Assembly: GCF_033153115.1 (NCBI RefSeq)
Contig: NW_026889758.1
Span: 11,160,001 to 11,224,000, forward strand
DNA from: Saccostrea echinata
Taxonomy: Eukaryota
Length of the DNA stretch: 64,000 nucleotides
Direction: 5' to 3'
Shown: in pieces, positions 1 through 64,000 of the stretch
Numbering within the stretch: position 1 is the first letter of the stretch
Layout: each line of letters starts with the position of its first letter
Program-made: the position numbers and the translations under genes
The notes under the pieces: model-generated
The model's input: the letters and a program-made list of their open reading frames with translations, nothing else
Database searches by the model: none
Told to the model about the DNA's origin: nothing

Positions 1-1953
1 GCTAATAAATTTTAAAAAGGAACATTACCTATATTTATATATAAACTCAAACATTAACTAAACACAATTTTACAAATTGTATGACTTCATTGATATTTAA
101 ATACATATCTGTCGAATGTATGATATCTATCAAAGAATATATGTATATAGACAATCACCGTAAAGGACTTTTTAAAAAAAATAAAACATTTCCTAAACCG
201 AAAGTTGGCAGTATATAGCTTTTAATTTGGTTTTATTTAACGGAAGCGTTTACATTTTTGAATTTTCATAGTTTTATTTTTTTTTTTTTACTACCTGACT
301 ACACGTTCGATTATTAAGCAAAGTATAGCGCAATTGAAACCCAATTCAACCCCCTCCCTTAATGAGATAAAATACAGCATTTATAGAAGTACACTTTCCA
401 AAATGTACATTACTTCCACTACTTGAGAACTGTTTTATTGTTCACCATAAAATGTTGAAAAAATAGAAAAGTGAGACTTTATGCATCATTTTTTACAAGA
501 TTAATTTTAAATAGCGATAGGCCGGGGGCCTCTTTCATAAAGATGTAAAGTAGCACAGCGAAATACTATGTTTAAGGTACGTTAAAATATTGAACCTAAA
601 TAATTTTTAAAAATCCTTCCTTTAACAAGAACATAGATTTAAAGCAAATCAAGACTCATTACATGAAAATGGGGGGATTTCTCGATTTTTCAATAAATAC
701 TCGAAATGATTAAGAAATCTTTTATTTCTGATAATGAAATGAATTCAATTATGTTGACCAGAAACAATCCAAATTTTAGTTTCAAACAAGTATTCGCTGA
801 CAAAACTTCAGAGATATATTCAAGCTGTAAAAAGTCAACTAAGTTCTAAGTGTCATGAATATCCTAAAATGACATAAGATGTAGGCTGTTGAATAAAATA
901 CATAACCTAGGAAACAAAATGCATGTACATAAAAACATACATGTAGTGGTTTTATCATGAAGTTGTACTTAATTGCCTGAAAAAATGGTTTATATTTTTT
1001 TATCTAAAATTCATATAGAACTTAGAATTAATACAGTTAATTGTACTACTTATAAAAGGGATTTGTATTTCATAAGTCACTCATTTTCAGGAATATTTTA
1101 TGAAGCAAAGTGGCGGTGGTTTCTATATTGATTGAAATATTCGTCCATATAAATGTACTTAATACTACATGCATTTATTTGGATTACTGGTTTCTTAAAC
1201 GACATTGCAACATTTGATATACAGCAACCCAAATAGGTTGTTGGCCTGAAGCAACGTTTTCCAAAGTGGAGTGGAGGTGGGGGCAACATCCGAAAAAACC
1301 CGTGTACTACTGGCCTGTGTACCATCTAATTCTTTCCAATGATAGAACCTTCTGTACAAATCCAAAACAGACATGTCAAGTCCCATGGTTTTGGAGATAG
1401 CATTTTAACATTCGTGCTATTTAAGTACTATCACTCAAAGTAGAAATGTAAACGAAGGGTTAACCTGTGTCACCTTCCTGAGTAAGCAGTGAACTCGTCC
1501 AAAGATGCTTTGACGGTCGTTGTAAAACTTACCTGAGATTCCTAAACAAAGGAAAGCGCGAAATCTCTGTATAGAAACTGTTGCGGCTGCGGAGCATCAC
1601 TCATTATTCCTTCGTCATATAATAGAATGCGACCTTTTAACACTTAATATCATAGAATATACAAGCATTTTCACGATAAACTTCATTTTTGTTTCTAGAG
1701 TTTTTTAAATCTTTAATCTTTTACCCACTTACATATTATGAATTGTAATCTACTTCTGTGAGGAGACAAATCACAAAATATTGATATCAACCAATAAACA
1801 TGTACAGGTATTTTCTCATCAGTTCAAAAATCTGTTAGATATTCTGGTAGATTTACTTACCTATTTCTGCCGAATACCAGAACCAAGACAAGATAATTTC
1901 AAACATGTATTAAATATATGTATTAAATTAGATGTAGAATGATTCTATATGAT

Positions 1954-2084
1954 ACAATTATTGCTATTTTTGAGGTCAATACGATGATTTAGCCATCTGA
2001 GGAGTACAATATTCACAAAACTCGAATTTTGTACTTCGAAAGTGGTTAAATCATCGTATTGACTAAAAATACATCAATAATTGT
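1954..2084. repeat. Imperfect long inverted repeat (hairpin) of a non-autonomous DNA element
   Basis: acaattattg...gtcaatacgatgatttagcca pairs with tggttaaatcatcgtattgac...caataattgt; similar style to the hairpin at 46553-46687. Confidence 0.6.
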
Positions 2085-2483
2085 TTTATTATATGATTCA
2101 AAGATTAAATGATACAAACTCATCAAGCAATTCATGCCATCTTACTTGTTTATATTTCCATTTCTGTTTGTTTTCTCTGTGATAACTCTTTGAAAGTTAG
2201 GAGAGCTGATTTCTTGATCATTCTACCGGAATGCAAATTTCGCCAAGCGGAAGGTCAGGAGCTAAGAAGGCTTAATATGCACGTAATTCTCCTGCGGCTG
2301 TCTTTGTGTCTGACTCTAAGGAGGCCTAATATGCATGTAATTCTCGTGCGGCTGTATTTGTGTTTGACGTCAGTGGGCGGGGACTATTGAAATTGACATG
2401 TGAGGCCCCGTGTAATTTAAAGCTATTAGTCTACATTTTTAAAATCTAAATTTACAATTTTATTTCACAATGAAATGGAAATA

Positions 2484-2626
2484 TAAGGAATCACTGTCTA
2501 GTTAGTAGAGTATGCCAGGGACATCAACGATAGTTGGAAACGTGGTATAATTTATGCAAATTATCCCACGTTTCCAAGTATCGTTGATGCCCTGGCATAC
2601 TCTACTAACTAGACAGTGATTCCTTA
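2484..2626. mobile_element. Fully palindromic MITE-like element (~143 bp)
   Basis: taaggaatcactgtctagttagtagagtatgccaggg... mirrors ...ccctggcatactctactaactagacagtgattcctta with few mismatches. Confidence 0.75.
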
Positions 2627-4235
2627 AATATATCGCAAACATTAAAATAAGATCTAATCAGCAGGAAAAGGCCAGAACTGATTTGCATGATGAAAAAGGA
2701 ATTATTAGAATTAAAGAAAATATCAAGAAAAAACAGGTGTTAACATGTATAAAAATAATGCAAGAACAGACCTTATATATGCTTCCGAGATTTAAAGGAC
2801 AAATAAGGAGATAGAAAACAGACTTCATGGGTTTGGGGAGATAAAAAGTTGTAAGTTCATCAAATACTCAATTACAAATACTCAATGAAAATTTGGTTTA
2901 ATTTTCTTGATCATTTTAAAAGTTACACAGAATTGAAATTTTGACTTAAGTCTGTTCTTACTTTATGGTTTTGGGGTTATATTGATTCATAGAATCTACC
3001 GTATAAACGAGTAACCCACGAAATTACGTCCATTCGGAGAAGTAAAATTTTGTTTGCCCACAAACATTGACCCCACGAATTAAATTTATTCCACGGTAAT
3101 GTGAAGTAATTGGCTAGATAAGATAAGAAGCAAGAAAGTGACAGGGTTCACAGACATCCAATGTTGAATTAAAACAAAGACGCTGGAGATGTTTGGGCAA
3201 TGTTCCAAGAGTAAATACATAGGGGAGCAAGTAAGTTTTATGAATAAGTATCGAATTTTAGCATAAATGAGGATGATTTTCAATCTACCGACATGTGATA
3301 ACCCAATCAAAAGCAGTTCAGGATTGATCTCACAAACACTTAAAGAGACAAAAATTCTAAGCATCCAAAAAGTCATTGAATAATTAGAGTAAATAAGTAA
3401 ATTTTAAAGCATTCCTTGTGAATGGGGTATTCACAGTTGTGAAAACCTTAAATAATTCAAAATTTCCTTATTACTATATAACATTTTCATTTTATACATA
3501 TACGTGTAACGACCCTACTTTTTCAGCGGAAAGGATGTCTTTAAAAAAAACTTTAAGATTTTAATTGAAACAATCAAAAATCCTTTATCAACGGAAAAAT
3601 GAAGTTATAATTTATAAAATTAACATTCTCTTCTTATTTGTTTTCCCTGCTTTTATACAAAATATGACTTAAGTTTTGTAGAAGTTACCATATAGGGCAT
3701 TTTAAAACAAAATCTTACCGCACAATTAATTTTCAGGAAATTCATCATCTGACATGTCTTACTTGAGAATGGTGGTGTAAAAAAATACGTTGTAGTTGAT
3801 TTATTTACATGTTTCGGTTGACAGTTAAGGAGAGTTCTTTATGAAACAATTATCACAGGTAATAATAATTGTCAAAATTAAAATGACAATTTAACACATT
3901 AAAAATATTCATCATGTCTTAGAATTAGGACCAACTGTAGTGCAGTCTTTCTTTAATTGACAATGTCTAATTTTGTATTTTAACTGCCTGCTTCTTTCTG
4001 ATAAACTATACTGCATTTTATATTTCATATATTATATTACTTCATGCATTTACATAAAGATATCTTACTATGGAATGTGATACCCTATCTATAACTACAG
4101 TACTGCAGTTATAATAATTGTGAAGTTTTGAATTGAGAGTTTTAGAAATGTATAATAAAACATTGCACCCTTCATGTCTAAATTTTACCCCATTTAGACA
4201 CGATAGTATATCACTTACACAATCTTACAAGCAGA

Positions 4236-4876
4236 TTTTTAGCTTACCAGGATTATTTCAGCAATATTTCAACTGCATATTCAGTACTATTTAGTAATAC
4301 GTATCAAAAAAAACTTTAATTGCCCAAGTTAATCCTTATTTGTCGTTAATTACATTATGTTAAATACAGGAGGAATGAAACAAGATATAAAAAAAATTAT
4401 GCTAAAACGCTTCTTCTCAAAAAGACTGGACCAGGAAAGATAAGGACTACCTGGTCATGTTAAATGGTATTAATAGACAAGCATCTTCAGCTAGTGTAGA
4501 ATGAAGTGTGTTCAATTCCCCCCCCCCCCCGGCAAAGGGATTGGGCCATCATAAGGAATCACAGTTTTACATTGGCATATTAAGGAAAAAATTATTTTGA
4601 AATGTTCTTAAGCAAGAACATGGCCTCAGGGATCAAGGTTTTATATAGGAATAGAGAGGACAAATCTGAAAATATCTTCTAAAAAAAGCAGACCCATGAT
4701 GAAAAGACGTTGATATGCAAGCAATTTGGGGAGTGTAGATTCAAGTTTGTTCAAATCATGGCTCTACTGAAGGAGGGTAGGGCCACAATATGGATTTATT
4801 CTATGAAATCATTTCTCAAGAAAAGCAAGACCAAAGTGACTCAAGTGAGCGTTGTGGCCCATGGACCCCTTGTTTT
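4236..4876 (+). mobile_element. Degenerate Helentron-associated (HINE/pearl-type) non-autonomous element
   Basis: Starts tttttagcttacc and ends gtgagcgttgtggcccatggaccccttgtttt (subterminal IR, GGCCCATGGACC palindrome, T-rich flanks), as in oyster HINE-type repeats; left boundary approximate. Confidence 0.5.
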
Positions 4877-4936
4877 CTGAAATACATATAGCAATATTTT
4901 AAAGCATGTATATTGTAATACATCAGTCGGTACATG

Positions 4937-5256
4937 TAGGGCGCTCGCTCCGTGGTCGGAAAGCCTCGGGTTTAAACCTCGACCACGACTGACCTAAGTC
5001 GATAAAAAAAGGTAGCAACTGTTCCTTCGCCAAGCGCTCGGCATTGTGAAGTGAAAGTTGTGGGTCCTACGGATGATACCTTAAAAACCGTGGCGCCGTG
5101 TCACGTCAGGCGTTGGAACGATGAAGATTTTTCACTGCTCAATGGCCCTGAGTGCCGAGTAATGATCTAAATTTGAAGCCTCTCACCGGTATATGGTGAC
5201 TTCTCTATATGAGTGAAAAATTCTCGAAAAGGACAATATACATACAATCAATCAAT
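4937..5256 (+). mobile_element. tRNA-derived SINE with Meta core (5'-eroded)
   Basis: Aligns by eye with copies at 17758, 27464 and 59823: ggatgatacc...ccgtgtcacg core, gagtgaaaaattctcg tail, (caat)n end. Confidence 0.85.
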
Positions 5257-5497
5257 TTAATAAATGATTTTGATAATAACAAGAGGAATTTTATAAATTT
5301 AAATGTTATTTGACTTGCTGATAATTGGCATATTTCTTAACATTGACCTTACTTGAAAAGAGTAAAGATTAAATGATTTAAGATTTTTAACCCCCCTTCT
5401 CTCTCTCTCAAATCTTCTGAATCAACACACATAACCACAGTTTTCAACATATGTTTCCTTTACTTAAACAACTTCGTGAGAAAAATAATGGAAATCA

Positions 5498-5788
5498 GTC
5501 GCCCGCGTGGCCAGTGGTTAGAGCGTCTGCTCTAGAGTCGCGAAGTAAGGAGTTGATCCTTATGTCGGCGGTTCGAATCCCATTGTGGGACGTGGAGACC
5601 GATCCTTCGGATGAGACCATATAAACCGAGGTCCCATGTCGCAGTAGGTGCTGGCACGAAAAAGATCCCTCACTGCTCAATGGCCATAAGTGCCGAGTAT
5701 AGGACAAAATTTGCAGCTCTCCACAGTCAAGTGGTGGCGTCTCCATATGAGTGAAAAATTCTCGAGAGGGGAAAAAAAACAAAAAATA
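5498..5788 (+). mobile_element. tRNA-derived Meta-core SINE, full length, different head
   Basis: A-box tggccagtggttagagc, B-box ggttcgaatccc, core ggatgagaccatataaaccgaggtccc; 17-bp TSD aaaaataatggaaatca at 5481-5497 and 5789-5805. Confidence 0.9.
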
Positions 5789-5977
5789 AAAAATAATGGA
5801 AATCAATTGAATTATCCGTTATCAAAATAAGAAATAGTATTCTGATTTAAAAATCATATTATAGATTGCAATGAATGTACTGATTTGTTTCTAAATGTAG
5901 AACTGCCCACTTGCTAATTATTTCATTATTTCCTTGATGATTAAATGCTTTATATAACACGGTATGTAACCAACCAA

Positions 5978-6124
5978 ANNNNNNNNNNNNNNNNNNNNNN
6001 NNNNNNNNNNNNNNNNNNNNNNNNNNNNNNNNNNNNNNNNNNNNNNNNNNNNNNNNNNNNNNNNNNNNNNNNNNNNNNNNNNNNNNNNNNNNNNNNNNNN
6101 NNNNNNNNNNNNNNNNNNNNNNNN
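5978..6124. other. Assembly gap
   Basis: Run of N. Confidence 1.
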
Positions 6125-7360
6125 CAACTTTTGATAATCGGTTACTCGGACGTTTTTCCGATCGAGTAACCGGGTACTCGGTAAAAATATAAATACAAGT
6201 GTGTTAATTTTCATAGGCGTCGGTAACGGGGGGGGGGCTTAGTCCCCCTCCCACTTTTTTGGCAAAGGTAGACATAATATAGGCATTGAACATTGGGGCG
6301 TAGGTTTAGCCCCCCCCCCCACTTTCAAGGGCTATATAGGCACATTGCAGTCTAATCTAAGGAAGGTAAGTGGTAGCGTTTGAAAAAAAAATGGTATAGA
6401 AAGATGTTCGATCGCACCCCCCCCCCCTCCCCCCTTCAACGAAATAGGATTTTTGATTTGGACGGACGATTTTCAAATTTCCTTTTCCTTTTTTTTTTTC
6501 TTTTGCTTGTTAAGTTTTTTTTCAGGTTTTAATTTTTTTTCTCTTTCAATTAGCCCCCCCCCCCTTCAATTTGCTTTCGACGCCTATGATTTTCTTGAGC
6601 CCCGTTAAGCTGTGTTAAACTCCAAAGACGTTTTTATCACGATTATAAATGTATATAAACATCGAGTCCAACGGGAATGATTTTTTGGTACTAAATTTAT
6701 TTATCAAATAAACACAGAAGACACAATTCATACATCGAAAATCAAAATATTGTTTAGGATCTATTTCATCAACGCAAAAGGAAGACAATCTGTTACGCAG
6801 GTTTGTGATGATTAGACTAGCAACAGAAAGAGAAGGTACGGACGTTGTTGGGATTATTTCATATGTTGGTTGTTTCCCCCGTGTACACTAAACTTACTAT
6901 GCAAACTGACTTTCAACATTTTTTTTTAATCTTTAATTATTTCTAAATATTTCTCAACTTTTGAAGTGGGTAGCAGCATTTTATATGCATGTCCGATTTC
7001 GCTGCCATATATTAACATTAAAAATGATTTGAAGATAATAGACCAATCCATACTTAAACGATGTTCACTGAAAACAATCATTGAAGCCATCCAAGAATTA
7101 AGGACCACAATAGGTGAGAACAGCTGTGTACAAGGTGATTGGTCACTAATTACTGTATATACACTGCCACAGGCGATAACGGGTGTTTTACAGGTGTAGA
7201 TGACGACACGCTAATTACCGTATGCATATTTAAATTTTTTTTTGATAAGTTTTTGATAAAAATGTGTACTTTGAAATAAGAAAAATACACATCCGAGTAA
7301 CCGAGTACCATTTTTAGTATTCGATACTCGGACGTTCGATCGAGTACCCGGTTAACCGGG
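6125..7360. mobile_element. Non-autonomous DNA transposon with both ends lost in gaps
   Basis: Inverted subterminal motifs (ggttactcgg/cgagtaacc, cgatcgagta) at 6141-6181 and 7293-7360, each abutting an N-gap. Confidence 0.5.
6212..6588. mobile_element. Nested MITE with CATAGGCGTCG termini and G/C tracts
   Basis: cataggcgtcg at 6212 and cgacgcctatg ending 6588; flanked by atttt direct repeat. Confidence 0.75.
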
Positions 7361-7502
7361 NNNNNNNNNNNNNNNNNNNNNNNNNNNNNNNNNNNNNNNN
7401 NNNNNNNNNNNNNNNNNNNNNNNNNNNNNNNNNNNNNNNNNNNNNNNNNNNNNNNNNNNNNNNNNNNNNNNNNNNNNNNNNNNNNNNNNNNNNNNNNNNN
7501 NN
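7361..7502. other. Assembly gap
   Basis: Run of N. Confidence 1.
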
Positions 7503-7839
7503 ATTTGTATCCTTTTTCAATCATTTTCTTTATCTGTTTGAATGTGCAATCATCCTATTTAACAAACAATGTAAAGAAAAAAATCGAAATCATTAATTAA
7601 TTTTCTTTTTTTTTTTGGCATAGGATGAAAAGAAAGAGTAAGTTAAAGAAGAGCACAGCTATAATTGCTAAATTGTTTCTCTCAAACATTGTCTTATAAA
7701 GTATATCTTTTAAATCTATGACTCGTATGAGAAGTGAAATATAAGTTTGTCAATTAATGCAATATTTCCTTGTAAATGAAATTCGAATATGACTAGGCAT
7801 TGTAAAAAAAAAAAAAAACCACAATCCCCGCAAAGCATA

Positions 7840-7893
7840 GTGACGTTGATATTTGGAAAGTATATACGACGAGTTGATTATCAAAATCTGTAC
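7840..7893 (+). promoter_or_regulatory. Core promoter of shelk2-like locus A (CRE-like half site, TATA, putative initiator)
   Basis: gtgacgt 7840-7846, tatata 7861, ctgtac 7888; same spacing as the three paralogs; exon 1 donor cagg|gtaaga at 7930/7931. Confidence 0.7.
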
Positions 7894-8190
7894 TACACGG
7901 CAGTCAAGCAGTAAGTCCACACAAATCAGGGTAAGAGTCTTTAAATATTTTTAGAATAAGAAATGATTTAGATTTCTCAAACTAAGCTTTACAGGTTACT
8001 TTGAAAATGCTTTTAAAAGACTGAATTTAGTGTTTTCTTTCTTTTAATTGCTAAAATGTTAATTTTCTTTTAATTTTCATAAGATTTAATGTTTTAAAAC
8101 AATCACGTTTAACTGCCCAGCAAAAAATTAAAACAGTAAAGTACTAAATTATATTTTTTTTTCTTCCAAATTTTCATCTAACAACAGAAG

Positions 8191-9060
8191 ATGATGAAAA
8201 TAATCTCTCTCGCCTGCATCGTTGCCTGCGTTTGTGCGGATTATTACCCAAAAAGTGGGGATTACTATCCAAAGAGTTATGGATATGATTATGGATATGG
8301 GGACTACTATCCCAAGAGTTACGGATTTGGTCCATATGGTAGCTTTGGAGGTGTGAACGGTGGACTCGTTGGCTTTGGCGGTATAAACAGCGGCCTCAGT
8401 GGCCTGGGAGGATACTATCCCGGTTTGGTCGGTATTGGAGGCGGTTCTGCTGCTGCTGGTTCAGCTTCCGCCGGAGGTGCTGCTGCTGCCGCCACTGCTG
8501 CTGCCGCTGCCAGACAAAATGCTGCCGCCTCCTCTGCATGCTGCCGCAGGAAACGGTGCTGCTGCCACTGCTGCTGCTGCAAGTGGACTAAACGTTGCCC
8601 CATACTATACCTATCCTGGGTATTATTACCAGGGACAACAATACTACAACTTCCCCAGCTACTACTTTAATCAGTATTCCAGAAACTACTTCCAATACCC
8701 TTTTCATGGTGTTGGAGGTGGGTCTGCTGCTGCTGCTAGTGCTGCCGCCGCTGGTCAGGCTGCCGCTGCTTCTTCTGCCGCCGCCAGTCAAGGATTTAAT
8801 GGACTCAATAATGGCGTCATTCTTGGAAGACATGAAGGTTTTATCGGCAGAAGATCAAGAAAGGTAAATTGTATTAAAAAGAATGTTTTTGTTTCTTAAT
8901 TGATGATAATGACTTTTTATTAATTATAGATAATAAAAGATATTTGTTATTAATCTGAATTTTTATGCACGATCTTTATTCATTGAAAAACCAAACTTTT
9001 TAAAAACCTTTTGCTTTCTGAGGAATTTAATGATTCGTCTTTTACTTCCAGGTTTACTAA
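8191..9060 (+). pseudogene. shelk2: Shelk2-like silk/shell-matrix protein, divergent paralog A, with +1 frameshift
   Basis: Signal peptide MMKIISLACIVACVCA, DYYPK repeats, Gly-rich and poly-Ala blocks. One extra base at ~8538-8539 (gca-t-gct) shifts from ORF 8191 to ORF 8399. Intron 1 7931-8187, intron 2 8864-9051, last exon GTT TAC TAA 9052-9060, aataaa 9124. Repaired product 226 aa ending RRSRKVY. Family name from recall, not from a search. Confidence 0.8.
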
Positions 9061-9692
9061 CTGGACTCTACATTGAAATCCTTCCTGGGCTCTTTGGGAT
9101 CACATATTTATTTTTGTTTTCAAAATAAATATTCAGCAATGAATTTTGATGTGTTTTGTATAATTGATTTACACTGTTCTGGCTTAGCAAAATCAGGAAG
9201 AAAACATCATTTGATCAAAAGTAAGAAAACATTCTGTTTTCTCAAGCATGGCTTTCTCTCCACCCTTTTTCCATGCTCAGATTTTTTCGTTTAAGGCTTA
9301 GGGCTTTAGGGCTTGATTTTAAATTTAAGATAGCTGCTTGCTTAAAATTTTGTAAAACTGAAATATTTCTTTTTATTGGTTCGATACCTACAAGTTCTGA
9401 AGAAGGAGAGGTTCTGTCTCAAAGGGGGAAAAATCTGTAAAATATAAATTCTGCAATGATTCTGCAATGTTCTCTAAGCTAAATACGCAAAGGGAAACAC
9501 TTTCTAGGCATCAAAAGCTCATGGATTTTAAGATTTTTTAAAGGCCAGATAATTGTATCAAATATCATACAAGGTCAGCATTATTATATTCTTTGTTTTC
9601 TTGGGTTTATATTGAAAAAAATATGTTAACAATCTATAGCTCTCAATTTCATTTTTGTTTTGTTATTTAGCTATTCACTACAATTAAGAAAG

Positions 9693-9884
9693 GCCCATAC
9701 TATACATATCCTGGGTATTGTTACCAGGGACAATAATACTACAACTTCACCGGTTACTAGTTTAATCAATATCCCAGAAACTACTTCCAGTACCCAAAAC
9801 ATAACACTTACAGTCCTTTTGTTGGTGTTGGAGGTGGGTCTTCTGCTGCTGCTAGTGCTGCCTCCGCTGGTCAGGCTGCCGCTG
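9693..9884 (+). pseudogene. Shelk2-like gene fragment (type A), two in-frame stops
   Basis: Reads PYYTYPGYCYQGQ*YYNFTGY*FNQYPRNYFQYPKHNTYSPFVGVGGGSSAAASAASAGQAA; aligns to ~8600-8770. Confidence 0.85.
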
Positions 9885-10140
9885 GAAATAATTGATACTA
9901 TTTAGAGGACATATAATGAGTCGTAAAGAGTACAGATGGCTATTTTACACAATGTCATTTCGATAATTTTGATCTTCATAAAGATGATAGTCTTTATTTT
10001 AATGTTTGAATGGATCTGCATGATTTCTAAAACATCAATATTTTAGCATCAGCTTCATATTTTTAAAGAGATTACAAAATAACGGTGGGCTTGCTATATT
10101 CCTGATGGAGACCCAAAGGTAAATTTTTTTTTAAAAAAAG

Positions 10141-10560
10141 ATGACAGAGGACAGTTTTTTCTTTTGGTTTTTTTGTTGGGGTTTTATTTTATTTTATTTT
10201 TTTTTTGTTTTTTTTTTGTTTTTTGTTTTGTTTATTTTTTTGTTGTTGTTTTTGTATTGTTTTGTTTTGCAATCAAAACGTTTGGCTGTGGTATTTCTTA
10301 ATATGAACCTGCTAGTAAAATGTATAATGGAAATTGTTTTAAACTAGCTCTACATGTAACAATAATTTGTTCTTGTCTCTTGAGTAATTCGAACCTTCTA
10401 GGAAAAAAACATGTACATCTAACTTATTGATACCAAATTATGACACAGGGACGATCTTAAAAAATTAATGAAAATATAGCCTTTTTCGGTATTTCACCAG
10501 AAGGGGGGATGTAGGTTCTAACTACCAAATTTAATTAATACATTATCAAATAACCATATT
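10141..10560. mobile_element. Partial copy of the DNA element at 58314-58974 (opposite orientation)
   Basis: gacagaggacagtttttt...caatcaaaacgtttggctg...ctctacatgtaacaata is the reverse complement of ~58850-58967. Confidence 0.6.
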
Positions 10561-11078
10561 TATGACTTATCTTTGCTACAACAAAAAATTAAAGGGCCCA
10601 CCAGCCTTTCAATAAACAATTGCAAAAGTAAATGGTAATGTTTGGAAAAAAGTAAGGGGCAGCCCATTGCCCCCCTCCCCCTGATACTACGTGTTGCAGG
10701 AATGGGGAGCTCGAGACATAAATAGTTAGATCATAGTAGTCTTACGGACTACTGTCTCTTTCACCACTTTTAAAGAGGGAGAGGCACAAGTCCAGTAAAA
10801 AATAAAAAGAAACTATATAAGTTTTACTAGACTTGATGTTAATTGATATTTGCTTCACTGGGGTAATCTTACTGCTCATGTCTCCCCCATTTTTTTTTTT
10901 ACAAAACGTTTTCGGGTCTTTCTACACTCAAATAGCAAAAATTTGACACTTCACACATTTGCAGTCACTAAATCCCGAGTAAAATGACGTTTCATTAGAA
11001 TTCCCTTGCTCTCGAAGTTAGTTCGAGAACACTATTTTCCCACTCTTTCTCTCGAAATTGTGGCATATTTATATCATA

Positions 11079-12430
11079 CTAGATGAAATCCCGCGCAAGC
11101 GCGGGTAATTGAATTTATACCACTACCGACAAAAAATATATTGTAGTTTCTACTGACAGCCTACAGGCTTATAGCAGGAAGAAATACTTTGTTCAAAATC
11201 CCGCATGTGCGTCTCCAACCCATCCCACCCCCTTTTGTAAAAACTTGAAAAAATAACAATTTCATTAATTGAAGTTTATTGTGAAACCTGTTATACTATG
11301 TTATGGATATTGTACTTCAGATGCTCCTATTTCATTTCCGTCAAGGATAACAGCAGCGAATATGCACATTTTACTGATAAATTGATTGTTTTGTTTTGTT
11401 TTTTTTTTTTTGAAGGGGGGGGGGGGTAAAATTCACAGGTACTTGGGTCTTGGTTTATGAATATGTATGTACCTTATTGATATGTAAAAAATGTACTTTA
11501 CCTTTTTTACATATCAATAAGTTACATACATATATATAAACCAAGACGCAAGTACCTGTGTAAAAATTAGCTTTAAACGGCTAAACGCCCTATGAATAGG
11601 CCGAGTATTTGATACAAAAGACTGTATTCAGGAAAAAAAAACTGAAATGTATTGATTAAAGCACAAAATTTTACAGCTTTAATTGTATTTGAGCAATATC
11701 TTATTCATTAATTTTCTCTTTTCATGTAAGCAATTTTATTACGAAGTAGAAATTGTACTTCGGGTTCGTTGCCACGATGCTCTCAGTGAGGAATATATAC
11801 ACATTTTTCCGATAAATTTATTAGGAAAACCTACTTCATATATGTAATAGTCTTTAGATATATAAATATATTCACAACTTACAGTGTTATCAATGATTTA
11901 CCATTATTTCAATGACTATTCACACATAAGCTTTTTTATGTCCCGGCAGCTATAATCGTCTCGTTTTTCTTTTTAATATCGGGCTCGATGCTATATGATG
12001 TTCTAGAAGCTTCCGTCAATATTAAGATCGGTGAATGACAAAAAATAATTTGCACATTTTCCTTTTTAATCGGTTATCACAACTTATTTCTTTTATGTCA
12101 TTTAAATCAAGTTAATCGAATAATTCAGTGATGACGTTTTATGAAATAAATAAACGATTGATTGTTGTCAGTTGCATTGAAAATTGCCAGAGACTTAGAT
12201 CCGCCAACCGGAAACGCCACCGTGCTCACGTTTTTGCTATTTCATGGCTGTTTATAGAAAATAAAAGTAGACTTTTAATTTAATGTACGATACTTACTAT
12301 GCGAGTTAAATCTAAATATAGTTTACGGACATCATATTGTATCTAGTGTATTCTTAGAGGAGTAAGTAAAAACTCTGGTGCATCCGTTTCGGAGTTTATT
12401 TGCAAAATTTATTAATTTATAAGTATAAGA
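11079..12430 (-). mobile_element. Non-autonomous Helitron
   Basis: On the minus strand: 5'-TC at 12430, 3'-CTAG at 11079, GC hairpin cccgcgcaagcgcggg (11090-11105) just inside the 3' end, inserted in an A^T site without TSD. Confidence 0.8.
11434..11560. repeat. ~127-bp palindrome inside the Helitron
   Basis: cacaggtacttgggtcttggtttat...ttattgatatgtaaaaaa mirrors ttttttacatatcaataa...ataaaccaagacgcaagtacctgtg. Confidence 0.8.
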
Positions 12431-14924
12431 TATGCTTTTATTTTTATTAATGCATGTCTACATTACTATATCGATATCTTAAAATGTCATGCTTAGATCA
12501 ATATTTTCAAATCAGTATTTTAATTCGATACAATTGATAGCAATTAAATCAATCAAATAAAAGTAGGTACTTTAAATCATGTAAAATAAAACACCTGAAT
12601 GCAATGCAAAATAAGCGTATATATTATAAAGCATAACACTTTGTATATCGAAAAGACACCTAAAAATGAGACAATTTACATGTAATAACACAAGTGTAGA
12701 GACCTATACGCTTCCATAATTAGGTGCATCGTTTCAATGTAATATCAGAATTTTTGAGTATGAGCATTATTTTCTCTGTATTAAATTGTCAACATATTTT
12801 TGGCGGTCAACCAGAAAAAATAATCATTTGTCACTGTAGTTATAAACTGACTTTACATAGACAGTAATTGGAAAGAAAACAGTTAATTAGTTCCTGGTGT
12901 TGTGTTATAACAACAAATTATTTGTTTTATGACACTTGCACCTATAATTGCGACAAAATTTTACTTTCTGAGAAAATGTCAGTTATGATCCTATACTCCC
13001 TTTACAGTTTTTTTTATTAGATGATCTGTAGATGGTTAAATGAAGGAAAAAAGTAAAGAATTCATCAACAAAGTATTGCAAGGAGAAAAAATAGCGAAAT
13101 GCATCTCTAAAAATGTGAATGTTTCAGTTGTGTTTCACCTTGAGTCTTAAAAATAAGATGAATTAGAGATATATGTAATAAACAAAAACGTAAGGTTACT
13201 GGTTTAAAGAGAGATGTAGAGATTTGTTTAGAATTTACAAAGAGAAACTGTTTTCATTCAATAGATGCAGAAGTCATTTTAATAGACAATTATTGATTGA
13301 ATGTAAAAACGATTATAAAAAATATATGTATAAGGCAAAATGTGAGTTTATGCGATGTCAAGGTAGCCAGTTAGAATATCTGAGGCGCACTTCGCCAAGA
13401 GAATTTTTAAATTTTTTTTAAGAATCGTAGGCCAGAAAACAAGTGTAATCGTAAGAATTTTATGAACATTTCAGAAACCTAGGAGTCTGTAAAGATGTTA
13501 CATATACTGATTTTTCGAATACAGTATATGATATGAGTGCTGTATTTGATGAACTAGATGTTAATATAACTGTTGAAGAGGTTGTAGATGTTATAAACTG
13601 TTTAAAAAGCAGAAAATCGCCAGGAAAAGATAATTTGATAAATGAGTATTTTAAATATATGTGTGAAGACCTAAGCCCACTTTTAACAAGAATATTTAAT
13701 GTTATTTTTGACACAGGAAACATTCTTCTTAGATGGTATGAAGGTGAAATAGTACCTATCCTTAAAAAGGCAGACCCAAATGTAACAGGTGACTATAGGG
13801 GGCATTACCCTCATGAGTTGTATGTTAAAAATATTTACTATACTTAATAATAGACTGATGAAATGGTCCGAGACTAATTCTGTTTTAACTGATGCACAGT
13901 TTGGATTTAGACCCTTTCGAATGGGAAAAAGCTCTACTGTTGTTTTGTGGACTACTGTAAGGCATTCGACAGTATTAATAGAAATTATCTTTTCAAAAAG
14001 CTCATAACATTAGGGATCAAGGGGAAAATCAAAAGCTCATAACATTAGGAATCAAGGGGGAAACGTTTAAAAGTATATGGTCTCTGTATAAGAATGTTAG
14101 GAGTTGTGTGGAATACAAAAACAATTATAGTGACTTTTTTAGAGTAGAACAAGGAGTCCTTCAGGGAGAAGCACTGTCTCATTAACTTTTTTTCTTTATA
14201 TTTAAATGATTTTGAAAATGCTTTTATCAAATCTAATTGTCAAGATATAAATCTCCAAAAAGTATCATTGTTTTTCATGTTATATGCAGATGACATGGTA
14301 TTATTTTCCGATTCTCATGAGGGATTACAAAAAATGCTTGATGTGCTTTACTCATATTGTAATGATTGGAAAATATCTGTAAATGTAAGTAAAACTAAAA
14401 TAGTAGTATTTAGGAAATCTAGTCGATTGAATCAAAATTTTAATTGGTATTATAATGATGAAGAAGTTGAAGCTGTCAATCAGTTTACTTATCTTGGTCT
14501 CACTCTGACATACAAAATCTCAGGTAAAATTGGCTACTCAAGGGAGGAAATGTATGTTTAAACTTTTGAAGTCAATGAAGAATGTGCATTTTAATTATGT
14601 TGCTCATTTATCTTTGTTTGATACTTATGTAAGTAGTATATTGAATTACGCAAGTGAAATATGGCAATTCCACAAAGGTTATGCTATAGAGAAAATACTT
14701 TTAGAATATCTCAAAATTATGGTGAAAGATAGAAAAAATAACTCATCGTTGATTATCTATAATGAACTTGGTCGCTTACCTCTTTTTATTCAAAGGAAAA
14801 TTCGCATTCTAAAATTTTGGTTAAAATTATTGGAGTCAGAAAATTGTATATTGAAAAGTATTTACCAAGATATGCTTGAAAGACTTGAGACAAGTCCTTG
14901 TACAAAACATAACTGGTTACTTAA

Positions 14925-15592
14925 GGATATCCGATCCTCAGCCAGGAAGGATAACTCTTAAATTTATTATTTTATTTAAAAAGTCTCAAAATGAAGCTTG
15001 AAAATGAGATCTTTTCGTGCAACAATTTTCATTTTATGCATCTAAATGTGATTCAAGGTTCTTTGAAGCCTTAGAAACGGTCTTGTTAAAAGTTGACATT
15101 TGTACCCCATAAAAGAAAAAAATGAATTCATTTTTAGAGAAATTTAATTTCCTTTAGTCTAGCATTAGATACGACTGCTTATTAGCATGATATGAAATTA
15201 GAAGTGATATGTGATGTCTAGCAATGATAGCACAAGCTTTTTATACTATGTATTATATGAAAATTGAGGTAAAAAGAGGAAATAAAATACTGTATAAGCA
15301 TAAAAAAGATATAATTTTCTCTAAATGCCTGGATACCTATATTTATCTATCCTAAATTATATTTGTTGATCAATTTTCAAGTAGAAAATGCATAGCTGGT
15401 GTTTTTATTCGCATTTCTTGAAAATATATTTGAGATTTGATAATTTTCCCTATATAATATGATTAACTATAATGATGAACATTGAAGAAATTCCATGGGT
15501 AAATTCACGTTACTATGTGAAATCAGAGACATTTTTGTGAGCATTTTCAATTACTTAAAAGCTGATTTTCAGAACCTGAGGATCGGACTACC
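14925..15592. mobile_element. TTAA-targeting MITE (Kolobok-like) nested in the LINE
   Basis: TTAA TSD at 14921-14924 and 15593-15596; TIRs ggatatccgatcctcag / ctgaggatcggactacc (GG..CC termini); empty site preserved in the inverted LINE copy at ~16505-16512. Confidence 0.85.
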
Positions 15593-15668
15593 TTAATGTA
15601 ATATTTTTACTATTTTCCTTACGGTTTGGAGAAGCTTGGAATTGTCAAAATATTACAAACAAAGTTTT

Positions 15669-16184
15669 AAGGTTTTTAAAAAGTTTGGTTTTTCAATGAA
15701 TAAAGATCGTGCATAAAAATTCAGATTAATAACAAATATCTTTTATTATCTATAATTAATAAAAAGTCATTATCATCAATTAAGAAACAAAAACATTCTT
15801 TTTAATACAATTTACCTTTCTTGATCTTCTGCCGATAAAACCTTCATGTCTTCCAAGAATGACGCCATTATTGAGTCCATTAAATCCTTGACTGGCGGCG
15901 GCAGAAGAAGCAGCGGCAGCCTGACCAGCGGCGGCAGCACTAGCAGCAGCAGCAGACCCACCTCCAACACCATGAAAAGGGTATTGGAAGTAGTTTCTGG
16001 AATACTGATTAAAGTAGTAGCCGGGGAAGTTGTAGTATTGTTGTCCCTGGTAATAATACCCAGGATAGGTATAGTATGTTGCAACGTTTAGTCCACTTGC
16101 AGCAGCAGCAGTGGCAGCAGCACCGTTTCCTGCGGCAGCATGCAGAGGAGGCGGCAGCATTTTGTCTGGCAGCGGCAGCAGCAG
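15669..16184 (-). pseudogene. Inverted 516-bp duplicate of shelk2-like locus A (8495-9010)
   Basis: Reverse complement matches 8495-9010 with about 3 mismatches; includes the frameshift and part of intron 2; lacks promoter, start and last exon. Confidence 0.95.
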
Positions 16185-16561
16185 ACTAAGTGCACATTTA
16201 TTAATGATTGAGAAGGGAAGATTTACTAGATCTTCCCTTCTCAATCATTGATAAATGTGCACTTAGTCTATATTTTGAATATACTTGGTTGGAATTTGTT
16301 TCATTAAGTAGGATTGCATGCACAGCTTATTTGTTAGATATCTATACACAGAACACTTTGGTGACAAGAAAAAAAGCCTCGCATTCTTGTTGAAAACAGT
16401 CAGTTAATCTTTGTTAATTTTTTTTTAAAAAACATATTTTTGTTTGTAATATTTTGATAATTCCAAGCTTCCCCAAACCGTAAGGAAAATAGTAAAAAAA
16501 ATTACAATAAGTAACCAGTTATGTCTTATACAAGGACTTGTCTCAAGTCTTTCAAGCATAT
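16183..16561. repeat. Fold-back inverted duplication of LINE sequence with 87-bp hairpin at 16183-16269
   Basis: agactaagtgcacatttattaatgattgagaagggaagat mirrors atcttcccttctcaatcattgataaatgtgcacttagtct; ~16437-16561 is the reverse complement of 14870-14924 joined to 15597-15663. Confidence 0.9.
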
Positions 16562-17757
16562 TCAGGTATTCCTAGAGAGAATAGATCTTGTTTTTTCAGT
16601 CAATTAGAGGTTGAAGATGAGTACCATTTTATTTTGAAATGTTCACTTTATCATGAGTACAGGAAATTGTATATTAAAAAGTATTACTGGTATAGACTTG
16701 TATGCATAAACTTTTACAATTATTATCAACTGAAAATGTGAGTGAACTAAGTAATATAGGAAAATTCCTACAGAAAGCAGAAGCACTTAGAGATTCACAT
16801 CTGTAAACTAAGGATTTTTTTCTTTAATATTTGGTTAGAAATACCGGGTATTGTACACAAATAATATTATGTTAAAACAAGTGTATGTAAATATTTTATG
16901 TATATACATTTTGTATTTTGTAATTGTCTAATGAGTATGTAATCTGATAAGCCATATGGCTTAAGGAATAAATAAATAAACAAACAAGAGAGAGAGAAAA
17001 AACTGCCATAAGATTGAAAGAAAAAGCACAAAACTCAGAACAAAACGAAGGATAATAAAACATCCACATACATCATTGTTTTTTTTTAATATTGTTCTAC
17101 GAATGATATATTTTTAGCATTATGGTAGACCTGCGCAAAGTGAAAATAAAATATAAATGCATGGAATTAACCATTTGAAAAACATTTCAATAAAAGTTGA
17201 AAACGTGCAGGTGCAAGTGTTCGCTAATTATTAATAATATTTTATTGTACTGGCAATGATTCGATCGTTAAAAGTTTTTTCTTTAACTACTGCATATGAT
17301 TAACTTTTTCCTTAGAAGATAATAAAATGACAATTTTATTAGTTTTAAAATACTGACTTCTTTTTATTTCTGTTATGACATTCATTTATAGTTAAATTAT
17401 TAATTTGAACGTCAGGTAAATTTTAATTACTAACCTTCTATTATTTTAATTATGATTAAAAACTGATGAGTTGACAATTCATATTTATAGAACAATTAAA
17501 TTTAAGATACTTGGCATGGCAAATGAATAATAACATCACTATAGTGTATAAATTGGGGGGGGGGGGGGGGGAGGGGACAATAAAAACTATGAACAACTTA
17601 CATTTAACTCTTTATTCTCATAAGTGAATATGTACATGTACATGTTATTATGACACCAACATTTTTCTTGCAGATATTTCACAAGATATGTGTATTTTAT
17701 GTTCATGGAAATTAAATAACAATCCCCAAGTTTTCACAATTACTTCATATGCATCAA

Positions 17758-18099
17758 GACCGTCACGGTAGCTTAGTCGATAGAGCTCTCGCTTCGTGAT
17801 AGGAAGATCGTGTGGTCGAATCAATGTCGCGACTGACCTAAGTCGATAAAAATTAGGTAGCAACTGTTCCTTCGCCAAGCGCTCGGCACTTTGAAGAGAA
17901 AGTTGCTGGTCTTTCTGATGAGACCTTAAAAACCGAGGCCCCGTGTCACGGTAGGCGTTGGCACGATAAAGAACCCTCACTGCTCAATGGCAATGAGTGC
18001 GGAGTAAAGGTCCAAATTTGCAGTCCTTTTCCGGTATATGGTGATGTCTCTAGATGAGTAAAAAATTCTCGAACGGGACGTAAATCAACACACAATCAA
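17758..18099 (+). mobile_element. tRNA-derived Meta-core SINE, full length
   Basis: Head gtagcttagtcgatagagc, core gatgagaccttaaaaaccgaggccccgtgtc...gcacgataaagaaccc; 13-bp TSD tcatatgcrtcaa at 17745 and 18100. Confidence 0.9.
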
Positions 18100-18284
18100 T
18101 CATATGCGTCAATTTATGAATGTTTTGAAGGGAGTGGGTTTCTTTCATTATGTAGTCAATCATAAATATTTTTCCTCGACAATTCATTCTGGAAGTATTG
18201 TTAAACAATCTTCCTTTTAACTTCGGTACTACTCTCACATTAAACGTATGAATGAATTTTCTTCCACAAAATTACTTTGATTAA

Positions 18285-18710
18285 AATTATTCTGATTCTG
18301 CATACAAGTACCCATAAATTGATATTAAAAAGATGCTGAAGTTCCTTATTGACAATATCTATACAGTTTTTGGAGACTAGGTCTTCAAACAATCTATTGG
18401 AATTCTGATGGACACTAATTTGGTTCTTGTATTTACTATATATTATATTAGTTATATTCCTATGAAGCAGGATTTATTTTTTTTTTTTTAAAAGACTTTT
18501 TGCTGTGACTTTCACCTCAACATTAAGATATATCGACGACGTTTTATTATTTTACAATAGTTACTTTCATTCATATTTGGATGTTTATCTGACTATAGAA
18601 CAGATCCCACCTCTGATGTTTACAAGAGTCCATGTTTTTGCCTTGTTCACGATTCATTTTGTCTACTGTATTTATGAGATTGATCATTGTTCGCCTTCTT
18701 CATCTTTCAC
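18285..18710 (+). mobile_element. Penelope-like element fragment (RT piece plus 3' end)
   Basis: DIKKMLKFLIDNIY, QSIGI, TLRYIDDVL motifs, then the gatcccacctctg...gattgatcattgttcg 3' end shared with other copies. Confidence 0.75.
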
Positions 18711-18711
18711 A

Positions 18712-18823
18712 CTCTTCAAGTGGAGGACTAAACACCGGATTCTTCAACACTGGAGGTCTCAACACAGGAATGTTCGGTCTTGGAGGTGGGTCTGCTGCCT
18801 CTGCTGCTACACAAAGTGCTGCT
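18712..18823 (+). pseudogene. Orphan shelk2-like fragment (type B)
   Basis: SSSGGLNTGFFNTGGLNTGMFGLGGGSAASAA; about 90% identical to 23217-23303. Confidence 0.85.
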
Positions 18824-19641
18824 AAATTTTGTTTTTCATTTAAGGATACGATAGTAAAAAAAATCGGTTGTGAAGTGTTTTTTTGAAAAACGAAATTTCC
18901 TCTATTTTTTTCAACTTCGTTAATATACCGTTCACAGATATTTATCATCATGAAATGCTAGTAGTAATTAATAATATATTTACAAAGATGATACAAAGAA
19001 CACCTTGATTTGATTAAAATACCACATCTGATAATTAAACAATAAGTGATTTTCAAAATTGACATTTCCCTGAATGGAAAATTTAAGAAAACCAATTCGA
19101 TCATAAAACCCATGCAATTGAATAAATTTTAATTAAACCAGAGGGTTATTTTGTGCACATAATGAACAAAAATTACCATGAATGCAATTAAGGTGTATAC
19201 AATAATGTTACCAAAATTAACAGCAATTAAATGAGAATGATTAGCATCAAATTCCCCTTTCTTTTCGACTGCCTCCTTATATTTAAATGCCCATGGAAAA
19301 GATATTGGAAAGTGTTGATAGAAATTATTATATAGAAAATAAACATGCAATTTTCCGTAATAAGAAATAAAATATGACGATATAGTAACTTATGTAATCT
19401 CTGGCCATTAGACAGAAGATGCAGTTTAACGATGGGCAATATCACTGGTATAGTTTTATAAATATTTGACATGAAAATTTGATATGATGTTTGTAAAGAA
19501 AAGAAAACCACACGTAAATAAAAAGTTTGATCGCCTCTTATTTATCATTAAAAAACTGGAAGTTATGATTTAGGCTGTTTAAATAAAGCTTGGATGTATT
19601 TATATCGATAAAAATGAAAAACACTTAGTTTATACCATATT

Positions 19642-19688
19642 CACACACACACACACACACACACCCTCACAGACACACACACACACAG
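19642..19688. repeat. (CA)n microsatellite, interrupted
   Basis: Direct reading. Confidence 0.9.
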
Positions 19689-20574
19689 AGAAAGAAAGGG
19701 GGGGGGGGTCAGCGCCTATCATAAAATCGTTTTTTTTTTTTTTTTCGAGATAACATGTAGTTCGCAATTTATCTATTAAGGGAAAAAGGAAAAAATAAAG
19801 AAAATGAAATAATGGAAACAAAGCATACACAAAGGAAAACAACAAAAAATAACGACCAAAACAAAACACAGAAAGGAAAAACTAAACACAAATAAAACGA
19901 AACCGAATAGGAAGAAAATTGAATCAAACAAAAATTACTAAAACAATGTTTTTAAAAAAGTTGAACAAAAATAAACCCAATATTAAATTCAACAAAACAG
20001 TTTATACTGTAATAATTAAAACGCACAATAAATAATTAAAGACATACATTAAAAAATGAAATGCATGATTTTATAAGTTTGATAATCGATAACAGTTGTA
20101 TTTAAGCAGCTGCCACAGAAGGAAATACAACCTTTTTGGTGAATTTGGTGCTCTTAAGGATGGATTAAAAATAGTTGAGTGGCAATATACGAAACATCCA
20201 TCCTTCTGCATTTTGCCTATAGTAATTCTGATGTGATTAAAGATTTAGACAGATTACTTTTTGATATGTAGATTACAAGATCAATAAGAACTTGTCCTAG
20301 CTGACAAGGCACGTATCAGGATAGGCTCACTATTACAATTGCGTTTCAGAAAAACTTTGATTTAAATGTACGATTGGTGTTCAAACTTTTACTCGAATTC
20401 CTTGTCAAAGGGAGATGTTCTTTAAAATCTTATTTTCAACACGCCTAGCAACCTTTAATTCGACAATCAGGATTTCAACAACCTCTTTAAGTCAACTTTT
20501 CGCACATTTTATTGTCTTATAATAACCATGTTTGTAAATACAACCTAACTTTTTGTCGTACATATTTAATACCA

Positions 20575-21240
20575 TTTGTTAGGTCTTTGTTTTTACATTA
20601 AATTTGACTACGGAGTACCCCGTGGACCTTAACAATACGTAGGGCTCACGGTGGGTATGACAGGTCAGCAGGGGATACCATGCTTACTCCTCTTAGGCAC
20701 CTGATCCTTTTTCCAGGGGTACGTGTTTTCGTCCTGTTTACGATTCAATTTTTTTCTTGTTTTATGAAATTGATCACTGTTCATTATCTTCAAATTTTAC
20801 ATAAGATGCATCGACCATACTTTATCAATTAACTATGTTCATTTTCATTCATATATTGATTCGGTATATCCTGTGAACTCAAAATAAAAGACACAACAGA
20901 ATCAGACATATATTTTTATGTTAGGATGTTTTAATTTTGAAAGATACTGATAGCAAACTAACAATTCAACCTATTGATAAACATGATCAACTTTTCAATC
21001 GTCAATTTCCCTCGTCAATTAATGCAGCAATATATCAGTATCGCCTGCATTTGTTGTTTATCTCTCCCAGTTAAATTTCCAAATTGAGACAGGCTACAGA
21101 CAAATAAGTTGATGAAGCAAGGGTTTCAAGAATCTCATTTAAATTAGCATTACGTTAATTCTATGATCAATACAGAGACCTTATTGGCAAATACAGCCGT
21201 CTTTAGGTCGAACGTTGACTGATGATTTTAATTAGAGACT
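20575..21240 (+). mobile_element. Penelope-like fragments (3' end followed by RT piece)
   Basis: 3' motif ggtcagcagggg...ttactcctcttaggcacctgatcc; then decayed IKDTTES and IVNFP coding remnants. Confidence 0.65.
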
Positions 21241-21269
21241 GTTTGCCCTGAGCAGTGGCTCACTTATGA

Positions 21270-21596
21270 ATATTTTTATGTTGAAGTACTAGAAATGTTG
21301 ACAAAAATTTTAGATCAAAAACTTATGTTAATAACTAGCATAAATATGTTGCATGTCTACAAAAATTATCTCGTATTTTGACATTATTAAGTTGAATGAA
21401 AACAAAATGATGTTGCATCTTGGATGCAAGATGTTATATTCTGGCGTGAATAAGTAAATGTACAAATATTAAAACCAAATTTTTCTAAAAGGATTCCTCA
21501 CTTGCATTTCAACATAATTATAATGCATGTTGACATAAATATTTTGCATGTTGACATACTTATCTTGCATGTAGAGGGTAGAAATATGCCTTCATA
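21270..21596. mobile_element. Degenerate MITE with internal tgcatgttgacata repeats
   Basis: Repeated (tg)catgttgacata units and terminus atcttgcatgtagagggtagaaatatgccttcata. Confidence 0.45.
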
Positions 21597-22130
21597 CGTA
21601 CATGAAAATTGTTTCAAAGCTAATAGGTATTTAAAGATAAAGAATAATACTTACCCAAAAACAAGAATGACCAAAGTTTAATTCAAACCAAAAAAGGACT
21701 TTCTGCATCTTGTTGCATATTATATCAGTATATGTCATTGTATAGTACATATAACATACCAGTGTACATTTGTCTCAATTCATATGTTTCAAATATTTTT
21801 ACAATTTTTTTTTAAATATGACGTGATTCGTGGATTTTAAGTTTGAAATCAAAATATTATTTGTTGTCAAAATTATGTTTTATGTGTACACTTTTCTTTT
21901 CTATTTTTCTATTTTTCTAATTCTGGGTCTATTTGGTTCTTGTGTCTTTCAATGACCATTCCTTCAATTGTGATAAAAATATTATTGAAATGTCAACCTG
22001 CATGTTCATGTAACCAGCAATTACGACCACCAACATTTAAATTACATTAGAGTGTAGGGTTTTGATCGACTCGACGAAGAACTGAGCAGATTTTTTAGGC
22101 AAGAGAAGATTTATTTTGCACGGGAAAAAA

Positions 22131-22254
22131 CTCTTGAAACTTAAAATGAATCCAGGAAATAAAATTACCTGTAGAAGTATCAATGGATTTTGATTACGTG
22201 CAAGTGGTTGGAAATTAATAGCCTTATTATGCAATGACAAAGAATAACTCATTT
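22131..22254 (+). promoter_or_regulatory. Conserved distal upstream block (candidate enhancer) of gene B1
   Basis: About 89% identical over ~124 bp to 39737-39859 upstream of gene B3, while neighbouring DNA aligns poorly. Confidence 0.45.
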
Positions 22255-22792
22255 AATTTTTTTTAAGTGAGACAAGCACAATTGTGACACGCACCTTTGA
22301 AGTACAATCTTCTCCCATAATCATAAATCTAATTTGAGCACATCATATATCATTTAACAAGAAAGAAAATAAATGAGTTGAAACAACCAGTAACACCGAC
22401 TTCATGTTAAAATATAAATAAATTAAATCCCATTCATCAATGTACATATAGAGAGAAAAAATGAAATAAATAAGAAAATAAATAAATAAAAAAAATTATC
22501 CTGTATAAATCATTTCATAAGTCCAAATCGTTTTTTAAAGTTGTTTGCTTAAGATACTGTTGGTGAAAAATCTGGTGAAAAAGAAGTATTAATTTATTTA
22601 TAAGAAATGTCTTGAAAAAAAAATTCTGCGTTACGCATAATTTATTAAGATTTGGCAGTTCACAACTAACTTTTAATAATGACCAACTCCAAGGAATGTT
22701 GATGTCATCCTGTCAATCATAATACTCTTCCTTAAAACTTAATTTTAGTTATTATTAAAACAAGAAATTAATCACATTCACCGCCCTTCCGT

Positions 22793-22846
22793 GTGACGTA
22801 ACCATTTGGAAACTATATAAACATCGATAATTCGAAAATTCTGTAC
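22793..22846 (+). promoter_or_regulatory. Core promoter of gene B1
   Basis: tgacgtaa 22794, tatataaa 22814, ctgtac 22841; exon 1 donor aag|gtaaga at 22882/22883. Confidence 0.8.
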
Positions 22847-23045
22847 AAACAGTGGTTGCCTTCAGAAGACCGTTCAAGCAAGGTAAGATTACAGCTATAA
22901 GATATTAGTAACACTACAGTTATTCTAGATACTGTTAATAAAATTCCTATAAATGAATCAATTCCTACCAAAAAAGATCATAACACTCTACATGGTAATA
23001 TTATTTTTCTCATAAATAAATAATTGAACTTTTTTTCAACAGAAA

Positions 23046-23947
23046 ATGTTGAGACTCATCTCCATTGCCTGTATCGTTGCCTGCGTCTTCGCAGACTCTT
23101 ACCCAAAGGGTGACTATTACCCTAAGAATGACTACTATGGTGGATGTGGAAAATATGGATGCACATACGGTATCCACTCTCAAGGTCCCTATGGTAACTT
23201 TGGAGGAATAGTCAGCTCTACAAGTGGAGGACTTAACACCGGATTCTTCGGCACTGGAGGTCTCAACACAGGATTGATCGGTCTTGGAGGTGGATCTGCT
23301 GCCGCAAGCGCTGCCGCCGCCGGAGATGCTGCCGCTGCTGCTAGCGCAGCCGCTGCAGGACAAAATGCTGCCGCTGTTGCCGCTGCCGCCGCTGCCAATG
23401 GAGCAGCTGCTTCATCTGCTGCTGCCACCGGAGGTTTTGGATTGAACATTGCTCCATACTACTTCAATCAACCAGGATATTTCTATAATTTCCCAGGACA
23501 GTATGGAAACTTTGGTCAATACTACACCTATCCCAGACATTACTACAACAGTTTCCCCATCTTCAATAACTACGTCCCATATTTTGGTCTCGGAAGTGGA
23601 TCCTCCGCTGCTGCTAGTGCTTCTGCTGTTGGTGGAAGTTCTGCTGCTTCTGCTGGTGCTTCTGCAGGTGGATTTGGTGGATTCAACGGAATTTATGACG
23701 GAATCTTCCTCGGAGGATCAAGACGTAATTTCAGAAGAAGACACAGCAAGGTATGATTTAAACATCATTTGTAAGTCTTAACTTAGCGTCTCTCGAACGT
23801 CTTTATTTCGTTTTCTATCGAACAAGTTGAACCCTAGTTTAATTAACATAGTATATTAATATAATTTCCATATATATATTATCTATATTTTAATTTTACA
23901 AATAATTATGTGCTTATTGTTCTCTGCATATATTTCAGGTGTACTAA
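23046..23947 (+). CDS. shelk2: Shelk2-like secreted silk-like shell-matrix protein B1 (237 aa; coding 23046-23750 + 23939-23947)
   Basis: Signal peptide MLRLISIACIVACVFA, YPK/DYY N-terminus, GGLNTG repeats, poly-Ala blocks, Tyr/Phe/Asn-rich domain, basic tail RRRHSKVY. Intron 1 22883-23042, intron 2 23751-23938 (GT-AG), aataaa 23999. Family assignment from recall. Confidence 0.92.
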
Positions 23948-26900
23948 TGGATCCGGCCAATATAAACTGTTTCTGGTGATGTTTTGTTAATTTGTGATAA
24001 TAAATGTTTTATACTCAACATAGCTTTTTTATTTTCTAAATTCAATGCTGCAGAAGAAAAAAAAATTATTGGTATCCAATGAAAGGATTTTTTTAAAGCT
24101 CTTTAAAGTGATTATAAGAAGTATAGTGTTGAAATTTTGTAAAGCTACGTGTATAAGAATCTTTATACTTTTTTAATACAAAGATTGCAAAATTAAGAAA
24201 TACTTTCCAAGGAATAATAGAAAAATAAATATATATATTTTAAAGCAAGTTCGTATAATAAAAAAGTATACTGATATTGAGTCAATAGTGTAAGAAATAA
24301 TGACCGAATACCTCACCTCTACTGAGAGGAATTGAAACTCAGACCCATAAATTAAAGGGCTTAGTGTTTTAGTATTGAGGTTAGGAGATGCACAAAGATA
24401 TTATTTCCACTAAAATTCATCTACTTTGAGCATTTTCCTTTGTTTATTGAGATTTTTTTCCAATTGTAAAGTAATAGGAAGAGAAACTCGGCTGTATAGA
24501 TAAAGAGCACAATTATACAGAACTGACAAACTTCCTCAAGCATAGAGAGAGTGGAGGTGAAGAAATTTTGTTGAGCAATCGCTTTTGCTTGGATTACGAT
24601 ATTGTTGATATTGAATGCGATAATAAGAGCATGTTTTTGCGTGAAAACCAGACAAGGTATGCACCAGAGTTTACTGTTAGTAACCAGGCATATATTTAGA
24701 ATAAACACATTGTCCATTCAATCTGTCAATTAGAATATGCTAAGTCAGTGACATAAGTTTCATGTGTTGATATTGTTACAGTGAATAAAAGGTTTAAGAG
24801 AAAATGGGAAGACAATTAATTATTTGTTAAAATCAAACCATTTTGATTTTGAAGATGTACATTCTGGACTCAATAATAATAAAGAACCATATTCATATAT
24901 ACTAGGATATTATAATGTAAACGATTCTCGATTCTTCATTTCTGATCAGTATAAGGTCAGGGTTATTCTCAAACTATATATAGGGATATTTTATCTCTAT
25001 CGAGATATTTGTCAAACTCAAATCGAGGTACCATCAAATCACTAATTTTTGAGGGGGGGGGGGTAATTTTTGTTGTTTTTGAGGTATGAAGAGACCCACG
25101 ATTTATGCTCACCACAAAATGAAAAAGTGTCAAATACAAAACTACTCAATCATCCTTCAATCATAAAATCAAATCCCCACGAACCCATTGTTTTTCATCA
25201 AACAAGAAAAATTTGAACCCACGAGCATATGTGACTATACAGTATTTTACGCAGGTGTATATAATTTCGATTCCTTTGAAATTGTTGTACGTGATTTTTT
25301 TTTTCAATTGTAATATCCAGAAGTATTTTACTTTAAGCAAAATACTTAAAGTATAAAGTAGCTTATTGATTAAATCATTTTGTGTTACATTTTCCCTTTT
25401 AGAGAAGGGAAGTAAATGGTTATTGATTTTTGGTGTTTAAGATTTTGTTTTCATCTATTATTATTATAAACAAATGTACCTGAAACCATTTCAAACTTTC
25501 AGAATTCCAAGAAATGCAAATTTATACAAATACAAATTTAGCGATCTCAGCTGGATTTCTACTGGATTTCTGGAAATACGTCAATATATCGAAAATGATC
25601 AAACTCATAAATCTAGCAAACATGGCAAAAACACAGACCCCTTAATTACAAGAAGTTGGAGCAGGTGCTTAGAAGGGGTGAGCATCTCCTGTCGACTTGT
25701 CACACCCGCCATGAACCCTCTGCATCTATCATTCAAACGGAGCAATCCGTAAGATGCATAACAACATTGCCTTGAATGTCGGTCAAAATACGAACCGAAT
25801 CAATTTAGAAAGAGGTATATTGAAAGCCATTATAGATAATGGGAAAACTTCATAAATGATTTTTTCTGTTTGCATGTCTAATGATCTATTAGATATATAT
25901 TTTTATTGAAGATATATATATTTATAATAATCCTTGGACGATATAGTAGCAATGTAATTGATCAATGACATTACTGAATATTCTACACTTTACAATGCTC
26001 TTAATCGTATTTAATTATTGTTTTATTTACTACAAATATTATGCATGAAATATATTTCAAAGGCTGTATACTGTATTAATATTGATTACAATTTTTATTT
26101 CTGTCTTTTGATTTCAATCGGTGTATAATTTGTATACATGTATTTGGGTAAGGTTTTTTTTGTAATTTATTTATTCATTTTTGTGTACGTGTGTTTTGAA
26201 AATCCTACTTTGCAATAAACAAAATTGTTTTTCTATTTTTCGGACTTTGTACTTTTCAAAAAAAAATATTCATTAACCCATTCTTTTTTTTAATAAGTTC
26301 TATATAAAAAAACAGGGCACTTAAGCAATAGCAAATGGGTCCTTTTTAGTTCCATTTAAAAAATATCTTGTTTTGTAATAATTTAACATTGGTGGATATA
26401 CTTCTGATTAAAAATCACGTGCAACATCACCAAGACTGGCATGGATAGCAAACTACTAGGGCTTTTTTAATTGCTATAGATAATCCAGAAAAATAATATC
26501 GAAGCTACTAACATCAAGGGAAGGACTCGACTGTTGAACAAGCTGATGGTGGATCGATGTGCACTTTTGTCGAATGATAAATTCGAATAGAGCTATGTAA
26601 GTTGTCTGTAGTCATAGTGATAAAACTAAGAGTTTTGCACGCTAGCATTTGATATAATAGAATAAAGAAAGTATAAGTTTCTCTATCCATTCGAGGCAAG
26701 GATTTTAAATTACAAAAAAGTATTTAGGTGCAAAAGGCCGAACTGTTTTATTGTACATTTGTACTTGCATTTAAGTAGACAGTTGATCTATTTTGTTATC
26801 AAAGTTATTTGAAGCCAGAAGAACTTCACAAGAAAGTATCATAAAATAGAATATTGAAATAAAATTTTGAAATAAAAAAAATCGTACAGATAGTTTTCGC

Positions 26901-27463
26901 TAAGTGTTGTAAAAATAAAAATTATTGTTGATTTTTTAAAAAAATTTTATATTTAAGAAACTTATTGGAAATAAGCTTTTGAACTTTAATGGTTTATCCA
27001 GAAATTAAATACATGTATATGCATGTAGTTTATTGTACCTTTGTATAGTTTCATAACATTATGGCTTTTAATACCATCGTCTTTCATTATGGATGTTTAA
27101 AATTTGATATTTATGTATGATGACATTTTAAGCGACACCAAATTCCCGTTACCTTCCCGTTTTTCATAAAATCAAACATAGATACATGCAAACATATAAA
27201 ATATAAAGCATAACATGTCTTTGGCGAACGATATAAAACGTATTATTTTACAGTGAACAACTTTGACTAACAATAATATGGGTAGAAACTCGCGTAACTT
27301 TTTAAAATAATTTTTCAACAGGTGAGCTCAATATCGGTAACACGAGTAAATAGCTCTCGCTTGCTCTAAAAAATATTGAAAATGTCCATACGTTTTTATA
27401 TTTTAATTACCAGCCTAATGTTGTTCAAATTTCTTTTCTTTTCCTCAAGTTTTCTAATACATA

Positions 27464-27820
27464 AGGGCCTAGTAGTCACGGTAGCCTAGTGGTAGGGCGC
27501 TCGCTTCGTGATTGGGAGGCCAGGGTTCAATTCTCGTTCGCTGCTCCACGTCAAACCTTAAAACATAAAAATAGGTAGTGGCTGTTCCTTCGCCAAGTGC
27601 CCGCCACTAGAAATGAAACTCACTGGTCTTTCAGATGAGACTTTAAAAACAGAGGTCCCGTGTCACGGTAGGCACTGGCACAATTAAGGACACTCACTGC
27701 TCAATGGCCGTGGGTGCCGAGTATAGGTCTAAATTTGAAGCCCTTCACCGGCACACGGTGACGTTTCTATATGAGTGAAAAAATCTCAAATGGGACGTTA
27801 AATAGCATACAATAAATCAA
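27464..27820 (+). mobile_element. tRNA-derived Meta-core SINE, full length
   Basis: A-box tagcctagtggta, B-box ggttcaattctc, shared core and tail; TSD tctaatacata at 27453 and 27821. Confidence 0.9.
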
Positions 27821-27897
27821 TCTAATACATAGGGCGTCCCTTATCTTTTGCGCAACGTTAGGCTAGCTGACAGTTAACAAAGGCTTTGAAATGAATA

Positions 27898-28104
27898 CTG
27901 TAAACTAACTATTATTTGCGACATTTTTTATTCGCGATTTGTAAGTTTCAAACTTATCCGCGACGACTAAGTTTTGCGACCGAGGAAATATTCCGCATGA
28001 ATACATAAGGAAATAAATAGTTTGCGGCAAGAAATATTCGCGAGTAAAGCAAGGTCGCGAAACTCGCGGATATTTCTCACACGCGAATAAAAGTTGGTTT
28101 ACAG
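27898..28104. mobile_element. Tc1/mariner-type MITE
   Basis: TA|ctgtaaactaactattatttgcg ... cgcgaataaaagttggtttacag|TA; internal tcgcga motifs. Confidence 0.8.
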
Positions 28105-28799
28105 TACCTGTCCTAGATCTACTATAGAAATTCACGAATGTTGGCTGACCCCTACGGCATTGTATGGCTTTGCTCTTTTTAGATATTTTTATTTCGGCAC
28201 TAAAGCTTGTTAAATTTTATGATTTATATTCCAATTGATAATGTGAGCTGAAAAATTATGCTTTATTTGAATCTTTATTTTTTCACATTTTAACGGAGCC
28301 CATAAGCTCACTTGTTCTTTTATAATTTGTCAATGATTCAAATCTCTGTTTTAGCTTTTGACAGGTTGAAATCTATAAACATCTTTTAAAGATTCAAGTT
28401 TGTTCAACACAATCAGAAGATGCACAGATGTCCAGTCAGCTTTTTCTAACTCCTCAACAACCAAAGCAGACTCAACATTTTTCATAGATCGAATTCTCTA
28501 CGTATTATGTTTTCTAAGTAAACTACTCAAATTGCTATTGTTTAAAACATCAAGTTGTGATCGTTGAGATAATTTAGATAATTTAATGAAATATGATCAA
28601 ACAGCGATGAGTTCATGTCTGAGATTCTGGTTGAACTTGAATTCATTTCAATCAAAGAAATACAGTATGTGTCTGCATCCTTCATGTGAAAAAACGTAAA
28701 GATAGCAAACTGCAATCTATCTCATATACCCTGTATACAGTACAAACTTATACAGGGCAAAATACGGACCTCTGGAAACACCAGAGGTGAAATCAGGCT

Positions 28800-28922
28800 C
28801 CGGGGCCATAAAACTTGGACGAGCTCACTTTTGATCTCGGTCTCACTTTTACCAAAGGAATTAATAGTAGAAAAGTGAGACTGAGATCAAAAGGGAGCTC
28901 GTCTAAGTTTTATGGCCCCAGG
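28800..28922. mobile_element. Palindromic MITE with GGGGCC termini (PIF/Harbinger-like)
   Basis: ggggccataaaacttggacgagctcacttttgatctcggtctcactttt mirrors aaaagtgagactgagatcaaaagggagctcgtctaagttttatggcccc. Confidence 0.8.
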
Positions 28923-30378
28923 GCCAGATTTTTAAATGATTATAAATGTTTAATGAATTAAAGAAGATGTGCTTGGTACTGATAATTTTTAAAACTATTT
29001 TCAAAAATACTCTCAAAAGTTAAAAGAGAACCCATTCTTTTAAAAGAATGTAGAATTCATGAAAATACTGAACCAGAAATATGTACTTTACAAAAATTGC
29101 TATTGAGTTTATAGCCCCAACTTCAAAAAATAAAGTGGGTAACTTTACTAGATGAGTCAATCTCAGAAAAAAAACTGGAAATTTTATTTTATAAATGCCT
29201 CAATATGCACAAAACAGACAAAAACAATTTATACTCAGTATCGAGCACTGATGAATTACATTGCTAACAACTCCTTTCTTCATAAAGTTAAGCTCTCAGA
29301 AAATAGTTTATGTATATTTTTAATAGTGTAACAGAGACAATAATTCACTTATCACATGACTGCGTATATTTGACTGTATTTTGGACTTTTTACAATGATT
29401 TAAAGTCGTTGAAAAAGATTACAAAATATCCAAATGAATTGGTTTACTTGGTTACATAGAAGAAAGATGTTTCGAAAATTTTATCATATTAGTTGCAAAA
29501 AATTTTATTTATTATTCAAGATCACAAGCTTCTAAGCCAATATTTACTAATGCAGTGAGTTTATATAAGTATTATAGAAACATAGAAAAAATATATGAAA
29601 ACATATTTCAATGTAAGAACAAAATGCTTACTTAATGGGCCATGTATAATTTTGTCTACAAAGAGTGATGAAATATCAAAATTATATCTTCTTATCCTCG
29701 CTTTTTCGATATATTTTTGCTTTGTTTAGATAAAATACATGGTTAAATGTCAGATTTTTACATTCTATGTACATTATTTTATTAAAAAGAAAGCGCACTG
29801 TGTGAGTGTGTGTTAGTACGGTGGTAAGTGGATATATGTTTGTATATATATATAAATATGAAATGCTTAAAACATAAAATGTTAAAAAAGAATTCAGATG
29901 CCTAGGAAGACTATTGATTGGTCACACCAACCATGAGTTGTATTTTTTCTATTCCATATCATTAACGAGCCAGTCACAAAAATTAAACACAAGTAAAATT
30001 TAAGTACTCATTAATAATTTATTTACAGAAGTGTCACAAAGAATAAATGGTTGTTATAGAAATACCACGACTGATTATTGAAACAATAAATGGTTTTAAA
30101 ATGACACTTCCCTGTATGCAAAATTCACGAAAACCAATCCGCACATTAAGGCGGTGCAATTGATTAATTTACAAACTTTGAGAAAATCTGTGCACATAAT
30201 TAAAAAGAAAAAAATCTATTAATGCAATGAAGGTGAATGAATTAATTTCTTACAAAATGAAATGACTTTGAATGCCGGACAAAATCATGAAACATTTATT
30301 TTTTCGTTTTGTTTGCATATAAAATATTTGAATCACCTAGAAATAGATATTTGACAGTTTGAAAACAATAAAATATAC

Positions 30379-31608
30379 CCATAAAGGGCCACAAATCTCT
30401 ATTTACTCATCTTGGTCTTTTTGATTTTTCGAAGATTTGTAAAAGAATTTTTCCTTCTTTATTATCATTCAAAATTTTGGTCCTGCACTAAGGCTCAATC
30501 CTAGCCCCAAAGACGCAGATTTAAACGTAACCAAACATGAATCCACATAACATGGAAAATAAATTTAATGCCTCAATATCAATACATCAGTGTCCTTACT
30601 GTGTTGGAGATGTTTTCCTGAATATATACATTATGTAAAATTGTTGCTCTATTTGCCCCCCCCCCCATCCCCACACCCCAAAAAAATTAACGCCAGGGTC
30701 CATAATATATGCAATGGATCTCATACAAGTTTTGAATGTCAGATAGTATTAAAGTGAAATTTCAGTGGGTTTCGTATTTTATGTTCTGATTTTTTTTAGA
30801 TGGATCACTGATTGTTATCACCTTATTCATATAGCAAGTTTTGAATAAACCACTTCAAAAAGTTTCATTTAATTTTTTTTTTATTTCATTTAATGTATTT
30901 TTTTCTGGTCAGTGGTTCTAAAACGAAAAACTTGAATAACCCCATCCTATGATTTTCTTGTCTTTTTTTTTTATCTCCCTATAAAGGGAACTACTTGAAC
31001 AAATTGTAACCATCGTTCTTACACAAGGACACACTCAAGTACACTGTGAGACAAGTACACTGTGAGACAAGTACACTGTGAGACAAGTACACACTGAGAC
31101 AAGTACACTGTGAGTTAAGTACACTGTGAGACAAGTACACTGTGAGACAAGTACACTGTGAGACAAGTACACTGTGAGACAAGTACACACTGAGACAAGT
31201 ACACTGTGAGACAAGTACACTGTGAGAGAAGTACACACTGAGACAAGTACACTGTGAGACAAGTACACACTGAGACAAGTACACTGTGAGACAAGTACAC
31301 TGTGAGACAAGTACACACTGAGACAAGTACACTGTGAGTTAAGTACACTGTGAGACAAGTACACTGTGAGACAAGTACACTGTGAGACAAGTACACACTG
31401 AGACAAGTACACTGTGAGACAAGTACACCGTCAGACAAGTACACACTGAGACAAGTGCACTGTGAGACAAATACAATCTGAGACAAGTTTCAATGGTCAA
31501 AGAGAAGAGAAGGAAAATGTGCAAATTTTGTAATGACGCCGAGAGAGACAACAGACAATTTTTTATTTGAAAAGCTCATTTGAGCTCTTGTTTCAGGTTG
31601 GCTAAAAA
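30379..31608. mobile_element. Degenerate HINE/pearl-type element hosting a minisatellite
   Basis: Terminus aaagctcatttgagctcttgtttcaggttggctaaaa preceded by a gacaacagaca remnant; left end approximate. Confidence 0.5.
31036..31488. repeat. 16-bp minisatellite (caagtacactgtgaga / caagtacacactgaga), ~28 units
   Basis: Direct reading; explains the repetitive minus-strand ORFs. Confidence 0.97.
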
Positions 31609-34311
31609 TAGCAAGTATAGTAAACAGAAGATGCATTTGTCATTTAGCGCTAGTAGTACCTGGCCATAAGTACCTGTATACGTAACATGAAAATTAGATA
31701 TGAAAATAATTTTTCATATTAGCAACACGAACACCAGTACATTTTTTCATTAAAACTCAACACCTTTCAAAATCGCTTTGAGGTTGATTTTAAATTTTCA
31801 AGTTCAGGGGCTAAAGAAAAAAAGGAAAATAATAAACATAAACCTATCATGAAATTCAAAGACACAACTAAAGCGACAGAAGAAAATCTAAAGCTGTTCT
31901 AACTCTGTATATGTCAATGGATTGTTGTATGTTATTCAATAGTTCAACGTCCCATTCTCATTTATATAGATACGTCGATATTAGCAGATCAATAGACAAA
32001 AAACTTAATGATTAAGAAAACACATAAGTATAACAAGTTATAAAGAATAGAAAAATAAGAGATAATCAAAATTTAAAAAAAAAATAAATAAAAATAAGTA
32101 TATTTTTTTAAAAATAATACTAATTAATAAATAAAAAGACCAATTTATTAATTAATCAATTAATTTTAAAATACATAATGGCAGATAACATTAACAAACA
32201 CGTGTTGTTTGTCAAATTTAGGTCTACATTCTTGAATGTTTTAAATCATTAGAAATTATTCAAATTATTAGATATGCCTTTTGTTTATTCTAAAATTAAT
32301 TTTAAAGTAAAGTAAAAGGTTCACGGTGTATCTAACTAGAACATTTTGATATCATATAAATAAAGCATCCTCAGATTCAATATATATTAAAGTGAATTAC
32401 CGAAAACACAATGTTTCATGTAATAAAAAATAATTTGTACATGTCAATACAAATTTCAATAGTGCAATATCCCCATGCATTTTACCTAAGAAAAAAATGC
32501 ATACTACATGGAATAATACATTTCATTTGTTTGTTTCAAAGAAATTAAACAATCTTTAAAATATTAGGAAAAAAACCTATCCACTTGCAAAAAAAAAAAC
32601 CCTGACAGTCTATCATACTTAGATAAGTCTTACACTTTAATTTTACTCAAGTCATATGTTTCATAATTATGATTCAAAAATTGTTTTGTGGTTGAAATTT
32701 TACATCAAATTTTTGTTTATTGTCAAAATAACATTTTCTTATTAAATGTTTATATATATCATTGGATTGAGGTAATGAACAATGTCAATCTACTATTTTT
32801 AGGACGTATCATTTCCATCAATTCGATAAAAAAGTTCTAAATTATAAATTCATAACATACATAAATTAACTTATAATGATGATTCAAAGTAGACACTTGA
32901 ATATGTAGAATTAATTGGATTTTTTTCCCTTCCATTCTTAAGGATACATATCACAAACAATTTGATGCATGGATTGTTATATATCTTAACTGATTATGAA
33001 TGGAAATGACATAAATAATAAATCCTTAAAATATACAAAGAAATTGTAAGTTCTCATTGGTATTTAGGTATGCGACTTTGAGTAGTTTTCTATACAATTC
33101 TATATAAAATATTGCACACATTTTTATCATTGTGACAAAATATTGCAAATTTTCCCACTTTACCTGGCAAACATTATTCAGGTTACCTATTTGAATATAA
33201 ATCTATGAGAAATATTGCTGATATCTAAAAAACGTTTCTGTTATTTAACCTTAATATTATAGCATTTTGAAAATTAAAACAAATCATTAATGTTTTTTTT
33301 AATAGAAAATATTGACAAGATCAATCTATTTTCTGATTTATCTTTTTCATGTTATACATTATTTATGAAGATTTCCTATTTCACAAATAGCTTAAAATAA
33401 TAATAATAATAATAATAATACAAATATTGACTGGGGATGATGAGAACAAGAATGATTATTTTAGCCTCCAATTGATAAGATATTGCCAGACGAAGAGTGG
33501 AAGGTAATATTTTCATCCCGAGGAGGCTAATATATTCAATGCAAAACACATGTGTTTTGTTATAGGAATACCATTTTTTTTTATCCAAAACAAATCAGTA
33601 ATATAACATTGGAAACAAATTCATTTAAATAAATAATTTAAATTTTGTATCCCTTTATTTATTGTGATGCCATGTTTTTGAAAGTCCCGACGTTATCATT
33701 ACGTCACAATATATTAGTATACTGATCAGAATCAAGATCAATAAAAATGTGGGAATACTCTCCTTTCCGGTCAATAGGGAAAAAAATAAATGACTGTCAA
33801 TATTTCTCGGAGGATCTAATATCAATTATATTGACTGCTTTTATGCATAGAGAATAAAGAGATATTCTTTACTGAATTATCATTCCGTAAATCAGAACAA
33901 ATAATATTCCTGTAAATCTATACAGAAGAAGAGTATTTAAATATGATATACGAAAAAATTCTTTTGTATTAATAATAATTTCTTTAAAGCACAAATTTTA
34001 GAATTCCAAACAGTGTTTTTCTAAAGTTATGTTCTTAAGATAATATTGAAAAGGAAGGAAAATGTTCTTTTGAAAAGAAGATCAATTGAATTTTCAGAAA
34101 ATACAAAAAATAGTTATCTTTTTATATTTTTATCTTTTTATGGTTTACGCATAATTTATAATTTGGCATTTCACAACAAACAATTTTTAAATTATCAAAT
34201 TTTAGAATAATTAATGTCATTCTGTCGATCACAGAAAAGCTTCCTTTTAACATCAATTTGGTTATTATTAAGACAACTTTAAGAAATGAATCACACTAAC
34301 CACTCTTCCTT

Positions 34312-34365
34312 GTGACGTAAGCTTTTGATAAGTATATAAACACTGTTGCTTTGAAAACTCTGTAC
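34312..34365 (+). promoter_or_regulatory. Core promoter of gene B2
   Basis: tgacgtaa 34313, tatataaa 34333, ctgtac 34360; exon 1 donor aaa|gtaaga at 34404/34405. Confidence 0.8.
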
Positions 34366-34580
34366 AAGAAGCAGTGTTAGCCTTGTGAAGAGCAGCAAAG
34401 CAAAGTAAGAGTACAAATATTAGACGTATTATTAAAAACGCTACAGTTCTACGAGGCACTCTTCATAAAAGTTGTTTCATTGAATAAATTTTAAGAGTTG
34501 AAAGAAGATCATATCGCTTCACATAAAATTATGTTTTTATATCTTTTAAATAAATAATTGAACTTTTTTTTCAACAGAAA

Positions 34581-35448
34581 ATGTTGAGACTCACCTCCCT
34601 TGTCTGTATTGTTGCCTGCGTTTTCGCAGACTCTTACCCAAAGGGTGACTATTACCCTAAAAATGACTACTATGGTGGATGTGGAAAATATGGATGCACA
34701 TACGGTATCCACTCTCAAGGTCCCTATGGTAACTTTGGAGGAATAGTCAGCTCTACAAGTGGAGGACTTAACACCGGATTCGTCAGCACTGGAGGTCTCA
34801 ACACAGGATTGATCGGTCTTGGAGGTGGATCTGCTGCCGCAAGCGCTGCCGCCGCCGGAGATGCTGCCGCTGCTGCTAGCGCAGCCGCTGCAGGACAAAA
34901 TGCTGCTGCTGTTGCCGCTGCCGCCGCTGCCAATGGAGCAGCTGCTTCATCTGCTGCTGCCACCGGAGGTTTTGGATTGAACATTGCCCCATACTACTTC
35001 AATCAACCAGGATATTTCTATAATTTCCCAGGACAATATGGAAACTTTGGTCAATACTACACCTATCCCAGACATTACTACAACAGTTTCCCCATTTTCA
35101 ATAACTACGCCCCATATTATGGTCTCGGAAGTGGATCCTCCGCTGCTGCTAGTGCTTCTGCTGTTGGTGGAAGTTCTGCTGCTTCCGCCGGTGCTTCTGC
35201 AGGTGGATTTGGTGGATTCAACGGAATTTATGACGGAATCTTCCTTGGGGGATCAAGACGTAATTTCAGAAGAAGACACAGCAAGGTATTATCTAATTTT
35301 CATTTGAAACTCTTTCTTTCATTTTATGTTAGACAGTTTAAGCTTTTTATTAACAAGCTATATCAAAATCGTCTTTTGCGTTCATTATCATTCAAATTTA
35401 CAGATAATTTGTGTTCATTTCTCTCTGCATATTTTTCAGGTGTACTAA
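34581..35448 (+). CDS. shelk2: Shelk2-like secreted silk-like shell-matrix protein B2 (237 aa; coding 34581-35285 + 35440-35448)
   Basis: About 97% identical to the B1 coding exon; intron 1 34405-34577, intron 2 35286-35439; last exon GTG TAC TAA; aataaa at 35461 and 35503. Confidence 0.92.
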
Positions 35449-35685
35449 TGGATCGGTCCAAATAAAAATGTTTCTGGTGACGTATTGTTAATTTGTTATT
35501 ATAATAAAGTTATATACTCAAAGCAGTTTGTTGTGATTTAAATTTTATGCTGGAAAATAAAAAAATATTTTCAAAAAAGGTATTGTTGATAAATACGGTG
35601 TGAAAAATTTGTGAATTACTAGGCATTTTGTTTTGTTATACTACCTGCTTCAGTTTTACGATTCAACTTCAAGAATACAAGATTG

Positions 35686-35723
<38 letters not shown>

Positions 35724-37254
35724 AGGAATAAAAGTAAAGTTGAAGTATTTCTTCCAATTTCGTAAAAATAACGTTGATCACATTGGTGGTGGACCCTTGT
35801 CATGGTCAGGTAAACTGAGATATGCATAGAAAATTCAAATATAAAAAATAATTACCGAACAATGTATTTAAAAGTCAGTATATCGTCCACGGAATTTGCA
35901 GTTGAAAGTCACTGATAATCTTGTATCTTTGACTTATTTGTCAATAAACTGCCTCGGTTTAGAAATTATTAATACGTAGAACACGATCTTGCTTATCGAA
36001 TCAAGCGGGAGACATAAACTCAGTATATATGCAGGTGATGATGGTATAAAGATTCATAAATAAGAGAAATTGACGATAGAAAAGTTGAAGTGAGATACGT
36101 TTCTAATACAGGTTAGTTGTTAATTTGTCATTGGTCTCGTTCTCCTAGCCACCTGATCCCGCATTCTGTGTTTCCAGGGGGTCCGTGTTTTTGGACTGTT
36201 CACGATTCGTTTTGTTTACTGGATTGATGAGATTTGTCAGTTTTCGTTATCTTAACCTCTTACATTCATTAGATATTCAGATATGGAGCAGATGCATCAG
36301 ACTAGTGTCTTCTAGTTCGAGTTCAGTGGGATATATGGAACGTATAAATCATATTTCTAATTATGAAGCGTCGTTGATATATCCAAATGTTGTATTGAAG
36401 GCCTTTTTTCGTGTAGAAGTTTTTGAAATTTTTTTGCTTTTTTTTAAAGAATGAAGAAACAGGTATACTTATAACGAGAGAAATTAATATCCATGAGATA
36501 TCAAACAGATTGTAGGAAGACCAGGTCTCCAAAGACTACACAATTACAGTGTATTGTAAATAAGAAACCGTATAATAGGTAATTTTTGCGATAATCAAAT
36601 TTTTTTGAGCCTCTTTAGATCACAAAAAATGAAAACGCAATAACTTGTCATTAGTTATGCAACATAAAGATTACAGAGATAAACCAAGTAAACCACTGAT
36701 AGAATCACAGAAAAAAAAACAACGCAAAGTAACAAAAAAAAGTTTTGGGACATTTTCGCAAAAGTGAGCAGAAAAAAAGTAAGATGGTATTGATATTAGG
36801 TCTTAGCTAGTGGCAAGTGTGAGGAGTCGACAGGGGATGCTTATTTCTCCTCGGTACATGATTCAACATCCGGTGTGAGTAGTTTTTTTTTACCCTCTTT
36901 AGTATTGTTTACAGAAGATTGATTACGGTTCGTTATCTCACTTTTTACATTATACAAGACGACATATTGGCAGAATACCCCACAAAAGCAAAGAAACCAG
37001 AATCTGAAAGGGATGAGTACTTTCACATTGATGTAGAGATTTGCAAGAATAGTTATTCTTCCGCTTAAAATCCACCTACTTTGAGAGCGTTTCTAAATTT
37101 GTTAATTGACGGTTTTATTCAGATGTAAAGTAATACAGAAGTCTACTCTGTTTTGACAAAGAACCCAAATGAAACGTATGGAACTAACAAAATTTTTTTA
37201 AAAAAATTAACCATGCATGGACTTAGTGAAATGAAGAAATTTTCTTCATTTTTG

Positions 37255-37497
37255 ATTAATTGTTTGTTTATTAATTTGTTTGTTTAACGTCTCTTCGAGA
37301 ATTTTTCACTCATATTCAGACGCCACCACTTGCCGGTGGAGGGCTGCAAATTTATTCCTGTACTCGGCACTTAGGCCTTTGAGCAGTGAGGGATCTTTTT
37401 CGTGCCAGCACCTACTGCAACACGGAACCTCTTTTTTACGGTCTCATCCGAAATTCTCGAACGGGGCGTAAAACAACATACAATCAATTAATCAATC
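37255..37497. mobile_element. Chimeric SINE remnant: minus-strand core and tail fused to a plus-strand tail
   Basis: 37255-37452 is the reverse complement of SINE core and tail; 37451-37497 aaattctcgaacggggcgtaaaacaacatacaatcaat is a forward tail. Confidence 0.8.
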
Positions 37498-37679
37498 ATA
37501 ATATGTATATTCATGTGGCACTCAACAATTAATAGCATAAGAACCCTTTTTGAAAAAAATTGGAGTGTTGAATGTGAAAGGTTCCCGATTTTTCATCTCT
37601 GAACAATATTTAGGGCAGGATATATGCTGCGTAGGGTATTGTTGTTGTTTTATGTCCCTTGAATTCATAAAATTTTACC

Positions 37680-38751
37680 AAAATCAATAACATCAAAACG
37701 TACGACTTTTGAACACTTTATACAACAATTCACCATGATAAATTAAAGTCGAGGCTTTTTGACATCATAGACGACTGCTTTTTCAATAAAAATGGAACTA
37801 GTAAATTTTCTTACCTTGTCATTAGTCATTTGCAAAATGATTTTGATAAAAACATTCTGAATGTACACTAAGTACTCCGAAACAGATATCAAAAAGATGC
37901 TTGAGTTTCTGATTTACAATATCTGTGTAGTTTTTGGAGATCAGGTCTTCCAACAATTTGTCGGAATTTCCATGGGTATCAATTGTGCCCCTTTTTTATA
38001 TTTTCGTAGCAGAATTCATTCAAAAACTTATACTTGAGTAGAAGAAAACATTTGCTGTGCCATTCAACTCGACATTTAAATATATCGACGACGTATAATC
38101 AATTAACAATAGTTACTTGCCAGTGAACTTGAAATAAAATATACCAAAGGGTTCGATAAATCTGTTTCATATTTGGATATTTTACTAGAAAAAATAAAGT
38201 TAATGGTTACCTAACAAAACTTTATGATAAATGTAATGACTTCAACTTTTCTATCGTCAACTTCCCTTACTTATGTACATGTAGCAATATACCCTTATTA
38301 CCTGCAGATGGGATCTTCCAGTTGATTCGATACGCAAGAGCATGTTCCACGTACAAACCATTTCTAAAACGAGGCAAACTATTGACAAACAAGATGATGA
38401 ATCAAGGATATCAACAGTCTCGTTTAAAGTCAACATTTTGCAAATTCTTTGGTCGATTCAACGACCTTGTCAGTGAATAAAATCTATCATTGAGTCGAAT
38501 GCTTACTGACGGTTTTCACACTAATTGTTAAGTCATTATTTAAACACTGAATTGCCTATGGATTCTTCGTTTGCCCGATCATGATAATTAGCACACAAGG
38601 GGTGTGACTGGTCGACAGGGGAAGCTTACTCCTCCATGGCACATGATCCCATTCTGATGGTTTTTAGAGTTCCGTCTTTGCTCAGCTCCCAATTTGTATC
38701 ATTTTAATGGATTTTTGAGCTTGATTACCGTTCGTTATCTCCATATTTCAT
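37680..38751 (+). mobile_element. Penelope-like retroelement, decayed RT and 3' end (possibly Naiad-type)
   Basis: KTYDF*TLYTTI, MLEFLI, QQFVGISMG.NCAP, FKYIDD, SIVNFPYLC, QLIRYARAC; RT runs to the element end with no C-terminal GIY-YIG visible. Confidence 0.85.
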
Positions 38752-39736
38752 TGCAAGATTATTTCACTCATATGATTGTAGTGAAATGTCCCGTTTAAAA
38801 TCATACATCCCTGAGCCGATAAAGAAGCATTTAGACAAAAGAGTGATATCAAAAGCAAAATCTTATTAATTGAATTTCAGCATTATCAGTATGGCATGTA
38901 TTAATGTTGTAAAAGTATAGTGGCATTCATCAATTTTGTCGGAGGTATTTTTTTTAAATGAATGAACAAATAAATAAAAAATATAAAGTAAATTAAAAAA
39001 TTGGAATATTAAGAAACATTTTTTCACAAATATAAATCTTCAATCTAGAATGTGCCCCTTAGTTAGGAATGTAGTTTTAAGTTATCAGACATCAGTGCCT
39101 TCTACTTATTTCTAAGAATTAGCATAAGCGAAAGCTTTCCCGATCAATCTCAAAAACAATTTTGATGTTTAGATTCACCAAAGGCATTTTTTTTTACGTT
39201 GTCCATTTATTATGTCATATAATAAATAGTTTTCAAGCTTTTATGTCAATGTTATACTGATACGCTGTTTCATGTTTTTATTTCTTTCAATGATCAACCA
39301 ATTGTTTAAATTTCACAATAATTTTGTTTCAAAAATACATGTATTGAAAATTCTGAAAAACAAATAAGAGAGAAACATACCTCCTAGCAAGAATCAAACA
39401 TGTGTTACAAACCTTAACGGCAATTTCCATATATAATACTGGACAAATGCAAGTATTTGTATATAGGTTACACTTACATTTTTCTCAATTCATATGTTAC
39501 CCGTGATCTATGAATATGATTTGATTTGAATTTAAATTTGATATTAGAATGATATTTATTTCCAATATTGATAACTGCTTTAAATAACAACAGTTGATGC
39601 ACTGAGCAATTTACACATCTACGATTCTTAGAGCGTAAATTTCCAATGAAAAAAGTAAAACGTTAGGACATTTATTTTACACTGCTGTCATTTGAATACA
39701 TAGGTAATAGTTTATCTGTTTTGCACTAAAACAACC

Positions 39737-39859
39737 CTCCTGAAACTTAAAATAATCCAGGAAATAACGTTACGTGTAGAGGTATCAATGGATTTTAAAA
39801 ACGTGCATGTGGTTGGAAATTAATAGCTTTATTGTGCAATGACAAGGAATAACACATTT
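39737..39859 (+). promoter_or_regulatory. Conserved distal upstream block of gene B3
   Basis: Homologous to 22131-22254. Confidence 0.45.
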
Positions 39860-40480
39860 CATTTATTTCGATTCAGTGTGAGACAAAGGCATTATTTCGC
39901 CCACCTTTTAACCAAAGAATACTTCTTTGATTATGAATAAAATTTGCATATCTGACGTGTCGTTCAACGCCACAGAGAACACGAGATGATACTACACTTA
40001 ATGTTACAGCAATTCTTTTACAACCATTAATGTACAGATATTGACTAGTAATTATGATCCAAAGAATATACCTGTAAATGTATACAGAAATAAAGAATTA
40101 AGATATATTATAAGGGAATTTCTTTTGTATAAATAAGAATTATTTTAAAGCCAAATTTCAGAAGTCCCAAACAGTGTATTATTCAAGTTATTTTTTAATG
40201 ATTATATTGAAAAAAAAAGAGCAAATATTCTTTTAAAAAGAGATTAATTTGAATTTTCAGAAAATTCTAATAAAATAACTATTTTTAATCCTTCTATCTT
40301 TCTATGAATTAAGCATAATTTATGAAGATTCAGCATTTCACATTGAACTTTTGTTTTAAATTATCAAATTTTAGAATAATTAATGTCATTCTGTCGATCA
40401 CAGAAAAGCTTCCTTTTAACTTCACTTTAGTTATTATTAAGACAACTCAAAGAAATTAATCACATTCAACACCCTTCCTT

Positions 40481-40534
40481 GTGACGTAAGTGTTTAATTA
40501 CTATATAAATACCGTTACTTTGAAAGTTCTGTAC
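40481..40534 (+). promoter_or_regulatory. Core promoter of gene B3
   Basis: tgacgtaa 40482, tatataaa 40502, ctgtac 40529; exon 1 donor acg|gtaagg at 40570/40571. Confidence 0.8.
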
Positions 40535-40735
40535 AAGCAGTAGTTGCCTTGTGAAGATCAGTAAAGCACGGTAAGGCTGTAAGACACCACTGTGATACAA
40601 AATACAGCTAAAATAATGATTGTAGTTAGAGCCGAAAAAATCGTCACACCATTCATTAAGTTATTGTCTTTGCTTTTGTGTGTATGTTTCTTTTTTCATT
40701 TTGAATAATTCATTTAACATCTTTTTCAACAGAAA

Positions 40736-41607
40736 ATGTTGAGACTCACCTCCCTTGTCTGTATTGTTGCCTGCGTCTTCGCAGACTCTTATCCAAAGGG
40801 TGACTATTACCCTAAAAATGACTACTATGGTGGATGTGGAAAATATGGATGCACATACGGTATCCACTCTCAAGGTCCCTATGGTAACTTTGGAGGATTA
40901 GTCAGCTCTACAAGTGGAGGACTTAACACCGGATTCGTCAGCACTGGAGGTCTCAACACAGGATTGATCGGTCTTGGAGGTGGATCTGCTGCCGCAAGCG
41001 CTGCCGCCGCCGGAGATGCTGCCGCTGCTGCTAGCGCAGCCGCTGCAGGACAAAATGCTGCTGCTGTTGCCGCTGCCGCCGCTGCCAATGGAGCAGCTGC
41101 TTCATCTGCTGCTGCCACCGGAGGTTTTGGATTGAACATTGCCCCTTACTACTTCAATCAACCAGGATATTTCTATAACTTCCCAGGACAATATAGAAAC
41201 TTTGGTCAATACTACACCTATCCCAGTCATTACTACAACAGTTTCCCCATTTTCAATAACTACGTCCCATATTTTGGTTTTGGAAGTGGATCCTCTGCTG
41301 CTGCTAGTGCTTCTGCTGTTGGTGGAAGTTCTGCTGCTTCTGCTGGTGCTTCTGCAGGTGGATTTGGTGGATTCAACGGAATTTATGACGGAATCTTCCT
41401 CGGAGGATCAAGACGTAATTTCAGAAGAAGACACAGCAAGGTATGATTTAAATATTATTTGCAAGTTTTTCTTTCATTTTTTATTGAACATATATGTTCA
41501 ACGAATTATATTTATTTTATTCCCGTTCGTGTCTACGATAATTAAATTAAAAAAAAAATGAAAACACATTTGTAAATTGTTTTCTCCATCTTTTTCAGGT
41601 CTACTAA
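40736..41607 (+). CDS. shelk2: Shelk2-like secreted silk-like shell-matrix protein B3 (237 aa; coding 40736-41440 + 41599-41607)
   Basis: Near-identical to B1/B2; intron 1 40571-40732, intron 2 41441-41598; last exon GTC TAC TAA; aataaa 41663. Confidence 0.92.
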
Positions 41608-41854
41608 GGGATCGAACTCATTTAATACTCTTTGTGGTGATGATTTGGTGTTCATTTGTGATAATAAATAATCTGTACTCAAAATATATATATTGATGTT
41701 TTCAATAAAATGCTGAAAAAGACCATAAATTTCCGAATAAAGAACAACAAAAAAATTATTGTTCTTTATAATCATTTGAGATAGAATTGTAAAGGATTTT
41801 GAATCCATGGACGTCTGTTTCAGAGTTATATATTTAGGAAATGATGGTATATCT

Positions 41855-41894
<40 letters not shown>

Positions 41895-43370
41895 AACAAC
41901 CAAATTCTCTGATATACATGTATCAAAATGCAAAAAATGATCACTGGTGTTATTCGCCATCACTTTGACGTCATTGGTGTCAATCCTGGTTAGAAGTACT
42001 CTCATTTTTCGAGATCGACTCAATCCTTGCTCCTTTTAAACCTTGTAGAAAATAAATTTGTGATAATTGGATCATAAACAATATGGTGTATTAACAGCTT
42101 TTGCATGAACAAATGCACACAAAAAAGATTTTCGGAGGTATTTTTAAAATTAAAATTCTTTGTATTGGCGGGAGGAAAAAAGACTTTTTTACCAAAGCGA
42201 GGAATTTTTTCCATTCAGAATCATCTTTTATGTTCCAACCTTGAATATCTTGTACTGATAAAATATTTTTAATTTTATGCCTAACCATAATGTGAAGAAA
42301 ATTTTACATCGTGAACAGAAAGAACAATACTTCATTATCACAATATAAATTAAAATTATGAGGTATATATAAAAATAAAGCATTGTCATATTAAATAAAT
42401 TCATATAAGAAGATATATATAAGCGATGATTTTTGAGTAAGAATATCACATTGTTATTTATGCTTGTAAAAGAGGGAATCCAACTGCAGGAGTTAAACCT
42501 TTCTTAAAATTTACTTTTTGTAGGAAAACATATACAATGAAAATATAAATACTATATATTCTACTTCATAAAATATGCTAGGTTTTAACTTTTGTATGAA
42601 AAGATTAAAACTTTCTAAATTGTTACAGATAAAATAACTGGTTACCAAAGTTTAGGTAAAAAATATGTATAGTTATAAAATATATGGGCAAAAGAAAATA
42701 TAATTAAATGTTTATATGCCATCTTATAATTCTTGGTAAAAATGTGTGGTTATTAGGAGGAAATAGTGTAATTAATCAAATTCTGAATTGTCAGATATTT
42801 TTAATTTTATTGTTTGGAAGTATTCCTCTTATCAGAAGGACAATAGACCTTTACAAAAACGTATTTAAAAAAATAATAAATAAAATAAATAAATAATCTT
42901 TATGATCCAAAAAACTTTAAAAATTCGCACTGACTCTAGTAAGAGATAAAATTTGGAATGGCGTCATTGAAGAAGTGGCATTTCTAGTACTTGATATTCA
43001 ATACTGGAATAGATCTTGATGACGGATATACAGAACATATAAAATATTAATTATTGAAAAACTGAATGAAGGAGAACTTAAATAAATTAAAACTTAAAAT
43101 AGGTACGAAGTCAGAATGTTACAAATTGTTTTATTCATCTGAAGTGAGTTGTATTCGCTTTACTCGTTACTTGTTAACAAGGTGACAAATTTTCTTGATT
43201 ATTTCTCTCTGAGATTATTTCTCTCATCCAAAAATTGAACGTTCATTATCAAAGAAATATCGTCTATGACACAGTTTGCACCATTCATATTGTTTAGTTT
43301 ATTTTTGTTTGCTGTATTTATTCTTAAGATCAACAATGCGTGAATTGAAACTTGACGTTACAGTATCATG

Positions 43371-43686
43371 TACGGAAGCCGGTAGGTGCCAGGTAGAAAA
43401 ATATTTTATCTGGCAGCCGCCAGATAACTTTCTGGCGGCCGCCAAATAATTATCTGGCGGCCGCCAGATAAATAACTGGCGGCCGCCAGAAACTTATCTT
43501 GCGGCCGCCAAATGATTTTCTGGCGGCCGCCAGATAAAAAGATCTGGCGGCCGCCAGATAAGTTATCTGGCGGCCGCCAGATAACTTTCTAGCGGCCGCC
43601 AGTTATTTATCTGGCGGCCGCCAGAAAGTTATCTGGCGGCCGCCAGATAAAATATTTTTTCTACCTGGCACCAACCGGCTTCCGTA
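43371..43686. mobile_element. MITE with TACGG termini, 6-bp TSD and internal palindromic tandem array (IS3EU-like)
   Basis: TIRs tacggaagccggtaggtgccaggtagaaaaa / tttttctacctggcaccaaccggcttccgta; TSD atcatg at 43365 and 43687; 11 units of ~tctggcggccgccaga. Confidence 0.9.
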
Positions 43687-43701
43687 ATCATGTCACCCTT
43701 T

Positions 43702-43821
43702 TATCATGTTGTAAATTTTGAATTTACTAGGGGGAGGTAAATGCAAAATTTACAACATGTTATCATGTTGTAAATTTTGCATTTACCTCCCCCTAGTAAA
43801 TTCAAAATTTACAACATGATA
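43702..43821. mobile_element. 120-bp near-perfect palindromic MITE, 6-bp TSD
   Basis: tatcatgttgtaaattttgaatttactaggggg mirrors ccccctagtaaattcaaaatttacaacatgata; TSD cccttt at 43696 and 43822. Confidence 0.88.
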
Positions 43822-43924
43822 CCCTTTTTCTAATTCGTGGAGATTTTTGCTTAGAGAACCTAAATAACGGGCGTTTTATCATCTAATTACGACTGTTTTA
43901 AACGATGTTTAAACGATAAAACGG

Positions 43925-43979
43925 GTAGTAGTAGTAGTAGCACTAGTAACAGTAGTAGTAGTAGTAGTAGTAGTAGTAG
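43925..43979. repeat. (GTA)n microsatellite, interrupted
   Basis: Direct reading. Confidence 0.9.
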
Positions 43980-44329
43980 CAAGAATATAATTGTATAATT
44001 TTTTCAGAAATCTAGAAACGGCATACAACCCGTTTAAGACTGACGTATAAAGAATAGAATATAGACATCTGATTGGTTTTCCATAGAGGTCACAAAGGCA
44101 TCGATATCATTATTGAATAATTACTGAATTTTATTTTGATATAGGATTCATGCATCCATTTTTATGTTTTTATGTAAAATATAAGATGCCTAGGAAAACA
44201 GTTTTAACATATAGGCCTAGAATTAAAATTATTAACAAAAATAATAATAATTATAATAAAAATTTTCTTGCTCTTGGCTAGAAAAAAGTGAACTCGAAAT
44301 AAAAGATTTCACAGAGTCTGCCATATATT

Positions 44330-44840
44330 TGTCATATCTTGATGTTTTACTGACTATAGACGATAAGGGCCAACACACAACTAAATTGTATGACAAATAA
44401 GATTACTTCAGCTGTTCCATCGTCAACTGTCCTTATTTTTGTAGAAATATTCCGGTTTACGACTCCCAGCTTATTAGATACTCAAGAGTATACACTAAGT
44501 ATGATCAACTTTTAAATTAAGGCAGACTACTGACAAATAAGTTGATGCTACAGGGATTTCAACAACTTCGATTAAAGTCGGCATTTCATAAATTCTATGA
44601 CCTTTTCAGTTAATTGTCATTTGGTCGTATTTTGGCGGACGTGTTAATTTGACTACAGATTGTTCGGTCTACCTGATCAATGCATAAGGCTCACGGCGAG
44701 TGTGACCGGATGATCCTCCTAGGCACCCAATCCCATCTCTGGAATTTCCGGTTTCCGTGTTTTATGTTCTGTTTACAGATTTGTATTATTTGTAGATTTC
44801 TTTGAGATTGATCAGTGTACGGTAAATTCACATTTTTCAT
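44330..44840 (+). mobile_element. Penelope-like fragment (RT C-terminus plus 3' end)
   Basis: SYLDVLL, TTKLYDK, SIVNCP, SQLIRYSR remnants; ctcctaggcacccaatcccatc 3' motif. Confidence 0.75.
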
Positions 44841-46439
44841 AGGAATAAATTAATAGTAGTACATTGTAGGTCATTTTTGGTTTGGGAAAACTGATTTCGA
44901 ATGCTGTTGAGAGTGTCCTCGAGTGCAAAATGTATAGTGATGTGTTTGATAAATTTTAATGTTTTCCCATACCAAAAATGCCTTATTATATACTTCTGAG
45001 AAAAAAGTTATTAGACTTAAAAGCCGTCAATAAAAGTTTTTTAAAAAAATGTTCAGTTTTTCCCTTAATATAAATAGCTGATAATTCTACTAAGAACATT
45101 ATTTTTCTAAGGAATAAGACCCGAATATACCTTGAATATCAATAGATAATCAGGATCAAGAGTATTCAACATGTTGATACATAGTCAACTCATAATTGTC
45201 GGCTGTTGTTAATGAAGCAGAAACCGAGATATCTTATATTCTTTTTTCCCGATATTCCCCGATACCACTCATATTTTTTTTTTAAAGTGTTCAAAACAAA
45301 CTTATCGGTTCCTTTCTTATTGGCTCTGAAACCTTGAATCGACTTCGATATTGACCTGTTAAATATTAAAGTATATTACATTTCTAGCTGCAAACAAACG
45401 TATGGATACTTTTATTCTATCACGCGACCTCGATCTAACTCAGACCTGAGACTTGTTTGGTTGGTCTGCCACTTGCTTTATTTTATTGCCCTAGCAATAT
45501 TCACAGAAATCTTTGAATTTAATTTTGATATCGCTGTAATGATTGTAAACTATCATCGTGCAAGTACTCCAATTTCTGTTGTTTTATTTAGCAGACTGTT
45601 TCCAACTGTGGCCTTCAAACTAGGTTCTAGCAAAAATAATCCCCTAAACCTCTCTGTTAAATAATGACCCTATTAGCAAATATAACCAGTCATTGGTTTC
45701 TATTTTGACTGATATATTTCATACAAATGGTTAGGTCTTTGTATTATACTAAATTTAACGGATTATTCCGTCTACCTGATCAATATATATGACTAAACCG
45801 GATGTGAACGATCGACAGGGATTCCTACTCCTCCTATGTACTTGATCCTACCTTTGGAACTTCCAGGGGTCCATGTTTTATGCTTCGGAAATTTAAAATT
45901 GCAATAATCAATCATAATTCGTGATTTTTGTGCTTTATATTCAGTGATGATGTAGTTTGCGTATCCTTTGAGAATTCTGTACTTACCGATATTCCGAAGA
46001 CTTACCAAATATATTTAATGCACAAAGAGGTATCAGAGACAAAGCACGTCTTAAACATATTGCACGTACCTATAGAGACGGGGATGAAGGGATTTATCAC
46101 TTAAAAATATTATTCAAAACGTAAAGAGGCCTGATAATTGGTAGGAAACATTTCAGTCAAAACACAGCGATAGGTTTTATTTGCAAATAAGAGCATTATA
46201 ATGACCAAAGAATTTGCAAAATGCAGCTTAAGCATCAACTTATATGTTAGTAGTCATTCACGGTTCAAAAAAATGGTGGCACTCAAAAATGGTCTTGCGC
46301 ACGGAATCAGCTTGGAGACAAAGGTACCATATTCAGGTAGTGGAATATTACTTCATAAAAATTGAAAGCTAAAGTCATTCGGTTGTTATAAAGTTACTTG
46401 TCAGTTGGACATTAACGTCTACAGTCAACAAACCATTCG

Positions 46440-47290
46440 AATATGAGAAGGCATGTCAGACTTCTTGGTGTCTTTTATATTGAGTTACTTGGATATATCG
46501 AGTCTACATCTAAACAAAACTACTGTTAATTAATAAACCATCATCGATATTATATAAATACTGCATGTAGTTGAGTGTAACATTGAAAATTTTCACCCCA
46601 AGAAAACCATTGTCAACCGAGGCGCTCTTTTCCAGCACGAGGGTTGAAACTTTTCAATGTTATACTCAACTACATGAAGTATTTATAATGTTATACTGAA
46701 TGTTTTATACAAATACATACATTGTATTACAGTGAACCTTGCGCGCATAAATTCTGCGCAGTCACTATTTTTTGGAATATCACCCGTCGTCAAGCAATGT
46801 TAACTGTTGCTACACTGTAGGGCGTGGCTTCATCATTCAGCGGGTAATAGGGGTTTTTAACAAATGTTTCTCGACGAATCAGATTCAACTAATTTACATG
46901 AAAGTATACCATATCAAAATGTTGAATTGAAAACCACAGACAGAGTTGTCTCCTCGTAAAAGTTTTGGAATAAAATCAGCTTCATAAAAATATAGAAACA
47001 AGAAGTCGGGTAATAAAGGAGCACAAGTTAAGGCCATGGGAGTTTCTAATAGAATTTTAGAAGACATGGTCTGCAAGGAAGATTTAGATTATCAATAAGG
47101 AACTCCAGCATGCTTTTAATATCAACTTCAGGGTACTTGTGTGTAGAATCAGATTGATTTTTGATAAAGTAATCTTGTAGTTGATATGAATGAAAAATGT
47201 TTAAAGTATTCAATAATCAAAATTGACAATGTCGTGTTATCTGTTCACCTGTTCTAAAAACACTGCAGAATTGTCTGTACAGATGCTATA
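46440..47290 (-). mobile_element. Penelope-like RT fragment interrupted by a hairpin element (~46551-46905)
   Basis: ORF 46894-47076 PMALTCAPLLPDFLFLYFYEADFI; IDD and IKDT remnants at 46440-46550; inserted hairpin 46553-46687 with ~47-bp arms. Confidence 0.65.
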
Positions 47291-47462
47291 TCGGTGCATG
47301 CTGTGAAAATTTGTGGGAAAAATTACATTAAAGCTGAACACGACTCATAAATAGGCATACGCCATATTTGCATTTCTATCTCCGATATCAGCACTGGGGT
47401 ATATCCTTCGTATTCGTTACATCTGACAGTCTTGTCAATGGTACAGATGTGTGCCAAAATAT

Positions 47463-47664
47463 TGAAATATATGGAGATAACGAACAGTATTCAAGCTCAA
47501 AAGTCCATTATACAATACAAAATAGGAGCAGAGCAAACACGGACCTCCAAACATCAGAGGTGGGATCAGGTGCCATGGAGGAGTGAGCATCCCCTGCCGA
47601 CCGGTCACACCCGCCGTGTGCTCCTTGTCATGATCGGGAAATAACGGAAAAATCCGCTGACAAT
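47463..47664 (-). mobile_element. Penelope-like 3' terminal fragment (well preserved)
   Basis: Closely matches 63069-63270 and the reverse complement of 38560-38751 and 49627-49750. Confidence 0.8.
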
Positions 47665-49040
47665 TTTGTAAAATCACTGGAATGACAATATTTATAGACA
47701 GATTTTACCACAAATTTCTCGATAATCCAGGAAATTGTTATATTTGATGAAAACAATAGTTTTTATCTATCAGCATTGATATTAAAAAAATATTGTAATT
47801 GAAGTGCGACATGAAAATTTAAGTCAAATATATACGCACAATGAATTATATAGTCAACATTGATCTTGAATTTTAGAACTGATGTAAATGATGAACCATC
47901 TTTTTACTACAAAACTAAATATGTAATGATTTTTAAGATAAAGAAAACATTTTCTAGTTTAAGTACTGAAAAAATATGATGAAATTGGACAAAAATTGAC
48001 CATTTGCCAGCGATTCAACTATATGTGGTTTTCAATAAAATATACAGAGAAAAAAATAAAATTTCCACTTTTGGCACAGAGTTGTACCTGCGTGGAATGG
48101 ACGGCACACGTGTTCGTGTTGGTTATTTTACATTACCTTTGTTTACATTTTATTGCAAACTGATGTAAGTTTCTTTGGTAAATTTCTCTTCTGCCGTGGA
48201 AGAAATCAACACGCAGTTACTTTTGTCGCTAACGAGAGTTTTACAATAGCTAGGTAGATTACGTCGGTTCACACCGATGAAAACTGATTACACTAAACCG
48301 AGACCAAGTGAATGGCTTATATATGGGCCGTACAGCTAACGGAAATGCAGAGTAATATGGCGGGCAATCATAGATCTCTGCCTTTTACGAATCGTGTTCA
48401 GCTTTAATGAATACATGTAATTGATTAAAACCATGTATGAGGTGCATAATCTTTTGACACTTGTTTGCTCTGTTCTTCGCGACAAAGGATGATTATATAT
48501 TGCATACATGATCTTGAGCTCGAGTCAGCATGCAAGTATACTTTTGATATATCTACGTATTTTGTATTTACTTTTTTCCTCTCTTGTCTACGATGACGTT
48601 TGCTGTTTGAGTCGATTTGTTTCAATTTGTTAGACAGAATCAACTAGAAAATTTTACAATACACTTATTGCCATCTTGACATCACTATATACCTTTTTCA
48701 CATTTACCTAAAAGCATCGAACAATTTCGGTAAGCAGGGATAAAAGCTCGTTTTTGAAAATCATTTTCAATTATTTTTAATGATGTTGAGGACTTTTTTT
48801 TCAAAATAGAGCATATGATTTTTACCTTCAATGACAAGTACAGTACAATACATGAAAAGTGTTTTTAAGTACACTTTACTTCTTTTAAATTGAAAATGAA
48901 ATGTTAAACATTGTTAATCTAAACAACTATCAGAATCGATTTTGATTTAAACTTCTGGTCGGTCAAAGACATTGCTTTATAAGCAAATAATCATATACCC
49001 AGTAATATCTGAATGTTAATATTTCTATTCATAAAGGACA

Positions 49041-49261
49041 GGGCCCCGTTTTACAAAGAACTAACAACTAAGACCAAAAACTTCAGCTGATTGTAAAATG
49101 TTGCAAAATTACTGATTCTGTTTAAAATTGCTAGCGTAAAATTATCTTTCTACATACCTTTTAAAAATATTAAAACCATTTCCTATTTAATGTAAATTAG
49201 AAAGTTATTAGCAGAATTAAATTTTGGTCTTACTCGTAAGTTCTTTTCTAAAACGGACCCC
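49041..49261. mobile_element. Harbinger-like MITE
   Basis: TIRs gggccccgttttacaaagaact / agttcttttctaaaacggacccc. Confidence 0.7.
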
Positions 49262-49435
49262 AGGGTTGTTGCAAACTTATAATCTTAAAGGTTTATTTTA
49301 GACTTCGTGGCTGTTATATCATTGGCTGTATCGTCAGAATCATCAATATTATAAGCGATTTATTTCTAATTTAAATTTTAAATTATACTGATAATGTCTT
49401 TCTCTGAAAATGATATCCTTAAATAACCCATCCTT

Positions 49436-63697: not shown

Positions 63698-64000
63698 GTA
63701 TCACATTTTAATCAATACCTGCACTAAGTTTTTTCACAAAGACTGAACAGGGAAATTATGCATGTGTTTTCAATATAAATATATGTGAATTAATCAGAGT
63801 ACAAGGAATTACACGAAACAAATAGGATTACTTCTTTTCGGGGGCTTTTTTATGCACGATGTCTTCAGACATAATAACCAAGACCTTTAAAAAGGTAAAA
63901 TAAATGTATGAATATCAAACAGAACATATTTAAGATTGAAGATTTTCGTAGAACGTATGACATTGTAAGAAATGTAAACAAGACTCTGGGCACCAGAACG

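Follow-up and report, generated by a model that had tools for sequence, protein, structure and literature searches.

Each of four tandem genes for poly-Ala/Gly/Tyr secreted proteins in a Saccostrea-like oyster is preceded, just before its short first exon, by the same three DNA words in the same gap-free register. The best account of this module (probability about 0.76) is an ordinary inherited TATA promoter with a CREB/ATF-type site 20 bases upstream of the TATA box, kept by purifying selection. On this account the TATA box would position initiation at the A of CTGTAC, 31 bases further on, the upstream site would be of the bZIP type, and the four paralogues would have inherited the core promoter from an ancestral gene, with selection preserving its motifs. 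As a conserved CRE-like plus TATA promoter the module is likely functional, and it is most likely not a new regulatory code.

The motif triplet and its four genes

A search of the whole window (the 64,000-nucleotide stretch of DNA analysed) for TGACGT-N14-TATATA-N21-CTGTAC returned four matches on the forward strand and none on the reverse strand. TGACGT starts at 7841, 22794, 34313 and 40482, exactly as listed in the first-pass annotation, which was also right about the fixed offsets: at all four loci, TATATA starts 20 bases after the start of TGACGT, and CTGTAC 27 bases after the start of TATA. The conserved words span seven bases in GTGACGT, six in TATATA and seven in TCTGTAC.

7840..7846, +: locus A, GTGACGT containing a half-CRE (TGACGTTG, 6/8 against the full CRE)
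7861..7868, +: locus A, weak TATA box (TATATACG)
7887..7893, +: locus A, TCTGTAC as putative start region, with the A at 7892 the likely +1 (spacing rule, PMC1779604)
7892..9130, +: gene A, with A-type spliced contigs; exon 1 to 7930, intron 7931-8187, exon 2 8188-8863, exon 3 from 9052; ATG 8191; AATAAA 9124; frame shifted by one additional base near 8538
22711..22778, +: additional upstream words, shown for B, present also in A, C and D
22793..22799, +: locus B, GTGACGT (TGACGTAA, 7/8 against the full CRE)
22814..22821, +: locus B, TATA box TATATAAA
22840..22846, +: locus B, TCTGTAC as putative start region
22845..24004, +: gene B, exon 3 matched by the loose end of one contig; exon 1 to 22882, exon 2 23043-23750 (ATG 23046), exon 3 from 23939; AATAAA 23999
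34312..34318, +: locus C, GTGACGT (TGACGTAA)
34333..34340, +: locus C, TATA box TATATAAA
34359..34365, +: locus C, TCTGTAC as putative start region, with 34364 the likely +1
34364..35510, +: gene C, intron 1 GT..AG joint in one contig; exon 1 to 34404, intron 34405-34577, exon 2 34578-35285 (ATG 34581), exon 3 from 35440
40481..40487, +: locus D, GTGACGT (TGACGTAA)
40502..40509, +: locus D, TATA box TATATAAA
40528..40534, +: locus D, TCTGTAC as putative start region
40533..41668, +: gene D; exon 1 to 40570, exon 2 40733-41440 (ATG 40736), exon 3 from 41599; AATAAA 41663

Among the 19 forward-strand TGACGT sites in the window, 4 have a TATA-like word at exactly +20. With one mismatch allowed, GTGACGT-N14-TATATA matched the same four places (0.07 expected from shuffles), and TATATA-N20-TCTGTAC matched these plus two one-mismatch places on the reverse strand (0.20 expected). 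As the four loci are paralogues, these whole-window chance figures are no test of function. The window gave no tRNA or Rfam matches. Further upstream words common to all four loci had been missed earlier: TGTC(A/G)AT(C/T)A lies at -103 to -113 and TTCCTT at -86 to -95 from TATA, both with variable spacing, and CACA-T lies at -41 at every locus.

The paralogues represent about two independent lineages, A against B, C and D. In the protein tree, the sister of A is a Saccostrea echinata protein (support 100/100), and ∼0.87 changes per column separate A from B, C and D, a deep split. B, C and D share 77–87% identity in upstream DNA and 76–81% in the core; the introns and upstream DNA of A align to the others no better than shuffled DNA. 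The description of all four genes as full-length fails for A, whose frame shifts near 8538 in the assembly; despite this frameshift, an RNA contig carries an intact A-type transcript. The contigs came from runs presumed, as a guess, to be RNA, with no record of tissue, library or treatment, and the region onto which they were placed was that of gene C. They omit intron 1, with its GT..AG ends, and carry the exon 1 ends of C and A. The joint 34404-34578 (GT..AG) lies in one contig of run X2; the exon 1 ends of C and A are loose ends. For gene C, this contig evidence places the module directly upstream of a transcribed, spliced first exon. No contig lies upstream of the bin starting at 34378, 14 bases inside the predicted C transcript, and the contigs cannot map starts.

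The product is predicted to be a poly-alanine, secreted silk-like protein. Among 1.84 billion representatives, a profile search returned 19 matches, of which the best six were already known and eleven were new (P0026-P0036). With the oyster 'spidroin-like' or Shelk2-like poly-Ala proteins (XP_061173261.1, XP_052696721.1), the window proteins share an N-terminal hydrophobic leader, the word DYYPK, poly-Ala tracts between Gly/Tyr-rich blocks and a basic tail. 'Spidroin' is an automatic name only, and the window proteins matched no Pfam family. Takahashi 2012 (cited in PMC4944945), by its title, reportedly concerns mantle-edge expression before shell regeneration, and is said to be connected to the name Shelk2. 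Shelk2 is named in PMC6542584; no protein of that name was among the homologue matches, and the relation of the window proteins to Shelk2 is putative.

Conservation of the promoter block

Across the four promoters, the block from -45 to +44 is free of gaps in 90 of 90 columns and contains three invariant runs, GTGACGT, TATATA and TCTGTAC. At least three runs of six or more appeared in 351 of 200,000 column shuffles, and 22 of the 70 columns in the rest of the block are invariant. Of the control regions, neither intron 1 nor intron 2 nor the 3′ flank had a run of five or more, and the DNA farther upstream had one (TTCCTT); over 394 gap-free columns, introns and 3′ flank showed nothing comparable. 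The intervening bases differ between loci, as had been remarked, at 25–64% per pair, and the motifs are conserved above this local background. Because they stand out against spacers, introns and 3′ flank, selection is likely, and it would be purifying selection that maintains them. Gene conversion homogenizing the promoters was considered and rejected, given how far the spacers differ in each pair.

If shared descent alone were at work, the motifs would be stretches of duplicated DNA that happened to stay identical, with no selection acting on them. The high likeness of B, C and D both upstream and in the core is in keeping with this, and the motifs were chosen after inspection. However, the flanks of A are at shuffled identity, yet 20 of its 20 motif bases are in register, so that the identical motifs are not residual similarity. 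The low shuffle count, the lack of comparable runs in introns and 3′ flank, and the location of the motifs where promoter elements are expected also argue against descent alone, which we regard as extremely unlikely.

TATA box, predicted start region and upstream site

The TATA box consensus is TATAWAAR, and boxes of this type are present at three of the four loci (TATATAAA in B, C and D), with TATATACG in A. The weakened TATA box of A, like its weakened site TGACGTTG, had been recognized in the first-pass annotation, and both are weak points of the ordinary-promoter reading. Focused TATA promoters start 29–32 bases from the first T of TATA, at a PyPu dinucleotide. Such a dinucleotide, TA, stands at offset 30/31 at all four loci, and in mouse a PyPu start works best with TATA at -31/-30 (PMC1779604). 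The spacing of 31 from the first T supports the proposed TATA box and a start on or close to the A of CTGTAC. As this distance is the textbook one, a special explanation is unnecessary, and established promoter rules make it very probable that TBP would bind here and position the start. TATA-box focused Pol II promoters of tissue-specific genes (PMC1779604) have the same box 31 bases before PyPu (alternatively, in B, C and D, TATAAA 31 bases before CA), and share with the window genes a short first exon and an apparently abundant structural product. Unlike these, the window genes include a degenerate box in A, and their predicted start region, invariant over 7 bases, does not conform to the initiator consensus.

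CTGTAC, proposed as an initiator, does not match the initiator consensus. Initiators follow TCA+1KTY, BBCA+1BW or minimally CA+1NW (PMC13532657); with its own A as +1, CTGTAC fits neither the first nor the last of these, the -1 base being T at all four loci, and moving +1 to the next A makes CA+1NW fit one of four (B only). The 7-base invariance of TCTGTAC exceeds the need for a PyPu dinucleotide, fits no consensus in PMC13532657 and is not fully explained by the TATA-promoter reading.

The suggested CREB/ATF-type core is present in that all four loci contain the half-CRE TGACG. None is the full palindrome TGACGTCA; B, C and D read TGACGTAA and A reads TGACGTTG, and the invariant word includes the upstream G and excludes the last two CRE bases. 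From its sequence, GTGACGT probably binds an activator, for which a CREB/ATF-family bZIP is a somewhat favoured candidate. By their binding preferences, the factor acting on a functional promoter might instead be a PAR or C/EBP-containing bZIP dimer (GTAA half, in B, C and D), a CREB3/XBP1-type secretory-load factor or a non-bZIP protein. The missing palindrome and the extent of the invariant word would suit such a binder, and CREB3L1 drives a matrix gene via a CRE-like site (PMC6616197). Against it, TGACG is the conserved half of the CRE and CREB binds TGACG half-sites (PMC7532970), and A keeps the site without a GTAA half; we consider a binder outside CREB/ATF very unlikely.

In proximal CRE and half-CRE promoters (PMC7532970; 10.1101/625434), a TGACG half-site likewise lies near and upstream of TATA, and its nearness and rotational position affect output. 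Unlike full-CRE promoters, the window sites lack the palindrome, their CREB/ATF assignment is putative, from the motif, and the distances tested with reporters in 10.1101/625434, from ∼67 bases, are longer than those in the window. A parallel for a bZIP factor on bivalve shell structural-protein genes is Pf-AP-1, which activates shell-protein promoters in pearl oyster (PMC4585884). It differs from the putative window factor in belonging to the AP-1 class, with predicted sites 81–191 bases upstream of Pearlin, and in coming from another bivalve family and unrelated genes.

Homologues, spacing and significance

In Magallana homologues whose gene models read through their own promoter (P0006/P0007, M. 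gigas/angulata), we tested for compatible motif positions. The sole TATATAAA-compatible place lies 71 bases before the ATG, against 72–75 in the window (16 of 3,000 shuffles). The TATA position is thus kept, but TGACGT and TGACG are excluded at the corresponding place, as is CTGTAC at +27, and the best upstream site match is offset by one base relative to the window. As TGACG is excluded, the site is not family-wide. P0007 allows a one-mismatch site at -22 with TCTNNAC at +26 (0.0002 of 20,000 shuffles, with wildcards picked post hoc). The same read-through test found no TATATAAA-compatible place in models P0009, P0015, P0021 and P0025. A fused S. cucullata model (P0011) would accommodate TCTGTAC at -40, and other readings too (chance ∼0.05). 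Two alignments used to scan metagenomes for related genomic loci gave 359 and 642 pattern matches, none of them confirmed.

The first-pass annotation had read the triplet as a rigid, helically phased bZIP-TATA-initiator code coordinating damage-inducible mantle expression, possibly across shell-matrix genes. The gap-free block is consistent with this and hints at more spacing constraint, beyond TATA-to-start, than the ordinary-promoter reading needs. CACA-T at -41, the site at -20/-21 and TATA at 0 are about two turns apart, CRE activity shows ∼10-base periodicity in human reporters (10.1101/625434), Pf-AP-1 rises after shell notching (PMC4585884), and the P0007 match, with its wildcards chosen after seeing the data, points the same way. 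However, there are only about two independent lineages, and at flank indel rates a 14-base spacer would show no net indel by chance with a probability of 0.34–0.70 per pair. The distal shared words shift by up to 10 bases, and P0006/P0007 exclude TGACGT and CTGTAC at these places, with the upstream match off by one base. Site-to-TATA spacings of 20 in the window and possibly 21 in P0006/P0007 are both compatible with phasing or with none. Mild constraint, on closeness and perhaps rotation, probably acts on the site-to-TATA spacing, and a rigid phased code for damage-inducible mantle expression is unlikely. Quite unlikely, too, is a reading in which TCTGTAC would be a start element of oysters, linked to TATA and beyond the known initiator consensus, that together with CACA-T two turns up and a bZIP site locked in phase would be the signature of an injury-inducible shell-matrix regulon across unrelated genes.

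As we found no study of the A–D promoter and no oyster start-site map in the open-access literature, the 90-base footprint gives concrete bases to mutate. As the promoter of an apparently abundant silk-like gene, it is a candidate for a strong promoter in work with oyster cells. The module offers a first handle on the regulation of this gene cluster and leaves the understanding of promoters unchanged; it would gain larger importance only if shell genes unrelated to these proved to be marked by the spaced pattern, or if TCTGTAC acts as an element of its own.

Four promoters and the genes behind them

The motif arrangement at loci A to D, four paralogous + strand copies of an oyster gene for a poly-Ala/Gly/Tyr, predicted secreted silk-like protein, is real. 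A scan of the window with TGACGT-N14-TATATA-N21-CTGTAC returned four matches, all on the + strand, and the motif coordinates in the first-pass annotation were exact at every locus; the three hexamers it named are all present, but the words actually invariant over the four loci are GTGACGT, TATATA and TCTGTAC.

Starts of TGACGT (+ strand, pattern scan) and of the distal word TGTC(A/G)AT(C/T)A
7841, + strand, TGACGT of A; distal word at 7748
22794, + strand, TGACGT of B; distal word at 22711
34313, + strand, TGACGT of C; distal word at 34223
40482, + strand, TGACGT of D; distal word at 40392

Among the 19 + strand TGACGT sites, a TATA-like word follows at a distance of 20 bases in just four, those of A to D. 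With a mismatch allowed, the upstream pair still gave 4 matches (0.07 expected), adding no site, and the downstream pair gave 6 (0.20 expected), the extra two on the − strand.

Each motif set (4/4) stands before a gene of three exons: the first, non-coding, measures ~38–41 bases counted from the predicted start at the A of CTGTAC, an intron of 160–257 bases separates it from the coding exon, and the third holds two codons plus AATAAA. In B, C and D the second exon codes for 235 residues, and the product combines poly-Ala tracts and Gly/Tyr blocks with a hydrophobic leader and a DYYPK word. No Pfam family was found for the three proteins tested. Protein search gave six matches, from Magallana gigas, M. 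angulata and Saccostrea echinata plus one unnamed JGI protein; two bear the automatic name 'spidroin-like' and none is named Shelk2. Mantle specificity of these genes cannot be assumed, because gill and gonad show differential expression of oyster spidroin-like genes, which are discussed as shell-related (PMC12040131).

All four genes had been described as full-length. Locus A is frame-shifted by one base near 8538, a shift common to an inverted partial copy at 15669–16184 (99% identical), but the loose end of a contig from X1, a presumed RNA run, crosses this position and lacks the additional base, which shows that there are intact A-type transcripts; A in the window is a null allele or an assembly error. 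Within 13455–16561, the inverted fragment adjoins a decayed reverse-transcriptase element (RVT_1 at 14148–14561) and is flanked by 92-base inverted arms (15592–15682 and 16422–16511) and an 87-base hairpin (16183–16269); it is possibly a gene piece captured by a mobile element, or else an assembly fold-back. Two more promoterless gene fragments lie at 9694–9884 (A-type, 82%) and 18712–18799 (B-type, 92%). Other repeats are a palindromic array at 43406–43821 (a GC-rich 22-base unit in ~11 copies, then a perfect 58-base inverted repeat), a 16-base minisatellite of 28 copies at 31036–31488 and a MITE-like 557-base element at 55748–56304 with 90-base inverted ends (97%).

Conservation and spacing

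In a 16-row tree, built on low-complexity sequences and soft in its deep branches, A was sister to an S. echinata protein (support 100/100), and B, C and D formed a separate clade (100/99) in a fork with Magallana lineages whose branching order is not settled; the tree points to a likely Saccostrea-like oyster as the origin of the window and makes the four promoters about two independent lineages. In B, C and D, exon 2 (23046–23750, 34581–35285 and 40736–41440) is 97–98% identical, with fourfold sites differing by 3–5%, while the introns are only 65–76% alike, close to the shuffled level of ~68%, making gene conversion restricted to coding exon 2 likely.

Non-coding DNA of A aligned to the other loci at 60–75% identity, no better than shuffled A with the same aligner (65–69%), so it is saturated. 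All 20 motif bases are kept at A. With the four loci aligned, the block from −45 to +44 (offsets from the TATA start) was gap-free across 90/90 columns, and 22 of its 70 columns outside the motifs were invariant; at least three invariant runs of at least six occurred in 351 of 200,000 column shuffles. Across 394 gap-free columns from the two introns and the 3′ flank, no invariant run reached five bases, and DNA further upstream had a single run of at least that length, TTCCTT. As judged from these alignments, promoter conservation exceeds shared descent, and selection on the motif bases is likely.

The motifs had also been called rigidly spaced. The gap-free block speaks for this, as does a CACA-T word at −41 in 4/4 loci, which lengthens the fixed register and favours constraint. 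However, the TATA-to-start spacing is ordinary: the first T of TATA and the A of CTGTAC, the latter preceded by T, are 31 bases apart, and in mouse data this distance is constrained to −32 to −29, with an optimum of −31/−30 and a PyPu start (PMC1779604). B, C and D have a second register, with TATAAA 31 bases ahead of the next A. Nor is an indel-free 14-base spacer between site and TATA improbable, its chance at flank indel rates being 0.64–0.70 per B/C/D pair; where the pair includes A it is 0.34–0.41, a figure that the saturation makes unreliable. Distal words common to the loci float, TGTC(A/G)AT(C/T)A at −103 to −113 and TTCCTT at −86 to −95. The reverse complement of the former in B, TGATTGACAG, resembles the Pbx-Meis/Prep site. 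A rigid spacing code is, at best, weakly suggested by these comparisons, and helical phasing, were it real, would have a precedent, because CRE position effects with a ~10-base period have already been reported from human reporters (10.1101/625434). A bolder reading, in which TCTGTAC is a start element of its own in a phase-locked injury regulon, seems to us improbable.

Magallana homologues and transcripts

The gene models P0006 and P0007, of M. gigas and M. angulata, begin with a spurious N-terminal extension, apparently a translation of promoter and exon 1; their true start is likely the later Met. Presuming no intron in the model over that stretch, their sole TATATAAA-compatible place lies 71 bases before the true ATG, versus 72–75 in the window, a placement matched as well by 16 of 3,000 shuffled peptides. 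The extension leaves no + strand position for TGACGT, TGACG or ACGTCA and rules out CTGTAC at +27. It does allow TCTNNAC at exactly +26 and, with one mismatch, GTGANGT at −22 (window −21); in P0007 it further allows the AACCACAA word of A at −45 (window −44). The peptide also permits canonical TCACT at the TCTGTAC place. TCTNNAC and GTGANGT arose together in 0.0002 of 20,000 shuffles, the wildcards having been picked after seeing the data. Four other gene models were uninformative and P0011, a fused S. cucullata model, was ambiguous. Read cautiously, this suggests an architecture older than the genus, in which the hexamers can vary and, in Magallana, the upstream block may lie one base farther from TATA.

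Assembled contigs from four of six listed presumed-RNA runs were compared with gene C. One X2 contig skips 34405–34577, with GT..AG ends, and reaches 27 bases into exon 1. Loose contig ends matched the end of exon 1 of C in X1 and of A in X2, while one in X3 matched exon 3 of B. No contig covers the gene C motifs or upstream DNA, cover starting at 34378, 14 bases past the predicted start. Such cover agrees with a promoter at this place but does not map the start.

Known elements and the kind of promoter

The GTGACGT site reads TGACGTAA in B, C and D and TGACGTTG in A. CREB/ATF is its most likely binder, with PAR or C/EBP partners as an alternative. The half CRE TGACG (PMC7532970) is present at 4/4 loci, the full CRE TGACGTCA at 0/4. 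CREB3-type factors, too, act on matrix genes through CRE-like sites (PMC6616197). In the pearl oyster, bZIP control of shell-protein genes is known, with Pf-AP-1 up after notching (PMC4585884). TCTGTAC, with its own A as +1, fits neither TCA+1KTY nor CA+1NW, consensus forms of the initiator (PMC13532657); of all the parts, only its seven-base invariance lacks a full explanation.

Titles and abstract starts in the open-access literature revealed no study of oyster start sites or of the promoter of these genes. Standard inducible, tissue-specific promoters have this layout, in which a proximal half-CRE precedes a TATA box and the start lies 31 bases on, and the four-locus promoter is likely functional and of this ordinary kind.

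Follow-up and report, generated by a model that had tools for sequence, protein, structure and literature searches.

How can neighbouring genes keep nearly identical coding exons when their introns have drifted close to the level of shuffled sequence, and what do such genes make? The question is raised by a cluster in the 64,000-nucleotide stretch of Saccostrea echinata DNA analysed here (the window). We consider it probable that the cluster consists of tandem, oyster-specific, Ala/Gly/Tyr-rich genes, likely a Tyr-rich branch of the Shelk2/"spidroin-like" family, whose products are likely shell-edge matrix proteins and whose coding sequences likely undergo exon-confined gene conversion. The exon anatomy, the splicing of gene B1, the frameshift of gene A, the contrast between coding sequence and introns, and the oyster-only homologs were observed; from these we infer the evolution and function. 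The system is of a known kind, and the window cluster is a clean, testable example of it.

Anatomy and transcripts of the cluster

A tblastn search of the whole window with all 56 fetched proteins gives seven clusters of matches and no others (Table 1). It agrees with translation, and with the preliminary description, on the make-up of the locus: three intact 237-codon genes (B1, B2 and B3), a fourth with a frameshift (A) and three fragments (F1, F2 and F3). Each intact product is 237 aa long, encoded by a long exon 2 and a two-codon exon 3, and begins with a hydrophobic N-terminus (a putative secretion signal). The domain plan described earlier stands in its hydrophobic N-terminus, Ala-rich blocks, Tyr/Phe/Asn/Gln-rich part and basic tail, but the Ala runs are short, the longest being six residues in B1 and four to five in A. 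The motifs said to separate the A and B subtypes are likewise found as described, except that DYYPK, which had been assigned to A, occurs in both. The B proteins are basic (22 kDa, pI 9.1), with 39% Ala+Gly, 10% Tyr and 2% Asp+Glu; B1 contains a single GQNAAA and three GS-Ala blocks, all of them short, and the C-terminal tail of the window proteins reads HSKVY or SRKVY. Neither B1 nor the two parts of A match a Pfam family, an Rfam search gives zero matches, and a protein atlas returns nothing specific (best score 0.78, to arthropod low-complexity proteins). The window contains three N gaps. A candidate eighth remnant at 33250-33400, with acceptor-like and promoter-like AT-rich matches, was rejected as not above the expectation for AT-rich DNA.

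Table 1. Features of the silk-like gene cluster, in window positions
Feature	Position	Strand	Details
Gene A, frameshifted	7840..9129	+	
A promoter and non-coding exon 1	TGACGT box 7840; TATA-like 7861; exon 1 to 7930	+	
A exon 2, exon 3, polyA signal	exon 2 8188-8863 (ATG 8191/8194); exon 3 from 9052; AATAAA 9124	+	exon 3: Val-Tyr-stop
Fragment F1, decayed A-type 3' part	9694..9884	+	82% identical, 21-nt insertion
Broken LINE (reverse transcriptase), host of F2	13194..15668	+	Pfam RVT_1, E 3.5e-13
TTAA-flanked element with terminal inverted repeats, interrupting the LINE	~14923-15594		
Fragment F2, inverted copy of A 8495-9010	15669..16184	-	513/516 identical
Hairpin at F2 end	16183-16269		87 bp
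Fragment F3, from B-type GGLNTG region	18712..18799	+	88 bp, 92% identical; directly behind dispersed repeat
Gene B1, intact and spliced	22793..24004	+	237 aa
B1 promoter and exon 1	TGACGT 22793; TATA 22814; exon 1 to 22882	+	
B1 exon 2, exon 3, polyA signal	exon 2 23043-23750 (ATG 23046); exon 3 from 23939; AATAAA 23999	+	
Gene B2, intact	34312..35508	+	237 aa
B2 parts	TATA 34333; exon 1 to 34404; ATG 34581; exon 2 to 35285; exon 3 from 35440	+	
Gene B3, intact	40481..41668	+	237 aa
B3 parts	TATA 40502; exon 1 to 40570; ATG 40736; exon 2 to 41440; exon 3 from 41599; AATAAA 41663	+	
tblastn clusters, first four	8185-8893; 9695-9892; 15786-16185; 18704-18823	+; +; -; +	
tblastn clusters, last three	23040-23744; 34560-35348; 40730-41434		

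Both predicted introns of B1 (160 and 188 nt, GT..AG) are skipped in public RNA contigs that differ from B1 by one or two letters; none of the runs listed as containing the sequence is registered as RNA, and the RNA origin of runs X1 and X2 is itself deduced from the skipped introns. Among the contigs listed there are no B2 or B3 transcripts, only the B1 type. In run X10, B-type contigs depart from B1 at 11 of 158 and at 15-18 of ~158 letters, a region where B2 and B3 differ at 2-4. Contig depth of the A-type and B1 transcripts co-varies over four runs (~5, 1100-1800, 1300-1900 per contig, and 14-48), but depth is a poor measure of expression and this co-variation is not counted as evidence.

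Gene A carries one extra base at about 8538, which turns its poly-Ala region into a Cys-rich tail and leads to a premature stop at 8668, 193 nt upstream of the last exon junction. A functional Cys-rich product is unlikely, given the position of that stop and the absence of a match among the contigs listed. Identity to the S. echinata protein P0005 is 87 of 96 aligned residues on one side of the break and 95 of 108 on the other. The extra base is absent from RNA contigs in three of four runs, and the expressed A-type transcript, which lacks the frameshift, differs from the window copy at 28 of 371 bases; it is therefore likely that an intact A-type copy lies elsewhere and that the window copy is decaying. 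F2 spans part of exon 2 and intron 2 of A and has the same frameshift, and its three differences from A are private to F2, since RNA contigs match A there.

Divergence of coding exons and introns

The coding exons of the B copies are 97-98% identical (16-20 of 705 nt differ; dS 0.060-0.067, dN 0.011-0.017, dN/dS about 0.2), while their introns are 59-71% identical, against 62-66% in shuffled controls. Because the introns are so near the shuffle level, B1-B3 are not haplotype duplicates, as had been anticipated. Mismatches in the intron cores (78 of 263, 82 of 245 and 97 of 256) compare with 10-11 of 173 at synonymous sites (Fisher p 5e-10 to 1e-15). Divergence at the silent sites of the exons is 6-9 times lower than in the introns beside them, and identity jumps at the splice sites. 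Codon bias is ruled out as the cause by fourfold sites, of which 123-125 of 129-132 are identical among the B copies, far above the ~62 expected at saturation from codon usage. The A subtype, with 58% amino acid identity to B, is saturated at silent sites: 40 of 83 fourfold sites are identical between A and B1, the saturated value.

Relationships among the B copies also change along their length. The odd one out is B1 upstream (84 vs 28 sites) and B3 in intron 1 (11 vs 48; p 1.5e-12), a shift that a replacement confined to B3 intron 1 could explain. The flanks of B2 are a mosaic, with a promoter resembling that of B3 and an intron 1 and 3' UTR resembling those of B1, and differences in the coding sequence, 27 in all, are patchily distributed (13 runs, p 0.016), each copy having runs of its own. 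cDNA-mediated conversion was rejected because the introns have been retained and neither exon 1 (74-84%) nor the 3' UTR (70-79%) has been homogenised. In this comparison of three B copies from one assembly, silent coding divergence lies far below neighbouring neutral divergence and relationships are mosaic, as gene conversion would leave them, and the contrast of exons with introns points to conversion limited to exons. The divergence of the X10 contigs and the protein tree described below would agree with a grouping of copies by species. The label of birth-and-death given to the locus earlier suits A and the fragments, which are debris, but not the intact B1-B3, whose coding exon carries the signal of concerted evolution instead.

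Pure birth-and-death, with B1-B3 as independent duplicates kept similar through purifying selection alone and with no exchange, is improbable. The dN/dS among the copies, the turnover represented by a pseudogene and three fragments, and the further paralogs indicated by RNA contigs (a joint at 23207-23327, with loose ends at 23138 and 23393) would all suit it, but neither the deficit of silent divergence relative to the introns nor the mosaic flanks would, and the half identity that codon usage predicts at saturation, which A vs B matches exactly, is far from what the B copies have. Very unlikely is an assembly artefact in which a collapsed or gap-filled repeat homogenised the B2 and B3 coding exons of this scaffolded assembly. 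The N gaps and the exclusively B1-type transcripts among the contigs listed would fit such an error; however, each copy has private runs among the 27 differing sites, collapse requires near-identity beforehand, and sister copies that are nearly identical are present in other oysters too, in chromosome-level assemblies.

Under exon-limited conversion, the B copies would have duplicated long ago, as the near-saturated introns suggest, and selection on the protein would have held exon 2 alike enough for continued recombination, with introns and flanks drifting beyond its reach. The A subtype would have escaped exchange and duplicated, its window copy now decaying beside an intact copy elsewhere. 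Identical B copies would raise dosage. The early chorion genes of Bombyx reportedly undergo exon-limited interlocus gene conversion. Among the titles and abstract openings listed by literature searches there was no print report of concerted evolution in an oyster silk-like cluster, although papers on Shelk2, shematrins or chorion may treat copy number or conversion. The tandem, dosage-type HMA4 copies of Arabidopsis halleri, as portions of a preprint describe them, have coding parts in conversion-mutation balance and introns that diverge (bioRxiv 10.1101/2025.10.29.685298). Short HMA4 introns are homogenised (1.2-1.6%), whereas the 150-190-nt introns of the window are near saturation, meaning that tracts are short or the duplication far older. 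The cluster is an unusually sharp example of coding-exon-only homogenisation at a biomineralisation locus; copy ages and orthology in the oyster silk-like family consequently become unreadable from coding sequence, and short-read expression counts can separate copies by their UTRs only.

Family membership

All named matches among 42 come from oysters (Ostreidae), with seven matches in 1.84 billion representatives, in keeping with the oyster silk-like family proposed at the outset. The nearest relative is a Saccostrea echinata protein (about 89%). XP_061173261 is an ortholog-level match of A (tree support 99); among the homologs returned, no Saccostrea protein stands at that level for B. Ostreidae proteins named "spidroin-1/2-like" or "antifreeze protein Maxi-like", or left uncharacterised (XP_061173261, A0A8W8HMZ2, A0A8W8HMH4, XP_052696721), are direct homologs that share the signal peptide, DYYPK, GCGxYGC, GQNAAA and basic tail ending K-x-Y. 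The window genes have the family combination of (predicted) signal peptide, DYYP(K), Ala blocks and K-x-Y tail, with the last two codons on a separate exon. Named homologs sit in tandem on one chromosome per species, and copies group by species or genus in a quick protein tree (29 rows, chosen from the named proteins plus P0001, with 31 of 56 fetched proteins omitted). Of the 26 inner branches of this tree 9 are open, and it carries long-branch warnings; aligning low-complexity sequence inflates E-values and makes the tree weaker. The suspected mis-annotation is seen in other oysters: P0022 is a two-gene fusion, several models extend before the signal peptide, and models that read through the last junction, P0023 among them, end KVSFS, whereas spliced models end KVY at the same junction as in the window. 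The "spidroin-like" names are automatic. A spider spidroin was rejected, as Pfam finds no N- or C-terminal spidroin domains in B1 or either part of A and the protein has only 237 aa.

The earlier term "Shelk2-type" applies loosely, in that Shelk2 falls within a C. nippona block of the same annotation names, but the Shelk2 peptide block is absent from A and B1-B3. That block, YYG(L/F)NLGGGS with long poly-Ala (from published Shelk2 peptides), is found in none of five window sequences (B1-B3 and the two parts of A) and in two of the 56 fetched proteins, P0001 (the top B1 match) and P0050. No protein named Shelk2 was returned by the homolog searches, including one with P0050 residues 1-125 as query (three proteins found). 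Shelk2, said to have been described by Takahashi et al. in 2012 from Crassostrea gigas, C. nippona and C. virginica, is reportedly an oyster-specific, secreted-type, Ala-rich, multicopy protein of 29.7 kDa with G(Q/R)N-Ala(n) and GS-Ala(n) motifs. The window genes are likewise oyster-specific, secreted-type (as predicted), multicopy and Ala-rich, and their short GS-Ala and GQN-Ala blocks may correspond to those motifs; unlike Shelk2, their products are ~22 kDa, have a Tyr-rich middle and the GCGKYGC motif, and lack both the YG.NLG.GSA block and a run of at least seven Ala after Ser. Judged by sequence, they are likely not Shelk2 proper, but a Tyr-rich subfamily that is sister to it within the same cluster, with a likely tie to Shelk2 and the C. 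nippona genes through names, motifs and intermediates. The shematrins of Pinctada, which parts of one paper describe as Gly/Tyr-rich secreted prismatic-layer proteins with basic tails (RKKKY, RRKKY, RRRKY, PRKKY; PMC3896809), have a basic stretch and final Tyr in common with the window proteins. Shematrin identity was rejected, the tail being HSKVY rather than RKKKY-type and Ala blocks rather than GnY repeats dominating; among homolog matches the only shematrin is one automatic name on a fused model.

A likely role at the shell edge

In C. nippona, 19 of 24 consecutive genes (CNI_010547-010570) favour mantle edge over centre with logFC 7.0-15.5 (Table S11, PMC10543319). They comprise 12 spidroin-like, 3 Shelk2 and 4 other low-complexity names, and few genes are as edge-specific as those of the block (PMC10543319). 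Homologs of the window genes carry the annotation names of this block, by analogy with which the window genes would be expressed in the mantle and their products located in the shell.

The evolution could also be as described and the proteins serve elsewhere, in a different secreted structure of mantle or larva (periostracal groove mucus, cement, ligament) or in defence, which is again improbable. Across three shell-layer proteomes made with trypsin, 18 of the 19 C. nippona genes are undetected (PMC10543319), which may mean absence from mineralised shell, and C. virginica "spidroin-1-like" genes change in gill and gonad samples, according to portions of one report (PMC12040131). However, in silico digestion with trypsin leaves one usable peptide of 7-35 aa (4% cover) for B1-B3 and 1-6 for 12 relatives, the block is strongly edge-specific, and its one detected member is in the prismatic layer (PMC10543319).

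As shell-edge matrix, the B proteins would be secreted by the mantle-edge epithelium, their Ala/Gly blocks packing into silk-like sheets, and Tyr together with the Cys pair of CGKYGC would cross-link them into an insoluble envelope of the prismatic layer or periostracum. Tentatively, this family of ~20 genes may form the silk-like framework so far missing at the edge of the oyster shell: among the most mantle-edge-specific genes of oysters, kept uniform for high dosage by exon-limited conversion, and overlooked for its few tryptic peptides and its mis-annotation. If true, this would overturn the claim that oyster shell proteomes are without silk-like proteins. The cluster provides a concrete and cheap test, as trypsin is predicted to miss its products almost entirely (4% cover) but chymotrypsin is not, with a predicted cover of 30-32%.

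Gene inventory and neighbouring repeats

Six-frame translation, self-BLAST and tblastn with 56 fetched relatives find exactly seven family sequences in the window, between 8.2 and 41.5 kb, and the preliminary description of three intact genes, one frameshifted gene and three fragments is accurate. Four loci retain the full gene shape: exon 1 is short and non-coding, a single long exon holds most of the coding sequence, and the final exon contributes Val-Tyr-stop. All four carry a TGACGT box about 20 nt ahead of a TATA-like box. Positions 33250-33400 weakly match the promoter and the acceptor/start region of the B genes; the matches are AT-rich and not above chance, and the stretch is possibly a further family remnant.

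Features of the window
Feature	Position	Strand	Description
A	ATG 8191/8194		frameshifted; one extra base at ~8538
F1	9694-9884		old A-type piece
F2	15669-16184	minus	partial copy of A, 513/516 identical, inside broken LINE
F3	18712-18799		B-type piece
B1	ATG 23046		237 aa
B2	ATG 34581		237 aa
B3	ATG 40736		237 aa
Non-autonomous DNA element	14923-15594		terminal inverted repeats (GG...CC), TTAA flanks; inserted in LINE
Seven long hairpin elements	2481-2629, 11434-11560, 16183-16269, 28790-28931, 43371-43686, 43702-43821, 46553-46687		87-316 bp, MITE-like
SINE-like repeat	4936-5265, 5603-5790, 17762-18102, 27475-27830, 37259-37453, 59822-60135		six copies, 74-87% alike
16-bp minisatellite	31025-31488		28 copies, 89% matches, between B1 and B2
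Dispersed repeat family	38122-38774, 47444-47665, 49624-49756, 57046-57187, 63068-63697		reverse-transcriptase-like remnants

The DNA element is Kolobok-like in its ends; an inverted second copy of the LINE pieces on either side, lacking the insert, lies at 16422-16561. Two hairpins have 6-bp terminal direct repeats, ATCATG (43371-43686, which also contains a 22-bp tandem array) and CCCTTT (43702-43821). Very many RNA contigs cover the SINE-like copy at 17762-18102, and a further member of the dispersed family (18599-18712) stops exactly at the start of F3.

The frameshifted A gene and its expressed relatives

A and the S. echinata protein XP_061173261 have 87 of 96 aligned residues in common on one side of the frameshift and 95 of 108 on the other, which makes Saccostrea the probable source of the window. 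Beyond the extra base in A, translation leaves the poly-Ala frame, continues as a Cys-rich tail and reaches a stop at 8668. The extra base is absent from the A-type contigs of three public sequencing runs (X1, X2 and X9), which have one codon more. Over 371 letters, those of X1 and X2 show 28-29 differences from F2; the 20 differences listed, in 19 codons, comprise three F2-private codons, seven silent and nine residue-changing, the last having the S. echinata residue in the transcript at six and in the window gene at three. The expressed A-type gene is therefore intact and likely lies elsewhere than in the window (or the contigs represent a very divergent allele), and the window A seems to be in decay. 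In the +1 frame its poly-Ala codons (8539-8670) read as a poly-Cys, basic tail (CCRRKRCCCHCCCCKW) after an intact signal peptide. A shift of this kind could readily turn a secreted Ala-rich protein into a Cys-rich one; in A, the early stop probably silences the product.

Homogenised exons of the B genes

Pairs of B genes show 16-20 differences over 705 nt of coding exon (dS 0.060-0.067, dN 0.011-0.017). Identity of their intron cores is 59-71%, and shuffled controls reach 62-66%; it is 75-88% in promoters, 74-84% in exon 1 and 70-79% in 3' UTRs. At the acceptor, identity climbs from roughly 0.4-0.7 to 0.93-1.0; at the donor it drops again. The B copies share the base at 123-125 of 129-132 fourfold sites, against about 62 predicted at saturation from the genes' own codon usage (A and B1 agree at 40 of 83). 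The odd copy is B1 upstream (84 vs 28 sites) and B3 in intron 1 (48 vs 11; p 1.5e-12). B-type contigs of X10, a run from a more distant source, are 7-11% unlike B1, where B2 and B3 are 1-3% unlike it. The simplest reading, based on three B copies from one assembly with gaps, would be DNA-level gene conversion acting only where selection kept the copies alike, a regime modelled for HMA4 in the available text of bioRxiv 10.1101/2025.10.29.685298. The birth-and-death label given earlier is half right: it describes the relation between subtypes and the copies dropping out, not the intact B exons, which are homogenised relative to their introns. This sharp exon-only homogenisation is one addition to a known kind of oyster gene cluster.

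Contigs of four public runs were compared with 15690-24300, the region holding F2, F3 and B1. B1 intron 1 (160 nt) is skipped at GT..AG in X2 contigs and intron 2 (188 nt) in both X1 and X2 contigs, each with 1-2 letters unlike B1. No B2- or B3-specific contig is among the matches listed for this region; loose contig ends point to further paralogs. Each end of the X2 contigs of B1 (22860 and 23996) has 30 letters that do not match, possibly library chimeras.

Family placement and protein properties

With B1 as query, 6 proteins are found among 8000 candidates and 7 among 1.84 billion representatives; a profile search finds 42, and every named match is from a true oyster. Their automatic names are spidroin-like, antifreeze protein Maxi-like, circumsporozoite-like, shematrin-like or uncharacterised. 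Common to the family are a signal peptide, the DYYP(K) motif, Ala blocks led by GQN or GRN, and a basic C-terminal tail that finishes in K-x-Y. A quick tree sets a long-poly-Ala branch (16 rows, support 100) apart from the Tyr-rich proteins, including the window genes, with copies clustering by species or genus. The mis-annotation suspected earlier is visible in a 497-aa Saccostrea cucullata model (P0022), two fused family genes with a second signal peptide from about residue 280, which also shows tandem neighbours, and in several oyster models extended N-terminally beyond the signal peptide.

Shelk2 is multicopy and Ala-rich, with GS-Ala and GQN-Ala motifs. None of the homologs found is named Shelk2. 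The YYGLNLGGGS-Ala8 block, carried by a 29.7-kDa protein in the available Shelk2 peptide tables (PMC6542584), is absent from all window genes; it occurs in the best B1 match (P0001) and in a second homolog (P0050) whose N-terminal part matches the A ortholog at 5.7e-6. In the available C. nippona data, three Shelk2 genes lie inside the block CNI_010547-010570, where 19 of 24 consecutive genes, 12 named spidroin-like, 3 Shelk2 and 4 with other low-complexity names, are expressed more at the mantle edge than the centre (logFC 7.0-15.5; PMC10543319). The shelk2-type call was loosely right; the window genes are not Shelk2 proper and are likely a sister subfamily within the Shelk2 cluster, tied to it by names, motifs and intermediates rather than direct alignment.

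Mature B proteins (22 kDa, pI 9.1, 38-39% Ala+Gly, 10% Tyr, 2% acidic) would be framework-type, not mineral-binding acidic proteins. The B Ala blocks would stiffen by beta-sheet packing, as the available text of PMC4944945 describes for silk-like shell and byssus proteins, with the Gly-rich parts staying amorphous; the Tyr residues and the Cys pair would permit tanning or disulfide cross-links. The tail recalls the basic, Tyr-ending tail of shematrins (PMC3896809, in part).

A predicted trypsin blind spot is the second addition and, like the exon-only homogenisation, is testable with existing genomes and spectra. In silico, the tryptic pieces of mature B1 are 5, 6, 9, 128, 62 and 1-3 residues long, so that a single peptide is usable and cover is 4%; chymotrypsin would give 30-32%. 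For 12 relatives the tryptic yield is 1-6 peptides (7-32%). The C. nippona shell proteomes were made with trypsin, and in the available tables one of the 19 block genes is detected in the prismatic layer (PMC10543319). Poor trypsin yield may explain why the other 18 were missed, and why a C. gigas proteome was read as without silk-like proteins (PMC5379566); equally, the 18 products may be absent from the mineralised shell. All 19 genes are edge-specific in intact animals (Table S11), but none is among those that Table S12 gives as different between edge and centre while the shell is being repaired (PMC10543319), a pattern compatible with either their induction in the centre or their shutdown at the edge.

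Follow-up and report, generated by a model that had tools for sequence, protein, structure and literature searches.

How can three neighbouring genes keep nearly the same coding exon when the introns and flanks on either side of it have drifted far apart? The question is raised by three genes, B1, B2 and B3, in a 64-kb stretch of DNA from the oyster Saccostrea echinata (the whole stretch analysed, hereafter the window). An earlier note on this DNA had proposed that gene conversion homogenises the coding exon, and the comparisons below favour that answer over the alternatives.

Gene organisation

B1, B2 and B3 are neighbouring three-exon genes on the same (+) strand, spaced 6-18 kb apart, with a secreted, Gly/Ala/Tyr-rich silk-like protein as their predicted product. 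The coding sequence in exon 2 is 705 nt long and open in all three (23046-23750, 34581-35285 and 40736-41440, respectively). In B1, a TATA box (22814) and a non-coding exon 1 (22814-22882; its start is predicted, its tail is spliced to exon 2 in contigs of runs X1 and X2) precede a 160-nt GT-AG intron within the 5' UTR (22883-23042), which is skipped by a joint in X2. The homogenised tract, exon 2 (23043-23750; ATG at 23046, 235 codons), is matched by an X1 contig with 1 difference in 708 nt. It is followed by a phase 0 intron of 188 nt (23751-23938), skipped by joints in X1 and X2, and by exon 3 (23939-24004), which comprises Val-Tyr-stop and a 3' UTR with AATAAA at 23999 and shows 0 differences to X1 over 32 nt and to X2 over 60 nt.

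The other two genes have a predicted structure of the same kind. B2 has a TATA box and predicted non-coding exon 1 (34333-34404, from alignment to B1), an intron 1 of 173 nt (34405-34577), the homogenised exon 2 (34578-35285), an intron 2 of 154 nt (35286-35439) and a predicted exon 3 with Val-Tyr-stop, 3' UTR and AATAAA at 35503 (35440-35508); its intron 1 and exon 3 are both nearest to those of B1. In B3, the TATA box and predicted non-coding exon 1 (40502-40570), with an upstream region nearest that of B2, are followed by an intron 1 of 162 nt (40571-40732), the homogenised exon 2 (40733-41440), an intron 2 of 158 nt (41441-41598) and a predicted exon 3 with Val-Tyr-stop, 3' UTR and AATAAA at 41663 (41599-41668), where the 3' end of a transcript from run X10 finds its best match. 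The three intron 2 lengths are those given in the earlier note.

An older paralogue, gene A (8191-8863, + strand), has the exon layout of the B genes and a frameshift near 8540 in the window sequence, a contig spacing used to look for it in other animals being 175 bases in the window and 177 in the contigs. It is 64% identical to the B genes, with 69 gap columns, and is not homogenised with them. An 88-nt orphan fragment of a B-type exon (18712-18799, + strand) differs from each B copy at 7 positions, and a remnant of a LINE reverse transcriptase lies at 14148-14558. Gene fragments and mobile-element remnants of this kind mark the region as unstable.

Protein family

The B1 protein consists, in order, of a hydrophobic N-terminus (a predicted signal peptide), a DYYPK motif, a Gly-rich block, poly-Ala, a Tyr/Phe/Asn/Pro block, an Ala/Ser block and an Arg-rich end. 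Its homologues are oyster poly-alanine 'spidroin-like' proteins (five named oyster proteins among six hits, E values from 2e-41 to 5.5e-14), and a full profile search returned 7 hits. RefSeq oyster entries named 'spidroin-like' and 'antifreeze protein Maxi-like' share with B the hydrophobic N-terminus, DYYPK, the GGSAAA...GQNAAA poly-Ala blocks and a basic C-terminus ending in Tyr; DYYPK is present in 23 of the 24 family rows, where N-terminal hydropathy reaches up to 3.2. Over aligned columns, B1 shows 58-67% identity with homologues P0001, P0002 and P0005, and the B proteins form their own branch in a shorter, Tyr-rich subfamily, apart from a longer, Ala-richer oyster group. The two-intron layout of this silk-like family also occurs in gene A. 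A search with residues 16-84 alone gave no hits among 60 candidates, Pfam returned no family for B1, P0002, P0003 or P0005, and no score in the protein atlas exceeded 0.78. The exact unspliced reading frames of B1 and B3 are absent from the protein collection, and no close orthologue protein was found. Near-identical protein pairs appear in the family tree in C. virginica and Magallana too; they do not count as evidence here, since proteins by themselves fail to separate conversion from recent duplication.

Family resemblance makes it likely that the B product is a shell-matrix structural protein, and by the same token several interchangeable copies might raise its dose. No entry named Shelk2, an oyster protein that is reportedly the subject of Takahashi 2012, was present among the protein clusters examined. 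Shelk2 (named in PMC6542584) is a candidate relative of the B family; hits to it and to Crassostrea spidroin-1-like protein are reported in that source from shell extracts of other bivalves. No homology of the B proteins to spider spidroins is claimed.

Exon identity and non-coding divergence

The coding exons of the three genes are 97-98% identical. B1 and B2 differ at 18 of 705 nt (11 synonymous, 7 nonsynonymous), B1 and B3 at 20 and B2 and B3 at 16, with no indels, in agreement with the earlier count of about 18 for the first pair. NG86 Ks is 0.066, 0.067 and 0.060 and Ka 0.013, 0.017 and 0.011 (B1/B2, B1/B3 and B2/B3), Ka/Ks being about 0.2. The poly-Ala tract (codons 85-129, 135 nt) is, as had been observed, nearly identical even at synonymous positions, with one difference each for B1/B2 and B1/B3 and none for B2/B3.

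Synonymous divergence between these paralogues is far below the divergence of linked non-coding DNA. Four-fold sites differ at 7/130, 4/129 and 7/132 (3-5%) in the three pairs, against 74/307, 73/282 and 99/298 aligned intron sites (24-33%; overall range 22-35%; Fisher P 8e-7, 2e-9 and 2e-11) and 25/129, 27/127 and 30/128 sites of exon 1 and the 3' UTR (19-23%; overall range 17-27%; P 6e-4, 5e-6 and 3e-5). The comparison of Ks (0.060-0.067) with intron divergence that the earlier note had proposed thus comes out in favour of homogenisation of the coding exon. The intron distances are underestimates, because the aligner yields about 68% identity on shuffled AT-rich sequence; the intron 1 mismatch counts cover 172 of 173 nt in B2 and 161 of 162 nt in B3. 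The description of the introns as barely alignable applies to the core of intron 1 in B3 (z 2.6 and -0.3 versus shuffles) but is too strong for B1/B2 intron 1 (z 14.5, 35/156 mismatches) and for intron 2 in all pairs (z 7-9). Likewise, the lengths do differ (160, 173 and 162 nt for intron 1), but exon 1, said to be strongly diverged, is still 76-83% identical among the copies. The proximal promoters of B2 and B3 align without gaps at 89% identity (17/150 mismatches), not significantly worse than their four-fold sites (P 0.09), and UTRs and promoters are probably themselves under some selection.

The exon is GC-rich, as had been stated, through its Ala and Gly codons: since four-fold G+C (31/133, 23%) equals that of the introns (249/995, 25%), the richness is an amino-acid effect. 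GC-biased conversion and codon selection for GC are unsupported by these figures. In Ostrea edulis, synonymous diversity is described as no different from non-coding diversity and codon selection as looking weak (PMC3564993).

Recent duplication of whole genes, or unequal crossing-over in a birth-and-death process, with non-coding DNA turning over very rapidly afterwards, would fit the direct tandem orientation of the B genes, their mosaic flanks and the fragments and mobile-element remnants of an unstable region. We consider it very improbable, as non-coding DNA would have to outpace four-fold sites by a factor of 4-10. The window also holds a 516-nt copy of gene A that arose recently; with 3 mismatches in its exon part, it has kept its intron intact (0 mismatches in 147 bases), so these introns are not simply hypermutable. 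Unequal crossing-over, moreover, would carry spacer DNA, but the B loci are homologous over no more than about 1.4 kb plus one 168-nt upstream block, the spacers sharing short repeat hits only.

Edges of the homogenised tract and changing closest pairs

Identity drops steeply near both splice junctions of exon 2. Homogenisation is not strictly confined to the exon, as had been thought: over the last 30 nt or so of intron 1, a single T in a run is all that separates B1 from B2, and B1/B3 identity reaches 12 nt or more into intron 2. A steep fall at the junctions is what conversion templated by RNA or cDNA of an expressed copy would leave, since identity would then stop exactly at the splice sites; the LINE remnant, for its part, only shows that elements with a reverse transcriptase exist in the genome. 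Such templating is nonetheless extremely improbable, given that identity enters the introns, that exons 1 and 3 would be carried by a cDNA and yet are not homogenised, and that no copy has lost an intron.

The closest pair changes along the genes, from B2+B3 in the promoter to B1+B2 in intron 1, B2+B3 in the 5' part of exon 2, B1+B3 in its 3' part and B1+B2 in the 3' UTR. For the order of the 27 variable exon sites, P is 0.014 in a runs test and 0.005 in a max-chi test, values that become 0.27 and 0.06 when neighbouring sites are merged.

Comparison with a diverged relative

A small orthologue test is provided by X10, one run of a diverged relative, in the form of two separate contigs with 46 UTR bases and partial exon lists, ends and middle being unlinked. 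Compared over 46 positions, its transcript ends show 11 differences to B3 and 19 to either B1 or B2; B3 itself, over the same bases, shows 17 to B1 and 14 to B2. The 3' end has 7/30 mismatches at 41601, in B3 exon 3, against 10/30 at the next best place in the window. That X10 ends lie nearest B3 is a further argument against recent duplication.

The coding exon behaves differently from these ends. Pieces of 100-160 nt contain 7-19 differences between X10 and B1, and 30 of the 35 listed sites (16 of the 30 silent) differ from all three B copies. One contig path has at least 18 silent differences over about 114 synonymous sites (33 of its 52 differences being listed), where the B paralogues show 5, 7 and 2 in the same stretch. 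Even within the poly-Ala tract, 8 listed differences, 6 of them silent, fall within 22 nt. The silent sites of the B exon are therefore free to change. Odd-one-out counts for UTR ends versus coding exon give Fisher P of 0.049, 0.004, 0.010 and 0.001 for all sites and 0.25, 0.038, 0.019 and 0.001 for silent sites only, the most conservative silent version being not significant. On these thin data (one relative, 46 UTR bases), exons group by lineage and flanks by locus: the separate grouping that the earlier note had suggested looking for appears in miniature, with X10 ends beside B3 and the X10 coding exon outside all three copies.

Some states common to B1-B3 look derived when set against these sequences. 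Codon 111 is Val in B1-B3 and Ser-type in X10, gene A and a further paralogue seen in X2 and X9; base 232 is A in B1-B3 and T in X10 and the orphan fragment; and Pro-Arg/Ser-His in all three B copies stands against Pro-Gly-Asn in X10 and homologue P0005.

These observations bear on whether old copies without conversion could have been kept alike by selection on the protein and, through codon use or mRNA structure, on the silent sites of a structural gene with high expression, the introns being left to drift. The protein is indeed constrained (Ka/Ks about 0.2), contig depths of 1,000-9,000 in X2 and X9 are compatible with strong expression, though depth gives no ranking of expression, and the most conservative silent-only test is the one with P 0.25. 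Selection by itself is still quite improbable in view of the silent changes in X10, including those inside poly-Ala, the derived-looking states common to all three copies and the equality of four-fold and intron G+C.

Transcript contigs and the assembly

Splicing is the only sign that contigs of the 11 listed runs are transcripts. A 750-nt contig of X1 takes in the tail of B1 exon 1, exon 2 with 1 difference and 32 nt of B1 exon 3 with none. Because this independent spliced contig reproduces B1 with a single difference, B1 is not an assembly collapse. Collapse of the exons by the assembler had been raised as a danger; reads from similar exons could also have been averaged, or a single locus could have been assembled twice, with its two haplotypes as B2 and B3. 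The read comparison covered B1 only, and gaps at 5-8 kb and 61 kb, with 441 N in all, suggest a scaffolded assembly. An artefact is nevertheless most improbable, as the sequence from 22 to 42 kb is free of N, private variants set every copy apart (11, 7 and 9 sites in B1, B2 and B3), B2/B3-type letters occur in X2, and the unalignable core of intron 1 between B2 and B3 is too much for alleles.

In X2, contigs that include the first or the third exon of B1 have letters of B2/B3 type at positions 81, 163 and 408 of the coding sequence, and both states occur at 202/205; the letter at 163 is private to B3 within the window. Shared polymorphism between loci is a prediction of interlocus conversion (PMC3924837), and these mixed contigs hint at it, although contigs built from short words can join paralogues over identical stretches and may be chimeric, and most of the letters could be ancestral alleles at B1. 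Conversion had been called ongoing, for which these contigs are the one hint. X9, which bears a different organism label, is nearly identical to B1, does not cover exon 1 or exon 3 and gives no outgroup information. Loose contig ends in X2 and X9 reveal at least one further paralogue outside the window. The ends found in X1 and X2 were all of B1 type, and those in X10 all of B3 type.

Probable gene conversion among old tandem copies

Interlocus gene conversion of the long coding exon among three old tandem copies is the best reading, to which we assign a probability of roughly 0.8. Purifying selection would keep the long exon free of indels, so that no other stretch retains the length and similarity that ectopic pairing across 6-18 kb requires; non-crossover repair would then pass on changes of either kind, silent or amino-acid, from copy to copy. 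Introns and UTRs, being short and AT-rich and gaining indels, would have become too dissimilar to pair and would now evolve separately at each locus, apart from short conversion shoulders that extend into them.

The B genes are a new example of a known, textbook process; in the literature searched (few subscription journals), no account of concerted evolution in this oyster family was found. Other studies, to judge by their titles, reportedly deal with conversion that is limited to the ORF or to one portion of a gene for a structural protein, in families other than B. The parallel with structural proteins drawn in the earlier note holds for insect cuticle-protein arrays: recurrent interlocus conversion is described for Ccp84Aa/Ab, Cpr67Fa1/Fa2 and Tweedle 97C in the Drosophila and Anopheles arrays (Cornman 2009, PMC2793513), which, like B, are tandem genes for secreted structural proteins with repetitive coding sequence and tracts that sometimes enter the flanks. 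In that account only part of the long second exon is homogenised and the 5' and 3' coding ends can diverge, whereas in B it is the whole 705-nt coding exon, in three copies that lie 6-12 kb from one another; the cuticular proteins are insect chitin-binding families, unrelated to B in sequence. In yeast whole-genome duplicates, conversion is limited to coding sequence, non-coding homology having been lost, purifying selection keeps the pairing substrate and selection for dosage has been proposed (Fawcett and Innan 2011, PMC3924837), but those duplicates are dispersed and much older, while the B genes are tandem with flanks that still mostly align. Mosquito vitellogenin paralogues show the same diagnostic, with values close to those of B (Ps 0.03-0.06 between paralogues versus 0.18-0.24 between orthologues; PMC2875236), but there introns and promoters were converted too.

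A mollusc structural-protein family would thus join the short list of tandem genes with a homogenised coding exon and diverging introns and promoters. Dates taken from Ks would make the B duplications appear 4-5 times younger than they are, and on protein trees the old B paralogues would pass for species-specific expansions, which is how shell proteins with low-complexity domains are commonly read. For RNA-seq reads and SNPs that fall in the B exon, only the UTRs would tell which locus they come from. The array is compact, has three copies and lies next to both an older paralogue that has stayed unconverted and a recent duplicate; it is thus well placed for measuring tract lengths, and it suits a test of the suggestion that coding repeats promote conversion (Cornman 2009, PMC2793513). 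Finally, though we hold it unlikely, the array may amount to one protein under three switchable promoters, a shared coding cassette with its own promoter and UTRs at each locus and a mainly expressed copy that differs between lineages. If so, the quieter copies would be a reservoir feeding variants into the expressed shell-protein gene.

Organization and predicted product of the B genes

The window is AT-rich, and from 22.8 to 41.7 kb it carries a three-exon gene as three same-strand copies, B1, B2 and B3 (coding exon parts at 23046-23750, 34581-35285 and 40736-41440, + strand). Each copy starts with a TATA box, then a short non-coding exon 1, followed by intron 1 (160/173/162 nt in B1/B2/B3), an exon 2 of 708 nt carrying 235 codons, intron 2 (188/154/158 nt, the values given in the earlier note) and an exon 3 contributing Val-Tyr-stop and the 3' UTR. 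Both B1 introns were seen as GT-AG joints in public contigs; the structure of B2 and B3 was inferred by alignment. Exon 3 holds only the final two residues, and the KVY end is also found in Magallana homologues. Intron 2 opens with GTATGA in B1 (23751) and B3 (41441), so that an unspliced transcript would stop after Lys-Val, one residue before the spliced Lys-Val-Tyr-stop; in B2 (35286) the unspliced frame continues for ~60 codons.

The predicted product, of 237 residues, is hydrophobic at its N-terminus and basic in its tail; between the two lie a DYYPK motif, blocks rich in Gly, poly-Ala blocks and one block of Tyr/Phe/Asn/Pro. Named homologues (5 among 6 matches in one search, with 21 and 7 matches in two others) all come from oysters and are annotated as 'spidroin-like', 'antifreeze protein Maxi-like' or uncharacterised. 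Resemblance to this family may point to a shell-matrix role (PMC6542584, PMC4944945, PMC12040131). Family pairs 93-96% identical are found in other oysters (family-tree proteins P0013, P0017, P0019, P0023; P0014, P0021), several on one chromosome-sized contig. The M. angulata proteins XP_052696471.1 and XP_052696472.1, RefSeq isoforms X1 and X2, are clearly different and may represent merged tandem genes.

A 168-nt upstream block, 83% identical between B1 (22096-22263) and B3 (39701-39868) and not found at B2, may be a conserved regulatory element that B2 has lost. Repeats in the window include a broken LINE-type element (13455-14961, + strand) with a reverse transcriptase domain (PF00078, 14148-14558, E 3.5e-13), a tandem array with 28 copies of a 16-bp unit, located between B1 and B2 (31036-31488), and a 22-bp array, rich in GC, that also forms an inverted repeat of itself (43406-43650).

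Divergence of the coding exon and its flanks

The coding exon differs at 18, 20 and 16 of 705 sites among the three B pairs, with no indels, the first figure (B1/B2) agreeing with the count of about 18 made earlier. Ks lies at 0.060-0.067 and Ka at 0.011-0.017; the share of four-fold sites that differ is 7/130, 4/129 and 7/132, and the 135-nt poly-Ala tract, rightly described as almost identical, differs at 1, 1 and 0 sites. The comparison of Ks with intron divergence proposed earlier supports gene conversion of the exon: aligned intron sites differ at 74/307, 73/282 and 99/298 (P 8e-7 to 2e-11 against four-fold sites), figures that are floors because shuffled sequence still aligns at about 68%. 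Exon 1 and the 3' UTR together differ at 25/129, 27/127 and 30/128 sites (P 6e-4 to 5e-6 against four-fold sites), and in the proximal promoter B2 and B3 share 89% identity (17/150 sites differ; P 0.09 against four-fold sites). It is very improbable that the exons are alike through recent duplication of the B genes.

Some wording of the earlier note needs to be narrowed. The introns are barely alignable only in the core of B3 intron 1 (z 2.6 and -0.3 against shuffles), B1/B2 intron 1 aligning at z 14.5 and intron 2 at z 7-9. The exon is indeed far less diverged than the introns, but identity is not strictly exon-restricted, as shoulders of high identity extend about 30 nt into intron 1 (B1/B2) and at least 12 nt into intron 2 (B1/B3). 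Conversion templated by cDNA has scarcely any probability. The exon is GC-rich, but through its Ala and Gly codons only (G+C 31/133 at four-fold sites, 249/995 in introns).

Silent sites and the reality of the copies

Selection on silent sites could in principle keep the exon alike. Run X10 (a public sequencing run) contains a relative, with 0/14 compared contigs at ≥99% and 7-19 differences per 100-160-nt piece. Among the 35 X10 differences listed, 30 set it apart from all three B copies, 16 of these being silent, and 5 match the B2/B3 state; 8 of the differences listed sit within 22 nt of the poly-Ala tract. One X10 contig path has at least 18 silent changes over about 114 synonymous sites (≥0.16), from 33/52 differences listed, against 5, 7 and 2 among the B paralogues in the same stretch. 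Silent sites in this exon, poly-Ala tract included, are thus free to change, in agreement with data for another oyster, Ostrea edulis, in which synonymous diversity is not different from non-coding diversity and codon selection looks weak (PMC3564993). Silent-site selection is accordingly unlikely, and protein-level selection alone does not account for the silent identity, as had been argued.

Collapse of the copies by the assembler was examined with contigs of four out of 11 runs, compared with B1 only. A single 750-nt contig of X1 comprises the B1 exon-1 tail, the whole of exon 2 (1 difference) and B1 exon 3 (0 differences), so that the B1 exon, private letters included, is present in another sample; X2 contigs show both splice joints found in X1. 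Collapse is excluded for B1. For B2 and B3 it is unlikely because they have private variants in the coding exon (7 and 9 sites) and because B2/B3-type letters occur in X2. An assembly artefact is hardly credible as an explanation of the pattern.

Probable exchange among the B loci

The contrast between exon and flanks is real, and gene conversion is probably behind it. The closest pair changes by segment: B2 and B3 in the promoter, B1 and B2 in intron 1 and the 3' UTR, and, within exon 2, B2 and B3 over most of its length and B1 and B3 in the last 144 nt. The 27 variable exon sites are in non-random order (runs P 0.014, max-chi P 0.005), an order that is no longer significant once neighbours are merged (0.27 and 0.06). 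Homology among the loci spans about 1.4 kb plus the single upstream block, a limited extent that favours non-crossover conversion over unequal crossing-over.

Of the earlier claim of ongoing gene conversion, 'ongoing' is only hinted at. In X2, letters of B2/B3 type (positions 81, 163 and 408), together with both states at 202/205, turn up on contigs whose exon 1 or exon 3 is that of B1. The letter at 163, which only B3 has within the window and which X10 lacks, fits shared polymorphism, but such contigs may have been joined from different paralogues.

A small version of the proposed grouping of exons by lineage and flanks by locus was possible with loose X10 contig ends (16 nt from exon 1 and 30 nt from exon 3). 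Their mismatch is 11/46 with B3 and 19/46 with each of B1 and B2, compared with 17/46 for B3 against B1 and 14/46 for B3 against B2; nowhere in the window does the 30-mer fit better than in exon 3 of B3. Judged by its ends, X10 resembles a sister of B3, yet its coding exon falls outside B1+B2+B3. Odd-one-out counts that set the ends against the exon yield P 0.049, 0.004, 0.010 and 0.001 for all sites and 0.25, 0.038, 0.019 and 0.001 for silent sites only; the argument is thin, resting on 46 bases from two separate contigs of one run, and does not depend on X10 being a different species rather than one more diverged copy. Residue 111 is Val in B1-B3 and Ser-type in X10, gene A (an older paralogue) and a different paralogue found in X2/X9; base 232 is A in all three B copies and T in X10 and in an orphan B-type fragment (18712-18799), a polarity suggesting that new states have spread to all three loci.

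Gene A and other family pieces

Gene A (8191-8863, + strand, one-base frameshift near 8540) has the B exon layout. In two frames it matches, at 77% and 87%, the S. echinata protein XP_061173261.1, of which it is likely the orthologue; A-type contigs are present in X1, X2 and X10. With 64% identity to B and many gaps, gene A has escaped homogenisation. A recent 516-nt inverted copy of its 3' part (15669-16184, - strand) has 3 mismatches and the same frameshift. Since none of its 147 intron bases is changed, introns in this region are not just hypermutable. This copy is flanked by inverted arms of roughly 80 nt (15604-15682, 16420-16498) and looks like part of a gene taken up by a non-autonomous DNA element. 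Two further decayed pieces of the family are of A type with stop codons (9694-9884) and of B type, the orphan fragment, adjoining a dispersed repeat. X2 and X9 contain one more expressed paralogue, about 700 nt in length, whose middle part is longer and which has no copy in the window.

Mechanism and comparison with other families

Most likely, selection would keep the long exon indel-free and so preserve the sole substrate with the length that ectopic pairing needs; through conversion, the copies would then pass on silent and replacement changes to one another, and the short introns and UTRs, broken up by indels, would evolve locus by locus. The contrast between exon and flanks has reportedly been seen in Hsp82 of mosquitoes and in the chorion genes of Bombyx. 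That pairing needs such a substrate, and that purifying selection maintains it, follows Fawcett and Innan 2011, whose scheme may apply to the B genes; the pattern matches that of their yeast duplicates (PMC3924837). It also matches the Drosophila and Anopheles cuticular protein arrays, in line with the earlier reference to other structural-protein families; in these arrays consistent homogenisation is limited to part of the second exon, and conversion goes along with coding repeats (PMC2793513). Mosquito vitellogenins have Ps values similar to those of B, but their introns are converted as well (PMC2875236), and Argiope spidroins undergo conversion between genes with a different intron pattern (PMC9779670). 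No description of gene conversion in this oyster family was found in the literature searched, subscription papers (including the Shelk2 paper) lying outside its reach. The B genes are probably a clean new example of an already known process.
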